From: Desulfobulbaceae bacterium
Lineage (GTDB): Bacteria; Desulfobacterota; Desulfobulbia; Desulfobulbales; SURF-16
Length of the DNA stretch: 64,000 bases
Direction: 5' to 3'
Assembly: GCA_002868945.1 (NCBI GenBank)
Contig: PKTX01000001.1
Location: 18,310 to 82,309 of the forward strand
The notes under the pieces were generated by a model. The model had not been told where the DNA came from and did not search any database. It saw nothing but the letters and a program-made list of their open reading frames with translations. Positions within the stretch are counted from its first letter, which is position 1, and each line of letters opens with the position of its first letter. The translations under genes were made by a program, and so were the position numbers. Positions 1 through 64,000 of the stretch are shown here, piece after piece.

Positions 1-2433
1 ACGTCCGGGGTCTTTCTTGTGGGCTTGGCCGACGACAAATACGGTCTGGAGGTGGATGTCGATATTGACGCCAACCTTGCCGAACTGCCCGCTGTTCTCC
101 GTACCCTGCTCGATGATGAGGATGTGGTGCGTGAACTGGGCACGGTGCAGGGCCGGGGTCGGGCCCGGGGGCATCTCCATATCGGCGATGATCTCCGTGA
201 TTATCAGGTCCGGGTTGATGTGGATCACTATGAAAACGCCGAGCTGCGTTATGACAGGCTCAGCTGGCCTGTACGGCTGGATGCCGGGCGGTTGCAGGTA
301 ACGGAATCCAGCCTGCAGTGGCAGGGGATCAAGGCCTATCTGGCCTCCCACACCATTACCGAAAGCAGTGGCCGGGTTAACTGGGACGATCCTGCCGTGC
401 CCCTGACGGTCCACTCCCTGCACGGCTTTTTCGATGCCAACACCCTGTTGGGAGAGCTTCGGAGCTATCCGCTGCTGGCAGAGGCCTTTACCGGCATCAT
501 CGATGCCGCCCACGGAGCCATTGAGCTGTCCGGCACGTTGCAGGGGCCTTTTTTCAAGCCGGAAGAGTACGTCTATAATGTTGAGGCCAGTGTCAAGAAC
601 AGTAGCTTCAAGACGCCGGTCCTGCCGCAGGAGGTTCTGGTGGAAAGGGCAAGCGCCGCCATTACTGATCAGGAGATCAGGATTCAGGCAGGCAAGGGCC
701 GCCTCCTGGATCAACCCATCAACCTGAGCGGCAGCCTCTTTCACCAGGACTGGCAGGGATGGCACGGCTCTTTACAGCTCAGCGGTATTCTGGCAGACAG
801 CCATATCAACTGGTTGCGCAACCAGGATATCCTGCCCCGTCTCATTGTGCCCACCCCCCCCCATCGGGTGGAGAAGATGAGCATCAGCTGGGACGATGAT
901 GCCATCAGGCTCAGCGGCCGGGTCTTTGCCGAACAGGAAGAGACCTTTCTGGATCTCGACATTGCCGACCTGGCTGCATCATCAACCGCCTCAATTCAGG
1001 TCAGCAGCCCCACTGGCCAGGCCCTCTTTTCTCTGCACCAGGCCGAGATTGATGAGGAGTTGACACTCTCTTTCAGCGGCGACCTCTCCAGCACTTCACT
1101 GGAGGCCTTTATGGGGCCGGGCCGGATTACCTTTGCTTCCATCAGCGGCGATTTTACCCTGTCCAAGCGGCGTGATCATCTGTTGGACGCCATTCTGTTT
1201 GATTTTTCCGGACCGCTCCAGGCCAAGAATGTAACCTGGCAATGGGGGGAGCAGAAAAGAAAGGTTACCATTCCCTCTCTGGCGCTGCAAGGCGACGGCG
1301 GCGTCTTGGCCATCAAGAAAATGGAGGTGCAGGCAAACAACGAGTCACTGAGCGTGGCCGGCACCTTTGCCAACCAGCCCGGTAAAGGTCATCTTGAGCT
1401 GGAACTCGGCACAGCCTCCACCCTCTCCATTACCAATATCGAAGATTTTCAAGAGGATTTCAGCTATTTTGTCAACACCACCCTGGGCCCGGACCTGGGC
1501 TGGCAGGAGAAGGAGGCGGCAGCCTACCCCATCTCCGGGCTGATAAATTTCGATATCGGCGGCCTTGTCGTCCCCTTTGGTGCTGATGAGGCAACGCCTG
1601 CCGCCGCCCCTCCCTATCGGCTCCCCTTTAGCCCGCTGCGCGGTTTCTATCAGTTCGACCAGTCCGATTCGCGCCTCAATCTGCGGGAGAGCAATGTCTG
1701 CGGCGTCGAGGTGAACGGCCAGTTTCTCTGGCACGGCGCCAAGGAGAGCAGTAAGGAGCTCTCCCTCATGTCGCCTGTGGAAAAGCCGCTGCAATTCAGC
1801 GACTTCCTTTCCTGTTTCAACTTCCAGAAGGTCATTGAAGGGCCTTTGAATATAACAGGCCGTATCCAGTCCGACAGCACGTTCTGTAAACAGGGCGGCC
1901 TGCTGCTCACCTCTGAAAAAGGCACTATCAAGAGGTTTGTGGCGCTCTCCAAGATCCTCAGCCTGATCAATATATCGGGTCTGTCCGGCTCTATCTGGAC
2001 CGAGGGGTTCTACTATAATTATCTGGAGGTCTCCGGTAATATCTGTGACAATATTTTCACTATTGAAAAGGCCTATATCGACGGGGATGGCGTGAAAATC
2101 GTCACCACGGGTGAGATCAACCTGATAACCATGGAGTATGATCTCACCTTCTTTGTCGTGCCTTTTTCCACCATCAACAGCCTGGTCACCAGGGTGCCGC
2201 TGGTGGGCCGGGTGGTGGGCGGCAAGGAAGGCAGAATTGTCTCGGTGCCGGTCAAGGTTACCGGTCCGATCACCGATCCCAAGATTACCGTTCTTTCTCC
2301 GTCAGCCATTGGCGAGGCCACCGCAAAATGGATCCTCGATACCATCCGTCTGCCCTTTAACTGGATGATTCCGGAACAAGAAGCTGGCAACGACGAGCCG
2401 AACATCCACGAAAATTCATCCGACATGCCATGA
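1..2433 (+). CDS. AsmA/YhdP-like envelope biogenesis protein, C-terminal part (5' end lies outside the window)
   Basis: The frame is open back to position 1. The C-terminal ~130 aa (GDGVKIVTTGEINL...VPLVGRVVGGKEGRIVSVPVKVTGPITDPKITVL) resemble the AsmA_2/DUF3971 C-terminal module of AsmA/YhdP-family proteins. Confidence 0.6.
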   Translation, partial: TSGVFLVGLADDKYGLEVDVDIDANLAELPAVLRTLLDDEDVVRELGTVQGRGRARGHLHIGDDLRDYQVRVDVDHYENAELRYDRLSWPVRLDAGRLQVTESSLQWQGIKAYLASHTITESSGRVNWDDPAVPLTVHSLHGFFDANTLLGELRSYPLLAEAFTGIIDAAHGAIELSGTLQGPFFKPEEYVYNVEASVKNSSFKTPVLPQEVLVERASAAITDQEIRIQAGKGRLLDQPINLSGSLFHQDWQGWHGSLQLSGILADSHINWLRNQDILPRLIVPTPPHRVEKMSISWDDDAIRLSGRVFAEQEETFLDLDIADLAASSTASIQVSSPTGQALFSLHQAEIDEELTLSFSGDLSSTSLEAFMGPGRITFASISGDFTLSKRRDHLLDAILFDFSGPLQAKNVTWQWGEQKRKVTIPSLALQGDGGVLAIKKMEVQANNESLSVAGTFANQPGKGHLELELGTASTLSITNIEDFQEDFSYFVNTTLGPDLGWQEKEAAAYPISGLINFDIGGLVVPFGADEATPAAAPPYRLPFSPLRGFYQFDQSDSRLNLRESNVCGVEVNGQFLWHGAKESSKELSLMSPVEKPLQFSDFLSCFNFQKVIEGPLNITGRIQSDSTFCKQGGLLLTSEKGTIKRFVALSKILSLINISGLSGSIWTEGFYYNYLEVSGNICDNIFTIEKAYIDGDGVKIVTTGEINLITMEYDLTFFVVPFSTINSLVTRVPLVGRVVGGKEGRIVSVPVKVTGPITDPKITVLSPSAIGEATAKWILDTIRLPFNWMIPEQEAGNDEPNIHENSSDMP

Positions 2434-2636
2434 CTCTTCTTACCCTTCTTGCCCTTGTCTTTATCTGTGTCGGCGGCCTGGTCACGCTCCTGTTCTGGCT
2501 GCCCAAGGTGGTGAATCGTCCTCGCTTAAAAGAGTTTCTGGGCAACCGCTATCCCCTGGTTCTGCTCTTTTATTTCACCAATGGTCCCTTTTTGCTGCTC
2601 ATCGGTCTTTACCTGCTCTGGTTTCAGTGTCGTTGA
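2430..2636 (+). CDS. small two-helix membrane protein (hypothetical)
   Basis: 68-aa ORF. Its ATG overlaps the upstream stop (ATGA at 2430-2433). Two hydrophobic helices are present (LLTLLALVFICVGGLVTLLFWL; LVLLFYFTNGPFLLLIGLYLLWF). No family recognised. Confidence 0.4.
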   Translation: MTLLTLLALVFICVGGLVTLLFWLPKVVNRPRLKEFLGNRYPLVLLFYFTNGPFLLLIGLYLLWFQCR

Positions 2637-2641
2637 AATCC

Positions 2642-3406
2642 TCAACCTCCGGTGGCAGAGCGGTCGAGCAGTTTGTAGATGGCGGTATTGGCCACCACCA
2701 GGCCGAAGATGCCGGTGAGGGTAGGCAGGCTGCCGAGCAGGCGTCGTGGTCTTCTCCCCTGGCGGAGCTGCTCATCCGTGTCGGCCGCCCCTATGGGTTC
2801 ACCATAGGTGAAATCAATATCCTCGGTGGAGTAGACACAGGTAATGCCGGGTCCAACGCCGGCCTGTCGTAATTGTTTGCGCAGCCTTCTGGCCAGGGGA
2901 CATTTTTTGGTGTTGAACAGGTCGTTGACCTTGATCTGACCGGGATCGGTGCGTAAGGCCGCCCCCATGGACGAAACCACGGCAATATCCCGGCGGTAGG
3001 CGGCGGCCAGGAGCTCAATCTTCGACGGGACCGAGTCGATGGCGTCAATGACGATATCCGGTGGGGGCGTCAGGATTTCGGCAATGTTTGTCGCATCGGC
3101 GAAAAGGGGCAGGGCCTCCACCCGACAGCGAGGATTGATGTCCAGCACCCTTTGCCGGGCCGCCTCCACCTTGAGCATTCCCACAGTGGAGTCCAGGGCA
3201 AGAATCTGCCTGTTTATATTGGAAGGGGCCACCATGTCAAAATCAACCAGCCGTATGTGGCTGATGCCGGCCCGGGCCAAGCCTTCCAGGGCGTATCCGC
3301 CCACGGCACCAATGCCGACAATGGTGACGGATCGGCGGCGCAGCCAGGCCGCCCTGCCTTTACCTAAAAGTTTTTCAATGCGTACAAAGCGTTCCATTCT
3401 GTTCAA
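2642..3406 (-). CDS. tcdA: tRNA threonylcarbamoyladenosine dehydratase (ThiF/TcdA family)
   Basis: ThiF/MoeB-type nucleotide fold GIGAVGG, VDFDMVAPSNINRQ, and a KKCPLARRLRKQLR segment typical of TcdA/CsdL. Alternative start at ATG 3397. Confidence 0.8.
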   Translation of the reverse strand: MNRMERFVRIEKLLGKGRAAWLRRRSVTIVGIGAVGGYALEGLARAGISHIRLVDFDMVAPSNINRQILALDSTVGMLKVEAARQRVLDINPRCRVEALPLFADATNIAEILTPPPDIVIDAIDSVPSKIELLAAAYRRDIAVVSSMGAALRTDPGQIKVNDLFNTKKCPLARRLRKQLRQAGVGPGITCVYSTEDIDFTYGEPIGAADTDEQLRQGRRPRRLLGSLPTLTGIFGLVVANTAIYKLLDRSATGG

Positions 3407-4127
3407 TAGCCTGAGTCAGCTCAGCCAGGGGCAGCCGACGAAGTTGTGAGACAAGAGTATAGAGACGGAGCAAGACCCGGCAATAGGTGCGGGGAGAATC
3501 AGCCTGGTTCTTTTTTTGAAAGGGAAAATCCGTCTCCAGGAGCAGGCGGTCTAAGGGGGTTGCCGTGACCACCTCCAGGATTTTTCCATTGGCGCCGTGC
3601 AAAATTCGGGGCGAAAAAGAGATCATTCCCCCCAGGCCAACCACTCTCTCCATGACCTCTTTTGACCCCTGGAAGGAATGGACCATAAAAGTAAGCCGGC
3701 CTCGAAACCGTGTCAGTATCTCCAGCAGCGGCCCCCAGGCCTTAACGCAGTGGATGGCCACAAAAGTGTCGGTCTCGGCAGCCAGCTCCAGTTGTTTTTT
3801 TAGGACCTCGTGTTGCAGGGCCATATCCGTACGGCAGAGACGATCCAGACCGATCTCTCCGCAACAGGCATGGCGCCGGCCCAAAAAAACGGCAAGCTGC
3901 TGCAGGTCGGCGGCGAGGGTGGCGGCGCTGATCTGCCATGGATGGATGCCGTAAAAAGGGATGATTTGCGGCCTGTTGGCGGCCCATGTCGCCAGCTCCT
4001 GCCACTGCTTGCCGTTGATGGTGTTGGCAAATATCTTTTCGATACCGCATTGCTGCAGTTCGGCAAGGAAGCTGTCATCCCCTTTGCTCACAAAGGGAAA
4101 GTGGCTATGGCAATCGATTATTCTCAA
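3375..4127 (-). CDS. TatD-family metal-dependent hydrolase
   Basis: Motifs IDCHSHF, GEIGLD, AIHCV, HSF and ETDFP spaced as in TatD DNases/hydrolases. Confidence 0.85.
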   Translation of the reverse strand: MRIIDCHSHFPFVSKGDDSFLAELQQCGIEKIFANTINGKQWQELATWAANRPQIIPFYGIHPWQISAATLAADLQQLAVFLGRRHACCGEIGLDRLCRTDMALQHEVLKKQLELAAETDTFVAIHCVKAWGPLLEILTRFRGRLTFMVHSFQGSKEVMERVVGLGGMISFSPRILHGANGKILEVVTATPLDRLLLETDFPFQKKNQADSPRTYCRVLLRLYTLVSQLRRLPLAELTQAIEQNGTLCTH

Positions 4128-4225
4128 GGTGACGACCGATGGTCAATAAAGGGTATCTGCGCTCATGGCCAGTGACGGCCTGAACAGGGAGACCTGCTGA
4201 TGCGGCGTCCAGGTCCGGAGCTGCC

Positions 4226-4265
4226 GCCTGCGACACTCCGAAATGTCTCATTATTCAAGATATCC
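4226..4265. repeat. fragment of the intergenic repeat superfamily (right end of an A-type element)
   Basis: GCCTGCGACACTCCGAAATGTCTCATTATTCAAGATATCC matches the module GCCTGCGACACTCCGAG of the copies at 42821 and 58230, and the A-type terminus CTCATTATTCAAGA of the copies at 16285 and 53951. Confidence 0.6.
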
Positions 4266-4406
4266 TTATATCGCAATGTAATCATGAGGAAAACCAATTC
4301 CCTTAATTCTTGACAATAAAGAGAGGCCCATTGTAGTAGATTTCACACGACGTTGATGCAATGCTCTCCCTCTTCTCTCCACTCATTCTACCCTGGAAAA
4401 GCAACC

Positions 4407-5237
4407 ATGGACTTTTTTTCCCTGCACGAAGATATAAAGCGTTTTTTTCAAGAGGATCTTGGTAGTGGCGATGTTACCTCACAGGCCATCTTTGCTCCGG
4501 AGGATATGGGCCAGGCCACCTTTCGAGCCAAAGACGCTTTTATCTGCGCAGGCATGCAGATTGCCGCTGAGGTCTTCAAGTGTCGGATCGGCGCACTCTC
4601 CTACCAGGCCGTTGCCGACGGTTTGCGCGTCGAACCGGGTCAGGAGGTTTTTTCCTGCAGAGGACCGGTGCTTGAACTTCTCCAGGCCGAACGGGTCGCC
4701 TTGAATATTGTCCAGCGTCTCTGCGGTATCGCCACTTTGACGCACCATTTTGTCCGGCAGGTTGCCGATCTGCCGGTGCGCATTACGGATACCCGGAAAA
4801 CAACGCCGGGATTACGTATGCTGGAAAAATATGCCGTGCGGGTGGGCGGCGGTCATAATCATCGCCTTAATCTGGCCGACGGCGTTATGATCAAAGACAA
4901 CCACATTGCGGCCTGCGGCTCCATTGCGGCGGCCGTGGAGCGTGTTCGTCAATTTGCCCCTCATACCTTGAAGATTGAGGTGGAGACGGAGACCCTGGCC
5001 CAGGTTAAGGAGTGTCTGGCTGCCCGGGTGGATATCATTATGCTCGACAATATGAGCATTGCCGCCATGACAGAGGCGGTGCAATATATCGCCGGCCAGG
5101 CCCTGGTGGAGGCCTCGGGCGGGGTAACCCTCGAGAATGTAAGGCAAGTGGCCGAGACAGGTGTTGATATTATCTCCATCGGTGCCCTCACCCACTCCGC
5201 GCCGGCATCTGACATTAGTATGGAGTTAACCACCTAA
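4407..5237 (+). CDS. nadC: nicotinate-nucleotide (quinolinate) phosphoribosyltransferase
   Basis: Full-length NadC-like sequence (TDTRKTTPGLR, IMLDNM, EASGGV). Start moved to ATG 4407 (MDFFSL...). The 18 upstream codons from a TTG have no support. Confidence 0.9.
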   Translation: MDFFSLHEDIKRFFQEDLGSGDVTSQAIFAPEDMGQATFRAKDAFICAGMQIAAEVFKCRIGALSYQAVADGLRVEPGQEVFSCRGPVLELLQAERVALNIVQRLCGIATLTHHFVRQVADLPVRITDTRKTTPGLRMLEKYAVRVGGGHNHRLNLADGVMIKDNHIAACGSIAAAVERVRQFAPHTLKIEVETETLAQVKECLAARVDIIMLDNMSIAAMTEAVQYIAGQALVEASGGVTLENVRQVAETGVDIISIGALTHSAPASDISMELTT

Positions 5238-5441
5238 ATACCAGGGGTGGTGGTGGCCATGTTTTTTGCCTGTGAGCCTTAAAAAAAACCGTAATATCGA
5301 AAAAATTCAAAAGATAAAAGTTTTGATATTTTAGATATTTATAATACAATATGAGCGATTATATCGGTAAAGGAGAGGGCTTTAGCCGATTTACCTTTTA
5401 CTTTCACTTTACATGGCAACTCTCAAAAAAGAGGTAAGTAT

Positions 5442-7415
5442 ATGAAATCACGATTTTTCACGATTGTGACGCCGCTGATGATACTCATTTTTTGTGTGCT
5501 GAGCGCCTCTGCGGCAATCGGTGCCACAGCGCCAGTTTACAATGCAGCGGAATTAACCAATAGTTTAAAAACAGGAGCTTACCTGCAGAAAACCGATAAT
5601 CTCATGATCATTGTCGACGGCCAGGGTGAAACCTTTCTGGGGGTCGGCCAGACGCAGAACCAAAAGATAGCCAGATATCTCGTTGCCAATATCGGCAAAA
5701 CCATTCCCAATATTCCCCATCGTCGTATGCTGCGCGTTTTCGGACCCAAGGCGGCCAGCTTTGAAAAAGATTTTTCAACCATCTTTGGCCTCTACCATAT
5801 CAATGCCACAGGTTTTAGGCCGATTATTGCCACCAAGACCCACGCCATCAGCGACTTTGATCCCTTGGGCATGACCTTTCTCTCCGCCTCCAATGAACTG
5901 GCGAAACTGAGTGGTACCCACGCCATTATTCTGATCAGTAACGGTGTACATATCCCCAAGTCGGCCATCCATGAAGCGGCCTACCTGAAAAAGAAGTTTG
6001 GCGGTTCAGTGTGCTACTATCCCATCCTTACCGGTAATGATCCTGAAGGCGCCAAAAAGATGAACGCCATTGCCAAGGTGGGCGGCTGTGGTTTCATGGC
6101 CAGATATGACGAGGTGGATTCCCCGTCGGAACTGACCAACTACATTGAAAAGATCTTTTTCAGCAAGCGGCGGCTGCCTGCCCCTGTTGTGGAACCAGAG
6201 CCGTTACCCGTGCAGGAACCCCTTGAACCAGAGCCTGTGGTTGTTGAGGAAGAGGTGATCGAGGAGGTTGTCGAGGAACCGGTGGTGCAGGAGGATGAGG
6301 TTATTATCCTGGAACGGCAACTGCCCCATGACAAGGTGGTGACCATTGAACTGCATGTTGAATTCGACCTTGACAAGGCCACCCTGCGGCCGGGTTATGA
6401 GGAAGAAATAAATCAGGTTGCCGATTTTATGCTGCGCTACCCGGAAACAGAGGCGCTTCTTGAGGGGCACACCTGTAATCTCGGCTCAGAGGCGTACAAC
6501 AAGGATCTCTCCAGCCGACGGGCCCAAACCGTGAAAAAGTATCTGGTGGACACCTTCGCCATTGATCCGGCGCGTATCAAGACCCGTGGTGCCGGCGAAA
6601 ATGAGCCCATTGCCGACAACTCCACCGAAGAAGGCCGCATGAAGAATCGGCGGGTGGTGGCTGTCATCTCCACCATTGTCACCGACTATGTCACGGTGGA
6701 GCAGGAGGTTCTCAAGTCTGATTTTCTCAGTGATGACTTTGTCATGCCGCCTGTGGAAGAGGAGATTGATGAAATGCTCCTGGAGCAGGACGATATGCAG
6801 GATAGCCAACAGTACCCTGCCCCGGATGAAGGCGACGCTCAACAGCCTGTGGAAGATGAGGCTGCATCGGTGCCTTCCGCGGACGAGCAAGAAGAGGCCG
6901 CTACTGAGGCAGCTGCCGAGGAGGGGGCGGCTGAGGGAGATGAGGACTTCTCTCTTTATCTGCAGGAACCGGTGCAGCAAGAAGATACAGTTGAGGCGAG
7001 CGGCGATGAGCTTGACGAGGATGCTGCTCCGGCCACCTCCGCCGCAGAGGAAAGCGATACGATGACGGCGCCGGTAACTGCACCTGAAACAGAAGAACAG
7101 CGCTCATCGGTTGATATGCAACAACCGGATCTGCCGGATAGTGAAGCGGCCCCGCCAGAGTTGGCGGAGGATGCCGAAATTGATGCCATCTTTGAAGAAA
7201 GTGCCGCAGAGTCTCAAGAAGAACCGGTGGAGAGTGTCGCTAACGAGACAGAAGAGGCCGAGGTAACAAGTGAAGCGCCCATTGCAGAGGATGTTGTGGT
7301 TGTTTCGCCGGGTGAAAGCGCCTTTGACGAGGAGAAAGCCCCCCTGCAGGTTGAGCCTGTGGAGGAAGAAGAGTCGAAAAAAGAGGTGGGAAGTGAAGGG
7401 GACTCCATGCTCTAA
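5442..7415 (+). CDS. OmpA-family peptidoglycan-binding protein with an N-terminal vWA-like region and a long polyacidic C-terminal tail
   Basis: Signal peptide MKSRFFTIVTPLMILIFCVLSASAAIGA. OmpA_C core at about aa 300-410 (GHTCNLGSEAYNKDLSSRRAQTVKKYL...NRRVV). An E/P/V-rich linker precedes it and a ~240-aa D/E/A/P-rich tail follows it. Confidence 0.8.
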   Translation: MKSRFFTIVTPLMILIFCVLSASAAIGATAPVYNAAELTNSLKTGAYLQKTDNLMIIVDGQGETFLGVGQTQNQKIARYLVANIGKTIPNIPHRRMLRVFGPKAASFEKDFSTIFGLYHINATGFRPIIATKTHAISDFDPLGMTFLSASNELAKLSGTHAIILISNGVHIPKSAIHEAAYLKKKFGGSVCYYPILTGNDPEGAKKMNAIAKVGGCGFMARYDEVDSPSELTNYIEKIFFSKRRLPAPVVEPEPLPVQEPLEPEPVVVEEEVIEEVVEEPVVQEDEVIILERQLPHDKVVTIELHVEFDLDKATLRPGYEEEINQVADFMLRYPETEALLEGHTCNLGSEAYNKDLSSRRAQTVKKYLVDTFAIDPARIKTRGAGENEPIADNSTEEGRMKNRRVVAVISTIVTDYVTVEQEVLKSDFLSDDFVMPPVEEEIDEMLLEQDDMQDSQQYPAPDEGDAQQPVEDEAASVPSADEQEEAATEAAAEEGAAEGDEDFSLYLQEPVQQEDTVEASGDELDEDAAPATSAAEESDTMTAPVTAPETEEQRSSVDMQQPDLPDSEAAPPELAEDAEIDAIFEESAAESQEEPVESVANETEEAEVTSEAPIAEDVVVVSPGESAFDEEKAPLQVEPVEEEESKKEVGSEGDSML

Positions 7416-7476
7416 CGGAGTCATCTTTCGGCAGTGCCTTAAAGGCGCATTGTCTATGTGGTGTTTCCCTGGTTCA

Positions 7477-7526
7477 GGCAACAAAAAAGGCTTTCCGTTA
7501 AAAAACGGAAAGCCTTTTTTGTTGCC
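7477..7526. terminator. bidirectional intrinsic terminator between convergent genes
   Basis: Perfect 23-bp stem GGCAACAAAAAAGGCTTTCCGTT / AACGGAAAGCCTTTTTTGTTGCC with an AAAA loop. The arms contain A/T runs in both orientations. It lies between the stops at 7415 (+) and 7548 (-). Confidence 0.8.
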
Positions 7527-7547
7527 TGTTTGCCTGGCAAGCCGCCC

Positions 7548-9098
7548 TCAGCCGGCGCCGATCTCGTCGACAATGGCCTGGACCATGGCCGGGATGGTGT
7601 AGGTCTCGGGTTGAACGTGGACCGCAAGGCCGTACTCACGGACCGTTTGACCGGTTATGGGACCAATGGCGGCGATCATGACCCCGTCAAGGAGCTCTTG
7701 TAAGGCCCTGTTGTCTTTGCAGTCCAGCATGTCGACAAAATTGCGCACCGTGGAGGAGCTGGTAAAGGTCACCATGTCAATCTTTTCAGCTTTGAGTTCC
7801 TCACGCAATTGCTGCCCCTCGGAGAGGGGCGGCACATTCTGGTAGACCGGGGCAATGGTTACGGTGGCACCGGCCTCGGCCAGGCCATTCTCCAGGACCT
7901 TACGGGCCTTCATGGCGCGGGGGATGAGGACCTTCTTGCCCGTGACGTCTGTCTTGCTCAGTGCTGCAACAAGGCCTTCACCGGTATATTCTGCCGGCAA
8001 CAGATCCGCCCGCAGACCATACTGCAGCAGGCAATCAGCCGTAACCCGTCCCACGGCGGCAATCTTGACACCGTGCAGCTTGCGGCAATCGTGGCCCTGT
8101 TCCTGGAGGCGCTTGAAAAAGGCATGAATGGCATTGATGGAGGTGAAAACCAGCCAGTCAAAAGTCGCCAGTTGCGCAATGGCTTGGTCTGTTTGCTGCC
8201 ACGAATCAGGTGGCTCAATGGAGATGGTGGCATGCTCCAGGCATGAGGCGCCGTTTTCCTCAAGCAGGGAAACAAGTTCACTGGCCTGTTCCCTGGTCCG
8301 GGTTACCACGATTCGTTTGCCGAACAGCGGCCGGAGCTCGTACCAGTTCAACTGGTCGCGATAGCGCACCACATCACCGACAATGGTGAGGGCCGGCGGT
8401 TTGATCCCCTGCTTGCTGACGATGTCGGCGATATTCTCCAGGGTGCCCACCACTGACTGCTGGTACGGCAGGGAGGCCCAGCGCACCACAGCCACCGGCG
8501 TTTGCGGATCACGGCCATGCTTGATGAGGTTGGCGGTGATGGAGGGCAGGTTTTTAATGCCCATGTAAAAGACCAGGGTGCCGACGCCGGTGGAGATCTT
8601 GTCCCAGGCAATGCGGCTTTCCGTCTTGTTGGGGTCTTCATGGCCGGTGATAAAGGCCACGGACGAGGTACATTGACGGTGGGTAATGGGCACACCGGCA
8701 AAGGTGGCGGCCGCGGAGGCAGAGGTCACACCGGGCACTGCCTCAAAATCCTGGCCGGCCTTGACCAGCTCCTCAAGCTCCTCGCCGCCGCGCCCGAAGA
8801 TAAAGGGGTCGCCGCCCTTGAGGCGCACCACCAGTTTACCGGCGCGAACCCTGTCCACCAACATCTGGTTGATCTCTTCCTGGGTATGGGTATGCTTGAC
8901 GCCACCCTTTTTCCCGGCATAGATGAATTCCGCATCCTTCGGAACATAGGAGAGCAGTTTCTTGCCGGCCAGGTAGTCATAGATAATAACCTCTGCCTTT
9001 TGCAGCAGTTCGCGGCCGCGCACGGTGATCAATCCCGGATCGCCGGGACCGGCGCCGATGAGATACGCCTTTCCTTTTTTATCTTTATGAGTTGTCAC
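7548..9098 (-). CDS. cobA: uroporphyrinogen-III C-methyltransferase fused to uroporphyrinogen-III synthase
   Basis: N-terminal tetrapyrrole methylase (GAGPGDPGLITVRG, GGDPFIFGRGGEE) followed by a ~250-aa HemD-like half. This fusion is typical of sulfate reducers. Confidence 0.9.
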   Translation of the reverse strand: MTTHKDKKGKAYLIGAGPGDPGLITVRGRELLQKAEVIIYDYLAGKKLLSYVPKDAEFIYAGKKGGVKHTHTQEEINQMLVDRVRAGKLVVRLKGGDPFIFGRGGEELEELVKAGQDFEAVPGVTSASAAATFAGVPITHRQCTSSVAFITGHEDPNKTESRIAWDKISTGVGTLVFYMGIKNLPSITANLIKHGRDPQTPVAVVRWASLPYQQSVVGTLENIADIVSKQGIKPPALTIVGDVVRYRDQLNWYELRPLFGKRIVVTRTREQASELVSLLEENGASCLEHATISIEPPDSWQQTDQAIAQLATFDWLVFTSINAIHAFFKRLQEQGHDCRKLHGVKIAAVGRVTADCLLQYGLRADLLPAEYTGEGLVAALSKTDVTGKKVLIPRAMKARKVLENGLAEAGATVTIAPVYQNVPPLSEGQQLREELKAEKIDMVTFTSSSTVRNFVDMLDCKDNRALQELLDGVMIAAIGPITGQTVREYGLAVHVQPETYTIPAMVQAIVDEIGAG

Positions 9099-9144
9099 GA
9101 TGAATTCGTATGTAAAATTTTATAAATAGTAGCAAGCCGCTGTT

Positions 9145-10104
9145 CTAGGCCACAGTTGAGCGCTCCAGGCGGTCAATAAGGGCGGCAGCCAGCAGAGGGA
9201 TCATCAGCTCATGGTGGCCGATGAAGTTGTAACCTCGGCCACCACTTGCCGTGGGACGATTCACCACATTGGTCATGGTTCGATAATGTCTGATAAAATC
9301 GAAATTTGCCGTGGTAAAGGTGGTAACGGTGTGGCCCAGGTTGCGTGCTGCGGTAAGGGCCTTGAGAAAGACCTCGGGCAGGAGTACCGCCGAGCCGATA
9401 TTAAGGTAAGCACCCTGTTCCAGGTTGGCAACCAGGCGACAGAAGAGCTGGAAGTCATGGTAGCTGGTCTGGCCGATATCGGCCCCTGAGGCCGAGGGAT
9501 GAATATGGACAATATCCGTGCCCAGGGCAACATGGACGGTGACTGGAACCCCCAGGCGATATGCCGAGGCGAGCAGACTGTGCTCGTTATAAGGAAACTG
9601 CTCCTCCACCAGAAATTTTCCCATGGCCTGGCCCAGACCCATCTTCTCTTTGGCCCCCATGGCAATGGCGGCATTGACCGTCTCGCCCGTTTCCCTGGCG
9701 GCACCAAAGGCACCGGCCCCCAGGACCTGACCGACATCCTCGGAGGTACGGCCCACCATGGCGATTTCCGTGTCGTGGATAATACCGGCACCGTTTAAGG
9801 CAATGGCGTTGAAGATGCCGCGTTTCATCAGATCAATGATGAGGGGGGCAAGGCCCACTTTGATGACATGGGCGCCCATGCCGCAGATAATGGTTTTCTT
9901 GCCTGCAACGCAGGCGGCCAGGGCCTCGACCAGTTCAGGGAAATCAACACCGGCAAACTGCTGGGGCAAACTGGCGATGAAATCAGCCACCGTGGCAGCC
10001 GCTCCCAGGGGAGTGGCAAAATTCTCCACCGTCACCTTGCTGAAACGGTCATGGACCGAATAGGTGTTGAGATTTTCAAAGGTAAGGGGGTCCGGATAGG
10101 TCAT
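9145..10104 (-). CDS. deoxyhypusine synthase-like family protein
   Basis: The pattern KTIICGMGAHVIKVGLAPLIIDLMKRGIFNAIALNGAGIIHDTE parallels the DHS Rossmann core. The assignment is from memory of the family, not from a search. Confidence 0.5.
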   Translation of the reverse strand: MTYPDPLTFENLNTYSVHDRFSKVTVENFATPLGAAATVADFIASLPQQFAGVDFPELVEALAACVAGKKTIICGMGAHVIKVGLAPLIIDLMKRGIFNAIALNGAGIIHDTEIAMVGRTSEDVGQVLGAGAFGAARETGETVNAAIAMGAKEKMGLGQAMGKFLVEEQFPYNEHSLLASAYRLGVPVTVHVALGTDIVHIHPSASGADIGQTSYHDFQLFCRLVANLEQGAYLNIGSAVLLPEVFLKALTAARNLGHTVTTFTTANFDFIRHYRTMTNVVNRPTASGGRGYNFIGHHELMIPLLAAALIDRLERSTVA

Positions 10105-10727
10105 GCCAGTCGTCCAAACATTTTTTCATCGGCCAGTTGACAGATCATGTGCTCAATCCAGAGATGGGTCTCCTGAATATGAGGGGTATGAGAAGACGGT
10201 ACGTTGAGGAGCAGGTCGACGTTTCCGCGAATCTTGCCGCCGTTACAGCCGGTTAAGGCCACGGTTTTCATACCGATTTTTTTGGCCTCGGCAAAGGCGG
10301 CAATGACATTGGCGGAATTGCCGCTGGTGGAGATACCCAGGGCAAGATCCTCTTTTTTGCCCAGGGCGGCAAGCTGTTTGGCAAAGATATCGTCATAGGA
10401 GAAATCATTGCCGACGCTGGTCAAAATGGAGGTGTCGGTGGTCAGGGCCAGGGCAGGCAGGGGCCTGCGGTTGATCAGGAAACGGTTGACGAATTCGGCG
10501 GCCAGATGTTGGGCATCGGCGGCACTGCCGCCATTGCCAAAGAGAAGAAGCTTGCCACCTTGGGCAAAACACTCCACAACCCAGTTAACCGCAACAATCA
10601 AGGCCTCGCTCTCCCGGGCGACAAAATCCTTTTTGGCGGCAAGAGAACCGGCCAGACTGTCATTAATTATTGTATGCATAATGCTCATTGCCCTTAGGGT
10701 GAACGTCTCATTTTTGAAACCGTTCAC
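10101..10727 (-). CDS. gmhA: SIS-domain D-sedoheptulose-7-phosphate isomerase-like protein
   Basis: LLFGNGGSAADAQHLAAEF and GISTSGNSANV motifs. Its stop overlaps the start of the downstream gene (ATGA at 10101-10104). Alternative start at ATG 10688. Confidence 0.75.
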   Translation of the reverse strand: MNGFKNETFTLRAMSIMHTIINDSLAGSLAAKKDFVARESEALIVAVNWVVECFAQGGKLLLFGNGGSAADAQHLAAEFVNRFLINRRPLPALALTTDTSILTSVGNDFSYDDIFAKQLAALGKKEDLALGISTSGNSANVIAAFAEAKKIGMKTVALTGCNGGKIRGNVDLLLNVPSSHTPHIQETHLWIEHMICQLADEKMFGRLA

Positions 10728-10914
10728 AATATATCAGCCCGGTTCCTTTGTCAACGCGCTAATCCCACCTTTGCCATAAAGGAAACAGGCCCCATTCGGC
10801 CGAGCTATTAGCTTTGACAGGAAAATGAGAAACGGGTAAGTTTACCTGCTTTTGATTTACCGTTGAACCTGTTTTTTGCCTCTCTATACGCCTTTTTTTA
10901 CACGGAGATAAAGT

Positions 10915-12255
10915 ATGAAAAAGATTCTTCTTGAAGAAAGTGAGATGCCGCGCCAGTGGTACAACATCTTGCCCGATATCCCTAATGGTATTGCGCCGCC
11001 CCTGGACCCCATGACCAAGGAGCCCATGGGCCCGGAAAAGCTTGCCCAGATCTTTCCCATGGGTCTGCTGGAGCAGGAGATGAGTGATCAGCGCTGGATC
11101 GATATTCCCGAGGAGGTGCAGGAGGTCTATCACATCTGGCGGCCTGCGCCGCTGATCCGGGCCGATAAGCTGGAAGAGGCCCTGGGCACCAAGGCCAAGA
11201 TCTACTTTAAATATGAGGGTGTTTCGCCATCCGGCAGCCACAAGACCAACAGTGCCGTGGCCCAGGCCTATTACAACAAACGCGAAGGCGTTAAGAGAAT
11301 GTCCACTGAAACAGGCGCCGGTCAGTGGGGGTCCGCCCTCTCCTTTGCCACCCATAAATTCGGTCTGGAGTGCAAGGTGTACATGGTACGCGTCTCCTTT
11401 GATCAGAAGCCTTACCGCAAGTCGATGATGAACACCTACGGTGCGGAAATCGTCGCCAGCCCCAGTGAAGACACGGCCATCGGCAGGCAGATCCGCAAAG
11501 AGTACCCCGATACGGCCGGCTCCCTGGGTATTGCCATCAGTGAGGCCATTGAGGATGCCATGTCCAGGGAGGACACCAAGTATGGCCTGGGTTCGGTCCT
11601 CAACCATGTTATCCACCATCAGTCGATCATCGGTCTGGAGTCGAAGAAACAGCTGGAAAAGATCGGCGACTACCCGGACGTGGTCATTGGTTGCTGTGGC
11701 GGCGGCTCCAATGCCGCCGGCATTATGTCTCCCTTTATCGCAGATTATCTTGACGGCAAGAAGGTCCGTTTCGTCGGTGTTGAGCCGGCATCATGCCCCA
11801 GCCTGACCAGGGGGACCTATGCCTATGACTTTGGTGACGTGGCCAAGCAGACTCCCCTGCTCTACATGTATACCCTGGGGCATGATTTCATTCCACCGGG
11901 AATCCATGCCGGCGGCCTGCGCTACCACGGGATGTCGCCTATCCTCTCCGCCCTGGTACGGGAAAAGATTATTGAGCCGATCTCGGTTCATCAGCTGGAG
12001 TGCTTTGAGGCGGGCCGCCTTTTTGCCCAGACCGAGGGAATCATCCCGGCACCGGAGACCTGTCATGCCATTCGGGCCGCCATTATCGAGGCCACCCAAG
12101 ATCTCAATGATCCCAAAACCATCCTCTTTAACTTCTCCGGCCATGGCATGCTGGATCTGGCCAGTTACGACAAATTCTACTCCGGTGACCTGCACAACTA
12201 TGAGTACCCGGAGGAAGATATTGCCAGCGCCACCAAAAATCTGCCCAAGGTGTAA
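10915..12255 (+). CDS. TrpB2-type tryptophan synthase beta-like PLP enzyme (stand-alone)
   Basis: 446 aa. SGSHKTNSA (PLP lysine) and [11 protein letters not shown] are present. The long N-terminus is typical of TrpB2. No trpA is adjacent. Confidence 0.85.
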
Positions 12256-12384
12256 CTGGTCGCTCTGTGGGTCTTAAAAAGTAAAACAGGGAGGTGTCTT
12301 GCCCACAAGGCGCCTCTCTGTACCCAGTGCCGACACCTCGTCTTTCGTCAGGAGCAACAGGAGCAACGCACCCAAAGCCGCCCC

Positions 12385-12420
12385 CTGAACCTTGAACCTT
12401 GAACCTTGAACCTTGAACCT
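12385..12420. repeat. heptanucleotide microsatellite (CTTGAAC)x4-5
   Basis: The sequence reads CTGAAC CTTGAAC CTTGAAC CTTGAAC CTTGAAC CT. It is preceded by the 9-bp duplication CAGGAGCAA CAGGAGCAA at 12349-12366. Confidence 0.9.
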
Positions 12421-12519
12421 CCAATATCACTCCCTCAACCATTAAATCAAACGGAAAAAGTGCCGAAAAAGACGAAATTTCTGAGCAATAACAAACTCGG
12501 AAAGTTGAGTTTGTAACAG

Positions 12520-13710
12520 ATGAAAAAACTTATCCTTGTTCTGCTGGCCCTGCAGCTTACCTGTCTGCCACTGCAGGCGGCCGGCCCGCACCAGTCAACT
12601 GCCCTGGTCCATCATGGTGCCTTTCTTACCGCCCGTGCGGACGGCATGGCCATCAGCGCCCATCAAGCGGATCAGCCCCTTGTTCCCGCCTCAATCCTTA
12701 AAATCGTTACAGCCCTGGCCGGCCTGGAGATCCTCGGCGAAACATATCGCTTCCCCACCTATTTTTTCATTACCCCCGGTATTGATCTGTGGATCAAGGG
12801 CCAGGGCGATCCTCTGCTAATCTCCGAGGAGATCGACGTCATTGCCGCGGAGCTCAGGAAAAACGGCCTGCGCGAATTTCGCAATCTCTATCTTGACTAT
12901 AGTGCCTATCAGTTGGAAGAAAACAGCATCTCGGAAAGTCGGACAAACAATCCCTATGACTCCGCCCTTTCCGCCCTGGCCGTCAATTTCAATACCATTC
13001 ATATCGAGGTCCTGCCGGATGGCCGCATACGATCGGCTGAGGAACAGACACCCACCATTCCGTTGATGCATGAGCTGGGCCAAGGTCTGGCGCCTGGCGT
13101 GCACCGTATAAACGTCAGTCGGGACCGCAGGCAGATCCAGCGTCTGGCGGCCGAGACCTTCAAGGCTATCTTTGCCTGGCATGGCATCAGCATGCGCGGC
13201 CAGGCCATGCCGCGTGAGACGCCCCGCCAGGCTGGTCTTTTTTATATCCACTACTCCAAACCATTGGTGGAGCTTGTACCTGCCATGCTGCTCTACTCCA
13301 ATAATTTCATGGCCAACCAGATCTTCCTGGCCCTGGGCCAGGAGAGATTCGGGCCGCCGGTGACCTGGCGCAAGGCCAGGCGGGCCATCAACCTTTTTAT
13401 CCGACAGAGGGGCCTGTCCGGCCGGGAGATTACCATTATAGACGGCGCCGGCCTGCATCGCGGCAACCGCATTACGGCCCGGACCATGCTCGCCTTTCTC
13501 CAGGAGTTCCGACCCTATGCCCACTTGTTACCCCAGCACAAGGAGTGGTTGCTGAAATCAGGTACCATGACCGATGTCTACGCCTATGCCGGTTACCTTG
13601 GCCGCCATGACGCGGCGCCGGCCGTGGTGATTATCCTGAACCAGCCCGACAACAACCGGGAAATGCTTGTTCAACAACTGGCCGACGAGATAGCTTCTCT
13701 TGCGAGATAG
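12520..13710 (+). CDS. dacB: D-alanyl-D-alanine carboxypeptidase/endopeptidase (PBP4, peptidase S13)
   Basis: Signal peptide plus SILK (SxxK), YSNN (SxN) and KSGT (KTG) motifs in the correct order. Confidence 0.75.
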   Translation: MKKLILVLLALQLTCLPLQAAGPHQSTALVHHGAFLTARADGMAISAHQADQPLVPASILKIVTALAGLEILGETYRFPTYFFITPGIDLWIKGQGDPLLISEEIDVIAAELRKNGLREFRNLYLDYSAYQLEENSISESRTNNPYDSALSALAVNFNTIHIEVLPDGRIRSAEEQTPTIPLMHELGQGLAPGVHRINVSRDRRQIQRLAAETFKAIFAWHGISMRGQAMPRETPRQAGLFYIHYSKPLVELVPAMLLYSNNFMANQIFLALGQERFGPPVTWRKARRAINLFIRQRGLSGREITIIDGAGLHRGNRITARTMLAFLQEFRPYAHLLPQHKEWLLKSGTMTDVYAYAGYLGRHDAAPAVVIILNQPDNNREMLVQQLADEIASLAR

Positions 13711-13853
13711 CAGACGATGATAAACGACGAGTGACTATGCCGACTGCTGCCGGAAGGAGCAGATTGCGGTAAGCTGAGGCGGCGAAGCGTCGATCGTCTA
13801 CCTGCCGCGTCGGCGCCATTATCGTAAGATGGGAGAGTGATGGGTCGTTGCAA

Positions 13854-15158
13854 CTACGAGGCTGTAAGCAGGACCATAGCCTCCAGATGGCAGGTCTGGC
13901 AGAACTGATCCACCAGGGTAATGGCCGTGATCCGGTAGCCTTGGCCACAGATGGTCTGCAGGTCGCGCAGCAGAGTGGCTTGGTCGCAGGAGACATAGAC
14001 AATCGTCGTGGGTCGCAGGGCCGCCAGCAAGGCACTGCCCCCCTTAAAGCCGCTGCGGGGTGGGTCAAGGATGACATAGTCAAACCTTTCCCCGGCCGCA
14101 ACCAACTCTTCCAGCCCCTGCAGGGCGGCGGATCGCCGGAATTCGCAGGCCAGGCCGTTGTCCTGCCGGTTGCGGCGGGCAGCGCGGATAGCGGCCCGTT
14201 GTTGGTCCATGCCTATCACCTGCATGCCCGTCGCAGCCAAGGGGATTGAAAAATTACCCATGCCGCAAAAGAGGTCCAGAACCCTGCCGCGCGGCAGCGG
14301 CGCCAGCCAGGCAAGCAATTGATCCACCATGGCCTGATTCTGGGCGGCGTTGACCTGACAGAAGCCGCCTGCCTCCAGGACCATGTCAAGAAGCTGGCCC
14401 GTGCCGGCAAGGCTCAGTTGATAATGCAGATAGATCGGCCCCTCAGGCAGGGAGAAATAGACGGCTCCTTCATCACTCCGGACAATCACCGCCTTGATGT
14501 TGTTTGCGTGGTCAAGAAGGCCTTGCAAGGATTTCCTGTCAGCCGGCCGCGGTTTCCTGCGGAAACGCATGATGAGCAGGCAACTGCTGTCTGCCGGGTC
14601 CGCATGGACCTCCAGTTCGTTGACCTGCTCGGCAACATCCCGCCAGCCGGACGCCTTGTTCAGCTCTGCCAGGACCGCATTGATTTCGGGGCGGGCCAGC
14701 AGGCAGGCATCTATGGCAAGCAGCTCATGGCTGCGTCTTCCAAAAAAACCAAAGCGGCCCTCCCTGACATGGAGACGAATGCGCTGACGATATCCCAGAG
14801 GTTGCGGCGCCGCCAGGTAGCGGCTCTGCTCACAGGCAAAGAGCAAGCCGCTGCGCCTGAACTGGTCGCAGAAGATATCCTTTTTAACGACATCCTGATA
14901 TGAGGCGGCAATATGCTGCAAGTGACAGCCGCCGCAGCGGCCGAAATAGGGACAGGGCGGCTGCCGGCGGTGCGGGGAGGCCTCGACGATTTCATCCGGC
15001 TCAGCCTGGTGAAAGGAAGTTTTCTTTTTGACGGTTCGAATGCGAACCTTTTCGGCCGGGATCACGCCGGGCAGCAGCACCACCATGCCGTCAGCCCGGT
15101 GGGCCAGGCCCAGGCCGCCCACCACCAGCTTTTCTATGACAAGCGGCTCATGGTTCAC
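13854..15158 (-). CDS. rlmD: 23S rRNA (uracil-5)-methyltransferase, RumA/TrmA family
   Basis: TRAM-like N-terminus, Cys cluster (CPYFGRCGGC), SAM motifs LDLFCGMGNF and DPPRSG, and the catalytic VSCD. Confidence 0.75.
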   Translation of the reverse strand: MNHEPLVIEKLVVGGLGLAHRADGMVVLLPGVIPAEKVRIRTVKKKTSFHQAEPDEIVEASPHRRQPPCPYFGRCGGCHLQHIAASYQDVVKKDIFCDQFRRSGLLFACEQSRYLAAPQPLGYRQRIRLHVREGRFGFFGRRSHELLAIDACLLARPEINAVLAELNKASGWRDVAEQVNELEVHADPADSSCLLIMRFRRKPRPADRKSLQGLLDHANNIKAVIVRSDEGAVYFSLPEGPIYLHYQLSLAGTGQLLDMVLEAGGFCQVNAAQNQAMVDQLLAWLAPLPRGRVLDLFCGMGNFSIPLAATGMQVIGMDQQRAAIRAARRNRQDNGLACEFRRSAALQGLEELVAAGERFDYVILDPPRSGFKGGSALLAALRPTTIVYVSCDQATLLRDLQTICGQGYRITAITLVDQFCQTCHLEAMVLLTAS

Positions 15159-15688
15159 GTCATGAATTTATGGCGAAGTTTCTCACAGACATGATCCGGC
15201 ACCAGGCCGCTGGTATCGCCGCCGTGCCGGGCCACATCCTTGATAATGGAGGAGCTGATATAGATCCAGCGCAGACCGGTCATCAGAAAGACGGTCTCAA
15301 CCTCCCGTTCGATTCGTCTGTTCATCAGGGCGAGCTGAAACTCATACTCAAAATCAGATACGGCCCGCAGACCACGGACAATGGCGGTTGCCCCACGTTT
15401 ATAGGCATAATCAACAAGCAGGCCATCGACATAATCAACGGAAATGCGCTCCTCATCGGCCGGAAAACAGTCGCGAATCATCTGCAGGCGGTCCTCCAGG
15501 GAAAAGAGGGCGGACTTTGCCGGATTAATGGCCACCGTTATAATTACCTTGTCGAAGATCTCCAGGGAGCGCGTGACAATGTCGATATGGCCCATGGTGA
15601 TGGGATCAAAGGTGCCTGGGTAGACAGCGATCTTTTCATCGTAGACCTTGTCCTGAATAAAGGGTTCGTATGCATTTTCTTCACTCAT
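15155..15688 (-). CDS. coaD: phosphopantetheine adenylyltransferase
   Basis: GTFDPITMGHIDI and ISSSIIK motifs. It has 4-bp and 8-bp overlaps with its neighbours. Confidence 0.9.
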   Translation of the reverse strand: MSEENAYEPFIQDKVYDEKIAVYPGTFDPITMGHIDIVTRSLEIFDKVIITVAINPAKSALFSLEDRLQMIRDCFPADEERISVDYVDGLLVDYAYKRGATAIVRGLRAVSDFEYEFQLALMNRRIEREVETVFLMTGLRWIYISSSIIKDVARHGGDTSGLVPDHVCEKLRHKFMT

Positions 15689-16271
15689 CTTGTTCTCTGC
15701 TCCGTTGGTAGAAGCCGAATGCCGTTTTGCCGTAGAGTCGCCGCTCTTTGAGTAGCAGATCCTGACATCGGTCGGGAAGATTGCTGTCAGCCGCCTCTTC
15801 CACGATTATGCAACCATGCTCGGCCAGGACGCCTTCACTCTTGGCCAGAAAGTAGAGGAGATTGCCGACAAACCCCTTACCGTACGGCGGGTCCATGAAG
15901 ATAAGGTCAAAGGGCCTCTCCGCACCGAGCTTTGTCAGAAAACGCGGTGTCTTGCGCAGATTTCGGCGCAGAATGAGCGAGGCACCCTCCTCCTGACAGA
16001 GCCGGCAATTCTCAGCAACAAGGGCACAGGCGTAACGCGAATCATCCACAAAGACGGCCTGATCCGCCCCCCTGCTCAAGGCCTCAAGACCCAAGGCCCC
16101 GGTGCCGGCAAAAAGATCGAGAACCCTGGCCCCGACAATGCGGGGGCCGATAATATTAAAGAGGGCCTCGCGCGCCTTGTCCGAGGTGGGACGGATGAGG
16201 GGATCCTTTGTCCGGCTTGTCTTTGGGGTTAGTAGGCTGCGGCCCCGCGATCTGCCACTGATAATGCGCAT
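15681..16271 (-). CDS. rsmD: 16S rRNA (guanine966-N2)-methyltransferase
   Basis: LDLFAGTGALGLEALSRGA and FMDPPY motifs. Confidence 0.85.
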   Translation of the reverse strand: MRIISGRSRGRSLLTPKTSRTKDPLIRPTSDKAREALFNIIGPRIVGARVLDLFAGTGALGLEALSRGADQAVFVDDSRYACALVAENCRLCQEEGASLILRRNLRKTPRFLTKLGAERPFDLIFMDPPYGKGFVGNLLYFLAKSEGVLAEHGCIIVEEAADSNLPDRCQDLLLKERRLYGKTAFGFYQRSREQDE

Positions 16272-16284
16272 CTCTCAGCCCTCA

Positions 16285-16376
16285 GGGGATCATTGAATAA
16301 TGAGTTTTATTTTCTATGCTTCTCAAACTCGAACAGGGAAGCGAAACTTCGAGATATCTCATTATTCAAGATGGCC
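16285..16376. mobile_element. A-type MITE-like element, short copy (A1)
   Basis: Termini GGGGATCATTGAATAATGAG and CTCATTATTCAAGATGGCC are inverted repeats. The core is TTTTATTTTCTATGCTTCTCAAACTCGAAC. Confidence 0.8.
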
Positions 16377-16610
16377 TTTACATATATGCCGCTGTGCGCA
16401 CTTGCCCGGATTACAAGGAGCGCCCCTGTCATGGGAAGCGGGGGCACTCGGAGATGGTTGTCTCAAGGCAAGGGCATGGCTTGAGCAGGCACCGTCCCTT
16501 TTGCCGCCCGCCAGATGCGCCTGAAGGGGCATAGTTTATGGCTATGAAGCCGGCAGGCGGCAGGCGGCACAAAGGGCAAGCTGGAGCCTCATCACAGAGT
16601 TGAGATACGC

Positions 16611-17642
16611 CTAGCCAAGGTGGTCGGCGATCAACACCTCGGCGATCTGCACGGCATTCAAGGCAGCGCCCTTGAGGATGTTGTCGGAGACGATCCACAT
16701 GTTGATGCCGTTGGCAATGGACTCATCTTCGCGGATGCGTCCCACCAGGGTATCAAACTTACCCTCACAATCGAGGGCCAGGGGATACTCGTTATTGGCA
16801 GGGTTGTCCACCAGCTTGACGCCCGCTGCCGTCTTCATCAGGTCCTTGACCTCCTGGGCGCTGATCTTGCTTTTGGTCTCGATATTAACCGATTCGGAAT
16901 GACCGTAGATCACCGGAACACGCACGGTGGTGGCGGTAACGCCGATGCTGTTGTCCTCAAAGATCTTGCGGGTCTCATTTACCATCTTCATCTCTTCCTT
17001 GGTGTAACCGCTCTCAAGGAAGCTGTCGATATGAGGCAGACAGTTAAAGGCGATCTGATGGGGGTAGACGGACGACTCAAGCTTATCGCCGGCGGCATAG
17101 GCCTTGACTTGGCTCTTGAGCTCTTCAATGGCCGGGTTGCCGCTGCCTGAAACCGCCTGATACGTTGAGACAACAATACGCTTGATGCCGACCTTGTCAA
17201 GAATGGGCTTCAGGGCCACCAGCATCTGGATGGTGGAACAGTTGGGGTTGGCGATAATTCCATGTCTCTTGTAGTCGGCAATGGCGTGGGGATTAACCTC
17301 CGGTACCACCAGGGGGATTTCCGGATCCATGCGATAGGCGCTGGAGTTATCCACCACCACGGCGCCGGCCCGGGCCGCAGCCGGGGCAAAGTCGAGGGAA
17401 CGTTGGGCGCCGGCCGAGAAAAGGGCGACATCAATACCGGCAAAGGCGTTGTCGTCCAGGAGCTGGACCTTGATGTCCTGGCCCTTGAATTGGAGGACTT
17501 TGCCCACCGAGCGTTCAGAGGCAAGAAGCCGCAGCTCCTTGACGGGAAAATTTCGTCTGGCAAGAACATCGAGCATGGCGCCGCCAACCGCACCGGTGGC
17601 GCCGGCAATGGCTACATTATATCCTTCTTGTTTCATCTTCAA
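16611..17642 (-). CDS. asd: aspartate-semialdehyde dehydrogenase
   Basis: GATGAVG NAD site and the NPNCSTI active-site Cys. Full-length, 343 aa. Confidence 0.95.
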   Translation of the reverse strand: MKMKQEGYNVAIAGATGAVGGAMLDVLARRNFPVKELRLLASERSVGKVLQFKGQDIKVQLLDDNAFAGIDVALFSAGAQRSLDFAPAAARAGAVVVDNSSAYRMDPEIPLVVPEVNPHAIADYKRHGIIANPNCSTIQMLVALKPILDKVGIKRIVVSTYQAVSGSGNPAIEELKSQVKAYAAGDKLESSVYPHQIAFNCLPHIDSFLESGYTKEEMKMVNETRKIFEDNSIGVTATTVRVPVIYGHSESVNIETKSKISAQEVKDLMKTAAGVKLVDNPANNEYPLALDCEGKFDTLVGRIREDESIANGINMWIVSDNILKGAALNAVQIAEVLIADHLG

Positions 17643-17830
17643 TTTCCTCTCATTTTGGGTATTTAAAAAAATGCTCTAAAAGATTCACTCTATGCCTGTT
17701 CTATTGCTTGCACACCGGCGTGCCAACAAAACGGTCTGTTGCCGGACAGGCATTAAACAGGCAAGGGGCACACCTGCGACAGGATGCCCCTTGTTGTATG
17801 ATCCAGGCCTGTTGTGCTGGCGCAGGGGAT

Positions 17831-19399
17831 CTATTTTTTGTTTTTCATGTTCAGGTAGGCCACCCGATTGAGGCCGTTTATATAGGCCTTGGCCGCTGCC
17901 GTGATAATATCGGGATCAGCCCCCTGGCCCATGACAATTTTACCGTCTGCCGCCTCAAGCCGCACCATGACCTCGCCCTGGGCGTCGGTGCCACCGGTGA
18001 TGGAACTGACGGCAAAGTAGAGGAGCTGGCAGGTCGTGCCGGTCAACTGGGCAATGGTTTTAAAGGCGGCATCAATGGCACCGATGCCCAGGCTGGCCCC
18101 CTCACACTCCTTGCCGTTGACGATCATCCTGATGCCGGAGGTGGGCAGGGTCTGATTGCCGCTCATGGCGCCCAGGGAGATCAACTCATAGGTGTTGGGA
18201 ATGCGCAGCACCTCATCCATTAAAATCGCCTCAATATCCTCGTCAAAGATATCCTTTTTGACATCGGCGAGATCCTTGAAGCGGCTGAATACACGCTGCA
18301 GATCGTCATCCGTGAGCTCTTCATAGCCCAGGGAGGCGATCCGATCCTTCAGGGCATGGCGACCGGAATGTTTGCCCAGGACCAGATTCCCTGACGAGAG
18401 TCCCACATCAGCGGGATTCATGATCTCATAGGTGGTCCGCTCCTTGAGGATGCCGTCCTGATGGATGCCCGACTCATGGGCAAAGGCATTGGCGCCGACA
18501 ATGGCCTTGTTGGGCTGAACCGGCATACCGGTAATGGTGCTGACCATTCGACTGGAGGGGTGGATCTGTTCCGTGACAATGTTGCTGGTCACCACGTGCT
18601 GATCCGGCCTGGTGCGGATGGCCATGACCAACTCTTCCATGGCCGTGTTCCCCGCCCTTTCACCGATGCCGTTAATGGTGGTTTCCACCTGGCGAACGCC
18701 GGCCTTGATGGCGGCCAGGGAATTGGCAACCGCAAGACCGAGATCATTGTGGCAGTGGACACTGAGGGTTGCCTTGTCGATATTGGGGATATGTTCCACC
18801 AGGTAACGGATCTGACCGGCAAATTCGTCCGGCATGGCATAACCGGTGGTGTCCGGAAAATTCAAGGTGGTGGCACCCGCCTCGATCACCGCACTGAAGA
18901 CCCGGCAGACAAAGTCCAGGTCGCTGCGGGTGGCATCCTCGGCGGAAAATTCCACATTGGAGGTGTAGCCGGCCGCATGTTTGACTGCGGAAACGGCCAA
19001 CTCCAACACCTGATCGCGCGACATTTTCAACTTATGCTTCAGGTGGATATCAGAGGTGGCCAGAAAGGTGTGGATGCGGGGATTAAAGCCACCCTTCAAG
19101 GCCTGCCAGGCCGTATCGATATCCTTGATACTGGCCCGGGCCAAGCCGGCTATCTGGACGTCCTTGATGTGGTCGGCGATATTCTTGACACAGTCAAAAT
19201 CGCCGGCCGAGGCAATGGGGAAGCCCGCCTCAATAACGTCCACCTTCATTTTGGCCAGCTGTTGGGCCAGCCTGAATTTCTCCTGCATATTCATGGTGGC
19301 GCCGGGAGACTGTTCACCGTCACGCAGGGTGGTATCAAAAATTATAATCTGATCCTTGTTGGTGGATCCTTTTATATCCTTCATGGTTGTGTCACTCAT
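17831..19399 (-). CDS. leuA: 2-isopropylmalate synthase (could alternatively be citramalate synthase)
   Basis: FDTTLRDGEQSPG and HCHNDLGLAVANS motifs, plus a LeuA-type C-terminal regulatory domain. Confidence 0.8.
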   Translation of the reverse strand: MSDTTMKDIKGSTNKDQIIIFDTTLRDGEQSPGATMNMQEKFRLAQQLAKMKVDVIEAGFPIASAGDFDCVKNIADHIKDVQIAGLARASIKDIDTAWQALKGGFNPRIHTFLATSDIHLKHKLKMSRDQVLELAVSAVKHAAGYTSNVEFSAEDATRSDLDFVCRVFSAVIEAGATTLNFPDTTGYAMPDEFAGQIRYLVEHIPNIDKATLSVHCHNDLGLAVANSLAAIKAGVRQVETTINGIGERAGNTAMEELVMAIRTRPDQHVVTSNIVTEQIHPSSRMVSTITGMPVQPNKAIVGANAFAHESGIHQDGILKERTTYEIMNPADVGLSSGNLVLGKHSGRHALKDRIASLGYEELTDDDLQRVFSRFKDLADVKKDIFDEDIEAILMDEVLRIPNTYELISLGAMSGNQTLPTSGIRMIVNGKECEGASLGIGAIDAAFKTIAQLTGTTCQLLYFAVSSITGGTDAQGEVMVRLEAADGKIVMGQGADPDIITAAAKAYINGLNRVAYLNMKNKK

Positions 19400-20190
19400 T
19401 CTTTATTCTCACAAAAAAGCCTATGATTTTTCAGCTTTTTTCTTTTTTTTTTAGTGTGCCGGATTACGCGATAGGCCCCCGCCAGGGGCGCGGATAGAAT
19501 GTAACCGACAAAAAGGAGAAAGAGTGTAATCTGCGGTTCAGTGGCAATAATAATAAAAAAGAGCACCGTACCCACCATGAACTGGAAGGTGTTGGGCTTG
19601 GAAATTTGCTTAAAGCTGCAGTAGTGATGGGTGGAAACCATCAAATACGACAAGAGATACACAGCAAAAAGCATAATAATATTAAGGTATTCGGACTGGA
19701 CCGTGCAGATAAAGCCACAAAACAGAACCGAACTGGCAATCATGGCCGCGGCAGCTGGACAGGGCAGGCCGACAAAGACGTTTTTGGGCGTCTCCTCGAT
19801 CTGAGAGTTGAAGCGGGCCAGGCGCAGGGCCGTGGTGGCCACATAAAGAAAGGCCGCTATCCAGCCATACCTGCCAAAGGGTTTAAGAACCCAGAGGTAG
19901 GCAAGCAGGGCCGGCGCCGCGCCAAAGGAGATCAGGTCGGAGAGGGAGTCATACTCCTGGCCGAACTTACTCGTGGTGCCGGTCATGCGCGCCACCCTGC
20001 CGTCCAGGGTATCGAAGATCGCCGCGACAATGATGGCAATGGCGGCATGGACAAACTTGCCGTTAATGGACGAGACAATGGAGTAAAAGCCGGAAAAGAG
20101 GCTAAAGGTGGTGATCAGGTTCGGCAGAATATAGACCGTGCCATGGGGCGGGCTCTTCTTGGTCTCTGTGGGTGTGTCCATACAAATCAA
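19396..20190 (-). CDS. pssA: CDP-diacylglycerol--serine O-phosphatidyltransferase
   Basis: CDP-alcohol phosphatidyltransferase motif DTLDGRVAR...G.EYDSLSD. The protein is multi-TM. Its stop overlaps the leuA start (ATGA). Confidence 0.85.
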   Translation of the reverse strand: MICMDTPTETKKSPPHGTVYILPNLITTFSLFSGFYSIVSSINGKFVHAAIAIIVAAIFDTLDGRVARMTGTTSKFGQEYDSLSDLISFGAAPALLAYLWVLKPFGRYGWIAAFLYVATTALRLARFNSQIEETPKNVFVGLPCPAAAAMIASSVLFCGFICTVQSEYLNIIMLFAVYLLSYLMVSTHHYCSFKQISKPNTFQFMVGTVLFFIIIATEPQITLFLLFVGYILSAPLAGAYRVIRHTKKKRKKLKNHRLFCENKE

Positions 20191-20260
20191 CTCGTGGGCG
20201 TGGCATTTAGAGGGAAAATGGCTGGTTTTCCCCTATTCAAACAGGTATCTCCGGTGGAAA

Positions 20261-20905
20261 TCAACGTAAATAGCCGATTACTGTCTCGCCTGCCTTAACT
20301 TTTTGGCCCTTTTCCACCTCAATGCGGCTGTCCAGCGGCAGGTAGAGATCCACCCGCGAACCAAAACGGATGAGGCCGAAACGTTGACCTTTGGCAAAAA
20401 AGTCCCCCTTTTCCGCCCAGCAGACAATGCGACGGGCAATGAGACCGGCTATCTGAGTGACAGCATACCGCTGATCTTGTTCCGTTGCCAGAATTGTTGT
20501 GCAATATTCGTTTTCAAGGCCGCCCTTGGCCGTATCTGCCGAGTAAAACTTACCAGGTGAATAGATGACATCCTCCACCATACCCGCTGCAGGCATACGG
20601 TTGACATGAACATTAAAGACATTCATGAAAATCGACACCTTGTAGGCCTGGGTCTGCAGAAAACGTTCGTCCAGAATCTTTTCCACCACAATGACCTTGC
20701 CGTCCGCCGGAGATGTCAGGGCCGCAGGGTCGGACGGCGCGACCCGTTCCGGATCACGGAAGAAATAGAGGCTGAAGAGGGTAAAGAGGGCCCCAGCCAG
20801 AACAGCAACCGGATAGTGGAGAAGCGCCAGGATCAGAGTGATAAAGAGACCGGCGCCTATAAAGGGCACACCCTCCAGGGCCACCGGGATCTGCGGTTTT
20901 TTCAT
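20261..20905 (-). CDS. psd: phosphatidylserine decarboxylase proenzyme (short type)
   Basis: N-terminal TM helices and the LIRFGSRVD self-cleavage motif. Confidence 0.85.
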   Translation of the reverse strand: MKKPQIPVALEGVPFIGAGLFITLILALLHYPVAVLAGALFTLFSLYFFRDPERVAPSDPAALTSPADGKVIVVEKILDERFLQTQAYKVSIFMNVFNVHVNRMPAAGMVEDVIYSPGKFYSADTAKGGLENEYCTTILATEQDQRYAVTQIAGLIARRIVCWAEKGDFFAKGQRFGLIRFGSRVDLYLPLDSRIEVEKGQKVKAGETVIGYLR

Positions 20906-21096
20906 GAACGTTCAACCATGCGAAGAGAAAAAGCCATTCCTGCAATGAAATGGCCGAAGTCAAAGGGGCTGACACAAAGAAACTGGTACCCCTGTTGAGA
21001 ACAAGGATACCAGTTTACAGTAACACTCCACGGGGCTCCTTGCCCCCTCCCCGATAACAGCGGTGTTGTTGAGTCTGATCTGGCGATCGATATACC

Positions 21097-21582
21097 TTAA
21101 GGCTTTTTTGAAGCCCTGGTCATGGCAATGGTGCCGGTGCGGATGATCTCCTGAATACCGATGGGCTTGAGGAGTTCGGTAACCGCCTTGATCTTGTCAT
21201 TTGTGCCGGTGATTTCCAGGGCATAGCTGCGTGGGCTGACATCAACCACCCTGGCGCGAAATATATCGGCAATGCGCAACACCTCGGCCCGGGTTGTTGA
21301 TTCGGCCTTTACCCGAATCAGCGCCATTTCCCGCTCCACATTATCGGTCTCACTGATATCCGTTACCTTGATGACGTCAATAAGCTTGTGGAGCTGTTTG
21401 GTGATCTGTTCAATAATATTATCGTCACCACCTGTCACGAGGGTCAGTGAGGAGACGCCTTTTTCCATGGTCTCGGCCACGGAAAGGCTCTCAATATTAA
21501 AGCCACGACCGGAGAAGAGGCCGGTGACCCTGGAAAGAACACCTGGTTTGTTTTGTAATAGTACGGAGATTGTATGTTTCAT
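21097..21582 (-). CDS. ilvN: acetolactate synthase small (regulatory) subunit
   Basis: ACT domain HTISVLLQNKPGVLSRVTGLFSGRGFNIESL. It lies directly downstream of ilvB. Confidence 0.9.
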   Translation of the reverse strand: MKHTISVLLQNKPGVLSRVTGLFSGRGFNIESLSVAETMEKGVSSLTLVTGGDDNIIEQITKQLHKLIDVIKVTDISETDNVEREMALIRVKAESTTRAEVLRIADIFRARVVDVSPRSYALEITGTNDKIKAVTELLKPIGIQEIIRTGTIAMTRASKKP

Positions 21583-21600
21583 AAGAGTCCCTTGTCTCTA

Positions 21601-21698
21601 GGCCATCTTGAATAATTGCTTTTTTGTCCGATATGCTGCTGTTTTTATTTTCTATGCTTCTCAAACTCGAACAAAAAATCTAATAATTGAAGATACCC
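21601..21698. mobile_element. A-type MITE-like element (A2)
   Basis: GGCCATCTTGAATAATTGC...TTTTATTTTCTATGCTTCTCAAACTCGAAC...TAATAATTGAAGATACCC. It is flanked by TA on both sides (CTCTA| and |TCTAG) and fills the ilvB-ilvN spacer. Confidence 0.8.
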
Positions 21699-21718
21699 TC
21701 TAGTCTTAATCGAGCATT

Positions 21719-23458
21719 TTACACCAACAACATATCAGTGGTTGCTTTGCCGGCAGGTACCATGGGAAAAACACCCTCTTCCCTGGAGATAACAAAATCC
21801 ATCAAGACAAGGGTCTTCGTGCTCAGCGCTTCTTTGATCACCGGCACAACCTCACTGGGTTTGGTGGCCCGCAGTCCGACAGCGCCGTAAGCCTCGGCAA
21901 CCTTGACAAAATCAGGCTGCACCTCCATGGGGGTGGCAGAGTAGCGCTTATCATAGAAGAGCTCCTGCCACTGGCGTACCATGCCGAGATAATTGTTGTT
22001 GAGCAGGGCAATCTTGACTGGCAGCCTCTCCTGCATGGCGGTGGCAAATTCCTGAATATTCATCTGCATGGAGCCATCGCCGGCAATATCAATAACCATG
22101 CGGTCGGGCGCTGCCATCTGAGCGCCGATGGCGGCAGGGAAACCATATCCCATGGTGCCCAGGCCACCGGAGGTGATCAGGGTTCGTGGGTGGTTGAAAT
22201 GGTAAAACTGCGCAGCCCACATCTGATGCTGGCCCACCTCGGTGGTGACAATGGCCTCACCTTGGGTCAATTCATGCAGTTTCTGGATAACAAACTGCGG
22301 CTTGATGATATCGGTCTCGTCAACATAGCCCAGGGGATGCTTGGCCTTCCAATCCTTGATCTGATCGTGCCAGGGGGCAAGCTTGGTCCTTTCCGCCTCC
22401 AGATCGATCTCTCTGGAGTCGACCCACTTATTCATCTGGGTCATGGCCTCTTTACACCCGGCCACAATGGGAATATCGACCTCGACATTCTTACTGATGG
22501 AGGTGGGATCGATATCCACATGGATGATCTTGGCATGCGGTGCAAAGGCATCTATTTTACCGGTGACACGATCATCAAAACGGGCGCCCACGGCAATGAG
22601 CACGTCACACTTGGCCACGGCCATGTTGGCAAAATAGGTGCCATGCATGCCGAGCATGCCCATGGAAAGTGGATCCGTACCGGGAAAACCGCCGAGGCCC
22701 ATCAGTGTCATGGTCACCGGTATCCCCAGTTTACGGGCAAAGTCGGTAAGTTCCTCATGGGCATTGCCCAGGATAACACCCCCACCAATGTAGAGGACAG
22801 GCCTTTTGCCGGCCAGGATCGCCTTACAGGCCTTTTCGATCTGACCGGGATGCGGGGTATAGGTCGGTTTATAGGTGCGCATCTTGACCGGCGTCTTGAC
22901 CGGAAAATCGATGATGGAGGCCATCACGTCCTTGGGCAGATCCACCAGAACCGGGCCGGGCCGGCCGCTGCGAGCCACATGAAAGGCCTCACGGATGGTG
23001 GGAACCAGATCCTTGGCCTCTTTGACCAGGTAGTTGTGTTTGGTGCAGGGACGGGTGATACCGACGATATCAACCTCCTGAAAGGCATCATTGCCGATAA
23101 GGGCGGTGGGTACCTGGCCGGAAAAGACGACCACAGGAATGGAATCAAGATATGCCGTGGCAATACCGGTAACCGCGTTGGTGGCGCCGGGGCCGGAGGT
23201 GACCAGGGCAACGCCGACTTTACCGCTTACCCGGGCATAGGCGTCGGCTGCGTGAACGGCGGCCTGTTCATGCCTTACCAGGACATGATGAATTTTGTCC
23301 TGCTGGTGAATGGTGTCATAAAGGTCAATAACCGCTCCGCCGGGGAAGCCGAATATTGTTTCAACATTTTCTTCCTCAAGGCATTGCATAAATGCCTGGG
23401 TGCCTGTCATCTTCATAGAACTCGTCCCATTGTTTGTTTCATGGCCGTGTTGCGCCAT
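21719..23458 (-). CDS. ilvB: acetolactate synthase large subunit
   Basis: ThDP-enzyme motifs GGLGTMGYGFPAAIGA and GDGSMQMNIQE. Alternative start at ATG 23416. Confidence 0.95.
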   Translation of the reverse strand: MAQHGHETNNGTSSMKMTGTQAFMQCLEEENVETIFGFPGGAVIDLYDTIHQQDKIHHVLVRHEQAAVHAADAYARVSGKVGVALVTSGPGATNAVTGIATAYLDSIPVVVFSGQVPTALIGNDAFQEVDIVGITRPCTKHNYLVKEAKDLVPTIREAFHVARSGRPGPVLVDLPKDVMASIIDFPVKTPVKMRTYKPTYTPHPGQIEKACKAILAGKRPVLYIGGGVILGNAHEELTDFARKLGIPVTMTLMGLGGFPGTDPLSMGMLGMHGTYFANMAVAKCDVLIAVGARFDDRVTGKIDAFAPHAKIIHVDIDPTSISKNVEVDIPIVAGCKEAMTQMNKWVDSREIDLEAERTKLAPWHDQIKDWKAKHPLGYVDETDIIKPQFVIQKLHELTQGEAIVTTEVGQHQMWAAQFYHFNHPRTLITSGGLGTMGYGFPAAIGAQMAAPDRMVIDIAGDGSMQMNIQEFATAMQERLPVKIALLNNNYLGMVRQWQELFYDKRYSATPMEVQPDFVKVAEAYGAVGLRATKPSEVVPVIKEALSTKTLVLMDFVISREEGVFPMVPAGKATTDMLLV

Positions 23459-23546
23459 GATATTTTATTGGGGAATTGGGAAAAATAAAAAATCGTTTTG
23501 ATAGCAGATTATGCTCGTCGCTATACGGATTCAAGTAAGAAAGGAC

Positions 23547-23574
23547 ACTATATAAATCACTAAAAAATTGTCAA
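23547..23574 (-). promoter_or_regulatory. sigma70-like promoter for ilvBN
   Basis: On the minus strand: TTGACA, 16-nt spacer, TATAGT. It lies ~90 nt upstream of the ilvB ATG. Confidence 0.5.
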
Positions 23575-23815
23575 GGCTGTTCTTCTCCGGGGCGCTGCCT
23601 CTGAGAGATCGACTTATAAGAGATTCAGAGGGTCCGGGCCACTCAAAAGCCGATGCTAGCGCTTGAGACGGCTGAGCAAAAGCGTTGCTATGCCGGAACG
23701 TGAACATCGACGGATTCCGAGGAGTGGCGGTGTTGCGGGCACAGCAGCCTGTTATGCTTCCGGCCAAACGCGCAGACACCCCACAAGGCAGGTGAAAAAG
23801 AGGGGCGGCGACGTC

Positions 23816-24613
23816 TTAAAAAAGGCCCTTGGCCCTGCCGTAATCGAGAAAGAATTGTACGGCCCTGTGGCCCTCTTCTCCCAGGCTCTCCGAGAAGGCA
23901 TTGACGTAGAGATCGATATGGCTGCTGATGACGCTGTCGGCCATCTCCTGGGCATATCTTCTGATGTAGGTATGACTCGCCTGCCGGTGCCTGAAGGCAT
24001 AGCGAACACTGTCGCCGATAATCTTTTCCACGGCCTTGATCTTCTGTGGCCCCAGGGAGCGTCTGGCGGCAATGCCCCCCAGGGGAATGGGATGGCCGGT
24101 GCTCTCCTCCCACCACTGACCGAGATCCTGGACACAGGCAAGACCATGATCCTGGTAGGTAAACCTGCTCTCGTGGATGATAACACCGCCTTCCACCTCG
24201 CCGCGGCAGACGGCCGGCATGATTTGTTCAAAGGCCATCACCCTGGTTTTAACCGGCCCCGGGGCATAGAGTTGCAGCAGCATGGCGGCTGTGGTGTAGC
24301 GGCCCGGGATTGCCACGGTGGCCCGGTTCAGGTCAAGGGCAGCCCCCCGCTTTGCCACCAGTAAGGGGCCGCAGCCCCGGCCCAGGGCACTGCCGGTATC
24401 GAGAAGGACGTAGTCGTCAAGGACATGGCCCAGGGCGTGAAAGGAAAGCTTGCTGATATCGAGTTTGCCGGCCAGGGCCCAGTTGTTCAATGTTTCCACA
24501 TCCGCCAGGAGAGGTTCGGCAAAGGAGAGGCCCTGCAGATCCACCAGGCCATGGGTCATGGCATGAAAGATAAAGGTGTCATTGGGGCAGGGAGAAAATC
24601 CGAGGCTTAACAT
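23816..24613 (-). CDS. mqnD: 1,4-dihydroxy-6-naphthoate synthase (futalosine pathway)
   Basis: The N-terminus LGFSPCPNDTFIFHAM and the overall length are typical of MqnD. Confidence 0.8.
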   Translation of the reverse strand: MLSLGFSPCPNDTFIFHAMTHGLVDLQGLSFAEPLLADVETLNNWALAGKLDISKLSFHALGHVLDDYVLLDTGSALGRGCGPLLVAKRGAALDLNRATVAIPGRYTTAAMLLQLYAPGPVKTRVMAFEQIMPAVCRGEVEGGVIIHESRFTYQDHGLACVQDLGQWWEESTGHPIPLGGIAARRSLGPQKIKAVEKIIGDSVRYAFRHRQASHTYIRRYAQEMADSVISSHIDLYVNAFSESLGEEGHRAVQFFLDYGRAKGLF

Positions 24614-24622
24614 GGCTTTGTG

Positions 24623-25273
24623 TTAGGAGAGGTAGTGATTGAGGAAATCGCCGGTAAAGGCGGCGCATCTCTTGAGTGCCTCGCCCAGGCGCCAGGACGA
24701 GGTGTCACGATCAACCACCATATTGCTTATGGCACGTATCTCAAGCCAATCCAGCTTATAGCTGCGGCAGACCCGGGCTACGGCCGCCCCTTCCATATTT
24801 TCACTAATGGCATCATAGGTGGCGGCCAACATGTCACCTCGTCGGCGCGTGGCACTGACGCAATTCACCGACACAAAGCCCCCCACATGGATAGACCGGC
24901 CGGTTGAGGCGCACCACCTCCGGCAGTGGCTCAACAGGGAACCTTGACAGGGGAAAAACTGGTGCAAAATAAGCTCGGATGAGCCCAGGGAGCCCATATC
25001 ATCCCGGAAGCAGATGGCCATGTCACCGATGACCTCCGAATCGGCCAGGCAGATATCAAGGAGATGCATGCTGCTTTCGGTAAAGGCGCCGGCCACGCCG
25101 ACATGGATCAGCCCCTGGTACCTGGTGCCCTGTCGTTCAAGAAAACGGGTGAGGATATGGGCGGTTTCCACCAGACCAATGCCCGTCACCAGGAAATCCA
25201 CCTGCCGACAGTCGGTAAATTGCTGCCGTAAGGGGGCGATTTCCTGTTCTGTGGCAGCCGTGACAAGTATCAT
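24623..25273 (-). CDS. mqnB: futalosine hydrolase / nucleosidase family
   Basis: PNP_UDP_1 fold (ILVTAATEQE, SENMEGAAVARVC). It is adjacent to mqnD. Start moved to ATG 25273, which avoids overlap with panD. Confidence 0.7.
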   Translation of the reverse strand: MILVTAATEQEIAPLRQQFTDCRQVDFLVTGIGLVETAHILTRFLERQGTRYQGLIHVGVAGAFTESSMHLLDICLADSEVIGDMAICFRDDMGSLGSSELILHQFFPCQGSLLSHCRRWCASTGRSIHVGGFVSVNCVSATRRRGDMLAATYDAISENMEGAAVARVCRSYKLDWLEIRAISNMVVDRDTSSWRLGEALKRCAAFTGDFLNHYLS

Positions 25274-25295
25274 TGGTGGACTCGTGAAAAGACGA

Positions 25296-25697
25296 TTAGG
25301 CAAAGTGGTCCTTGACAAGGCTGCTGCCGGCAAAATCGCAGTCTATAACGGTTTTTATGCGATTTTCATCATCCAGAACAACGACCTGTGGCGCAAAGTC
25401 GGCCAGATCCTCGTTATGGTAGATGGCATAGGAGACGATAATGATCAGATCTCCCACCATGCCCTTGCGGGCGGCGGCGCCGTTGAGGCCGATAACGCCG
25501 CTGCCCGGCTCACCTTCAATGGCATAGGTGTCCAGCCGTGCACCGTTATTGATGTTGTAGACGCTGATCTTTTCATAGGGCAGCAGTCCAACCGCCCGCA
25601 TCAGATCACTGTCAATGGTCAGACTGCCCTCATACATAAGGTCTGCCTGGGTGACCGTGGCCTTGTGGATCTTTGATTTCAACATATTCCTAAACAT
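25296..25697 (-). CDS. panD: aspartate 1-decarboxylase
   Basis: MLKSKIHKATVTQADLMYEGSLTID with the Gly-Ser pyruvoyl-forming site. Confidence 0.95.
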   Translation of the reverse strand: MFRNMLKSKIHKATVTQADLMYEGSLTIDSDLMRAVGLLPYEKISVYNINNGARLDTYAIEGEPGSGVIGLNGAAARKGMVGDLIIIVSYAIYHNEDLADFAPQVVVLDDENRIKTVIDCDFAGSSLVKDHFA

Positions 25698-26553
25698 TCT
25701 TATCTCCTCCGTGGAGTAAACAGGCGTTATCGATCAGCCTGGTGGTACCGATACGAACCGCCAGGGCAAGAAGAACCCTGTGGTCAATGGTGCTGCTCCT
25801 CTCCAGGGTATCCCTGTTGACGAGTTCAATATAATCTATTTGACACGGTCCGTGTGCCAGTAACACGTCACGAACCCTTTTGGCGACGCGGCCACTGTGT
25901 CGTTCCCCTGCCTGCACCAAAGCCTTGGCCTCCTGCAGGGCATGCCACAGGCAGAGGGCCTGACGGCGCTCCGCCTTGCTCAGATAGGCATTGCGGGAGC
26001 TCATGGCCAGGCCGTCCTTTTCGCGAACAATGGCATGGCCCACCAGGCTGACCTGCATGTTCAGATCACGGACCATGCGGCGAATAACGGCGAGCTGCTG
26101 AAAATCCTTTTCGCCAAAAACGGCGTATTGTGGTGCGACGATATTAAACAGTTTCGCGACAACCGTGGTCACCCCGGCAAAATGGTGGGGCCGACTTTTG
26201 CCGCACAGCTTGCTGGTGAGTTCCGATACCGCCACCGTGGTCTGGAAACCCGGGGGATAGATATCGTCGACCTCGGGACAAAAAAGGACGGCAACACCCT
26301 CGGCCTCGGCCAGGGCGGCGTCGCGTGCAAAGGCGCGCGGGTAGGCGTCCAGGTCCTCATGGGCCGCAAACTGGCTGGGATTGACAAAGAGTGAGACAAT
26401 CACCCTGTCGACAAGTTCCCCGGCCCTGCGCATTAAGGAGAGATGACCCTCATGGAAAAAGCCCATGGTGGGCACCAGGGCAAGGGTGTGCCCCTTTGTG
26501 CGCTGCTCTTGGACCCAGCGGCTCATTTCCGCTACTGTTTTGATGATTTCCAT
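25690..26553 (-). CDS. panC: pantoate--beta-alanine ligase
   Basis: VPTMGFFHEGHLSL (HxGH) and MSSRNAYL motifs. Confidence 0.95.
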   Translation of the reverse strand: MEIIKTVAEMSRWVQEQRTKGHTLALVPTMGFFHEGHLSLMRRAGELVDRVIVSLFVNPSQFAAHEDLDAYPRAFARDAALAEAEGVAVLFCPEVDDIYPPGFQTTVAVSELTSKLCGKSRPHHFAGVTTVVAKLFNIVAPQYAVFGEKDFQQLAVIRRMVRDLNMQVSLVGHAIVREKDGLAMSSRNAYLSKAERRQALCLWHALQEAKALVQAGERHSGRVAKRVRDVLLAHGPCQIDYIELVNRDTLERSSTIDHRVLLALAVRIGTTRLIDNACLLHGGDKNV

Positions 26554-26607
26554 ACCACTCCACCATCATATCCCCTGCCAGGTCGGGCGATCTGAACCGG
26601 CGCCATA

Positions 26608-27282
26608 TCAGAGGGAGCTGACCTTCTCCTGGAGCCAGGCGCGTTGCTCGGCAGATATGCCCTTGGCGGTCAGGGCCTTTTCATAGACGTCCTTGGCTTG
26701 GGCGGTCTGGTTTTGCCGTTCGTGAACGCGGCCCTCCTCTATGTAGCCGAGACCGCTGAAGCCGGGCAAACTGCTCAAGGTCTGGTAAAAATGCAAGGCC
26801 GCCTCAAGATCGCCGCTCATCTCATGGGCTGCCCCGGAAAATTGCTGGAGCAGCGGGAAAAGCGGATTGTCCGGTGAGACCTTGCCGTGCATGGCGGTCA
26901 GGACAGGCAGGGCCCTGTCGTACTCCTGCTGTTTCAGGTGGTCGGCTGCTAGGGCAAACTGGGCCCAGAGGGCGGAACCGGTGGCGGAAAACTCGGCTGA
27001 GACCTGTTGCAGGGCCTCTCTTTTCTGGTCGGGTTCGGTGATGAGCATGGCCTGGGCCAGGTGGCGGGCAGCCCGGTCGTTCCTGGTGTCGATATAGTAG
27101 TCATAATAACTCCAGGCACAGATCGCCCCGACAATAACCAAAAAAGATATGAGAAGCAGTCGGGAGTTTTCACGCAAAAAATTCTTGGCGGCCGGAGGCA
27201 GGTTGAGCTCGTCAAGGATGGTTCGTTGGGCCGCGGTTACTTCCTCGACGTGTTTTTTGGCAAAGGGGTTTGATTCTTCCAT
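26608..27282 (-). CDS. membrane-anchored TPR protein (YfgM-like)
   Basis: One TM helix (LLLISFLVIVGAICAW) followed by TPR-like helical repeats. Start moved to ATG 27282. Confidence 0.55.
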   Translation of the reverse strand: MEESNPFAKKHVEEVTAAQRTILDELNLPPAAKNFLRENSRLLLISFLVIVGAICAWSYYDYYIDTRNDRAARHLAQAMLITEPDQKREALQQVSAEFSATGSALWAQFALAADHLKQQEYDRALPVLTAMHGKVSPDNPLFPLLQQFSGAAHEMSGDLEAALHFYQTLSSLPGFSGLGYIEEGRVHERQNQTAQAKDVYEKALTAKGISAEQRAWLQEKVSSL

Positions 27283-27394
27283 GCAAGAAGTCCTTTTTTC
27301 TTTTCGGGATTTACAGTAAAAATTGTCGGATGGTCGCTGGTCCTTCGCCGACAACAAAGTTCATCATATACAAGCTGAGGTCGAAAAAATCAAT

Positions 27395-28762
27395 ATGTTC
27401 CCCTCCTCTCCCCCCTTGCCGGCACCACTTCTTGGCAATCGTCAAACCCAGACGGTGAGTGAGTTGACCAGCTCCATAACCGTACTCCTGGAAAACGAGT
27501 TCCCCTTTGTGGCGGTCAGCGGTGAAATCTCCAATGTCCGGCGGCCCTACTCCGGCCACACCTATTTCACCCTAAAGGATTCGGAGGCCCAGATCCGCTG
27601 CGTCCTCTTCAAGAGTCAGCAACGCTATCTGGCGCAGCCCCTGTGCGACGGCGCCCGGGTTATCTGCCGCGGCAGGATCTCCGTCTACAGACAGCGCGGC
27701 GAGTATCAGATCATTGTCGATCATGTCAGCGATGGCGGGCTTGGCGATCTGCAGCGCCGCTTTGACATGCTCAAGGAGAAGCTCCTGGCCGAAGGGCTCT
27801 TTGCCAGCGAGGCAAAAAAGAAACTGCCGGCTTTTGTCGGCAAGGTCTGCCTGATCACCTCGCCAAGCGGCGCTGCGGTGCACGACTTCCTCAGCACGGC
27901 CCTGGAGCGTTTTGCCGGCCTGCAGGTGGAGATTCTGCCCGCTGCCGTACAAGGGGCGAGTGCTGCCCGGGAAATCATCAGACAGATTGAGCACGCCAAC
28001 AAACGGGCCTGGGCCGAGGTTATTGTTCTGACCAGGGGCGGCGGCTCTTTGGAGGATCTGGCCGTTTTTAATGATGAGGAGCTGGCCCGCGCCATCTACG
28101 CCTCGCAGCTGCCAGTTGTCTCGGCCGTGGGCCATGAGGTGGATTTCACCATTGCGGATTTTGTCGCTGATCAGCGCTCACCCACGCCAACAGCGGCGGC
28201 CCAGGAGATTGTCTTTGATAAAGATGAGGTGGTCGCCCGGCTAAAGCGTCTGCAGGAGCAGATGGTCCAGGGACTCCAGAACACTCTGCGGCAAAAAGAA
28301 CATCGTCTGGCCATGGCCAGAAGGCATCTTGCCGATCCGCGCCGGCTTGTCGATCATTATCGGCTCAAGGTGGATCACGTCAGCCTTCATCTTGTTCACT
28401 GTTTTGCCCGGAAGCTGGAGTGGGCCACACACCGCCTTGATGGCGTACGGCATGCCTTCACAGCCCAGGGCCCGGAACGAAAAATAGCAGGGTCCTTACG
28501 TCGTTGTGAGGTCTTGGAGCATCGCCTTGAGCAGGCAATGAAAAACAGGTTGCAGGGCAAGGGTGAGGAGGTTGCCAGGAACTCTGCTCGATTGAATGCC
28601 TTGAGCCCGCTGGCCGTTTTAGGCAGGGGCTATGCCCTGGCCTTTACTGGAGAAGGGAAAGTTATCAGAGGCATTGATCAGGTGAAAAGAGATGACCCGA
28701 TCTCCATCAGGGTGGCTGACGGTACCATTGCCGGCATGGTGAAGAAGACAACAAGAAAATAA
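27395..28762 (+). CDS. xseA: exodeoxyribonuclease VII large subunit
   Basis: OB-fold N-terminus (VSELTSSITVLLENEFPFVAVSGEISNV), LTRGGGSLEDL, and a coiled-coil C-terminus. Start moved to ATG 27395. Confidence 0.9.
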   Translation: MFPSSPPLPAPLLGNRQTQTVSELTSSITVLLENEFPFVAVSGEISNVRRPYSGHTYFTLKDSEAQIRCVLFKSQQRYLAQPLCDGARVICRGRISVYRQRGEYQIIVDHVSDGGLGDLQRRFDMLKEKLLAEGLFASEAKKKLPAFVGKVCLITSPSGAAVHDFLSTALERFAGLQVEILPAAVQGASAAREIIRQIEHANKRAWAEVIVLTRGGGSLEDLAVFNDEELARAIYASQLPVVSAVGHEVDFTIADFVADQRSPTPTAAAQEIVFDKDEVVARLKRLQEQMVQGLQNTLRQKEHRLAMARRHLADPRRLVDHYRLKVDHVSLHLVHCFARKLEWATHRLDGVRHAFTAQGPERKIAGSLRRCEVLEHRLEQAMKNRLQGKGEEVARNSARLNALSPLAVLGRGYALAFTGEGKVIRGIDQVKRDDPISIRVADGTIAGMVKKTTRK

Positions 28763-28766
28763 AAAT

Positions 28767-28843
28767 TGGTCGGGATGAGAGGATTTGAACCTCCGACCCC
28801 CTACCCCCGAAGCAGGTGCTCTACCAGACTGAGCCACATCCCG
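28767..28843 (-). tRNA. tRNA-Pro (anticodon CGG)
   Basis: Manual cloverleaf on the minus strand: CGGGATG acceptor, anticodon arm CCTGC-TTCGGGG-GTAGG, T arm GGAGGTTCAAATCCTC, and an encoded CCA. Confidence 0.9.
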
Positions 28844-28859
28844 ACCTGTAAAGATGTTC

Positions 28860-28888
28860 CTTATAGTGCTATTTTTCTTAAAAATCAA
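28860..28888 (-). promoter_or_regulatory. sigma70-like promoter for tRNA-Pro
   Basis: On the minus strand: TTGATT, 17-nt spacer, TATAAG. It ends ~16 nt upstream of the tRNA 5' end. Confidence 0.45.
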
Positions 28889-28902
28889 GATCTGTATCTA
28901 AT

Positions 28903-28920
28903 GGGTATCTTGAATAATTT
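28903..28920. repeat. solo A-type terminus
   Basis: GGGTATCTTGAATAATTT matches the A-type terminal repeat. No partner end is seen nearby. Confidence 0.5.
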
Positions 28921-28994
28921 AACTTTTTGCATTGAGACGAATTATTCGTCATCAATAGCCATGCCACTATAAAAAATCGTGCGCCATGGGTAAC

Positions 28995-29033
28995 AAAAAA
29001 AAAGCGTAACAGCTATAAGCTATTACGCTTTTT
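28995..29033 (-). terminator. intrinsic terminator downstream of hup
   Basis: The minus strand reads AAAAAGCGTAA-loop-TTACGC followed by a T9 run. Confidence 0.7.
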
Positions 29034-29140
29034 AATTCTGTCTCCCCGACTCTTGTTGCGTGTCAACAAGGTTCACAGAAAAACAATTCACACTTTTTAA
29101 TCTTCATCATGTCTCTTGAAGATCGGATCGTGAACGTAAA

Positions 29141-29413
29141 CTACTTAACAGCATCTGCAAGCTTGCTACCAGGCTTGAAACGGGCAACGGTACGAGCAGG
29201 AATCTTGATGGTGGCACCGGTCTGGGGATTACGTCCCTGACGGGCAGCTCTCTTGGAGGTGGAAAAAGTCCCAAAGCCGACCAGGGTTACTTTATCGCCA
29301 CCGGAGAGTGCATTGGTGATGGAATCAAGAAGGCCTGTTAAAGCTTTTTCAGCAGCAGCTTTGCTAATACCTGCGGAAGAAGCCATGTTGTCTACCAATT
29401 CACTTTTATTCAT
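29141..29413 (-). CDS. hup: HU-family DNA-binding protein
   Basis: 90 aa: MNKSELV...GFGTFS...RQGRNPQTGATIKIPA. Confidence 0.95.
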   Translation of the reverse strand: MNKSELVDNMASSAGISKAAAEKALTGLLDSITNALSGGDKVTLVGFGTFSTSKRAARQGRNPQTGATIKIPARTVARFKPGSKLADAVK

Positions 29414-29468
29414 TCTCTTTTCTCCTCGTGTTACAATTAGGGGTGGTGATTGTTCTCGTCAGTAGGAA

Positions 29469-29496
29469 ATTGTACTAAACGAGAAGTGGTTGTCAA
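29469..29496 (-). promoter_or_regulatory. sigma70-like promoter for hup
   Basis: On the minus strand: TTGACA, 16-nt spacer, TACAAT. It lies ~55 nt upstream of the hup ATG. Confidence 0.5.
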
Positions 29497-29648
29497 ATAA
29501 AACTCGCTGTTTTTTATAGATATTTTGAATATCATGCTTTGACAAAGATAAAAAGAAGAATTTCAAACCCGTAAGGGAAGATTTTTAAGAAAGTTTTTCA
29601 GTGGAATCTTTAATAGTAATCCCCTGCAATTGCCCTATCTGTAAGGGT

Positions 29649-30512
29649 TCAAGGCAAGATACCCGGTCGTTCAGAAAGATCAAGAAAAACTTTTGAAAAA
29701 CCCAAACTCCTCATTTTTTTTTGAATATTATTCCTTACTTCCGACACCAAAAACTTGTCAAGGTCACCCTCCTTGACTGTCAGGTGCAGAGTCTGGTCAA
29801 CAGGTGTGGCCCGCATTCCGGTAAGGCCGAGACCATGCAGGGCGTCTTCCGCTGCTTCAACCGTGTGCAACAGCTCTGCGGTGATGGGCCGGCCCCGTGG
29901 AATGCGGGTGGCAAGACAGGAATCACTCGGTCTGTCCCAGGTGGCGAGCCCCAGGGCCTTGCTCAGGGCCCGGATCTCTTGTTTGCCGATATGACAGTGA
30001 AGGTAGGGCGTGTCCACGGCCAGCTCCGCAAGGGCCCTGAAACCGGGACGGCTGGCGTGGTCGTCATCCATATTGGTGCCGTCGACAAGCAGCCATGCTT
30101 GGCCCAGCTCCTGGGAGAGATCCTGATATATGGCTGACTTGCAGAGATAGCAGCGTTCCGCGCCATTGTCTGAAAATCCGGCCACCGCAAAGGGCCGGTG
30201 TCTTCCTTCAACAAGATTCAGATCGTGCTCAGTGGCGAATTGCCGGGCAAAGACAGCCTGTTGCCGGGCGATCAGCACACTGTTGACGAAAACGCCGCGA
30301 CAGTGTGCCTTGCCGAGAAATCGACTGCCGAGATAAAAAAGCAGCGAACTGTCTACTCCTCCTGAAAAAGCCACCGCCACCTGTTGCCTGGCGGTAAACC
30401 ACTGCTGCAGGGCCTCATAGGCTCTCTGAAGATGGACGGGGAGCGGCAAGGTTATTTGTCCGGTATCTGATGCACGGGTTTTGCAAGCAGAAAATCGCCC
30501 TTCTCGATCCAT
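29649..30512 (-). CDS. LarE-like PP-loop ATP-dependent sulfur transferase (TIGR00268-type)
   Basis: PP-loop AFSGGVDSS, CYLC, and a PSDSCLATRIP motif equivalent to the LarE sulfur-carrying Cys. The ATG at 30512 overlaps the upstream gene by 61 nt. An in-frame TTG at 30449 would start 3 nt after that gene's stop. Confidence 0.65.
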   Translation of the reverse strand: MDREGRFSACKTRASDTGQITLPLPVHLQRAYEALQQWFTARQQVAVAFSGGVDSSLLFYLGSRFLGKAHCRGVFVNSVLIARQQAVFARQFATEHDLNLVEGRHRPFAVAGFSDNGAERCYLCKSAIYQDLSQELGQAWLLVDGTNMDDDHASRPGFRALAELAVDTPYLHCHIGKQEIRALSKALGLATWDRPSDSCLATRIPRGRPITAELLHTVEAAEDALHGLGLTGMRATPVDQTLHLTVKEGDLDKFLVSEVRNNIQKKMRSLGFSKVFLDLSERPGILP

Positions 30513-31627
30513 TCTTTGAGGATGCGGGCGATTTCCCTGGCCTTGACAATGCTGGAGAGAGGCGCGGTTCTTACCTTCTGGCCATTCACCTCGATTTCAC
30601 CGGTGTTGAGCTGGGCGTACGACACTTCACCATAGTTGCGCGCCACCTGATGGGAATAGTCGTAGGAGTAATCGACCACCTGGGTGACCAGGTCATCGTT
30701 GGAAACACCGGTATAGGCGGCCATCTCTTCGTTAAGGATGGGAATGGGTATGCCGACGCCCACAGCCAGGGTCGTGCCGTAGCCCTGCATGGAAATTCCC
30801 TTGAGCCACTTGTCAGACATCTGTTTCATGTCGCCCTGCAGCATAAGGGTACCGGCCGGTTTTTTGGGCGTGTCGTTGTCCAGGCGCGGTACTGCCGGGT
30901 TGTGTTGCGTGCCCTGCCAGGAGACGTAGCCGATACCGCCGCCCAGGAAGATACGGGTGCCCATGCCGATGGTCTTATAGAGGGGATCATTAAAAAGAGG
31001 GCTGAGTTCACCGGCGCTGCAATAGTTGGCGTTTTTACCCTTGGGCAGCAGGGTGCCCATGTAGGTATAGATGGTCTTGTCGGACAGATTGATGGCGCAA
31101 TTATAATTCTGATAACAGTTGCGGGGGTTGAGCAGCATGGCATAAGGCAGGTCAGCCAGGGTGACCTCTTTTTCAAATTCCGTGGCCGGATAGCAGTCCG
31201 TGCCATAACCGATGGCTCGCATCTTCACCTTTTTGCCGGCCACCAGATCCTCAATGACGTGGCCGCCGCCATAGCGGAAGCTGCCGGTAAAAACCTTGTT
31301 CAGGGGGTCATCCTCGGCCACTTCGGCAGCACCGAAGTAGACATCAACGGCGGCCAGACCGGCGTACGCCATGACATTGTTGAACCATACCCGGGAGGCC
31401 TTGATGGTGGGGTTGGAATGACCGAAATTAATGATTGCTCCGGAAGAACACATGGGGGAGAAGGTGCCGGTGGTAACGACATCCACCTTGCGGGCCGCCT
31501 CTTCGGCGCCGTGCTCCTTAACAATACCCACCATCTCCTCGGCCGTTACCACAACCGCCTCACCGGCCTTGATGCGGGCATTGATCTCTTCGTATGTCTT
31601 TTCAACCTTAAATTTTTTTTCAGTCAT
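30452..31627 (-). CDS. DUF39/COG1900 homocysteine biosynthesis protein (MA1821 family)
   Basis: N-terminus KTYEEINARIKAGEAVVVTAEEM...VDVVTTGTFSPMCSSGA, with length typical of DUF39. Confidence 0.75.
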   Translation of the reverse strand: MTEKKFKVEKTYEEINARIKAGEAVVVTAEEMVGIVKEHGAEEAARKVDVVTTGTFSPMCSSGAIINFGHSNPTIKASRVWFNNVMAYAGLAAVDVYFGAAEVAEDDPLNKVFTGSFRYGGGHVIEDLVAGKKVKMRAIGYGTDCYPATEFEKEVTLADLPYAMLLNPRNCYQNYNCAINLSDKTIYTYMGTLLPKGKNANYCSAGELSPLFNDPLYKTIGMGTRIFLGGGIGYVSWQGTQHNPAVPRLDNDTPKKPAGTLMLQGDMKQMSDKWLKGISMQGYGTTLAVGVGIPIPILNEEMAAYTGVSNDDLVTQVVDYSYDYSHQVARNYGEVSYAQLNTGEIEVNGQKVRTAPLSSIVKAREIARILKEWIEKGDFLLAKPVHQIPDK

Positions 31628-31800
31628 TCTTGTAATCCTTACGTATCAGCTTAACTTCCAGGTTTGCTTAACAAATCGAAATTTCATCTTCAGGGGGGAA
31701 AGTTGCAGGCATCAGAGGATCAAATAGTCGCAGAGTGTCACTCTTTTGCCCTTACCCCGTGCGTCTCACTGTGCACCTGTAAAAAACAGCAACGAACTTG

Positions 31801-31820
31801 AGGGTATCTTGATTATAACG
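31801..31820. repeat. degenerate solo A-type terminus
   Basis: AGGGTATCTTGATTATAACG versus the consensus GGGTATCTTGAATAAT. Confidence 0.4.
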
Positions 31821-31840
31821 ACATTGCCAGGTGATATCAC
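31812..31840 (-). promoter_or_regulatory. candidate promoter for the DUF39 gene
   Basis: On the minus strand: GTGATA, 17-nt spacer, TATAAT. The -10 hexamer lies inside the degenerate repeat terminus. It would give a leader of ~185 nt. Confidence 0.35.
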
Positions 31841-32106
31841 AGCTGGGAAGTCGGGTTGACAGGTCTTTATTTCAGGCCGGCCGTCATCACGACTTTTCAC
31901 GATCACACTTCCGAGCCCATGGTGGCCAGGGGGATTCTTATGCCCACCCCACCTTGCGTGTGCCTGAAAAAAGCCTGCTATGCCCGGCAGCCAGCAACGA
32001 TAAAGCCCACCAGGGCAACAAACCTGGCGGGCTGATGTTTTGTATAACGTAAAGTATGGTCGCTTGCAATTAAATTACAAGGACGTGCACCGGCTGCTCG
32101 TTTCTC

Positions 32107-32712
32107 TTAATCCATAACAGAGACGACCTTGTGGCCTTTTTTCTCCAGGGCCTCGACAATAAGATCAACGTTCTCGCACTTATCAAGGCGAAAATAGTGA
32201 ACCTTGCGCCGTGAGGATTGGCTTTCCTGGGCCACGCTGACTATCTCCCCCTTGTTTTCCTTAATGATCCTGGTGACATCTTCCACCCCACCCTTTTTGT
32301 TGACAATGACATCGAGGCGGGTGGATTGCTTGAGGAGACCCATCACTTCGATAAAGGCGTCGAGGATATCGGAGAGGGTGATAATGCCCACCAGCTTTTT
32401 TTTGTCCAGAACAGGCAAGCCGCCGATTTTATAGTCATGAATCAGGCGAGCGGCTGTTTCTATACTGGCATTGGGGTTGGTGGTAATCGGATTGAGAACC
32501 ATCACCTGATGGATCGGAATGTCCTCGACCATGGAGGGGAATGAAAAATGACGCAGATCACTTTCCGTGATAAATCCCACCATGTTTTCCTCTTCATCAA
32601 CCACGGGAAGATGGCGGATGCCATACTCCTTCATCAATGCCGCCGCATCCTGAAGCAGGGCCTGCCGATCAATGGTCACAGGTTCTGATTGCATCCAGTT
32701 CTTGATTTTCAT
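32107..32712 (-). CDS. CBS-pair plus ACT-like domain protein (AcuB-like)
   Basis: Two CBS motifs (GIRHLPVVDEEENMVGFITESDL; IGGLPVLDKKKLVGIITLSDIL) and a C-terminal ~70-aa ACT-like module. Confidence 0.8.
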   Translation of the reverse strand: MKIKNWMQSEPVTIDRQALLQDAAALMKEYGIRHLPVVDEEENMVGFITESDLRHFSFPSMVEDIPIHQVMVLNPITTNPNASIETAARLIHDYKIGGLPVLDKKKLVGIITLSDILDAFIEVMGLLKQSTRLDVIVNKKGGVEDVTRIIKENKGEIVSVAQESQSSRRKVHYFRLDKCENVDLIVEALEKKGHKVVSVMD

Positions 32713-32974
32713 ATGCGGATTATCCTGCTGCCAGGCCCAATGGCCACATGTTGTTTTTTTCGGGGGCCTGTCGCATCAGTGCAGTTGCTGACACATGTCG
32801 CAGCTGGTCACCTGCTGTTTTGAAATGGTAAAATGACAGTTTGTCGCCCCTCAGCCGCAAAAAACAGGCTTGATCTCCGGAGTAAGGCTATGCCGGAAAT
32901 ATCTGCCAGGCAGGTCTTCACCTGTGGGGCTGTCCGCCCCCGGGTCTTTTCGGTCGATTCTATGAGCTTTTTAA

Positions 32975-33075
32975 GGCCATCTTGCAAGACATGGCTTCAC
33001 AAACAACGGCGGCGCCTATTTTTTGCAGTTGGTGAAACTCGAAGGAAATGACCTGTTTCTGAATAGGCATTCACT
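32975..33075. repeat. degenerate chimeric A/C-type repeat copy
   Basis: GGCCATCTTGCAAGAC at the left end. GAAATGACCTGTTTCTGAATAGGCATTCACT at the right end resembles the complement of the C-type terminus AGTGTCTGTCCAGAAATAGGTCATTTC. Confidence 0.45.
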
Positions 33076-33314
33076 ATATGTAACCTAAAATAATAAATGT
33101 ATCTTTTCAACTCCTAAGATGGAAAGGAGCTGCCGGGCAGGCAGGCAAGGTGGTCCTTCCCGTGCTCGGTGCAGGCAGCGCTGCTCTTGTCAGAGCCCTC
33201 CTCTTCAGCAGGCTGTTGTGGAAAATTTCCTTTATTTTCTTGAGTAATTTAATTAAGTGGTTAGTAACATTTCGATTTGTCACCAAAAACCAACCTTACT
33301 TGCGAAAAGAAATC

Positions 33315-34415
33315 ATGCCGGAAGACAACAAGGCAGCCCTGGAAAAAATACGCTGCCGTATTGATGAGATAGATGACACCATCCTGCGTCTTTTAAAGGA
33401 GCGTCTCGCCTGCGCCAAAGAGATCGGCCTCCTGAAGTCGCGAGACAATCGGGCCAAGTGGGATCCTCTTCGTGAACGGCAGATTTATGACCGTTTACGG
33501 CGAGACAACAAGGACGACTTTCCCAACGACGCCCTGGTCAGTATCTTCCATGAAATCATCACCACCTGCCGCCTCTCACAAAAGACCACCGAGGTGGCTT
33601 TTCTGGGACCGGAGGCGACCTTTTCGCACCTGGCGGCAGTCAAATATTTCGGGCAGACCGCCGATTATCGCGCCATTGAGACCATTGAGGATATTTTCAT
33701 TGATGTGGAGCGGGGCCGCGTGGACTACGGCATTGTGCCCCTGGAGAACTCCATTGAGGGCTCCGTCACCTCCACCCTTGATTCATTCATGAAGTGCAAG
33801 GTGCGGATCTGCGGCGAGGAGCTTCTGCCCATCAGCCACAACCTGGTCAACTTTTCCGGCAACATGGAAGACATCAAGACCGTGGTCTCCCACTCGCAGC
33901 CCCTGGCCCAGTGTCGTGAATGGCTGAAAAAGCATCTCCCCGGCATTCCCTGCCAGAGCGTCTTTTCCACAGGCGTTGCCGCTCAGATGGCGGCCAAGGA
34001 TGCCTCGGTGGCCGCCATTGCCAGCTCCCTGGCCATCAAAACCTATCAGTTGCAGATCGTCACCAAGGGGATAGAGGATTACAGCGGCAACACCACCCGT
34101 TTTGTCCTGATCGGCAAGGAATCACCCTCGGCCAGCGGCCGTGACAAGACCTCCCTGCTGGTGGGGCTGCTCGACAAACCAGGTGCCCTGAACGACACCC
34201 TTACCATTCTGGCACGTCGCAACATCAACCTGACCCGTATTGAATCAAGACCGGTCAAGGCGGAGCCGGGCAAATATCTCTTTTTCATCGACATGCTCGG
34301 TCATATGGAGGACGGTGTCATCCAGGAGGCGTGTGAACGCCTGCAGGAATCGAGCTCCTACTTTGAGTGGCTGGGCTCCTACCCTCTGGCCCGGGAATCA
34401 ACCGCCGATGCGTGA
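33315..34415 (+). CDS. pheA: bifunctional chorismate mutase / prephenate dehydratase
   Basis: CM_2 (IRCRIDEIDDTILRLLKERL), PDT (VAFLGPEATFSH, TRFVLIG) and an ACT C-terminus (IESRP). Start moved to ATG 33315. Confidence 0.9.
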   Translation: MPEDNKAALEKIRCRIDEIDDTILRLLKERLACAKEIGLLKSRDNRAKWDPLRERQIYDRLRRDNKDDFPNDALVSIFHEIITTCRLSQKTTEVAFLGPEATFSHLAAVKYFGQTADYRAIETIEDIFIDVERGRVDYGIVPLENSIEGSVTSTLDSFMKCKVRICGEELLPISHNLVNFSGNMEDIKTVVSHSQPLAQCREWLKKHLPGIPCQSVFSTGVAAQMAAKDASVAAIASSLAIKTYQLQIVTKGIEDYSGNTTRFVLIGKESPSASGRDKTSLLVGLLDKPGALNDTLTILARRNINLTRIESRPVKAEPGKYLFFIDMLGHMEDGVIQEACERLQESSSYFEWLGSYPLARESTADA

Positions 34416-35393
34416 CATACGGCCGTGACAATTCTCGCCCTCGGTCACCTTATGGCCCTGGGGTTTTCGGGCAATGGTCTCCATGACCAGGGCGGCGATC
34501 TGCTCATCACTGGCGCCGTTGCGGATAAGGCTCTTGAGGTCGCTTTCCTGATCGGAGAGCAGACAGGAGCGCAGCTTGCCCTCCGAGGTAAGGCGGAGGC
34601 GATTGCATTGCTCGCAGAACTTGTGGCTTAAGGGGCTGATAAAGCCGATACTGCCCATGCCGCCCGGCAACTTGAAGACCCGGGCCGGCCCATCCATGCG
34701 GTGCTGGGCCAGGGGGTCAAGCCTGCCAAGCACCTGCACCCTCTCCATGATCTCCGCAGAGGGTATATATTTTTCTTTGCCCCAGACCGCCGAATTGCCG
34801 ATGGGCATAAACTCGATGAAGCGCACCTGCAGGGGGCGTTGCAGAGAGAGTCCGGCGAAATCAACCAGCTCATCATCGTTGACGCCGCGCATGGCCACCA
34901 TGTTGATCTTCACCGGGGTAAAGCCCTTGGCACAAACCATCTCGATATTCTTCCAGACCTGGTCAAAACAGTCGACACCGGTTATCTCTCTGAATCGTTC
35001 GCGGCGCAGGCTGTCGAGGCTGATGTTGAGTTTGTTTACGCCGGCCTGGCGGAGCAGCTCGGCATACTTGTCCAGATAGACACCGTTGGTGGTAAGCCTG
35101 ATGTCCTCAAGACCATTTATTTTCGCCAACCCTTCAATAAAGGAACCGACATTGCGTCTGACCAGCGGTTCCCCCCCGGTGAGGCGTACCTTCCTGATGC
35201 CCAGGTCAACACAGATGGCAATAACCCGCAGTAACTCTTCATAGGTAAGTAATTCTGCATGGTTGAGCTTTGACAACGGCGTCGGGGTACAGTATACACA
35301 ACGCAGATTGCATTGATCGGTCAAGGAAACACGCAGATAGGAGATGCTTCTGTCAAAAATGTCGGTCAGGGTATGGGCGTTTGCTTTGGTCAT
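34398..35393 (-). CDS. moaA: GTP 3',8-cyclase (molybdenum cofactor biosynthesis)
   Basis: Radical SAM CNLRCVYC and the C-terminal cluster FCEQCNRLRLTSEGKLRSCL. Start moved to ATG 35393. Confidence 0.9.
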   Translation of the reverse strand: MTKANAHTLTDIFDRSISYLRVSLTDQCNLRCVYCTPTPLSKLNHAELLTYEELLRVIAICVDLGIRKVRLTGGEPLVRRNVGSFIEGLAKINGLEDIRLTTNGVYLDKYAELLRQAGVNKLNISLDSLRRERFREITGVDCFDQVWKNIEMVCAKGFTPVKINMVAMRGVNDDELVDFAGLSLQRPLQVRFIEFMPIGNSAVWGKEKYIPSAEIMERVQVLGRLDPLAQHRMDGPARVFKLPGGMGSIGFISPLSHKFCEQCNRLRLTSEGKLRSCLLSDQESDLKSLIRNGASDEQIAALVMETIARKPQGHKVTEGENCHGRMSRIGG

Positions 35394-35473
35394 ACAAGAT
35401 TTGAGGCCTGCGGCCCGGCTCCTGTGTCTTGAGGAGGAAGGTTGGGGGGCAAAGGTGGCAGCCATTGGTTGGT

Positions 35474-35659
35474 GGCCGTCTTGAATAATTGCTGTTTCGG
35501 AGCCTCGCAGGCTTGCTTACCCGGTCGATTTTTTCGTCGCCACAAAAACATCCTCACATATTCTCGACATGCCGAGGATTATTTTTTGGACATGACAAGG
35601 TAAGCGAGTTCGCGAGGCTTCGGGAGATCGGCTGAAAGGGCCATTTCGGAACAGACACT
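35474..35659. mobile_element. chimeric MITE-like element: A-type left end, C-type right end
   Basis: Left end GGCCGTCTTGAATAATTGC and right end GGCCATTTCGGAACAGACACT. Internal inverted modules are TTTCGGAGCCTCGCAGGCTTGCTTACC and GGTAAGCGAGTTCGCGAGGCTTCGGGA. Confidence 0.75.
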
Positions 35660-35863
35660 AGTTACCCTACCCATGCCAAAAAAACAACAGCGGCCCCTAT
35701 TATTTCCATCTGGGCCGGGTGGTCTCCAGGCTTGTCGGAATACAGGGCCGGCACAACGGATTTTTGAGCTTTTCTACTGTTTTCCGATGCCTGAGTTCTG
35801 AATTCTCCTGGAATCATAAATATCTCATTATTCACGATAGCCTCTGTGCAAAAAAAGAAAAAT

Positions 35864-36871
35864 ATGCTCATTCTCGGAATTGAAAGCTCTTGTGATGAAA
35901 CCGCTGCGGCCATAATGCGTGACGACAACCGGCTGCTGGCTAATGTCGTGGATTCGCAAATCGCCGTGCATGCCGAGTATGGCGGCGTGGTGCCGGAAAT
36001 CGCCTCGCGCAAGCATCTGGAAAATATCTATCCCGTGGTGAGCAAGGCCCTGGCCGATGCTCGGGTCTGCCTTGACGACATCGATCTGTTGGCGGTCACG
36101 GTGGGTCCCGGTCTGGTCGGATCCCTGCTGGTCGGTCTTAACTTTGTCAAGGCTCTCACTCTGATCAAAAAAATACCCTTTGTCGGGGTGGATCATATGG
36201 CCGGCCATCTGCTCTCTGTTTTTTTGAGCAAAGAGCCACCGCAATTTCCCTTTGTGGCACTCATTGCCTCCGGTGGTCACTCATCGATCTTTCATGTCGT
36301 CAACCATACTGATTTCCGCCTGATGGGCAGAACCCGCGATGATGCGGCCGGCGAGGCCTTTGACAAGGTGGCCAAGCTCCTGGGGCTCCCCTATCCCGGT
36401 GGTCCGGCCATCGGCAAGCTTGCCGAGTCAGGTGATGCCGGAGCTATTGCCTTTCCCAGGTCGTGGCTGGCCAAGGGCAGCTACGATTTCAGTTTCAGCG
36501 GCCTCAAGACATCGGTGGCCAACCATATCCATCAGCTGCGGGCCGACAACACGCCATTGCCTGTCGCTGATATCTGCGCCTCGTTCCAGGAGGCGGTGGT
36601 TGATGTGCTTAGCGCGAAAACTATCCAGGCCGGTGTTGATACCGGTTGTCGTAATATTGTCGTGGCAGGTGGTGTGGCAGCAAACTCCAGACTACGGCAT
36701 GCCATGCGTGACGCCAGTGACAAGGCCGGTCTCAGCCTGGCCATGCCGCCGGTCTCCTTCTGTACCGATAACGCCGCCATGATTTGTCTGGCGGCATTTC
36801 ACCACTACCGCCTGCACGGCAGCGACGCCCTTGATCTGGATGTCTATTCGCGTTCTCCGCACCTCATGTGA
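35864..36871 (+). CDS. tsaD: tRNA N6-adenosine threonylcarbamoyltransferase
   Basis: ILGIESSCDETAAA and GVDHMAGH motifs. Start moved to ATG 35864. Confidence 0.95.
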   Translation: MLILGIESSCDETAAAIMRDDNRLLANVVDSQIAVHAEYGGVVPEIASRKHLENIYPVVSKALADARVCLDDIDLLAVTVGPGLVGSLLVGLNFVKALTLIKKIPFVGVDHMAGHLLSVFLSKEPPQFPFVALIASGGHSSIFHVVNHTDFRLMGRTRDDAAGEAFDKVAKLLGLPYPGGPAIGKLAESGDAGAIAFPRSWLAKGSYDFSFSGLKTSVANHIHQLRADNTPLPVADICASFQEAVVDVLSAKTIQAGVDTGCRNIVVAGGVAANSRLRHAMRDASDKAGLSLAMPPVSFCTDNAAMICLAAFHHYRLHGSDALDLDVYSRSPHLM

Positions 36872-37129
36872 GGACGTTTCATCCAGCTAGGCCTGCACAT
36901 ATTCCACCCAGCACCAGAACCGAAATCCATCTCCTTTCTCCGCTATTGACAGGCGGTCTGAAATGGCTGCCGGCAGTCGGTAAATAATGTTTTTTTTTGT
37001 TCAAGACAGCTGTCGGCAAATAAAGTAGAAAGAAGCCCTGTATTGACTTGCGAGCTGCTTTCCGGCCGGACAAGGCCACTCCTTCGGCACCTGCATGGGG
37101 AGAACCGGGGCGGACAATGGCGCTTAAAT

Positions 37130-37272
37130 AGTGTCTGTCCAGAAATAGGTCATTTCGTTCGAGATCAAGGACTGCGAGAAAAATAAGCGCAGGCATATAT
37201 CTGATATTCCGAGCATTATTTTTTGAGCATGACGCCGAGATCGGATGAAAGGGCCATTTCTGGACAGGCACT
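37130..37272. mobile_element. C-type MITE-like element, complete copy (C1)
   Basis: Terminal inverted repeats AGTGTCTGTCCAGAAATAG and (complement) AGTGCCTGTCCAGAAATGG match 17/19. The element is flanked by the direct repeat AAAT (37126-37129 and 37273-37276). Confidence 0.85.
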
Positions 37273-37374
37273 AAATAGTTGCTGAGGTGGAGAAAACCTC
37301 TCAACGTAGCCGGCATTGTGTGGTAATTTCTTCCTTTCACGCATGCAGTATCCATAGCAGAGAAAAAGTGATTA

Positions 37375-37902
37375 ATGCCTATACGTTTTATTCGATATTA
37401 CTACCTGAAGTTTTTACGCCTCCAAGGTGACCCGCAATCACTGGCCCGCGGTGTCGCCATAGGCACCTTCATAGGAATTACTCCGACCCTTCCCCTTAAT
37501 ACCATCTTGACTCTGACCTTCTGCCTGCTGTTCCGGGCCAGTAAGGTGGCCGGCATTCTCGCCTCGGTGGTGGCCTGTAACCCCTTCACCTTTTTTTTCC
37601 AATACTATCTGAGCTGGCGGATCGGCACCACCCTTCTGCCCGGTCTCCTCTCCTGGCAACGCATGCAGGCCGTCATGGCCACCCTGTCATCATCTGCCGG
37701 GTTTGACGGTTTCAAGGCCTCGTTAACCGCCATCGGCAGCCTTGGTTTTGATGCCATTACGGTGTTGCTGGTGGGCGGCGCCCTGCTCGCCCTGCCCTTT
37801 ACCGCGCTTAGCTACTACTACACCCTGAAGCTCTTTACCCGCCTGCGTAACAAGCGCCTCAAAAAAATGGAGCAGAGCGAACTCGCTGATGAATCGAACT
37901 GA
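37375..37902 (+). CDS. DUF2062 family membrane protein
   Basis: GDPQSLARGVAIGTFIGITP followed by 3-4 TM helices. The family call is from memory. Confidence 0.6.
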   Translation: MPIRFIRYYYLKFLRLQGDPQSLARGVAIGTFIGITPTLPLNTILTLTFCLLFRASKVAGILASVVACNPFTFFFQYYLSWRIGTTLLPGLLSWQRMQAVMATLSSSAGFDGFKASLTAIGSLGFDAITVLLVGGALLALPFTALSYYYTLKLFTRLRNKRLKKMEQSELADESN

Positions 37903-38734
37903 TATAAAAAAGATCCTGCAGGCCAACGAGCTTGCCCCTAAAAAGAAGTTGGGACAAAATTTTCTTGTCCACCAGGCCACTGCCGAACGTATTGTGGAGC
38001 TGGCCGAGGTCGGCCCGGCCGATACAATCATTGAGATCGGCGTGGGCCTCGGCTCCCTCACCCTGCCGCTCTGCCAGAGGGCCGGCCGGGTGATCGGTAT
38101 TGAGTTTGACTCAGGCATTCTCAAATATCATCAGAATAACAAGTCGTTGCCAGAAAATACTCAGATAATCCATCAGGATATTCTTAAGACCGATTTTGCG
38201 CAGCTGGCCCGTGAACACGGCAGCCCCCTGAAGATTATCGCCAACCTGCCCTACTCCATCTCCAACCCCCTGCTCTTTAAACTTCTGCAACACAGGGATA
38301 TTATGGCCTGGGCTGTGCTCATGCTGCAAAAGGAGGTGGGAGTGCGCCTCTGTGCGGCGCCCGGCACCAAGGAGTATGGGGTGCTTTCCGTCCTTTTCGG
38401 CGAATGCGCCACTGTTAAAAACCTGATGCAGATCAGCCCGGAGCAGTTTCACCCCCGTCCCAAGGTGGAGTCGGTGGTGGTGAAAATCACCTTTCAGCCC
38501 AGGGTGGAGCAGGACTATAACAGTGAGCTGCTGGTAAAACTGGTTAAGACCGGCTTCCAGAAGCGACGCAAGACCCTGATCAACTGCCTGGCCGCCTCCC
38601 CCTTGCTCTCCCTCTCCAAAGAGCAGGCCGGTCGGGCCCTTCAAGAGACGGGCCTGCCGGAGACGATCCGCGGCGAGGCCCTGACCATTGCCGACTACAT
38701 TCGCCTGACCAAGGTTGTGGAAGGTCTCCTTTAG
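37889..38734 (+). CDS. rsmA: 16S rRNA (adenine1518/1519-N6)-dimethyltransferase
   Basis: KKKLGQNFL, EIGVGLGSLT and NLPYSIS motifs. Confidence 0.9.
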   Translation: MNRTDIKKILQANELAPKKKLGQNFLVHQATAERIVELAEVGPADTIIEIGVGLGSLTLPLCQRAGRVIGIEFDSGILKYHQNNKSLPENTQIIHQDILKTDFAQLAREHGSPLKIIANLPYSISNPLLFKLLQHRDIMAWAVLMLQKEVGVRLCAAPGTKEYGVLSVLFGECATVKNLMQISPEQFHPRPKVESVVVKITFQPRVEQDYNSELLVKLVKTGFQKRRKTLINCLAASPLLSLSKEQAGRALQETGLPETIRGEALTIADYIRLTKVVEGLL

Positions 38735-38747
38735 CATCAGCCGCGCC

Positions 38748-39911
38748 ATGCAAAACTTTGTCCTTCATAACCAGACAAAAATCATCTTCGGGGCCGACCG
38801 ACTGCAGGAGATCGGCAGTGAGGCCAAGGTGTTGGGTGCCAGGGCCCTGCTGGTCTATGGCCGGCAGAGCATTCGGCAAAACGGCATTCTGACAGCTGTT
38901 ACCGCCAGCCTGCAGAGCTGCAGTGTCGCCATAATCCACCATGGCGGCGTGCAGTCAAACCCACTGCTCAGCCATGTGCGGCAGGGCATTGCCAAGGCAA
39001 AGGAAGAACAGGTGGACATGGTGATTGCCGTGGGAGGCGGCTCGGTTATTGACAGCGCCAAGGCCATTGCCGCCGGCGCCCTTGTTGATCATGATGTCTG
39101 GAAATTTTTCAACGGCAAGAAATCGATCAAGCAGTGCCTGCCCCTGGCCTGTGTCTTGACCCTGGCTGCCGCCGGCTCGGAGATGAACGGCGGCATGGTC
39201 ATCACCCATGATGATCGGAAGGTCAAGTTCGGCACCGGCAACAGGCTGCTCAATCCGGTGGTGTCCATTCTGGACCCCACCCTCACCTATACCGTGCCTC
39301 CCGACTATACGGCCTATGGCGCCGCCGATGCCATTGCCCATATTCTGGAATTTTATTTTACCACCGCCGATGCAAGCACACCGGTGCAGGATCGCTTCAT
39401 GGAGGGCCTGGTCATCAACATCATGGAAAGCTGCGACAAGGTCTTGCACGATCCTTGTCATTACCAGGGACGGGCCGATCTAATGTGGTGCGCCACCCTG
39501 GCACTCAATGGCTGGACCGCTGCCGGTCTTGGTCTTGTCGGCTTTCCCATGCACATGATTGAACATACCTTGAGTGCCCACCACGACATTGCGCACGGCG
39601 CCGGCCTGAGCGTCGTCATGCCGGCCTGGCTCGCTCACCAGGCGGAAAGAGCTCCGCATAAATTCGCCCAGTTTGGTCGTCGTGTCTTTCAGGTGGAGCA
39701 AAAGGAGTGCCGGGCCGCTGCCCGGGCCGGTATTGCCCGTCTGCAAGAATGGCTCAGAGGGGCCGGTTGCCCCACCAGTCTCGCTGAGCTTGGCATTGCG
39801 CCAGAGACCATTCCGTTTTTGGCTGAACAGAGTCTGCCCCTGGCCAAATTGTGGCGCCTCAAGGAGTATGACCAAGAAAAAATAGAAACTATTTTAAGGA
39901 GTTGTCTTTAG
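38748..39911 (+). CDS. iron-containing alcohol dehydrogenase (YqhD/butanol dehydrogenase-like)
   Basis: AVGGGSVIDSAKAIA and the metal-site histidines in EHTLSAHHDIAHGAGL. Start moved to ATG 38748. Confidence 0.85.
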   Translation: MQNFVLHNQTKIIFGADRLQEIGSEAKVLGARALLVYGRQSIRQNGILTAVTASLQSCSVAIIHHGGVQSNPLLSHVRQGIAKAKEEQVDMVIAVGGGSVIDSAKAIAAGALVDHDVWKFFNGKKSIKQCLPLACVLTLAAAGSEMNGGMVITHDDRKVKFGTGNRLLNPVVSILDPTLTYTVPPDYTAYGAADAIAHILEFYFTTADASTPVQDRFMEGLVINIMESCDKVLHDPCHYQGRADLMWCATLALNGWTAAGLGLVGFPMHMIEHTLSAHHDIAHGAGLSVVMPAWLAHQAERAPHKFAQFGRRVFQVEQKECRAAARAGIARLQEWLRGAGCPTSLAELGIAPETIPFLAEQSLPLAKLWRLKEYDQEKIETILRSCL

Positions 39912-39962
39912 GGGGCTGAAACAGGTCAGCGGCGGCTTGAAAAAAGCTTGGCCCACCAGCTC

Positions 39963-39991
39963 CAGTCTGCTAAAATGCGGTCTGTTTTTTT
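39963..39991 (+). terminator. possible intrinsic terminator after the alcohol dehydrogenase gene
   Basis: Imperfect stem CAGTCTGC / GCGGTCTG followed by a T7 run. Confidence 0.4.
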
Positions 39992-40127
39992 ACCCTAGCA
40001 GCAAGCCGAAAAGGCCTTTTCCGTGAGTGTCTCATCGAGAAATAAATCATTGCCTTCAAGATCACTGATTCTTATATTTTCTCTCACATTATCCAGCAAC
40101 ACCCCTTGTCACCACCAGAGGTAATAC

Positions 40128-40502
40128 ATGCCAGAGTCACGCAGCCACCACGACCTTGATGACTATACCAATAAAGCCACAAGTAAGATCTACGATAAAG
40201 CCGTAAAGACCATTCGTCGCGAAATAGCACGCGGCAAGACCTTTAATGAAGCCATTGTCGCCCTCACCACTATTAATGCTGCCCTGCGCAGTATCATTAT
40301 CGATGATTTCCTGAAGAACCTCATTGTTGATCAGCACTTCAACAAGGGGCGTGGCCTTGACGATCTGGCCCTGATCCTTGATCTTCCCTATGAAAGAATG
40401 GAGATGTGTCGCGACAAGATTATTGAGGAGCTTGCCCTCTATCACACCTCCTATGACGAGGATGATGAGTACATGTCGGAACAGAGCGACATGACGCATT
40501 AA
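40128..40502 (+). CDS. hypothetical acidic-tailed protein
   Basis: 124-aa ORF with an AGAGG-type RBS ~7 nt upstream. Its stop is 13 nt before the next gene. No family recognised. Confidence 0.5.
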   Translation: MPESRSHHDLDDYTNKATSKIYDKAVKTIRREIARGKTFNEAIVALTTINAALRSIIIDDFLKNLIVDQHFNKGRGLDDLALILDLPYERMEMCRDKIIEELALYHTSYDEDDEYMSEQSDMTH

Positions 40503-40515
40503 GCCAGGCACTACC

Positions 40516-41178
40516 ATGCCGCAACACGTAAGTTCAGCCCACAGCGGCGACCGAATCACCGTCTTTCAGCAGAATGGCGCCGCCGCCAATAAGATCCGGG
40601 GCATCTTAGAGTATGGCCGGGGGATCAGCATTGTTGAGGTGCTTGATTTTCCAACCAACCTGCCGGAATTCATCGACGATCCGGCCCCCTACTTTCCAGA
40701 ACGGATTCAAGGCAATATCGTTCTCAGTTTCCTCAAGCATCCGGACCTGGCCGACTTTGCCGGCCACTACTGCCGTAGACAAGGCGTGGTCATGGTGGCC
40801 AGTGGGCCCCGCAAGATTGCCGGGGCCCGCTCGCCCTTTACCTGCTGTGGCCTGGCTGAACATGCCGAGCTGGGCAGCTACGGTCGACAGTTCGGCATCC
40901 CCAGATACCGGGTCACCCTGAAAGATAAGCGGATCAAGGCCTTGACGGTCGAGCGTGGCGCCTCATGTGGCGCCACCTGGATGGCCCTGTCACGGCTGCT
41001 GGGCTGTACCCCTGACGAGGCCCTGGAAAAGGTGGCCCGGGAGGTGCAGTTTCACTGCCAGGCCGATCCGGCCGCTTTTGACCCGATCAGCGGCCACAGC
41101 CCCCTCCACTTTGCCGGCAACACCCATTACAAGGCCCTGGAAAAGGCCCTGCGCAAGGCCGCTTCAACCATGTCTTGA
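40516..41178 (+). CDS. DUF166 (COG1810)-like Cys-rich protein
   Basis: The PFTCCGL, RGASCGATW and FHCQADP cysteine pattern and the ~220-aa length recall DUF166. The call is from memory. Confidence 0.5.
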   Translation: MPQHVSSAHSGDRITVFQQNGAAANKIRGILEYGRGISIVEVLDFPTNLPEFIDDPAPYFPERIQGNIVLSFLKHPDLADFAGHYCRRQGVVMVASGPRKIAGARSPFTCCGLAEHAELGSYGRQFGIPRYRVTLKDKRIKALTVERGASCGATWMALSRLLGCTPDEALEKVAREVQFHCQADPAAFDPISGHSPLHFAGNTHYKALEKALRKAASTMS

Positions 41179-41186
41179 CCGGAAAC

Positions 41187-41409
41187 AGGTTGTTTCGGAG
41201 TCTCACAGGCTTACATGCCTTTTCGAGATAAAAGCGGGCAAAAAAATAAGCACGCCCTGAAAGAAACGCCCTTGGCGTACAGGCATCTCTTCTCCATTCC
41301 GAGCATTATTTTTTGAGTATGACGAGAAAAGCGAGCTCGCCAGACTTCGGGAGATCTGCCCGGTAAGCGAGTTTACGAGACTCCGAGAGGCGCATTTCCG
41401 GACAGGCAC
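41187..41409. mobile_element. C-type-related MITE-like element (C2)
   Basis: It shares TTTCGGAGTCTCACAGGCTTAC, CCGAGCATTATTTTTTGAGTATGAC, GGTAAGCGAGTTTACGAGACTCCGAG and the terminus GCATTTCCGGACAGGCAC with the copies at 35474 and 37130. It fills the DUF166-murA convergent spacer. Confidence 0.75.
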
Positions 41410-41420
41410 CTGGTAACCCT

Positions 41421-42680
41421 CTACTCCTTTTCCCGTCTGATGCAGGCCCCCACCTTCTGCAGTTTCTCGTCCAGCCTTTCGTAGCCGCGATCCAGGTGGT
41501 AGACCCGGGAGATGGTGGTTACCCCTTCCGCAGCCAAGCCGGCCACCACCAGGGAGGCGCTGGCCCGTAAATCTGTAGCCATAACCGGTGCACCGCTGAG
41601 GCGGCCGGTGCCGGAAACAATGGCCCGACCACCTTCCACCCTGATATCCGCGCCCATCCGATGTAACTCGGCAACGTGCATGAAGCGGTTTTCAAAGATG
41701 GTTTCATCGATAACGCTGAGACCGGTGCTGCAGGTCATCAGGGCCATGATCTGGGCCTGCAGGTCGGTGGGAAAGCCGGGATAGGGCATGGTCTTGACAT
41801 CCACGCTTTTAATGGGACCGGAACGGGCCGCCACAATGGAGGAATCATGCTCTTCAATAGAGAGCCCCACTGCCCGCATCTTCTCCAGAAAGGAGGGGAG
41901 ATGCCGGGGATTACAGTGGCTCAGAGTCACCTCACCACCTGCCGTACCCACGGCGGCAATATAGGTACCGGTTTCAATGCGGTCGGCAATGATCGTGGTG
42001 GCGGCAGGTTGCAGCTCATCAACCCCCTGGATGGTGAGCATGTCCGTGTCGCGACCGCTTATTTGGGCGCCCATGGCTGTCAGCATATCGACGAGATTGC
42101 CTATTTCCGGCTCCTTGGCAGCGTTCTTGATGAGGGTGGTTCCTTGGGCCAGGGCAGCAGCCATGAGCATATTTTCGGTGCCGGTCACGGATGGCACATC
42201 AAAATAAATGGTACCGCCCTGCAGACGTTTTTTGACCACCGCGTCCACATAACCCGCCTCAAGCTCCAGTTCGGCCCCCAGCTTCTGCAGGCCCTGCATA
42301 TGGAAATTGATGGGACGGGCGCCGATGGCACAGCCGCCGGGCAGCGAAACCCGGGCCCGGCGCAAACGGGCTAACAAGGGTCCCAGAACCAGCACCGAGG
42401 CCCGCATGGTCTTCACCAGGTCATAGGAAGCCTCAAAGCCCTGCACACCATCGGAGTTTATTTTCAGGGTGTGTGGTTCCGGATAATGATAGGTGGCCCC
42501 CAGGGTCTCCAGAAGTCGCAGCATGGTGCGGATATCGCGAAGATCAGGGACATTGTAAAGGGTGTGTTCGCCGGGGCAGAGCAGAGTGGCGGCAATAAGA
42601 GGCAAGGCGGCATTTTTGGCGCCGCTGACCCTGATTGTTCCATGTAGGGGGCGACCGCCCTCAATAAGTATCTTGTCCAT
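41421..42680 (-). CDS. murA: UDP-N-acetylglucosamine 1-carboxyvinyltransferase
   Basis: MDKILIEGG...[10 protein letters not shown] and the active-site loop [12 protein letters not shown]. Confidence 0.95.
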
Positions 42681-42820
42681 TTTTATAGGTAAGGGGGCTG
42701 AAGATTAATAAACGGGAAGAGCTGCCGGCATGACCGCCCTCAAGAACGGCCTGTTCAGCGGCGTCATCCCGGCTGTCGGCTTTTGGCCCTGGATGGCAGG
42801 TGCGCAGGCAAGAGGGGTAA

Positions 42821-43035
42821 CAGCCCGTTGAAAAAGGGAGCGAGCGAAGCTGAGGCTAGGAAAAATGAGGCGAAAAAATGCGCGCCCGCAGGAGGTAAGG
42901 GGGCCTGCGACACTCCGAGTACCCCTGGCGTGCAGTTTACATGGGGTTTAGGAGCATTTCGGAGTCTCGCAGGCTTGCTTACCTGAGCGAATTTTGACGA
43001 CGCAGCAGCAAACGCAGTAGTTTTTCAAAGGGCTG
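42821..43035. mobile_element. D-type MITE-like element, complete copy (D1)
   Basis: Terminal inverted repeats CAGCCCGTTGAAAAA and (complement) CAGCCCTTTGAAAAA. Flanked by the direct repeat GTAA (42817-42820 and 43036-43039). Confidence 0.85.
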
Positions 43036-43056
43036 GTAAAGGCGGCAGGGGTTCTG

Positions 43057-43923
43057 TCAAGGTCGCCGCCTGGCCTTTAAAAGGCGAGGCAGGCCAGCAT
43101 AATCATCTAGCACGCCCAGCTGGTCAAAGAAAGAAAAACCTGCAAAGAGCTGCAATATAGCCTCTTTTTGGTCATAACCGATCTCCATGACAAGCCAGCC
43201 GCCGGGGCGCAGATGGTGTCGAAGGGCTGGGGCAAAACCAGCAATGAGGGCCAAGCCGTCCTCGCCGCCGCCATCCAGGGCGAGATGCGGTTCATGGTCG
43301 ATCACCTCGGGTTGCAATTCGTCAAAGGACGCTCGCCTGACATAGGGAGGATTGGCGACAATGAAGTCAAATTGCGCTGTGCCGTGAAGGGCGGTGAGGA
43401 AGTCGGCGGCGATCAGGGCCACCTGGTGCGCTACACCGTGCCGCTCGATATTCTGACGGGCCACGACAAGGGCCGGCAGCGACAGATCAACGGCAACAAA
43501 GGTTGCCTGCGGCAGCTCACGGGCCAGGCTCACCGGCAAAATGCCGCTGCCGGTCCCCAGATCAAGAAGAGTGCCGCTGAAGGTACGCGGCTGATCAATC
43601 AGGGTAAGGAGCTCATCAACGAGGAGTTCCGTCTCGGGCCGCGGGATGAGTACTGCCGGTGACACCTGAAAATCAAGGCCCCGGAACTCCTGGTGACCGA
43701 CTATATAGGCAAAGGGTTCATGCCGCATCCGGCGCTCAATGGAATCATGGAAAAGCGCGGCCTGCCCTTCTGCCACGTCCTGCTCTCCGTCAATATATAT
43801 CTGGGCCCTGGAAAGACCGAGGATATCGGCCAGCAACCAGGCGCTTTCCAGTTGCGGATCATCTATCTGCGCTGCCGCTAATCTGGCTGTTCCCTGGGCA
43901 TAGAGGTGGGCAACGGTGGTCAT
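43057..43923 (-). CDS. prmC: peptide chain release factor N5-glutamine methyltransferase
   Basis: LDLGTGSG and IVANPPYV motifs, located downstream of prfA. Start moved to ATG 43923. Confidence 0.85.
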   Translation of the reverse strand: MTTVAHLYAQGTARLAAAQIDDPQLESAWLLADILGLSRAQIYIDGEQDVAEGQAALFHDSIERRMRHEPFAYIVGHQEFRGLDFQVSPAVLIPRPETELLVDELLTLIDQPRTFSGTLLDLGTGSGILPVSLARELPQATFVAVDLSLPALVVARQNIERHGVAHQVALIAADFLTALHGTAQFDFIVANPPYVRRASFDELQPEVIDHEPHLALDGGGEDGLALIAGFAPALRHHLRPGGWLVMEIGYDQKEAILQLFAGFSFFDQLGVLDDYAGLPRLLKARRRP

Positions 43924-44107
43924 GGATTCGTGGCAGTGGCGGAAGGAATTTGAGGAGGGACGAATCTGGCCGGATAGCGCTCCCGAGACAAGCAAGAAAT
44001 GGTGTTGTGCAACAGAGGTCTGAAGGCGGATGACGCGAAAGGCATCGGCTGTCGGTCAGCGACTGCCTTGTCCTGTGTGGCTCGTTGCCAGATCGCCATG
44101 CTACTAT

Positions 44108-45178
44108 TTATTGCAGAGTTTTCAAGGCCTCGGCCTGAAAAGTGGCGATCAGGGGATCAATGATATGCTCCAGCTTGCCGACCAGCACGTCTTCAAGTTT
44201 GTAGATGGTCAGGTTGATACGGTGATCGGTTATGCGGCTTTGTGGATAGTTGTAGGTGCGGATCCGTTCGCTCCGGTCACCGCTGCCGATCTGGCTCTTG
44301 CGATCTTCAGAGATACGGTCATGCTGCTCCTGCTGCATTTTATCGAGCAGGCGGGCCCGCAGGACACGCAGGGCCTTCTCCTTGTTCTTGTGCTGGGACT
44401 TCTCATCCTGACAGCTCACCACCAGGCCGGTGGGCAGATGGGTGACGCGCACGGCCGAGTCTGTGGTGTTTACCGACTGGCCGCCTGGACCGGAGGCGCG
44501 AAAGACGTCATAGCGTAGATCCGTCGGGGCAATATCAACCTCGACCTCTTCGGCTTCGGGCAGGACAGCCACGGTCACCGCCGAGGTGTGAATGCGACCC
44601 TGGGTCTCGGTGGCCGGTACACGCTGGACGCGATGAACACCGGATTCATATTTGAGTTTGGAATAGACCTGATTGCCGCTGATCTGGCAGATGATTTCCT
44701 TGAAACCGCCGATACCGATGGGATTGCTGGAGAGTATCTCCACCCGCCAGCCCTGCATCTCGGCGTAGCGGCTATACATGCGAAAGAGATCATTAACAAA
44801 GAGGGCTGCCTCATCACCACCGGTGCCGGCCCGAATCTCCAGCACGATGTTCTTGTCATCGTTAGGGTCACGGGGCAGCAGAGTCAGGCGCAGCTCGGCA
44901 TTGAGACGTTCCGAAGACTCGGTCAGTTCAGCTATTTCCTCACGGGCCATCTCGCGCAGCTCTTCATCGTCATCATGAAGAATCTCGCGGTTGTCCCTGA
45001 GCTCCTGCTGAACATGTTGATATTCGGCGTAGAGATTATGCAGGTGGGTGACGTGGGCATGCTCCTGCGCCACCTGACGGTACTGCTTTTGATCACCGAG
45101 AATGGCGGGATCAGAGAGCTTTCCCTCAAGCTCTCTGAGCTTCTCGTCAAGGTGAGCAAATCTATCGAAAATATCCAT
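44108..45178 (-). CDS. prfA: peptide chain release factor 1
   Basis: PAT tripeptide ([10 protein letters not shown]) and the GGQ motif ([11 protein letters not shown]). Confidence 0.95.
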
Positions 45179-45214
45179 GGGGTGCAGCCAGGAAGAGGAG
45201 AGGTACTCTTCTGC

Positions 45215-45424
45215 TTATTTCTCCAGGGTACGGCCGTATTTTTTCAAGAATTTTTCAACCCGACCCGCACTGTCAACAAGCTTCTGCTTGCCGGTGAAAA
45301 AAGGATGACAGGCGGAACAGATTTCCACGTTCATCTCAGTGTTGACGGAGCCGATCTCCACCTCGTTTCCACAGGCACAGGTGGCTTTAATAATTTGGTA
45401 TTCAGGATGAATATCTTTTTTCAT
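45215..45424 (-). CDS. rpmE: 50S ribosomal protein L31
   Basis: 69 aa, MKKDIHPEY, with a zinc ribbon (CACGNE...CSACHPF). Confidence 0.95.
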
Positions 45425-45552
45425 GGTAAATCCTATTATGTTTTGTGGTAGTGCCCTACCTTCGTTTGTGTGTATTCAGGACAAAAATCCAGAAAAACCC
45501 CGACAGCTTAGACAGTTAGTCACCAGTCGCGGATTGAGACCGGAAGGAAGGC

Positions 45553-45580
45553 ATTATACTCGTAAATTTTATCTTTGCAA
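45553..45580 (-). promoter_or_regulatory. sigma70-like promoter for rpmE-prfA-prmC
   Basis: On the minus strand: TTGCAA, 16-nt spacer, TATAAT. It lies ~125 nt upstream of the rpmE ATG. Confidence 0.5.
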
Positions 45581-45616
45581 TACCTTAAGAAAAAAGTCGA
45601 GGGAAGGAGGGGCGGC

Positions 45617-46948
45617 TCAGCGAGCCATGGAGTCGAGAAATTCCTCGTTGTTGCGCGTTCCCTTCATCTTGTCCACCATAAACTCCATGGCGTCGGCCGG
45701 ATTCATGGAGGACAACAGCTTGCGCAGGATCCAGGAACGGTTCATGACCTCGGGATCAAGGAGGAGATCCTCCTTTCTGGTTCCTGACTTGTTCATGTCG
45801 ATTGATGGGAAGATGCGGCGATCAGCCATCTTGCGATCCAGGATCACCTCCATGTTGCCGGTCCCCTTGAACTCCTCAAAGATTACCTCGTCCATGCGGC
45901 TGCCGGTATCCACCAGGGCCGTGGCAATAATGGTCAGGCTACCGCCCTCCTCGATATTCCTGGCAGCACCGAAAAATCTTTTGGGACGATGGAGGGCGTT
46001 GGAATCAACACCACCGGAGAGAATCTTGCCGCTGGGCGGGATAACGGTATTATAGGCCCTGGCAAGCCTGGTGAGACTGTCCAGAAGAATAACAACGTCA
46101 TATTTATGCTCCACAAGGCGGCGAGCCTTTTCAATGACCATCTCCGCCACCTGGATATGGCGCTGGGGCGGCTCATCAAAGGTGGAACTCACCACCTCGG
46201 CATTGACGCTGCGGGCCATATCGGTAACCTCTTCCGGCCTTTCGTCAATGAGCAGGACAATGAGCTTAATCTCCTTGTGGTTGCGGGTAATGGCGTTGGC
46301 GATTTCTTTGATGATCACCGTCTTGCCTGTCCGTGGAGGGGCGACAATCAGTCCCCTTTGGCCTTTGCCGATGGGACACATCAGGTCCATGACCCGCATG
46401 GAGTAGCGGTCCGGTTGAAACTCAAGCTTGATACGTTCGTTGGGATGCAGTGGCGTCAGGTTGGCAAACAGGGTCTTTTTGAGATTGTTGCTCGGAATAT
46501 TAAAGTTGACGCTGTCCACCTTGAGCAGGGCAAAGTAGCGCTCACCCTCCTTGGGGGGGCGCACCTGACCCTCTACGGTATCACCGGTGCGCAGACCAAG
46601 CTTGCGGATCTGCGAGGGCGATACATAGATATCGTCCGGACCCGGCAGATAATTGTAGGCCGGGGCCCGCAGGAAACCAAAACCATCGGGCAGGATCTCC
46701 AACACACCATCCGCCTTGACGATGATGTTCTTGCTGTTCTTTTTGCCGGCCTGGGTCTGGATAATGGCAAAAATAAGCTCCTGTTTTCGTAGCGAACTGA
46801 AATCATCAATGCCGAGATCTTTGGCCAGATCGGTGAGATCCTGGATCTTCTTTGCTTTGAGATCGGTAAGATGGATTGAGGAACCAGGTTCCATGATAGG
46901 GGCTTTTTTCGTTTTTTTGGTCTCTTTACGAGCGGTTTCTTCTTTCAA
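45617..46948 (-). CDS. rho: transcription termination factor Rho
   Basis: Rho_N ([21 protein letters not shown]), an OB/RNA-binding domain, and Walker A PPRTGKT. The ORF starts at TTG 46948. ATG 46894 is an alternative start. Confidence 0.95.
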
Positions 46949-47448
46949 AATAGTTCTTCTTTGTGCCCCGGAAAACAGGGAATGAGGTTAGCGGATAAAG
47001 GTATATACAGACAGTTTCCGATCTACAACCAGGGGCATTGTCACAGCCCGGCAATAGAGGTTTAATGCGAGAGAGTGTTATGTGGAGGTCAAGAAAAGAA
47101 AAAAAGGGGTGAATACCCTCTTGAAACGTATATTAAAGAGCCGTTAGAAAATTAAAGCAGATATGGCTCCCCGTTCGCAAGGGGTTTTCACAAAGTATAA
47201 AATGCCTGGCAGTGGGGAGCGAAAACATCAGGATGAGTCAAGATGTTCAATACCTATAGCGGGGCCATTTTGCCCTGTCAAGGTATTTTTAATGGATTAA
47301 GTGGGTTAGCCGCCCTACTGAAAAAAGAACTCCCCCTGTTGTTGCCCCTGTCTGCCTGTATTAGCCCGGCAAGGTCGGAGGCAGGACAGGGAAATCCTCC
47401 CGGCCGCCGGCAAACTGCCTGACCACAGAAAATATGCGCGGATCTTGC

Positions 47449-47612
47449 CAGCCCGTTGAAAACCTACTGCGCTCGAAGGTCTCTCTTCGTTCGCTATCTA
47501 CTGATGCGTCCTCAAAATTCGGCTCAAAATGCTCATTTACCCATGTAAACTGCGCTTTTTCGCCTCATTTTTCCTGGCCTCAGCTACGCTCGCTACGTTT
47601 TTCAACGGTCTG
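47449..47612. mobile_element. D-type MITE-like element, short copy in opposite orientation (D2)
   Basis: Terminal inverted repeats CAGCCCGTTGAAAAC and (complement) CAGACCGTTGAAAAAC. The interior aligns with D1 and D3 minus two internal modules. The flanks TTGC/TTCC are imperfect. Confidence 0.8.
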
Positions 47613-47651
47613 TTCCTCGTCCTTTTATCTTTGGCCGACAGCCACCATTTC

Positions 47652-48269
47652 TCAAAGAGAGCCGGAGTTGCGCTCTAAAAGGGTGGCGAGATGCAGGAGT
47701 TGCAGTTGCGTCTCGCACCAGGTGCCGCTGTTGTCAATAACATGATGGACCCGTTCTATTTTTCGGGCAGCCGGCATCTGGCTGGCAAAGGCTTGTTGCG
47801 CCTGGCGTCTATCCACGCCATCCCGCTGCATGACCCGTCGTTCACAGGCCTCCTGGTCGGCATAGACAAGAATAAGCACATCAAAGAGATCCTGCCAGCC
47901 CGCCTCAAACAATAAGGGGGCCTCAACCAGTACCGTGCCGGCAGAGGCGGCAATGTCCCTTTCCACCTCTTTTTGGATCAGCGGATGGATCAATGCGTCA
48001 ATGGTGCCCTTGATTGCGGGGTCGGAAAATATATCCCGGCGCAAGCGGGCACGATCCAAACGGCCATCAGCCATGATATACTTGCTGTTAAGATCCTTGA
48101 TGGCCCGCCACCCCGGCTGCCCCGTTGCCATGAGGCGGGCGGCCACGCCATCCGCGTCAATAAGGCGGCTGGTGAGCCGGGCGGCCAGAAACCGACAGAC
48201 GCGGCTCTTGCCGGAACCGATCAGGCCGGTAATGCCCACCACCTTTCTTTCTCCTCTCCTTCTGCGCAC
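47652..48269 (-). CDS. coaE: dephospho-CoA kinase
   Basis: P-loop GITGLIGSGKS. GTG start at 48269. Confidence 0.85.
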   Translation of the reverse strand: MRRRRGERKVVGITGLIGSGKSRVCRFLAARLTSRLIDADGVAARLMATGQPGWRAIKDLNSKYIMADGRLDRARLRRDIFSDPAIKGTIDALIHPLIQKEVERDIAASAGTVLVEAPLLFEAGWQDLFDVLILVYADQEACERRVMQRDGVDRRQAQQAFASQMPAARKIERVHHVIDNSGTWCETQLQLLHLATLLERNSGSL

Positions 48270-48278
48270 CCTGCTCTC

Positions 48279-49223
48279 CTATCCCTGCCGATGGGCTAAA
48301 TCAGCAAGCAAGGCCTTCATGTCGGCCGGCAGAGGGGCCGTGAACTCCAGGATTTCCGCGGTGAGCGGATGGGTGAAGGTCAGTTGCGCGGCATGCAGAC
48401 ATTGCCGTGCCACCCCCGGCCACTGGGCCTTTTTGCCGCCATAGACAGCATCACCGATAACCGGACAGCCGATATGGGCCATATGCACCCTGATCTGATG
48501 GGTACGCCCCGTCCTGATGACCAGTTGCAGCAGGGCGGCATTCTCAAAGGTTTCAAGAACCTCATACTCGCTATAGGCTGGTCGGCCGCCCTGCGTCACC
48601 ACTGCCATCTTTTTGCGATGAACGGGGTGGCGGCCGATCATGGTTTCAATAACGCCCTGCCGGTCCGGCGGTCTGCCTGCCACAATGGCCAGGTAGATTT
48701 TCCGGACCTGCCGTTGCTTGAATTGCTCCACCAGCGATTGATGGGCCAGGTCCGTTTTGGCAATCACCAATACCCCGGAGGTGTTTTTGTCGAGTCGGTG
48801 GACAATGCCGGGCCGCATGACGCCGCCGATGCCGGCAAGGTCCCGGCAGTGATGGAGGAGACCGTGCACCAGGGTGCCCTGGTTGTTGCCTGCAGCAGGA
48901 TGAACCACCACGCCGGCCTCTTTATTGATAACAATGAGCTGCTCATCCTCAAAAAGAATCCCCAGCGGCATCTTCTCCGGTTTAAGAATTAAGCGACGAG
49001 GCGAAGGAATGGTCACGGCAATATGATCATTTTCATGCACCTTGTAGCTGAGCTTGACCTCCCTGTCATTAACCGTGACATGGCCCTCCTTGATCAGTTT
49101 CTGGATCCGGGACCTTGAAAGTTCGGCAAGATGGCTGTTGCTGTGCAACACCTTGTCGAGACGGTGCCCCTGGTCATGGGGACCGGCATACATTTCATAG
49201 GTGTTGGAATAAGAGGCGTTCAT
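48279..49223 (-). CDS. rluD: 23S rRNA pseudouridine synthase, RluD family
   Basis: S4 domain plus HRLDKNTSGVLV and the RTGRTHQIRVH motif. Confidence 0.9.
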   Translation of the reverse strand: MNASYSNTYEMYAGPHDQGHRLDKVLHSNSHLAELSRSRIQKLIKEGHVTVNDREVKLSYKVHENDHIAVTIPSPRRLILKPEKMPLGILFEDEQLIVINKEAGVVVHPAAGNNQGTLVHGLLHHCRDLAGIGGVMRPGIVHRLDKNTSGVLVIAKTDLAHQSLVEQFKQRQVRKIYLAIVAGRPPDRQGVIETMIGRHPVHRKKMAVVTQGGRPAYSEYEVLETFENAALLQLVIRTGRTHQIRVHMAHIGCPVIGDAVYGGKKAQWPGVARQCLHAAQLTFTHPLTAEILEFTAPLPADMKALLADLAHRQG

Positions 49224-49470
49224 ATACAGGAGGGAGTCATGAGCCGACAGCGGCGTAGGGGAATTCAGGAAAGAGGAGCGCTATGGGGCTATATATTCCG
49301 CGGATCACGTCACGGAGGATTAACAGTGCAGAGGCTTATACCTGTTGCCGGTCCCACAAAAAAAGAGCCTGGCCTGATTGAGGCGGGGCTCTTTTTTGTG
49401 GCAATCGAGAACAGGCGAGGCGGTGAACCGCCTACAGGTCAAGATGGCGCCTTTTATTGGGGCTGGATCA

Positions 49471-49956
49471 TCAGGCAACAACAAAGATTTCGTCAATCTG
49501 CTTGGCAACCTCATCTTCATCCGCCTGATGGGCAAGGGCAATCTCGGTGACCAGCAGGGATTTTGCCGTGTCAACCATCTTGCGCTCGCCAAAGGAAAGT
49601 TCTTTGTCATGCTGCAACAGGAACAGATCACGCAACACGGCGGCGATTTCAAAAATCGAACCGGTTTTGATCTTCTCCATATATTCACGGTAGCGTTGAT
49701 TCCAGGGCTGCTGGACAATCTCGACATCGGTCTGTTTCAGGATATCAAAGACCTTATCCGCGTCAGCAGGCGACGCTATGGCCCGCAGACCCACCTTTTC
49801 GCTGGAGTTGCAGGGGATCATCACCACCATGGCGCTGTCGATGATCTTTATGACATAAAAGGATTGCTCCAAGCCTGCCATATTCTTTGTTTCAATTGCC
49901 TGAATTTCCCCAACACCGTGGGCTGGATAGACAGCCATATCGCCTTCTTTAAACAC
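49471..49956 (-). CDS. carD: CarD/CdnL-family RNA polymerase-binding regulator
   Basis: FKEGDMAVYPAHGVGEI N-terminal tudor-like domain. 161 aa. Confidence 0.9.
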   Translation of the reverse strand: MFKEGDMAVYPAHGVGEIQAIETKNMAGLEQSFYVIKIIDSAMVVMIPCNSSEKVGLRAIASPADADKVFDILKQTDVEIVQQPWNQRYREYMEKIKTGSIFEIAAVLRDLFLLQHDKELSFGERKMVDTAKSLLVTEIALAHQADEDEVAKQIDEIFVVA

Positions 49957-50219
49957 CTTGATTCTCCTCTAACAAGCGATTCCTGTCGTTCAGAATAAAG
50001 TATCTTCGCAAAAAATACTTCAATGCCAATTGAAACAATGGAGGGGGCAGGAATAGGAACTTATGATTAAGATAAAAAAATATTATAGCACAATTTAACG
50101 AAATTGCAACAAGGGATATGGATAGGGATGTAAGGTCTCGGCCTGAGGTGATTTTTTTCGACACCGATTGCCCGGCGATGCAGCAGTTTGACCTTGGTGG
50201 AAATGTGGGTTGGAAACGA

Positions 50220-50792
50220 TCAGCGTCGATGCATCTCCTGCATGGCACCGGCCAGGCCTTTTTCAGCAATAAGGCTGACCGCCTCCCCCGCCCTGGCAAT
50301 GGCGGGGGTGATCAGCTCCTGCTCATCGGCGCTGAATTTCGCCAAGACATAGCGCTCCACCGGCATGGCCAGAGGGGGTCGACCAATACCGATACGCACC
50401 CTGTTAAAGGTATTGGTGCCCAGCCGCTGGATTATGGACTTGATACCATTGTGGCCGCCCGGCCCTTTTTTTGTCGAGAGCTTGATGGTCCCGCATTGCA
50501 GGTCAAGATCATCATGGATGACGATAATGTTTTGCGGGGCGATCTTGTAGTAGGAGGCAATGGGTTCCACGGCCTCTCCGCTGAGGTTCATGAAGGTTTG
50601 TGGTTTTACCATGACGATGCCCTGGCCGGCAAGGAGACCCTTCCAGATCATGGCCTTCCACTTTGAGGCAAGGGGGCGTGCAGCGGCCTCAGTGAGCAGA
50701 CGGTCCAACACCATGAAACCGATATTGTGACGGGTGTTGCTATATTTATCGCCGGGATTGCCCAGGCCGACAATGAGATACATAGGAAACAC
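50220..50792 (-). CDS. pth: peptidyl-tRNA hydrolase
   Basis: LIVGLGNPGDKYSNTRHNIGF. Confidence 0.95.
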   Translation of the reverse strand: MFPMYLIVGLGNPGDKYSNTRHNIGFMVLDRLLTEAAARPLASKWKAMIWKGLLAGQGIVMVKPQTFMNLSGEAVEPIASYYKIAPQNIIVIHDDLDLQCGTIKLSTKKGPGGHNGIKSIIQRLGTNTFNRVRIGIGRPPLAMPVERYVLAKFSADEQELITPAIARAGEAVSLIAEKGLAGAMQEMHRR

Positions 50793-50863
50793 CTGAAAAT
50801 AAAAAAAGGCCGGAAAAAGGTCTCCCTCTTCCGGCCCAATGCAAAAACAGCTAGATCTATGTC

Positions 50864-51415
50864 TTAACCGGTTACGGTAACACAGACTGCCGCAGGACTA
50901 TCCACCAGGGTGGCCCCTGCCGGGATGGCAAGTTCGCCGACCGTAATCTTGTCATCAATCTGCAGGGGGGTAACATTAACCTCAATGCTGTCCGGGATAT
51001 CAAGGGGCTTGCCTTTCAGGTTGACGCTGTGGCGAAAGATCTCCATGTCGCCACCGGTATCAACACCCTTGGCCTTACCGGTATAGGTAACCGGCACCGG
51101 GTAGGTGTACTCATGATCCAGGTCCAGCTCATAAAAGTCAGCATGCTCAAGGCTATTGGTTACCGGATCAACCTGAATATCCTTGATCATCACATTCTTC
51201 TGCCCATCACCTTCAATGGCAAGATTCACCACGGCATTACGACGCTGCAGGGAAAAAAGTGACTTGGTGAAGGAGTGGGTGTTGAGGGTCAGGGCAACAG
51301 GCTCGGTCTTGGGACCGTAGAGGACCGCGGGAGTGAGGCCGTCACGCCGTAAGGTGCGGGCGGCGCCCTTACCGAATTTGTCTCTTAACTGTGCAGTTAC
51401 GTCAATCTGTATCAT
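50864..51415 (-). CDS. rplY: 50S ribosomal protein L25/general stress protein Ctc
   Basis: RDKFGKGAARTLRRDGLTPAVLYG. Start moved to ATG 51415. Confidence 0.9.
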   Translation of the reverse strand: MIQIDVTAQLRDKFGKGAARTLRRDGLTPAVLYGPKTEPVALTLNTHSFTKSLFSLQRRNAVVNLAIEGDGQKNVMIKDIQVDPVTNSLEHADFYELDLDHEYTYPVPVTYTGKAKGVDTGGDMEIFRHSVNLKGKPLDIPDSIEVNVTPLQIDDKITVGELAIPAGATLVDSPAAVCVTVTG

Positions 51416-51443
51416 GGGGAGGACCTCCTCGATTAATAACAAT

Positions 51444-52394
51444 CTAAACAAACAGAGAACTCACCGAGTCCTCTGAGTGAATGCAGTGTATGGCCTCGGC
51501 AAGAAGATTGGAGACGGAAAGCACCTTGATCTTGGAGCAGTTTCTCGCATTCTCCCGCAAAGGAATGGTATTTGTCACCACCATGGTGGTTATATCAGAG
51601 TCGCTGATCCGGTCAATGGCCGGACCAGACAGAACAGCATGGGAACAATAGGCATGGACCTCCTTGGCCCCTGCCTTTAAAAGCATGGTGGCAGCACCGC
51701 ACAGGGTGCCGGCCGTGTCAACCATATCGTCAAGCAGGATCGCCCTTTTGTTCTTGACATCGCCGATGACATTCATGGCCTCGGCAACATTGGCGCGCTC
51801 ACGACGTTTATCAATAATGGCCAGATCGGCATCAAGACGCTTGGCAAAGGCCCTGGTCCTCTCGACACCACCGGCGTCTGGTGAGACCATAACCACGTCA
51901 CCGTTACCGAAGCAGGTACGTATATCATCAAGGATAACAGGTGCGCAATACATATTATCAACTGGGATGCTGAAAAAACCCTGAATCTGGCCGGCATGGA
52001 GGTCCATGGTCAGGACGCGGCGGATGCCGACCGCCATCAGCATTTCAGCAACCACCTTGGCGGATATGGGTACGCGCGGCGCCACTTTGCGATCCTGCCG
52101 GGAGTAACCATAATAGGGCATGACCGCGGTGATACGGCGGGCAGAGGCGCGGCGCAGGGCATCGGCAATGAGCATCAGCTCCATGAGGTGGTAATTGACC
52201 GGTGTACAGGTGGGCTGGATAACAAAAACATCCCGACCTCGCACATTATCCTTTATTTCCACATAGGTCTCACCGTCGCTGAAGGTCTTGACCTCTCTTT
52301 CAACAAGGGGAAGAGCCAGAATCTCCGAGATATCCTGGGCAAGGGGTATATTGGCATTGCCCGAAATAAGCATTATGTCTTTCTTATCCTTCAT
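51444..52394 (-). CDS. prs: ribose-phosphate pyrophosphokinase
   Basis: [11 protein letters not shown] and the PRPP loop [12 protein letters not shown]. Confidence 0.95.
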
Positions 52395-52442
52395 TACTGT
52401 CTCTTCGCCGCCCTGTCTACGTGATGATATAAAAAAAAGAAA

Positions 52443-52517
52443 TGGCTGGGGCGGTAGGATTCGAACCTACGAATGCAGGCGTCAAAGGCCTGTGTCTTAC
52501 CGCTTGACGACGCCCCA
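52443..52517 (-). tRNA. tRNA-Gln (anticodon UUG)
   Basis: Manual cloverleaf: TGGGGCG acceptor, anticodon arm CAGGC-CTTTGAC-GCCTG, GGTTCGAATCC T loop, and an encoded CCA. Confidence 0.9.
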
Positions 52518-52545
52518 ACAATTCACAAAATATATTGAAAAAGGT

Positions 52546-53487
52546 TTACGATAACTCCGGTGAGCAGGCCGCCTCATCAAGGGGATTGGTGACCATGATG
52601 CGCCAGTGCGGATACTCGACCTCTAGTCGTGCCGCGCAGGAACAGGCGTCATCTTTATCTCTAAAAAGACCGAAAACCGTGGAGCCGCTGCCGCTCATCA
52701 GGGCACCACATGATTTCTGGGCCAGCAGGGCCTCTTTAATAGTTAAAATCTCTGGATATTTAGCGATGGTGACCTGTTCAAGGTCATTAATGAGCTTAAA
52801 ATCTAAACACCTTTGTAATGCGCGGCCTAAAATATATGTTTTACCGGCTGTTGTCAACGCATAATTGGCTGTTTTTGGTGAATTCCGCCACTCATTAAGC
52901 TGTGATCTGCCGCTGAATTCTTGGGGCAGATTTGCAAAGACCCATTTGGTGGATACGGCAATTCCCGGATTCACCAGGACCAGGAAGCAGTCATGCAGGG
53001 GCGGCAGGGCCATGAGTTGTTCACCGATACCGCGGGCCCGCGCCGAGGGAAAGGGAAAGAGAAAAAAAGGCACATCCGCGCCCAGCCCGGCACCAAGGGC
53101 CATGAGACGTTGCCGGCTCAAGGGGCTACCATGCAGATGATTGAGACCCTGAAGGGTGGCGGCACAATCACTGGAGCCTCCTCCCAGGCCGGCTGCCACC
53201 GGGATCTTTTTCCTGAGGGTAATGGCCACCTGCGGCTCGCGCCCCACCTCTGCATAAAAGGCCATGGCCGCCCGGTGGACAAGGTTGGATTCGTCGGCCG
53301 GGACATCCATATCCGCACAACTGAGGCGGATCCCGACATTTCCGGTGAGACGGAGGGAGAGGTGGTCAAAGAGCGAAACCTTGTGCATCCAGGTATCGAG
53401 TTGATGATAACCGTTTGGCAGCCTGGCCAGCACCTCAAGGCTCAGGTTGACCTTGGCCGGAGCCCTGAGATCAAGGGTGGCAGTCAT
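52546..53487 (-). CDS. ispE: 4-diphosphocytidyl-2-C-methyl-D-erythritol kinase
   Basis: APAKVNL N-terminus and the GHMP motif IPVAAGLGGGSSDCAA. Confidence 0.9.
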   Translation of the reverse strand: MTATLDLRAPAKVNLSLEVLARLPNGYHQLDTWMHKVSLFDHLSLRLTGNVGIRLSCADMDVPADESNLVHRAAMAFYAEVGREPQVAITLRKKIPVAAGLGGGSSDCAATLQGLNHLHGSPLSRQRLMALGAGLGADVPFFLFPFPSARARGIGEQLMALPPLHDCFLVLVNPGIAVSTKWVFANLPQEFSGRSQLNEWRNSPKTANYALTTAGKTYILGRALQRCLDFKLINDLEQVTIAKYPEILTIKEALLAQKSCGALMSGSGSTVFGLFRDKDDACSCAARLEVEYPHWRIMVTNPLDEAACSPELS

Positions 53488-53622
53488 GGTAAGCGCATCC
53501 TTCTACTGATGGATGAAAAGGCAGGGGCCTGCGCCGGCAAATGTCAAGGGAGGGCCGCTCTCCTCGAAGTCAGATGAGCTGCCGCAAAGAAAGCGGCTGA
53601 CAGGACCATTTACGGCCAGGCA

Positions 53623-53934
53623 CTACTTGGCGACCTGAACGTAACGCATCTTCAGGTCGTAGATGAATTTCTCCAGAATATTTTTTTCCTCATCCGTGAG
53701 ATTGCCCTTTGTCTTGGCCAGTAAGAGATCCAGGGTGTCGATGGTATGTTTGGCCAGCACCAGATCTTGCGCGGTCTGACCGGTGGCCGGATCAGGGATC
53801 TCGCCCAGATGAAAAAGCGCCGAGGTGTTTAACGACATGATAAAGGCGGTAAAGGTCACCTCCGGCATAACGCATTTCCCGTCCTTAAGCACCCCGCCGG
53901 CACAGCGGCATTTTTCCTCATCCATGTCTTGCAC
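53623..53934 (-). CDS. DUF1844 domain protein
   Basis: TFTAFIMSLNTSALFHLGEIPDP...AKHTIDTLDLLLAKTKGNL is typical of DUF1844. The call is from memory. Confidence 0.6.
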   Translation of the reverse strand: MQDMDEEKCRCAGGVLKDGKCVMPEVTFTAFIMSLNTSALFHLGEIPDPATGQTAQDLVLAKHTIDTLDLLLAKTKGNLTDEEKNILEKFIYDLKMRYVQVAK

Positions 53935-53950
53935 CTTTTCCCTTTTTTAT

Positions 53951-54141
53951 GGCCATCTTGAATAATTGCTCTTGTGCCCGATTTTTCGACGCTCCGAAAA
54001 CAAAAAAACCTCACATATGCCCGAGATGCTGCACCCCGGGACACTTTCTTTCAGGGCGCGCTTTTATTTTCTATGCTTCACAAACTCAACCAGAAAAGCG
54101 AGTCTGTCAGACTCCGAAATATCTCATTATTCAAGAGACCC
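53951..54141. mobile_element. A-type MITE-like element, long copy (A3)
   Basis: Terminal inverted repeats GGCCATCTTGAATAATTGC and (complement) GGGTCTCTTGAATAATGAG, with TA next to both ends. It contains the TTTTATTTTCTATGCTTCACAAACTCAAC core plus a module shared with the 35474 copy. It occupies essentially the whole spacer and abuts the serA stop codon. Confidence 0.85.
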
Positions 54142-55730
54142 TACATATCAAGGACCATGGCGTCGGTAATATGATCCAGGGCCTGAACCGCCTCAAGTTC
54201 ATCCTTGCTGAGTAACTTGTTGGTGTTGAGGAGAATGACGTTTTTGCTGGACTCAACGCTGGCCTCCTGGCCCACGGTCATGCGGGAGATATTGACGCCC
54301 AGATTGCCGAGGGTGGTGGCCAGGGAGCCGATCACTCCCGGGACATCGTTGTTGGAGACAAAAAGCATGGGACCGTCAAGCAGGGCTTCCATCCTGAAGG
54401 AGTTGAGGCGTACCAGGCGGGGTTCTTTTTTGCCGAATACGGTACCTGCCAGTCGGTTTTCCCCGTCACTGGTTTTAACGACAATGGTCAGGAGACTGGT
54501 AAAGGCATCCGAGTCATTGGTTTTGGACTCCACCACCCTGATGCCACGATCCTTGGCAATCATCGGCGCATTAACGAAATTAACGGCATCCTGGAGAATA
54601 GGGGTAAAGAGGCCCTTCAGGAAGGAGACGGTAATCGGCGTGGTATTCATCTCAGCCAGTTCACCGTCGAACTCCAGGACGACCTCTTCGACACCGCCTT
54701 TGGCAATCTGCATATGCAGGGAGCCCATCATCTCTGCCAGGGTGGCATAGGGCCCGACCTTGGCCAGGACCTCGGCGCTGACGGAAGGCACATTAACGGC
54801 ATTGGTAACCGTGCCGTTTTTGAGGTAGTCCGCCATCTGCTCACAGATGGCCACCGCGACATTGACCTGGGCCTCGGAGGTGGAGGCGCCCAGGTGGGGG
54901 GTGCAGATGAAGTTGGGCAGAGAAAGCAGTGGTGTAGTCTCCAGAGAGGTGGGTTCCTTTTCAAAGACATCAAGGGCCGCGCCTCTGATCTCGCCGTTCT
55001 TAAGGGCCTCATAAAGGGCCTCCTCATCCACCACACCGCCCCGGGCGCAGTCAATGAACATGGCCTCCTTTTTCATGGCCTTAAACTCCTTGGTGGAGAT
55101 CAGCTTGGCCGTCTCTTTCGTGAGCGGCACATGAACGCTGAAATAATCGGAGCGCTCACACAACTCCTCCAGGCTCACCAGCTCAACCCCGAGTTTGTCG
55201 GCAATCTCCTTGGGCATATGAGGATCATAGGCAATGGTCTTCATCTTCAGACCCTTGGCGCGATCGGCAAAAATAGCGCCGATACGGCCGATACCGATGA
55301 TGCCCACCGTCTTGTTCGTCACCTCACGGCCCTGAAACTTCTTCTTGTCCCAGCCGCCCTCTTTCAAACGGGCCGTGGCCTGCGGAATATTTCTGGTCAA
55401 GGCCATCATCATGGCAATGGCATGCTCGGCAGCGGTGGTGGCATTGCCGTCCGGAGCGTTCATCACCACAATACCGCGCTTGGAGGCCTCGGGGATATCA
55501 ACATTATCCAGGCCGATACCGGCGCGACCAACGATCTTCAGGTTGTCAGCAGCTTCAATGATCTCAGCGGTAACCTTGGTGGCACTGCGGATAACCAGGC
55601 CATCATATCCACCGATAATTTTTTTGAGCTCTTCAGGGGCAAGACCGGTATTGACATCCACCTCAAGCCCGGCATCCCTAAGAATCTTTTCGCCGATGGG
55701 CTCAAGATTGTCACTGATCAAAACCTTCAT
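54141..55730 (-). CDS. serA: D-3-phosphoglycerate dehydrogenase (long form with ASB and ACT domains)
   Basis: GIIGIGRIG NAD site, 2-hydroxyacid dehydrogenase core, and a ~200-aa C-terminal regulatory region. Confidence 0.95.
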   Translation of the reverse strand: MKVLISDNLEPIGEKILRDAGLEVDVNTGLAPEELKKIIGGYDGLVIRSATKVTAEIIEAADNLKIVGRAGIGLDNVDIPEASKRGIVVMNAPDGNATTAAEHAIAMMMALTRNIPQATARLKEGGWDKKKFQGREVTNKTVGIIGIGRIGAIFADRAKGLKMKTIAYDPHMPKEIADKLGVELVSLEELCERSDYFSVHVPLTKETAKLISTKEFKAMKKEAMFIDCARGGVVDEEALYEALKNGEIRGAALDVFEKEPTSLETTPLLSLPNFICTPHLGASTSEAQVNVAVAICEQMADYLKNGTVTNAVNVPSVSAEVLAKVGPYATLAEMMGSLHMQIAKGGVEEVVLEFDGELAEMNTTPITVSFLKGLFTPILQDAVNFVNAPMIAKDRGIRVVESKTNDSDAFTSLLTIVVKTSDGENRLAGTVFGKKEPRLVRLNSFRMEALLDGPMLFVSNNDVPGVIGSLATTLGNLGVNISRMTVGQEASVESSKNVILLNTNKLLSKDELEAVQALDHITDAMVLDM

Positions 55731-56093
55731 GATATCTCCTTAATGTACATTATATATAGTATGTCGCCCCTTCAGGGCCTTATGATCTTGCCATGTCCCT
55801 GTCTGCCGGGTCGTCCAACGCATTCGCCAACCATGTGGATATGCCGGGGGTACGCTGCCGAGGCCGGGGATCAGGTCGTGTTCCGAGGAATAATCTCACC
55901 GTGCTGAGCGAGCGACATGCAACCGTCACGACATGATCATATGGCTGATAACAGGGAGAAACGGCAATATGCTGCGCCGCTCCTGGTTTGTCAAGCACAT
56001 TTCAGACTGGTTTTGCCGCAAAAAAAGGGCGGCGGCGCAGGCTGTGGCGACCTGGCAGCGCCGGATTTTACCCGGCAGATCCGCACAGGTCTG

Positions 56094-56564
56094 CTAATCG
56101 CGAAAACAGGCTGAAAAGTCGGCCGGCCCCTCATCGTCATCCATATCGTGTTCAACCATGTCGAGTCCTTGGCGCACCTTGAGCTCCTGCTTGACCATCT
56201 CCACCTTCTGTTGCACCAGATTGTCGGCAAATACCGGATTGGCCACATAGTTCATGGAGTTTCTGTTCAGGGTTGCCACCAGTTCAGCAATAACCTCATC
56301 CTTGAGCCGGTCATCAACAAAATGGCGCTCTTTGGCAAATTCATGGACCAGGACACCGTTAAAACGCTGTCGAAAGGCCTCCAGTTCCGGGCCGTGCAGG
56401 CCCGCAGCGCCCAGCCTGTCATCGGCAACCGGCAGTTCCAGGCGGCAGAGGATCTTAATATACCAACGATCTGCCGCCACCTGTTTGCCCAGGTCAAAGA
56501 TGGATACGGTGATGCCGTTATCCAGGGTCCGTGATTCAATCAGTTTTTCGCTATAGTCTTTCAT
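56094..56564 (-). CDS. hypothetical protein with acidic C-terminus
   Basis: 156-aa ORF with coding-like composition. No motif recognised. Confidence 0.45.
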   Translation of the reverse strand: MKDYSEKLIESRTLDNGITVSIFDLGKQVAADRWYIKILCRLELPVADDRLGAAGLHGPELEAFRQRFNGVLVHEFAKERHFVDDRLKDEVIAELVATLNRNSMNYVANPVFADNLVQQKVEMVKQELKVRQGLDMVEHDMDDDEGPADFSACFRD

Positions 56565-56652
56565 CTTTCTATGCTATGGTTGCTTCATTTTTTTGAAGCG
56601 GGTATATTGGCCGACTCTTGTTCCGGAAACTCTTCTTTCTAGTCACTCAATC

Positions 56653-58119
56653 ATGACCATATCGATATATAACACCAAAACAGGTAAAAAAGAACCGCTC
56701 TCCACCATCAAGGAAAAGCATATCAATCTCTATGTGTGCGGTATCACGGTGTACGACTACTGCCATCTGGGCCATGCCCGCTCCACCCTGGTCTTTGACA
56801 TGATTGTCCGCTACCTGCGCTATCGCGGCAACACAGTGACCTTTATCAGAAATTTCACCGACATTGATGACAAGATCATCAAACGCGCCGCAGAGCAAGG
56901 TACCACAACCGAGGAACTTTCCAACCGTTTTATCGAAGCCTTCCATGAAGACATGGCAAGTCTGGGCAACCTGAAACCTGATCTGGAGCCCAAGGCCACC
57001 GAACATATTCCCGAGATTGTGGATTTGATCCAAACCTTGATCGACAGGGGACTGGCCTATGAGCAGGATGGCGATGTCTACTACCGGGTGGAAAGGTTTG
57101 CCAACTATGGCGCCCTTTCCGGCCGTAATCTGGCGGATATGATGGCCGGTGCCCGTATTGCCGTGAGCGACAAGAAGGAAAACCCCATGGATTTTGTCCT
57201 CTGGAAGAGCAGTAAGCCGGGCGAACCCACCTGGGACAGTCCATGGGGAGCGGGTCGCCCCGGCTGGCATATCGAATGCTCGGCCATGTCCAAAAAATAT
57301 CTGGGCGACACCTTTGATATCCATGGCGGCGGCAAGGACCTTATCTTCCCCCATCATGAAAACGAAATTGCCCAGAGTGAAGGGGCGAGCGGCAAGCCCT
57401 TTGTCAACACCTGGATCCATCACGGCTTTGTCACCATCAAGGATGAAAAGATGTCCAAGTCCCTGGGCAACTTTCTCACCATCCGGGAGCTGCTGGAGCA
57501 ATATCCGGCCGAGGTCCTGCGCCTCTTTGTTTTTTCGGCCCATTATCGCACCCCCCTCGATTTTACCGACCAGGCCATGCAGGATGCCGAGACCGGCCTC
57601 GATCGCCTCTACGGCTGCCTGGCCACCCTGACCCGCTTGCCGCGCCAGGGGGATGCCGATGCGGCCGACACGGTGGGCAAAAAAGACCGCCAGAAGCTGG
57701 AAAAGCTGGAGGAGCGTTTCTGCAAGGCCATGGACAACGACTTTAACAGTGCCCAGGCCCTGGGCCATATCTTTGATACGGTGAAGGCCGTCAATAAGAT
57801 TGCCCAGCATCTGCCCCCTACCCCCAGCCAGCAGACCTTGGACCGCCTGCGCCAGGCCGGCGCCACCCTTAAACAACTGGGTGATTTGCTGGGCATCCTG
57901 CAGCAGGACCCGGTGGCCTACCTCACGGCCAAACAGGAGAAGATTCTGTCTGCCATTGATCTCAGCCCCCAACAGATCGAGGCGCTGATTGCCGAACGCA
58001 ACAAGGCCCGTGACGAAAAAGACTGGACCCGGGCCGATGAGATTCGGGACCGTCTCTTGAGCCGGAATATCGAAATTAAAGACGCTGCCGGCGGTACCAC
58101 CTGGCAGGTGAAAATCTAA
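56653..58119 (+). CDS. cysS: cysteine--tRNA ligase
   Basis: HIGH-type CHLGHARS and KMSKS motifs. Start moved to ATG 56653. Confidence 0.95.
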   Translation: MTISIYNTKTGKKEPLSTIKEKHINLYVCGITVYDYCHLGHARSTLVFDMIVRYLRYRGNTVTFIRNFTDIDDKIIKRAAEQGTTTEELSNRFIEAFHEDMASLGNLKPDLEPKATEHIPEIVDLIQTLIDRGLAYEQDGDVYYRVERFANYGALSGRNLADMMAGARIAVSDKKENPMDFVLWKSSKPGEPTWDSPWGAGRPGWHIECSAMSKKYLGDTFDIHGGGKDLIFPHHENEIAQSEGASGKPFVNTWIHHGFVTIKDEKMSKSLGNFLTIRELLEQYPAEVLRLFVFSAHYRTPLDFTDQAMQDAETGLDRLYGCLATLTRLPRQGDADAADTVGKKDRQKLEKLEERFCKAMDNDFNSAQALGHIFDTVKAVNKIAQHLPPTPSQQTLDRLRQAGATLKQLGDLLGILQQDPVAYLTAKQEKILSAIDLSPQQIEALIAERNKARDEKDWTRADEIRDRLLSRNIEIKDAAGGTTWQVKI

Positions 58120-58229
58120 GCAAAGATGTGACGAATGACCAACACCGCATCTTGCGGCCATCTACAGGGTGAACACATCGCTTTTGAATATGCCGCAACC
58201 GGCGGTACTGCTGATCAGTTGCCCTTTAG

Positions 58230-58635
58230 CACCCCGTTGAAAAACGTAGCGGGCGCAGCTGAGGCAAGGAAAAATGAGGCGAAAAATGCGCGCCCGCAGG
58301 AGGTAAGGGAGCCTGCGACACTCCGAGTACCTTTGGGGTGCAGTTTCCATGTGGTTCAGGCGCATTTCGGAGTCTCGCTCCGCTCGCTTAGCTCAAGCCG
58401 AATTTTAACGACGCATCAGCAGGTAGCGAACGACGAGAGACCTTGGCGCCTAGGAGCCTGCCGGACTTAGACATAAATCTACTGCAAATTCGAAAAATCG
58501 GCCCATATCCCCATGGCTTTTCGTTAAATAGCTCTGCTATTCGCCTCAAATCCATGTAAATCTGGCCTTGATTTTTCGAAATTTCGCTACGATTCTCTAA
58601 GTCCGACAGGCTCCTCGTGGTTTTTCAACTGGCTG
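58230..58635. mobile_element. D-type MITE-like element carrying a nested insertion (D3)
   Basis: Terminal inverted repeats CACCCCGTTGAAAAAC and (complement) CAGCCAGTTGAAAAACC. Flanked by the direct repeat TTAG (58226-58229 and 58636-58639). The interior is collinear with D1 except for the 164-bp insert at 58452-58615. Confidence 0.85.
58452..58615. mobile_element. E-type MITE-like element nested inside D3
   Basis: 20-bp terminal inverted repeats AGGAGCCTGCCGGACTTAGA and (complement) AGGAGCCTGTCGGACTTAGA match 19/20. There is an internal palindrome around TTCGAAAAATC. This is the only copy I saw in the window. Confidence 0.8.
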
Positions 58636-58689
58636 TTAGACATTTCCGGACAGTTACCAAAAGATGGCCCTGCAAGGGACCAATTACCC

Positions 58690-58718
58690 TTGACAAACCA
58701 GCCCCAGCTTGCTAAATA
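58690..58718 (+). promoter_or_regulatory. sigma70-like promoter for tRNA-Gln(CUG)
   Basis: TTGACA, 17-nt spacer, TAAATA. It ends 19 nt upstream of the tRNA 5' end. Confidence 0.6.
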
Positions 58719-58737
58719 AGGCATCTCGACATCGTGC

Positions 58738-58811
58738 TGGGAGATCGTCTAATGGTAGGACTGCAGACTCTGACTCTGCCTATCGGGGTTCGAATCCCTG
58801 TCTCCCAGCCA
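58738..58811 (+). tRNA. tRNA-Gln (anticodon CUG)
   Basis: Manual cloverleaf: TGGGAGA acceptor, anticodon arm GCAGA-CTCTGAC-TCTGC, T arm CGGGGTTCGAATCCCTG, and an encoded CCA. Confidence 0.9.
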
Positions 58812-58920
58812 CTTCTCTTTTTCAAAGACTCCTATTTACAAATTCCCCCGCACTGACCCAAACAGCGTCCTCCAGGTGAGCTACACGGCTGTCCAGATGC
58901 TGTTGGCAGCTTGTCACTGC

Positions 58921-59493
58921 TCAGGCGCTGACATCCACGAGGCTGCCGCCCAGCTCCGAGATTTTGGCATCAATCAACTCCAGCGTCCTCTCCAGGGTCT
59001 GAGAGCTGATTTCAGGGAGCTTACCGCCCCAAATCTCTTCCGCCTCCTGAAAGCCCTTGAGGACCCCCTCCCGACCGGCCTGCAAGCGGTCAAGATCATC
59101 ACCAGCGCCGCTCAGGACAAAGTCGGCGATACGCTGCGCCGTCTTGCTGACGCCGAAATGACCATCTTCGTCAATCAACCGGCTCGCCTCGTCCGGGCTC
59201 AATTCAACCAGGGGCGTGCCGTTATACTCCATTGCCTCCAGGTCAAGACCTGTTGTCTCTCCCGATTGGCCAAGGGCGGCCTGCGTCTGCAGAGTGGTGC
59301 TACTCTCTTTCTTAACCACGAGTAGAAACTCAACCAGGTTGGCCTGCATGGCCAGCCGTCCATCAACAGGCCTCGTTGTTTCGTTCTGCCGCACCCCCTT
59401 TTTGCCGGGGGCAGCCTCTTTTGCCATTTTATCCTGGAGAGGTCTCAAGGCCTGCTTCTGAAGATCTGCTTTGCCGATATCCGTCATAACCAT
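58921..59493 (-). CDS. hypothetical protein (C-terminal half resembles DUF5610-type domain)
   Basis: 190-aa ORF. The segment GHFGVSKTAQRIADFVLSGAG...GVLKGFQEAEEIWGGKLPEIS recalls DUF5610 from memory only. Confidence 0.45.
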   Translation of the reverse strand: MVMTDIGKADLQKQALRPLQDKMAKEAAPGKKGVRQNETTRPVDGRLAMQANLVEFLLVVKKESSTTLQTQAALGQSGETTGLDLEAMEYNGTPLVELSPDEASRLIDEDGHFGVSKTAQRIADFVLSGAGDDLDRLQAGREGVLKGFQEAEEIWGGKLPEISSQTLERTLELIDAKISELGGSLVDVSA

Positions 59494-59863
59494 TTCCCCC
59501 TGCGAAAATTTTATAAAACCCCTATGCCTTCTTCATACTATAAGAACAAAAAGGGCCATGGGAAATAAAATGACCACTTTTGCTTCGGCAACCAGCAGGA
59601 GAAGCTGCCACAAAGGACCTCCCCGCTATTTTGCTGTTGCCCCATGCCGCCTGGCCACGATACACTTATTTTTTGACACCTTAACCTTGTCAACCTCTTT
59701 TTATGGTGCTGTACAGGAGTGATGGTTGTCTTGCCGATGCAGAGCCAGGCGCAGCAGTTGCCATAGTGCCGCGCTCTTGATCCCTTACCTCAAGGCAGCG
59801 GCGGCGGCCACGGCCAATGAGGTCGGCCAACCACGACAATCTTTCAGATCAGGAGCTGGAGAA

Positions 59864-60874
59864 ATGAAGGAAGCCCTTTTTTATTCAAAAGCCGAAGAGA
59901 ACAAGGTCGTATGTGGCCTGTGCAACCATCATTGCCACATCAGTCCCGGCAAACGGGGGATATGCGGTGTGCGGGAGAACCGGGACGGCACCCTCTATAG
60001 CCTGGTTTACGGCCGGCTTATTTCCGGCAACAGTGATCCCATAGAAAAGAAACCGCTCTTTCACGTGCTGCCCGGCTCCAAAAGCTACTCCATTGCCACG
60101 GTGGGCTGCAACTTCAGGTGTCGGCACTGCCAGAACTATGAGATATCGCAATATCCGCATCTCCATAACAATGAGATAATCGGCAGCACCAGGAGCCCGG
60201 CCCAGGTGGTGGAGGCGGCCCTGGCGGCCGACTGCGCCACAATCAGCTACACCTATGTGGAGCCCACTATTTTTTATGAGTTTGCCTACGATTGTGCACT
60301 GCTGGCCCATGAGCACGATCTGAAAAACGTCTTTGTCAGCAACGGTTATATGGCGCCGGAGGTCAGTCGTCATATTGCCCCGCTTCTCGACGCCATTAAT
60401 ATCGACATCAAGGCCTTTACCGACGATTTCTACAAGAAGATCTGTTCGGCCCGACTGCAGCCCGTTCTGGACAATGTGCGTCTCATGCATGAGCTGGGAG
60501 TGTGGCTTGAGACCACCACCCTGCTTATTCCGGGCCTCAACGATTCCGACCGGGAATTACAGGATCTGGCCCGCTTCATTAAAAGTGTTGATTCGAACAT
60601 ACCCTGGCATGTCACCGCCTTTTATCCCACCTATAAACTGACCGATCGCCCCCCCACGCCGGTGGAAACCCTGCGCCGGGCCCGGCAGATCGGCCTTGAC
60701 GAGGGGCTTCGTCATGTCTATGAGGGTAATATCCCCGGTGAAGGCGGCGAAAACACCTATTGCCCCACGTGCGGCGCCGAACTGATCAGTCGTTTTGGTA
60801 TGCATACCAGGGCCAACCACCTGACTGGCGGCTGCTGCAACAAATGTCGGGAGACCATCAAGGGTATCTGGTAA
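59864..60874 (+). CDS. AmmeMemoRadiSam-system radical SAM enzyme
   Basis: N-terminal Cys-rich CGLCNHHCHISPGKRGICGVRE, radical SAM CNFRCRHCQN, and C-terminal CPTCG...CCNKC. AGGAG RBS before ATG 59864. Confidence 0.8.
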   Translation: MKEALFYSKAEENKVVCGLCNHHCHISPGKRGICGVRENRDGTLYSLVYGRLISGNSDPIEKKPLFHVLPGSKSYSIATVGCNFRCRHCQNYEISQYPHLHNNEIIGSTRSPAQVVEAALAADCATISYTYVEPTIFYEFAYDCALLAHEHDLKNVFVSNGYMAPEVSRHIAPLLDAINIDIKAFTDDFYKKICSARLQPVLDNVRLMHELGVWLETTTLLIPGLNDSDRELQDLARFIKSVDSNIPWHVTAFYPTYKLTDRPPTPVETLRRARQIGLDEGLRHVYEGNIPGEGGENTYCPTCGAELISRFGMHTRANHLTGGCCNKCRETIKGIW

Positions 60875-60885
60875 CAGCCCCATGG

Positions 60886-61010
60886 CAGCCCGTTGAAAAA
60901 CTACGGCGCTCGAAGGTCTCTCTGCATTTGCTATCTGGTCATCCGTTATCTCAATTCGGCTGCGGGGCGCGCATTTTTCCTTGCGCAAGCGGCACTCGCT
61001 CCCTACTGCC
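60886..61010. repeat. truncated/degenerate D-type copy (D4)
   Basis: CAGCCCGTTGAAAAACTACGGCGCTCGAAGGTCTCTCT aligns with the D2 left end. No matching right terminus is found. Confidence 0.6.
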
Positions 61011-61175
61011 AGCCTTCGCCCGCCCGCCACTCTCCCCGCGCCAAGGCGGTTCCCTGTCCGGAAGCAGGCACCTCTATTGACGAATCGTCTCGTCATGCTT
61101 ACAGTGGCGCTTTATCAAGATACGGCGCAGGAGGTCGCACTCCCCGTCAACAATGCGCAAAACAAGGAGCAAACC

Positions 61176-61577
61176 GTGAAGAGTATTCGGTATATCAGCG
61201 CCGCATTTACCGGCGGAGCATTGGCAGCCCTGCTGGATAGTTTTAATATCTGGGCCATGGGCAAGGTGGGCATTTCAGATTTTCTCGGTATCACCATGAA
61301 GCCTCAGTTTACCGCGCCTTGGCTCTATGAACGAATGATCTGGGGCGGTATCTGGATGCTTTTACTGCTGTTGCCCATCATGCGCAGCCGGACCATCTTA
61401 CGGGGCATGCTCTTCAGCCTTTTGCCCTCTGCCATGATGCTCTTCATGGTGCTGCCCACCATGGGCAAGGGCATGTTGGGCCTTGGTTTCGGTAATTTGA
61501 TGCCCTTTGTGGTGGTACTCCTCAACTTTATTTACGGTATTTTTGCCTCATATTGGTATAGCCTGGCTAAGAGATAG
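61176..61577 (+). CDS. small integral membrane protein (hypothetical)
   Basis: GTG start preceded by AAGGAG. About 4 hydrophobic helices. The upstream part of the ORF-track entry runs through repeat D4 and was discarded. Confidence 0.5.
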   Translation: MKSIRYISAAFTGGALAALLDSFNIWAMGKVGISDFLGITMKPQFTAPWLYERMIWGGIWMLLLLLPIMRSRTILRGMLFSLLPSAMMLFMVLPTMGKGMLGLGFGNLMPFVVVLLNFIYGIFASYWYSLAKR

Positions 61578-61664
61578 CACCCCCGACAGGTTTGACAAAA
61601 AATATTGGCTTTTCTTGTCTTTGGGCGCCGGGCGGGCAAGAACAGTATCTGTTCGGGAAAAAGA

Positions 61665-61758
61665 CATTTCAGAGTCTCGCCGCCTCCCCTTATTTGTTCG
61701 AGATCAAGGAGTGCGAGAAATATAAGCACTATCCTGTATCTAGCCATTCCTGATATCC
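61665..61758. repeat. fragment of a C-type-related repeat
   Basis: CATTTCAGAGTCTCGCC...TTGTTCGAGATCAAGGAGTGCGAGAAATATAAGCAC aligns with the interior of C1 (TTCGTTCGAGATCAAGGACTGCGAGAAAAATAAGCGC). Confidence 0.6.
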
Positions 61759-61775
61759 CGTAAAGGAGCTTATTT

Positions 61776-62432
61776 ATGCCAATAAAAATTATCGGTGTCT
61801 CCGGTTCACCCCTACCGGACAGCAATACGGATCGGGCCTTGCAGATTGCCCTGGCCGCCACCGGTCATCAAACAGAGTTTATCAAGCTGAGCGATCTGAG
61901 CCTGGCCCCCTGCAACGCCTGCCTCGGTTGTATCGCTACAAACAGTTGCGTCCTCCAGGATGACGGTATAAAGCTTGCCGAAAAGGTCTTTAAGGCCAAT
62001 GGCCTGATCATTGCCGGCTGGACGCCCTACTCCACCATTGACAGCCGTACCAAAACCTTTATGGAACGGCTCTACCCGCTGCGGCATCGTCATGGCCTGA
62101 TGGCCGGCAAAGCAGGGGCTGCCATCATAACCTCGGCCATTCCACCGGGTCGGGAAGGCTTGCCGGCGGCTGCTGAACTGGGGGTTGGCGCTATTGAAAA
62201 CTACATGCTGGAAGAGGGTATGAAATTTGTCGGCAGCGTCAAGGTGGCCGGCAATGTCCCCTGCGTGCGCTGTGGTGATACCGGCCAATGTTCCGTCTCC
62301 GGCCTCAAGATGATTTTTGGCCATGCCGCCACGCCGTCCGAGGTGGGCATTAACAGCCTGGAGGAGTCGCCGGCCACCATTGCCGCCCTGGAGAGGCTCG
62401 GCTCTGAGGTAGGAGCAGCAGTGTATGGTTGA
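61776..62432 (+). CDS. iron-sulfur flavoprotein (Isf-like, NADPH-dependent FMN reductase fold)
   Basis: Flavodoxin-like IIGVSGSP N-terminus and a compact CNACLGCIATNSC (Cx2Cx2Cx5C) cluster motif. Confidence 0.7.
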   Translation: MPIKIIGVSGSPLPDSNTDRALQIALAATGHQTEFIKLSDLSLAPCNACLGCIATNSCVLQDDGIKLAEKVFKANGLIIAGWTPYSTIDSRTKTFMERLYPLRHRHGLMAGKAGAAIITSAIPPGREGLPAAAELGVGAIENYMLEEGMKFVGSVKVAGNVPCVRCGDTGQCSVSGLKMIFGHAATPSEVGINSLEESPATIAALERLGSEVGAAVYG

Positions 62433-63507
62433 GCAAGCGGGACCGACAGAGAACGACAGCCCTTCAGCGGCAAGCAGTGATATTGACTGGACAACGCCTC
62501 CCCCTTTGATCGATGTGCGTTCGCCAGCTGAATTTGCCCAGGGCCATATACCAGGCGCCCGCAATGTCCCCCTGTTCAGCGATGAGGAACGGGCCACGGT
62601 CGGCACCCTCTACAAAAAGAAGGGCCGAGAGGCGGCCCTGGACAAGGGCCTGGAGTTGGTGGGCCCCAAGCTGGCCTTTCTTGTCACGGAAATCCGCCAA
62701 CATGGCGGCTGTCGGCCGCTTATTTACTGCTGGCGCGGCGGCATGCGCAGTGGTGCGGTCTGCGGCCTCATGCAGATTGTCGGTCTGTCGTGTGGACGTC
62801 TGGCCGGCGGCTATAAGGCATACCGCCGTCATATCCGCGCCTTTTTCACGAAGCCCGCCCCCCTGCTTGTGGTGGGCGGCTACACCGGTAGCGGCAAGAC
62901 CATCCTGTTGCACCGCTTGGCGCAGCAAGGTCTGCAGATTGTGGACCTGGAAGGCCTGGCCCATCACAAGGGTTCGGTCTTTGGCCATATCAACGAGCAA
63001 CAGCAGCCCAGCAACGAACAGTTTGAAAACAACCTCTTTGCCGCCATGCAGGGCCTCGACTCACAGCGCTTTATCCTGGTGGAAAATGAAAGCCGGGTGA
63101 TCGGCAAGGTCCATCTCCCTGAACCTTTTTACGAGCAGCTCCGCAGCGCGCCGCTTATCTCCCTGGACGTTCCGCAAGAGGCCAGGATCAGCAGGCTGGT
63201 TGCCGATTATGCCACCACGGATAAAGAGGAGCTGCTTGCCGCGGCCCGTTCTATCCAAAAGAAATTGGGTCGGGAAAACCTGCGCCGGGTGGAGGAGCAT
63301 ATTGTTGCCGACAACTATGGGGCGGCCTGCGCCATCCTGCTGGGCTACTATGATGTCTATTATGACCGGGGCGTCTCCAGACGCAGCAAGGAGTCGATTT
63401 ATCCCCTGTCCATTTCCGGCACGGATCTGGAGGCGGATGTCAGCCGTATTAAAGAAAAAATAGCCTCACTGGCCATTGCCTGCCGCCAGGAGCCCTGCCA
63501 TGCCTGA
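62425..63507 (+). CDS. selU: tRNA 2-selenouridine/geranyl-2-thiouridine synthase
   Basis: Rhodanese domain (IDVRSPAEFAQGHIPGARNVPL, active-site CWRGGMRS) and P-loop GGYTGSGKT. The start overlaps the upstream stop (ATGGTTGA). Confidence 0.85.
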   Translation: MVEQAGPTENDSPSAASSDIDWTTPPPLIDVRSPAEFAQGHIPGARNVPLFSDEERATVGTLYKKKGREAALDKGLELVGPKLAFLVTEIRQHGGCRPLIYCWRGGMRSGAVCGLMQIVGLSCGRLAGGYKAYRRHIRAFFTKPAPLLVVGGYTGSGKTILLHRLAQQGLQIVDLEGLAHHKGSVFGHINEQQQPSNEQFENNLFAAMQGLDSQRFILVENESRVIGKVHLPEPFYEQLRSAPLISLDVPQEARISRLVADYATTDKEELLAAARSIQKKLGRENLRRVEEHIVADNYGAACAILLGYYDVYYDRGVSRRSKESIYPLSISGTDLEADVSRIKEKIASLAIACRQEPCHA

Positions 63508-64000
63508 CCAACCGACATCGGACAGTGAGCTGCGCCGACAGCTCATGGAACTGATCATGAGCCGGGCCTATAAGAAAAACAGCAAGTTCAAGACCCCGGC
63601 CAAGATCGTCAACACCTACTTTGACTTTCTGGAAATATCCTTGAAGCATCAGGGGATAGAGCTTGCCGGTGAACTGATCTTTCGAGAGATAAAGGATCTG
63701 GAGATCCAGGCTGTGGGCGGCCCCAATCATGGGATTGCCTCTATTCTCTGTCGGGCCGCTTTCTTAAAAAAAATCGGCGTTTTCTATATTCGCGACACCA
63801 TCAAGAAGCAGGGCGATCTCAATGATCCACGCTGGATCGAATCACGGATCCGACAGGATGATCGGGTGGCCATTGTCGGAGATGTGGTGTCATCAGGAAG
63901 TCAGATAATCCGGTCTGTGGACGAGGTCAGGCAGCTCGGCGGCCTGACCAGAAAAATCATTATCATTGTTGACAGCCAGGATGGCAACGGCATCGTCAAT
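63500..64000 (+). CDS. phosphoribosyltransferase-fold protein (OPRT-like), 3' end outside the window
   Basis: My own translation from ATG 63500 is open to the end of the window. It carries the PRPP-binding motif RVAIVGDVVSSGSQ. The start overlaps the selU stop (ATGCCTGA). It is absent from the ORF track because no stop lies inside the window. Confidence 0.6.
   Translation, partial: MPDQPTSDSELRRQLMELIMSRAYKKNSKFKTPAKIVNTYFDFLEISLKHQGIELAGELIFREIKDLEIQAVGGPNHGIASILCRAAFLKKIGVFYIRDTIKKQGDLNDPRWIESRIRQDDRVAIVGDVVSSGSQIIRSVDEVRQLGGLTRKIIIIVDSQDGNGIVN

Follow-up and report, generated by a model that had tools for sequence, protein, structure and literature searches.

The window analysed here is a 64,000-nt stretch of DNA from an uncultured sulfur-cycle bacterium of the order Desulfobulbales, and its intergenic spacers hold copies of several related repeats. 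Among the 16 sites listed by the first-pass annotation, 13 are solid (4226, 16285, 21601, 28903, 35474, 37130, 41187, 42821, 47449, 53951, 58230, 58452 and 60886) and two are decayed (32975–33065 and 61665–61741), whereas the one at 31801 is doubtful. Two C-end fragments (53589–53625 and 58641–58657) lie outside that list, and two boundaries were corrected: element C2 begins near 41165 rather than at 41187, and D4 ends at about 61013. The total, first put at roughly 2 kb, computes to about 2.3 kb, or 3.6% of all window sequence and 22.5% of the 10.3 kb that is non-coding. As originally described, all real matches lie in spacers, the only gene overlap being 14 nt at C2, and neither a transposase nor an integrase is found among the window genes. 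Calling this density unusual was an overstatement; it is high, yet inside the range for other MITE- or REP-rich bacteria.

The repeats form three families, A, C and D, defined by mutually related terminal inverted repeats of 16–17 nt, with a fourth element type, E, nested within D3. The A terminus GGCCATCTTGAATAAT has seven matches in the window with at most two mismatches (0.03 expected), the D terminus CAGCCCGTTGAAAAAC seven (0.04 expected) and the C terminus AGTGYCTGTCCGGAAAT four (0.03 expected), and the 27-mer TTTCGGAGYCTCGCAGGCTTGCTTACC has two exact matches (0 expected). These counts, far above chance, uphold the earlier observation that modules recur across spacers. Repeat searches and self-BLAST recovered a 30-mer at 16305, 21643 and 54062, the module CCGAGCATTATTTTTTGAG at 35553, 37190 and 41280, and a 97-nt block starting GAGGCGAAAAA at 42874 and 58282, the two copies being 92% identical. 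The families have interior modules in common, namely one core and optional B hairpin arms (GGTAAGCGAG...CTCCGAGA) that are present in A, C and D elements. Moreover, the interior of one element with C termini runs collinear with A elements (the C1 interior aligns at 72–74% with the A elements of L005 and L006), and nested and chimeric copies are also present. The mosaic, shuffled character noted at first reading is thus real, and it results from shared interior modules together with nested, abutting and chimeric insertions.

Reading along the window, a one-ended fragment at 4226–4265, in the divergent spacer 5′ of nadC, consists of a B hairpin-arm remnant GCCTGCGACACTCCGA followed by the A right terminus ATTATTCAAGATATCC. 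The A-family MITE A1 (16285–16376; 92 bp; terminal repeats GGGGATCATTGAATAAT and ATTATTCAAGATGGCC) lies in the spacer from the asd stop to an rsmD-like gene, ending 13 nt from the start codon of the latter; A2 (21601–21698; 98 bp) occupies the ilvB–ilvN spacer, with the ilvN start 18 nt downstream; and A3 (53951–54141; 191 bp) lies past the serA stop codon, 16 nt from the start codon of the DUF1844 gene. Upstream of a tRNA-Pro promoter region, mini-A (28903–28958) holds little more than the A left terminus and a degenerate right terminus, and terminus-only forms resembling it also occur in the source metagenome. The composite A4 (35474–35842), in the divergent moaA/tsaD spacer, comprises a chimera of A left terminus, B arms, shared core and C right terminus (35474–35660), about 157 bp of non-repeat sequence and a solo A right terminus (35818–35842); in RNA contigs of a relative, this locus carries an A element of about 100 bp, without 35549–35817. 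The doubtful site (31801–31817; GGGTATCTTGATTATAA) is a solo A-like terminus, a 16-mer with at least three mismatches and no adjoining element sequence, which element scans of the window did not recover. The decayed element at 32975–33065 combines an A-like left end GGCCATCTTG with a C-like right subterminus GAAATGACCTGTTTCTGAATAGGC.

The C-family MITE C1 (37130–37272, plus strand; 143 bp; terminal repeats AGTGTCTGTCCAGAAAT and ATTTCTGGACAGGCACT) is inserted at the target TAAATA in the spacer between tsaD and a DUF2062 gene, and is collinear with the 143-bp class of metagenomic C MITEs. C2 (41165–41410; 246 bp), with two tandem B modules, occupies the convergent DUF166/murA spacer, the DUF166 stop codon (41176–41178) falling inside its degenerate left terminus. 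The fragment at 53589–53625 is a C right end (GAAAGCGGCTGACAGGACCATTTACGGCCAGGCACTA), that at 58641–58657 is a solo C terminus (CATTTCCGGACAGTTAC) 5 nt past the end of D3, and that at 61665–61741 is a stretch of shared core without termini, 82–91% identical to C1 37154–37202 and preceded by the B-like TTTCAGAGTCTCGC. The D-family MITE D1 (42821–43035; 215 bp; terminal repeats CAGCCCGTTGAAAAAG and GTTTTTCAAAGGGCTG) has a B hairpin inside and occupies the spacer from the prmC stop to the murA start; D2 (47449–47612; 164 bp), in the opposite orientation to D1 and flanked by TTGC and TTCC, sits within the long 5′ leader of rho. Between cysS and tRNA-Gln, D3 (58230–58635; 406 bp) shares 87% identity with D1 across 196 nt and carries the palindromic E (58452–58615; 164 bp), whose terminal repeats GGAGCCTGCCGGACTTAGA and TCTAAGTCCGACAGGCTCC are C-terminus-like. 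The D-family element D4 (60886–61013; about 128 bp) has an exact left terminus and a decayed right one.

The comparison with a relative that had been proposed for detecting insertion polymorphism revealed differences in both directions. In genome L007, which is syntenic with the window at about 91% nucleotide identity, the sites filled by D1, D2 and C2 are empty, the prmC–murA spacer (D1) measuring 376 bp compared with 156 bp in L007, and the murA–DUF166 spacer (C2) 242 bp compared with 5 bp. Conversely, L007 carries a 202-bp C element in its rho–rpmE spacer and a 168-bp A element with the duplication TAAA, the corresponding window sites being empty. The tsaD–DUF2062 spacer holds independent C insertions in the two genomes, 4 bp apart and in opposite orientations, and A3 is missing from the orthologous spacer of a relative represented by RNA contigs. 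Target duplications of 4 bp flank D1 (GTAA), D3 (TTAG), C1 (AAAT) and A2 (TCTA) in the window, as well as A elements of other genomes (ATAA, ATAA and TTAA), and are perfect in 51 of 67 metagenomic C MITEs, with flanks of the form T-ANNT-A; the duplicated tetramers of A and D contain TA. A1, A3, A4 and D2 lack clean duplications. The elements are mobile, inserting precisely with a 4-bp duplication.

Against a single-copy depth of about 15 in the source metagenome (X1), contig depths add up to about 11,000 over the C arm, 2,200 over D1 and 1,400 over the A termini, which suggests roughly 90 copies of A, 150 of D and several hundred of C, on depths that are summed across the community and may include other organisms. 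Contigs of the X1 assembly break at element ends, and scanning with the C terminus detected at least 120 metagenome loci. The metagenomic C MITEs come in sizes of 143, 174, 208, 239, 268, 298, 330 and 360 bp, a ladder built from hairpin cassettes of about 31 nt. Four further Desulfobulbales lineages have A elements (Desulfogranum japonicum and MAGs of Desulfocapsaceae, Desulfobulbus and Desulfobulbaceae), and a viral contig carries a D element with the duplication TTAT.

A search for insertion sequences (ISs) with the same termini, also proposed at the outset, gave a partner for C, an ISNCY-family, IS5-like DDE element, but none for A or D. At least nine metagenomic ISs of 1.79–1.83 kb have C termini at their ends, ANNT duplications on either side and a single open reading frame of about 485–490 amino acids. 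The three of these frames that were scored reach 382–419 bits on the NCBIfam model NF033593 (ISNCY family transposase; cut-off 325 bits), and the 446-residue frame of a shorter IS variant, L082, reaches 453 bits; for all four, IS5 and IS1182 matches are weaker. A transposase clade with a C terminus comes from the same metagenome project as most C MITEs. Similarity between MITEs and ISs is restricted to the terminal 17–29 nt, so the MITEs are not simple deletion derivatives of the sampled ISs. The source metagenome has no match to one of these, L025, at 80% nucleotide identity or above; no transposase could be shown in the source genome, and genome and metagenome searches turned up no autonomous element carrying the A or the D termini.

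We conclude that the spacer repeats are very probably MITEs, that is, short non-coding transposon derivatives moved in trans by a DDE transposase encoded elsewhere. In support of the mobile-DNA view taken in the first-pass annotation are the terminal inverted repeats, 4-bp duplications, empty sites, high metagenome copy number and the IS for one family.

Alternatively, the elements might primarily serve as structured RNAs with a function of their own or as cis-regulatory RNA modules (stabilisers of mRNA, targets of RNases or small RNAs), their fold being under selection and mobility only the means of spread. The long imperfect palindromes recognized initially do fold as rods: the sense strand of C1 folds at −65.1 kcal/mol (z = −9.8 against shuffled sequence), compared with −44.9 for the other strand, and one strand is stabler in 64 of 68 C MITEs (mean margin 12.6 kcal/mol), this strand being the sense one for 20 of the 26 copies that lie between co-directional genes. 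In the C rod, 95.9% of cells are paired and 15 of 49 pairs have changed on both sides, a level of covariation reached by none of 500 shuffles (slid controls, 24–47% paired). However, because the copies derive from few masters, the strand and covariation counts rest on about five independent lineages; maintenance of the palindromes at the DNA level would also be possible; and within the window the sense strand is stabler in only five of eight elements, with no consistent strand bias. Four salt-lake metatranscriptomes are rich in element sequence, some RNA-contig copies lie directly 5′ of a ribosome-binding site and ATG, and three A elements end 13–18 nt ahead of start codons; yet the ratio of repeat to flank depth in RNA contigs is not above that in DNA, the elements show no enrichment of sites resembling terminators or promoters, and an Rfam search matched no family even at E ≤ 1. 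Presence and absence also vary at housekeeping operons of close relatives, which argues against an essential role. A primarily RNA-level function is therefore improbable.

Far less probable is that the elements are REP/BIME-like (REPINs), short-palindrome mosaic clusters spread by a RAYT-type (IS200/IS605-like) tyrosine transposase. Short palindromic arms in mosaic, B modules in either direction, elements abutting 4–5 nt apart elsewhere in the genome, very high copy number and spacer confinement would all suit REPINs, but these are not known to make target duplications or precise empty sites of the kind seen here; in addition, the 16–17-nt terminal inverted repeats are common to DDE-transposase ISs, the conserved GTAG-type REP head is absent and neither a RAYT nor a Y1-transposase gene is present in the window. 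Ordinary conserved intergenic signals (intrinsic terminators, operator or promoter motifs) or MAG assembly artefacts are scarcely credible: many copies do lie at gene ends or starts, and the shared core has one weak terminator-like site (35560–35579), but the 14 terminator-like sites are no more than the 14.5 that shuffled sequence would give, the 90–400-bp lengths, inverted termini and duplications do not fit, and both versions are disfavoured by presence that differs among close relatives and by the recurrence of the same elements across independent data (two DNA and four RNA runs, and ENA, JGI and GTDB genomes).

For the MITEs, we propose that an ISNCY-type transposase, now or recently in the host genome, would bind the termini and cut and paste the elements, with related transposases of altered end specificity probably serving A and D. 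Survival in spacers alone would reflect AT-rich target choice together with selection against gene disruption. Elements within mRNAs are predicted to fold as long rods, and these may, as a secondary matter, affect neighbouring genes at some loci.

The repeats are several related families of small, gene-less mobile elements, an ordinary kind of genome parasite; we found no published description of these particular families, which are so far undescribed bacterial MITEs. They fit the standard model of IS-derived MITEs in their small size, absence of open reading frames and mobilization in trans. The closest counterparts are IS5-superfamily/ISNCY ISs (NF033593), with the same 17-nt C terminus and T-ANNT-A duplication as the C MITEs, although the sampled ones have only the terminal 17–29 nt in common with MITEs and provide no A or D partner. 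The ISDol1 subgroup of ISNCY measures 1.6–1.9 kb with 6–7-bp repeats. The end of IS903 (IS5 family) matches the A terminus at 12 of 16 positions, but the duplications of IS903 are 9 bp long, compared with 4 bp in the window families.

Correia elements (NEMIS) of Neisseria resemble the window families in size (100–160 bp), in copy number (around a hundred or more, amounting to a few percent of the genome), in their terminal inverted repeats, and in being intergenic, co-transcribed and hairpin-folding. They have no sequence similarity to the window families, and they have a TA duplication, an IHF site, outward promoters and, to our knowledge, no known transposase, whereas the window families have a 4-bp duplication and, in one case, a candidate transposase. 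BOX elements (boxA-boxB(n)-boxC) of Streptococcus pneumoniae are modular with a variable number of internal modules, as are the C MITE ladder and the tandem B modules of C2, but their sequences are unrelated and we know of no terminal-repeat-and-duplication signature in them. REP/BIME/REPIN sequences are also high-copy, spacer-confined palindromic mosaics with clustered units, from which the window elements differ in their duplications, their long terminal repeats common to DDE-transposase ISs and the lack of a RAYT gene. Finally, ERIC/IRU of enterobacteria and RUP of pneumococci are, like the window elements, imperfect palindromes of about 100–130 bp, transcribed with neighbouring genes and folding as RNA in an orientation-dependent way, and RUP is thought to move in trans through an IS630-type transposase; they differ from the window elements in sequence, termini, duplications (TA in RUP) and host lineage.

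Read directly, the intergenic spacers contain three families of short elements, A, C and D, each with its own pair of inverted termini. Family A runs from GGCCATCTTGAATAAT to ATTATTCAAGATGGCC, family C from AGTGYCTGTCCGGAAAT to ATTTCCGGACAGRCACT and family D from CAGCCCGTTGAAAAAC to GTTTTTCAACGGGCTG. The window holds seven matches to the A terminus at up to two mismatches (0.03 expected), seven to the D terminus (0.04 expected) and four to the C terminus (0.03 expected), and a 27-nt hairpin arm has two exact matches where none is expected; repeat finding and self-BLAST recovered the other modules and the copies that carry them in common. Family A comprises A1 (16285-16376), A2 (21601-21698), A3 (53951-54141), the composite A4 (35474-35842), a mini form (28903-28958) and a one-ended fragment (4226-4265). 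Family C comprises C1 (37130-37272), C2 (41165-41410) and end fragments, and family D comprises D1 (42821-43035), D2 (47449-47612), D3 (58230-58635) and D4 (60886 to about 61013). Nested in D3 is a 164-bp palindrome, E (58452-58615), whose ends, GGAGCCTGCCGGACTTAGA, are similar to the C terminus. Terminal inverted repeats are 16-17 nt in A, C, D and E, and element sizes range from 56 to 406 bp.

A census with a library of copies from the window, relatives and metagenomes assigned about 2.3 kb to elements, amounting to 3.6% of the window as a whole and to 22.5% of the 10.3 kb in it that is non-coding. The first-pass annotation had listed 16 copies or fragments totalling roughly 2 kb, all of them in spacers. 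Thirteen of the 16 are solid and every real match is indeed located in a spacer; the sites at 32975 and 61665 are decayed copies, and the site at 31801, a lone 16-mer with several mismatches, was not counted. The first pass omitted the C-end fragments at 53589-53625 and 58641-58657, and two of its boundaries were too short, the true start of C2 being at about 41165 and D4 reaching about 61013. Gene calling and Pfam searches describe an ordinary housekeeping region (including hemD/cysG, leuA-like, ilvBN, xseA, pheA, moaA, tsaD, murA, prmC, prfA, rho, coaE, serA, cysS and three tRNAs) and, as had been stated for transposases, found no transposase, integrase or RAYT gene among the called genes. 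ORFs that cross elements are spurious or lack a Pfam match, so the elements have no coding capacity. Two features lie apart from the repeats: a perfect tandem heptamer, (TGAACCT)x5, at 12386-12420 between the PALP-enzyme and S13 peptidase genes, and two long ORFs overlapping on opposite strands at 30452-31654 (minus strand, 30452-31627, 391 aa; plus strand, 30470-31654, 394 aa). Judged by synteny with a distant relative (L009), the real gene there is the minus-strand HcyBio-domain gene; the plus-strand ORF has no Pfam match.

Sequence evidence relates families A, C and D to one another. C1 is 72-74% identical in its interior to A elements of other genomes across 87-109 nt, and one metagenomic element (L073) combines C termini with an A-type interior. 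Within A, C and D elements alike there are zero to three copies, in either order, of a hairpin-arm module, B (GGTAAGCGAG...CTCCGAGA and its complement); the copy at 35474-35660 is a chimera whose left end is of A type and whose right end is of C type; and a loose pattern, GCC...TTGAA/GGAA.A, is common to all three termini. Given these shared interiors, modules and termini, the earlier label of a mosaic superfamily is a fair one. The end of the IS5-family element IS903, confirmed in plasmid records, matches the A terminus at 12 of 16 positions. We also considered the B arms, which start GTAAGCG, as ends of an IS66-type MITE; this reading was dropped because the arms lie in both orders around the core, are independently present or absent and have no duplications of their own. 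Among the metagenome loci obtained from a scan for the C terminus (L013-L132), C MITEs form a size ladder of 143, 174, 208, 239, 268, 298, 330 and 360 bp (for example, L094:855-1214 and L083:2642-2880), the steps of which are tandem hairpin cassettes of about 31 nt with CCGAAGG or CCTTCGG loops; two further hairpin inserts, of about 34 and 60 nt, add to the sizes.

Syntenic contigs of relatives, reached through MurA homologues, revealed insertion polymorphism. In L007, a relative with about 91% nucleotide identity to the window, D1, D2 and C2 are all missing: the prmC-murA spacer measures 156 bp as against 376 bp in the window at D1, and at C2 the stop codons of murA and DUF166 are separated by 5 bp as against 242 bp. 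The D1 site reads CCTTTGCCC in L007; that strand of the window has CCTTTAC[D1]TTACCCC, from which the duplicated 4 bp is TTAC (GTAA on the plus strand). Reciprocally, L007 carries a C element of 202 bp in the rho-rpmE spacer, with AACG on either side, at a site that is uninterrupted in the window, and a 168-bp A element flanked by TAAA/TAAA that is absent from the window. The tsaD-DUF2062 spacer contains a C element in both genomes (window 37130-37272; L007:13621-13716); the two sites are 4 bp apart (TATTTA and TAACTA) and the elements lie in opposite orientations, so the insertions are independent, and this twice-hit spacer suggests a strong target preference for TANNTA. An RNA contig of another relative joins 53953 to 54142 via 35 unrelated nucleotides, so A3 is absent there too. 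More distant relatives (L009-L012; about 70-77% identity) have no elements across the corresponding region. At C2, the DUF166 frame now stops at a TGA within the element's degenerate terminus (41165-41178), giving a protein of 220 aa as against 216 aa in L007.

Target duplications in the window are GTAA at D1, TTAG at D3, TCTA at A2 and AAAT at C1, and those of A1, A3, A4 and D2 are imperfect; A elements of other genomes have ATAA, ATAA and TTAA. C elements follow the flank pattern T-ANNT-A, and 51 of the 67 listed C MITEs with both flanks have identical duplications, where the two variable central positions would be equal by chance in about four of the 67. The C duplication can be read as 6 bp or 4 bp with an identical sequence and empty site, and the atypical AACG on both sides of one C copy means that at least those four positions were duplicated. 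Taken together, these data demonstrate that the elements differ between genomes of about 91% identity and were inserted with a 4-bp duplication.

The source bioreactor metagenome run (X1) contains nearly all of the window, with 98% of sampled window words present and a single-copy depth of about 15. Repeat depth, summed over contigs aligning at 85% or more, reached about 11,000 in C1 (left arm), about 2,200 in D1 and about 1,350-1,490 at A termini, or roughly 90 to 700 times the single-copy depth. Contigs of this run terminate where elements end, and the depth of many junction contigs, about 15, is that of the genome itself. These data suggest copies on the order of 90 for A, 150 for D and several hundred for C, to which other community members may add; scaling up from the window, where 64 kb contain at least 13 solid copies, gives figures of this order as well. 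Joints in X1 also reveal other copies with elements abutting, 4-5 nt apart, as at 58635/58641 in the window.

Beyond this genome, the 20-nt left end of A had six matches in a scan of a genome collection, and complete A elements occur in Desulfogranum japonicum and in Desulfocapsaceae, Desulfobulbus and Desulfobulbaceae MAGs; a match in a Marinamargulisbacteria MAG was discarded, being the 20-mer only with no second A terminus. The C terminus occurs at 120 or more metagenome loci. Scans of viral contigs with A and D 16-mers returned mostly chance matches and one true D MITE, with the duplication TTAT, and blastn of A3 and D1 against 72,556 plasmids found nothing. Runs containing window words come from bioreactor, salt-lake and microbialite samples, and the MurA neighbours are named Desulfobulbaceae, which together identify the host as one of the uncultured Desulfobulbales of haloalkaline environments. 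Literature searches found nothing on MITEs in Desulfobulbales and no published description of these elements. A, C and D, with E, thus make three or four MITE families for which we found no prior description, although the kind itself is known.

Among the C-terminus loci listed, at least 120 in number, 68 C MITEs are complete, and nine or more elements bounded by C termini measure 1.79-1.83 kb; variants of 1.66 and 2.57 kb also occur. These insertion sequences begin with AGTGYCTGTCCGGAAAT and end with its complement. The 1.8-kb elements contain a single ORF of about 485-490 aa; three such ORFs scored 382-419 bits on the NCBIfam model NF033593 (ISNCY family transposase; cut-off 325), and the 446-aa ORF of the 1.66-kb variant (L082) scored 453 bits. 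All four are therefore above the curated cut-off and match IS5 and IS1182 models less strongly; the Pfam DDE_Tnp_1 match is weak in the scored ORFs and absent for one of them (L132), and DUF772 matches L082 only. Proteins of the NF033593 type number 3,922 in metagenomes at E<=1e-20, and those with names belong to the ISNCY or IS5 family. At least three transposase clades, with 25-60% mutual identity, have the same 17-nt ends, and one of them occurs in the metagenome project from which most of the C MITEs come. Insertion sequence flanks are AGTT/AGTT, AGGT/AGGT and AGCT/AGCT, MITE flanks are ANNT, and the sequence that MITEs and insertion sequences have in common is confined to the terminal 17-29 nt. 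C-type ends are thus those of an ISNCY/IS5-like DDE transposon with the same target duplication.

The window itself has no ISNCY-type transposase, and one C-bounded insertion sequence (L025) aligned with nothing at 80% or more among source-metagenome contigs, so the copy that served this genome, should it survive, is another member. An insertion sequence with matching termini, for which the first-pass annotation had proposed a search, exists for C as an ISNCY-type element in metagenomes; for A and D, searches of the genome collection, viral contigs and plasmids found no autonomous partner. Four 1,118-bp elements that seemed to be A-bounded (L162, L166, L171 and L175) represent a single phage segment, identically flanked in each contig and lacking a transposase, in which an exact A 16-mer and a weak inverted match coincide by chance, and a 1,137-bp viral-contig candidate was rejected because its 303-aa ORF is not transposase-like. 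For ISDol1, the literature yielded the name only. In the mechanism that we propose, an ISNCY/IS5-like enzyme would have moved the C copies of the window, and relatives of that enzyme may have moved A and D.

The elements fold into long rods, and an action at the RNA level, raised by the first-pass annotation, is possible at some loci. C1 folds at -65.1 kcal/mol (z -9.8) on the plus strand, which is the sense strand of its neighbours, as against -44.9 on the other strand, and D1 at -81.3 (z -5.8) on the sense strand. The rods covary: across 14 elements that belong to the 143-nt C class and represent about five sub-lineages, 95.9% of cells are paired in the consensus rod (24-47% in slid controls), and 15 of 49 pairs are changed on both sides, a count reached by none of 500 shuffles. 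MITE copies are, however, non-independent, and palindromes can also be kept by DNA-level processes. In 64 of 68 C MITEs (metagenome loci listed, L007 and C1), RNA of one strand has the more stable fold, by a mean of 12.6 kcal/mol, and between co-directional genes the better-folding strand is sense in 20 of 26 copies; because the copies are related by descent, this bias is only a hint, and of eight window elements just five fold more stably on the sense strand. Element sequence is abundant in four salt-lake metatranscriptomes, at a summed depth of 260-1,450 as against at most 9 for flanking genes, and some of these copies lie directly upstream of a ribosome-binding site and ATG. Against an RNA-level role, Rfam 15 returned only three tRNAs at gathering score and matched no element even at E<=1; terminator-like sites number 14 as against 14.5 expected, with only two weak ones inside elements; and promoter-like sites are not enriched in elements.

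In the window, three complete A elements stop 13-18 nt upstream of the start codons of an rsmD-like gene, ilvN and a DUF1844 gene, and the gaps (16272-16284, 21583-21600 and 53935-53950) hold the Shine-Dalgarno region only; an effect of these copies on translation is possible. The spacer upstream of rho has about 500 bp of non-repetitive sequence (46949-47448) with D2 inserted at its distal end; the rho-proximal 400 bp or so align with L007 inside a 94%-identical block, and this stretch probably forms a long leader of rho. At 7475-7528, where convergent genes meet, there is a perfect inverted repeat of 25 bp, with a loop of 4 nt and A/T runs on both sides (CAGGCAACAAAAAAGGCTTTCCGTT / AACGGAAAGCCTTTTTTGTTGCCTG); in all likelihood it serves as a bidirectional intrinsic terminator, and it is unrelated to the MITEs. 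A second, imperfect inverted repeat with A/T runs and 35-nt arms, 71% complementary, lies in a spacer at 49341-49415. That the superfamily has been co-opted at the RNA level, with the rod fold, maintained by compensatory changes and stabler on one strand, under selection in transcripts, we consider improbable. If it were true, the hairpin cassettes, multiplied in steps of about 31 nt, would adjust how stable, processed or translated the transcripts of adjacent housekeeping genes are, with ilvN, the DUF1844 gene, the rho leader and murA as candidate targets, and the elements would be a Desulfobulbales counterpart of Correia/ERIC regulation with a modular, expandable design.

As mobile DNA, the elements account for about one-fifth of the non-coding DNA of this region. 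Their ends and target sites add three or four MITE families to the annotation of Desulfobulbales genomes and of soda-lake and bioreactor metagenomes, where they break assemblies and contigs end at elements. The link between the C family and the poorly characterized ISNCY (IS5-like) group provides a testable transposase-substrate pair with the target TANNTA, and insertions that vary between genomes of about 91% identity are usable as strain markers. Elements inside or adjoining housekeeping operons may affect expression. The finding leaves current ideas standing.

Other bacteria are well known to carry dense populations of MITEs and REP elements. An origin as REP/REPIN elements mobilized by RAYT fails on the target duplications, with their empty sites, and on ends held in common with DDE-transposase insertion sequences; the window has no RAYT/Y1 transposase, and REP units have a GTAG-type head, whereas the B arms start GGTAAGCG. 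The elements work like classical bacterial MITEs: they are short and non-coding, with inverted termini, target duplications and empty sites, and many dispersed copies. In size, copy number and co-transcription they are like Correia, RUP and ERIC elements, and in modular build, with the C MITEs rising from 143 to 360 bp by hairpin cassettes, they are like BOX elements.

Follow-up and report, generated by a model that had tools for sequence, protein, structure and literature searches.

The spacer between the cysteinyl-tRNA synthetase gene (cysS) and the gene of tRNA-Gln(CUG) in a Desulfobulbales genome raises the question of how it came to be filled with repeated DNA, in which order the repeats arrived and whether they matter for the flanking genes. 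The locus lies in a window of 64,000 nucleotides, which is the whole stretch of DNA analyzed and corresponds to C48:18310-82309 of a 3.7-Mb MAG in 83 contigs. The relatives of its cysS, 80-89% identical, are found in Desulfurivibrionaceae MAGs and place the source genome in that family. It is very probable that a spacer of ~84 bp was enlarged here by two successive cut-and-paste transpositions of MITEs, D and then E, that were moved in trans and are likely neutral. The features of the locus, in order, are the following.

56593-58119, + strand: cysS (cysteinyl-tRNA synthetase) ORF, stop codon TAA at 58117-58119
58120-58225: 106-bp spacer segment without a second genomic copy, absent from the 84-bp spacers of relatives
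58226-58229: left TTAG target-site duplication of D3
58230-58635, + strand: D3, D-type MITE split by E, ends CAsCCCGTTGAAAAA / TTTTTCAACkGGCTG
58450-58453: CTAG, left copy of the E target, made of D3 sequence; CTAG is the consensus flank on both sides of the E copies of the genome
58454-58613, + strand: E core, 160 bp, fold-back MITE, 18-bp ends GAGCCTGyCGGACTTAGA
58614-58617: CTCG, degenerate right copy of CTAG with one A-to-C difference
58636-58639: right TTAG target-site duplication of D3
58641-58657, + strand: C-like 17-mer CATTTCCGGACAGTTAC, agreeing in 15/17 positions (13/13 exact) with the right terminus of C-type elements
58690-58718, + strand: tRNA promoter, TTGACA, 17 nt, TGcTAAATA, kept in relatives
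58738-58811, + strand: tRNA-Gln, anticodon CUG (ARAGORN; 59 bits on the Rfam tRNA model)

The cysS–tRNA-Gln spacer and its counterparts in relatives

A sequence-only reading of this DNA had described a 500-bp spacer, almost entirely repeat-derived, and a near-consensus tRNA promoter. The actual distance from the cysS stop codon to the tRNA is 618 bp, of which D3, E and the duplications make up 414 bp (67%); the rest includes two single-copy stretches, 58120-58225, for which a search for a repeat origin gave no genomic matches (blastn-short, even at an E-value of 1), and 58658-58737, with no other copy anywhere in the genome (blastn-short). The description of the promoter holds for the -35 box, a perfect TTGACA (58690-58695), and fails for the -10 box, TAAATA, which agrees with TATAAT in only 3 of 6 positions. 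The -10 box has a TGn extension, and the resulting TGcTAAATA (58710-58718) is conserved in five relatives. The promoter at 58690-58718 was missed by a strict promoter scanner, and no canonical terminator or promoter was called on the + strand within the D3+E composite. Two minor features of the spacer were also recorded. A 111-aa ORF (58135-58470) that begins in the 106-bp single-copy segment and enters D3 is probably spurious, and the minus strand carries, at 58665-58682, a terminator-like hairpin (TGGTCCCTTGCAGGGCCA, then TCTTTTGG) that is directly upstream of the tRNA promoter and faces cysS; sites of this kind are no more numerous than in shuffled sequences.

In four genomes of the same genus, 84 bp separate cysS from the same tRNA-Gln(CUG) gene. 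These spacers are empty of D and E, and all four keep CTTGACAAAGCAGGCCCrGCTTGCTAAATA. By this comparison, the ancestral spacer lacked D, E, the C-like 17-mer and the 106-bp single-copy stretch. Alleles of the same species lacking E were sought by scanning metagenome contigs for exact matches to the single-copy flank, and none turned up. The orthologous spacer of a fifth same-genus genome, L014, contains a nucleotidyltransferase and NTase_sub_bind gene pair (L014:3971-4671) which, together with the intact promoter in the window, points to a recurrent and tolerated landing site. The pair itself (Polbeta/NTP_transf_2 + NTase_sub_bind) resembles a toxin-antitoxin pair. Because all of the inserted DNA is upstream of the tRNA promoter, which is intact, the insertions in the spacer are most likely neutral passengers.

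Nested D and E elements and their relative ages

D3 starts at 58230 with CACCCCGTTGAAAAAC, ends at 58635 with TTTTTCAACTGGCTG and is enclosed by the TTAG duplication that had already been recognized (58226-58229 and 58636-58639). Without E it is ~242-245 bp long. The breakpoint, previously placed by collinearity with other D copies, is borne out by the alignment of D3 minus E to the D consensus, in which 223 of 244 columns agree (91.4%) and the junction neither gains nor loses a base; the 22 bp around the E insertion contain 5 differences from the consensus, above the 9% average of D3. Genome-wide, 53 D hits of at least 150 bp were found, including 30 near-full-length copies, all without E. 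The family has the ends CAGCCCGTTGAAAAA / TTTTTCAACGGGCTG, and most of the 30 copies are flanked by a clear 4-bp duplication of the form NTAN (CTAA, TTAG, TTAT, ATAA, GTAA, TTAA, ATAG). An internal module of D3 (58287-58347; query positions 58-118, GCGCGCCCGCAGGAGGTAAGGGAGCCTGCGACACTCCGAG...) also stands alone in many other genomic repeats, which gives the repeat families a mosaic look with modules in common. Distant Desulfobulbales families (G036, G038) have the core of this module at 97% identity.

The segment that interrupts D3 had been reported as 164 bp (58452-58615) with near-perfect inverted termini, and its arms, AGGAGCCTGCCGGACTTAGA / TCTAAGTCCGACAGGCTCCT, are indeed complementary in 19 of 20 positions (95%). 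This span comprises the E core and 2 nt of CTAG on each side. The 20-mer has no other occurrence in the window and was matched in none of 100 shuffles; in the family consensus the terminal repeats are complementary in all 20 positions, and the subterminal sequence inward of the TIR reads ...GGACTTAGACATAAATCTACTGC. The BLASTN search of the genome that had been suggested for further copies revealed a dispersed family with 15 full-length members, 91-98% identical to the window copy. In total, ~21 long copies (mutually 91-100% identical) are accompanied by shortened derivatives, and the copies other than the full-length ones comprise at least 4 broken at contig ends, 2 split by C elements, 7 shortened and 4 solo ends. 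Nearly every copy is flanked as CT/AGGAGCC...GGCTCCT/AG, that is, by CTAG on both sides. With ends and a CTAG target that are not those of D, E constitutes an element type of its own, as the sequence-only reading had held. The shortened derivatives (C41:83-120, C46:105-150, C44:14396-14473, C50:74957-75034, C76:5629-5706, C79:15783-15858 and C64:57594-57692) are 38-99 bp long and consist of little besides both terminal repeats, and those of ~78 bp look like a small subfamily. At C30:44298-44330 and C38:109408-109446, an E end is directly adjoined by a ~30-bp sequence, GTGCAGTGTATCACTTAAAGwTTTGTATA, that could be another repeat family or a transduced flank.

The sequence-only reading would be refuted if the 164-bp segment regularly belonged to the interior of a longer form of D. 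This is extremely improbable, given the 30 near-full-length D copies without the segment, the presence of E within D in only three copies, each at a different D position (~232 in the window, ~36 at C15:38562 and ~28, in the opposite orientation, across the C8/C83 contig ends), and the ~20 occurrences of E outside D with its own CTAG flanks, also in genomes without a detected 250-bp D form. Since D copies without E exist and removal of E restores the colinearity of D, E is an insertion into D, and the claim of at least two insertion events is upheld. A second alternative is an assembly chimera, in which a D copy was joined into the repeated E and the assembly exited at another locus. E does break the assembly, as at least 8 contig ends of this 83-contig MAG stop inside E copies. 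However, after a random mis-join D would not continue at the exact next consensus position (12 nt vs 12 nt) and a chimera would not restore matching TTAG at both outer ends, while the single-copy flanks on both sides correspond to the conserved cysS / tRNA-Gln neighborhood of the relatives, so that an artifact of this kind is very improbable. Finally, E might have entered D elsewhere, and the D+E composite might then have moved into the spacer by the outer ends of D. With these ends and the TTAG duplication intact, the 406-bp composite could be mobilized by a D-type transposase, but the genome contains no second D copy with E at the same position, and the divergence of D3 from its consensus (8.6%), compared to 2.4% for E, fits a resident D that was hit later; a joint arrival is considered improbable.

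Two separate insertions at this locus are thus preferred. A D-type MITE of ~245 bp, derived from an IS1182-like parent, would have entered a TTAG site and duplicated TTAG, after which the 160-bp E-type MITE would have entered a CTAG site 18 bp from the right end of D3 and duplicated CTAG, the right copy of which would later have decayed. The right duplication, CTCG instead of CTAG, and the raised number of differences in the 22 bp of D3 around the insertion are counted as points against this reading. As neither element has a transposase gene, both would have been moved in trans. The order of the events, with an old resident D and a later E, fits the identities to the respective consensus, 97.6% for the window copy of E (4 differences in 164 positions; two genome copies equal the consensus) and 91.4% for D3, D copies averaging 92%. 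In general, nested insertions of transposable elements have the same properties as E in D3: the younger element splits the older one, its removal restores colinearity, and the arrangement is used for relative dating. There is no difference in principle; here, both nested partners are MITEs of IS1182-like parents, and several nesting directions (E in D, C in E) occur in one genome.

The further suggestion that E is the youngest event in the window is not established, given the C-type copy at 37131-37271, which is equally close to its own consensus (97.9% vs 97.6%), and C found inside E elsewhere. The C-type elements (37125-37277 in the window and ~45 genome copies) have the ends GTGyCTGTCCrGAAAT and are flanked by 5-6-bp direct repeats starting with TA (TAAATA, TAACTA, TACTTA, TAGGTA), which differ from the 4-bp AAAT duplication formerly assigned to the copy at 37125-37277. 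Outside the window, two E copies (C62:2982-3296 and C64:7002-7336) are each split by C at the same internal site, with inserts of ~193 and 166 bp and a duplicated TAAATA; C therefore transposed after E in these cases, and nesting runs both ways. In relative terms, the D family predates E, and C is no older than E.

A "solo C terminus" had also been proposed next to D3. The 13-mer on which it was based, CATTTCCGGACAG, is present at 58641-58653, but a solo terminus is unprovable with a match of 15/17 and no C-like sequence adjoining. CATTTCCGGACAGTTAC starts one base after the TTAG of D3, and the sequence across D3 from it shows no likeness to C. The C family end ...GGGCCATTTCyGGACAGrCAC was found 263 times in a search that tolerated up to 3 mismatches, some of the C ends, a few besides this one, are isolated, and the 13-mer is calculated to occur by chance ~0.1 times genome-wide. 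Identification of the 17-mer as a truncated C remnant is favored, with some reserve.

Insertion sequences related to the parents of D and E

E has no coding capacity: the longest frames that reach into it measure 55 aa (minus strand) and 111 aa, the latter entering from the single-copy spacer segment, and a length of 160-164 bp is too short for a transposase gene. Its size (under ~500 bp), inverted repeats, multiple copies, ends common with autonomous insertion sequences and empty sites are those of a MITE, and sequence comparison identifies E as a putative MITE of an ISAzo2-like IS1182 insertion sequence with CTAG as the target. The E end motif, GGAGYCTGTCGGACTTA, occurs in 82 of 401 Desulfobulbales genomes. 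In three genomes, inverted E-type ends 1581, 1661 and 1662 bp apart enclose a 452-456-aa transposase. These elements (L091-L093) belong to the IS1182 family and have GGAGTCTGTCGGACTT ends with CTAG flanks, as in the L092 copy, tttgCTAG-GAGTCTGTCGGACTT...AAGTCCGACAGACTC-CTAGaatt; the transposase gene of L093 is interrupted. Transposases of this type score 368 and 370 bits on the NF033551 IS1182 model (cut-off 270) and match Pfam DUF772, DDE_Tnp_1 and DDE_Tnp_1_6. Members of the IS1182 family are ~1.3-1.95 kb long with short inverted ends (ISfinder), a range into which the spans of L091-L093 (1581-1662 bp) fall. Among named elements, the closest is ISAzo2 from Aromatoleum aromaticum EbN1, with 59% protein identity, which has the ends CAGCCTGTCGGGCT and CTAG on either side.

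ISAzo2 and the 1.6-kb L091-L093 elements resemble E in their ends, (C/G)AGCCTGTCGG(G/A)CT, and in the CTAG directly on both sides, and the Desulfobulbales copies have 16-17 nt of the E end in common with it. Unlike E, they are autonomous elements of 1.55-1.66 kb that encode a DDE transposase of 452-456 aa. As they have no common sequence with E past the terminal 17 nt, they appear to be cousins of E's parent rather than the parent itself, and no parent insertion sequence with the internal sequence of E beyond the 17-nt end was found, which is also counted against the two-insertion reading. The genome of the window yielded no E-type transposase in a tblastn search with the L091 transposase or in a scan with NF033551, and only ordinary genes, with no autonomous parent, lie beside the solo E ends on C11, C38, C69, C75 and C62. 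Genome scans with NF033551 and PF01609 detected only an unrelated IS5 (C57), a truncated D-type gene (C37) and two other DDE genes with no MITE ends nearby. As a possible vector for spread, plasmids of PLSDB were searched for E, with no match. Variant ends in three other genomes (G005, G006, G054) were considered as full-length insertion sequences and ruled out; these are diverged 162-bp MITEs.

The truncated D-type gene links D to a parent of the same family. At C37:1275-2229, an exact D end (CAGCCCGTTGAAAAA, 2215-2229) is followed by a truncated 300-aa ORF with an IS1182-like transposase N-terminus of ~250 aa and then by unrelated sequence. With the IS1182 model, this ORF reaches 98 bits (model positions 4-270), below the cut-off because it is partial. 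The element represents a decayed autonomous D-type insertion sequence, and D is a MITE of an IS1182-like parent. With no E-type and only truncated D-type transposase in the assembly, both window copies, D3 and E, are probably immobile now. The nested structure, the family membership of its parts, the empty sites and the match of the E ends to insertion-sequence ends are established from the sequence.

Among other dispersed repeats, the ERIC/IRU elements of enterobacteria and the Correia elements of Neisseria are imperfect palindromes of ~100-170 bp in intergenic regions, which can form transcript hairpins and are sometimes nested or found beside promoters. They duplicate TA and have no known parent transposase. 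The ends of E, in contrast, can be recognized as IS1182-type, and its target is CTAG. The string flanking E is the same whether 4-bp CTAG or 2-bp TA is duplicated, including the E insertions into D copies, and the two models are indistinguishable by sequence because CTAG is palindromic. A 4-bp duplication is favored by analogy, since the D duplication is 4 bp long and 4-bp direct repeats are made by ISPse1, a trapped IS1182-family element of 1653 bp (PMC3281130), and by MITEPye1 of Paracoccus yeei (PMC11578231). MITEPye1, listed in ISfinder, is an IS1182-derived MITE that transposases of the IS1182 family presumably mobilize in trans; its ends are 18 bp long, its direct repeats 4 bp, and it folds into a long stem-loop (PMC11578231). 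Like E, it is non-coding and intergenic, with 18-bp IS1182-like inverted ends and a long stem-loop, a likeness by description between elements from hosts of different phyla. MITEPye1 has 1-3 copies per chromosome. For E there are ~21 long copies in addition to the shortened derivatives, the CTAG target is strict, and the distribution extends over many Desulfobulbales genomes. E in D3 is thus a previously known kind of element, comparable to MITEPye1.

The E hairpin and the spread of the family

The predicted fold of E is a near-complete hairpin (-64.2 kcal/mol, z = -9.9). Among 14 diverse E copies, changes on both sides were found in 18 of 60 stem pairs, compared to 6.0 +/- 1.7 in shuffles (0/500) and 2-7 in slid controls, with much of the signal supplied by the divergent copies G033 and G034. 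All but two of the 18 pairs (16/18) belong to the inner stem, beyond the terminal repeats. Selection on fold-back, transposase sites in both arms or homogenization of the arms are possible causes of such paired changes. In a scan with Rfam, only tRNA matches were obtained and no RNA family was assigned to E.

Paired stem changes are unneeded by a purely selfish element, which is a further point counted against the two-insertion reading. They raise the alternative that the hairpin has been kept by selection acting on RNA or DNA, at this locus as a stabilizer of the cysS 3' end, a terminator or a barrier to read-through into the tRNA promoter. The predicted stability, the excess of both-side changes, the ~90% identity of E across different families of the order and a T5 run starting 6 nt past the E stem would agree with this model. 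On the other hand, matching changes in the arms are also expected from binding sites of the same transposase or from homogenization by fold-back repair, the divergent G033 and G034 copies carry much of the covariation signal, E matches no Rfam family, the T run is 5 nt off the stem and was not called a terminator, and relatives live without any such element at the cysS–tRNA-Gln locus. A selected function is therefore judged unlikely. The broader model, in which the E family has a ~60-bp stem under selection and would have been repeatedly recruited in intergenic regions as a terminator, transcript stabilizer or protein-binding site, including downstream of cysS, is likewise doubtful. Enlargement of the spacer by two MITE insertions, likely neutral, remains the explanation adopted here.

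Elsewhere in the order, in families represented by G272, G091 and G071, E copies match the E consensus at 89-93% identity. That E copies are far more alike than their host genomes points to horizontal spread or to a constraint on the hairpin. In one genome of another family, G272, 117 matches to the E end motif were counted, mostly in 162-bp pairs with slightly different ends (GGAGTCTGTCGGATTTA / GGAGCCTGTCGGACTTA), a burst of this MITE family far larger than that in the genome of the window. A literature search for MITEs in Desulfobulbales found nothing specific.

The nested MITE is what ordinary transposition yields in a Desulfobulbales genome rich in repeats. At the cysS–tRNA-Gln locus it is of little consequence, as the promoter is untouched and relatives manage with an 84-bp spacer. 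The analysis provides the ends, the target and the parent type for two abundant repeat families, D and E, which break Desulfobulbales MAG assemblies and create spurious ORFs such as 58135-58470, and it reveals an ISAzo2/IS1182-type MITE that is dispersed across an order of sulfur-cycling bacteria with environmental importance.
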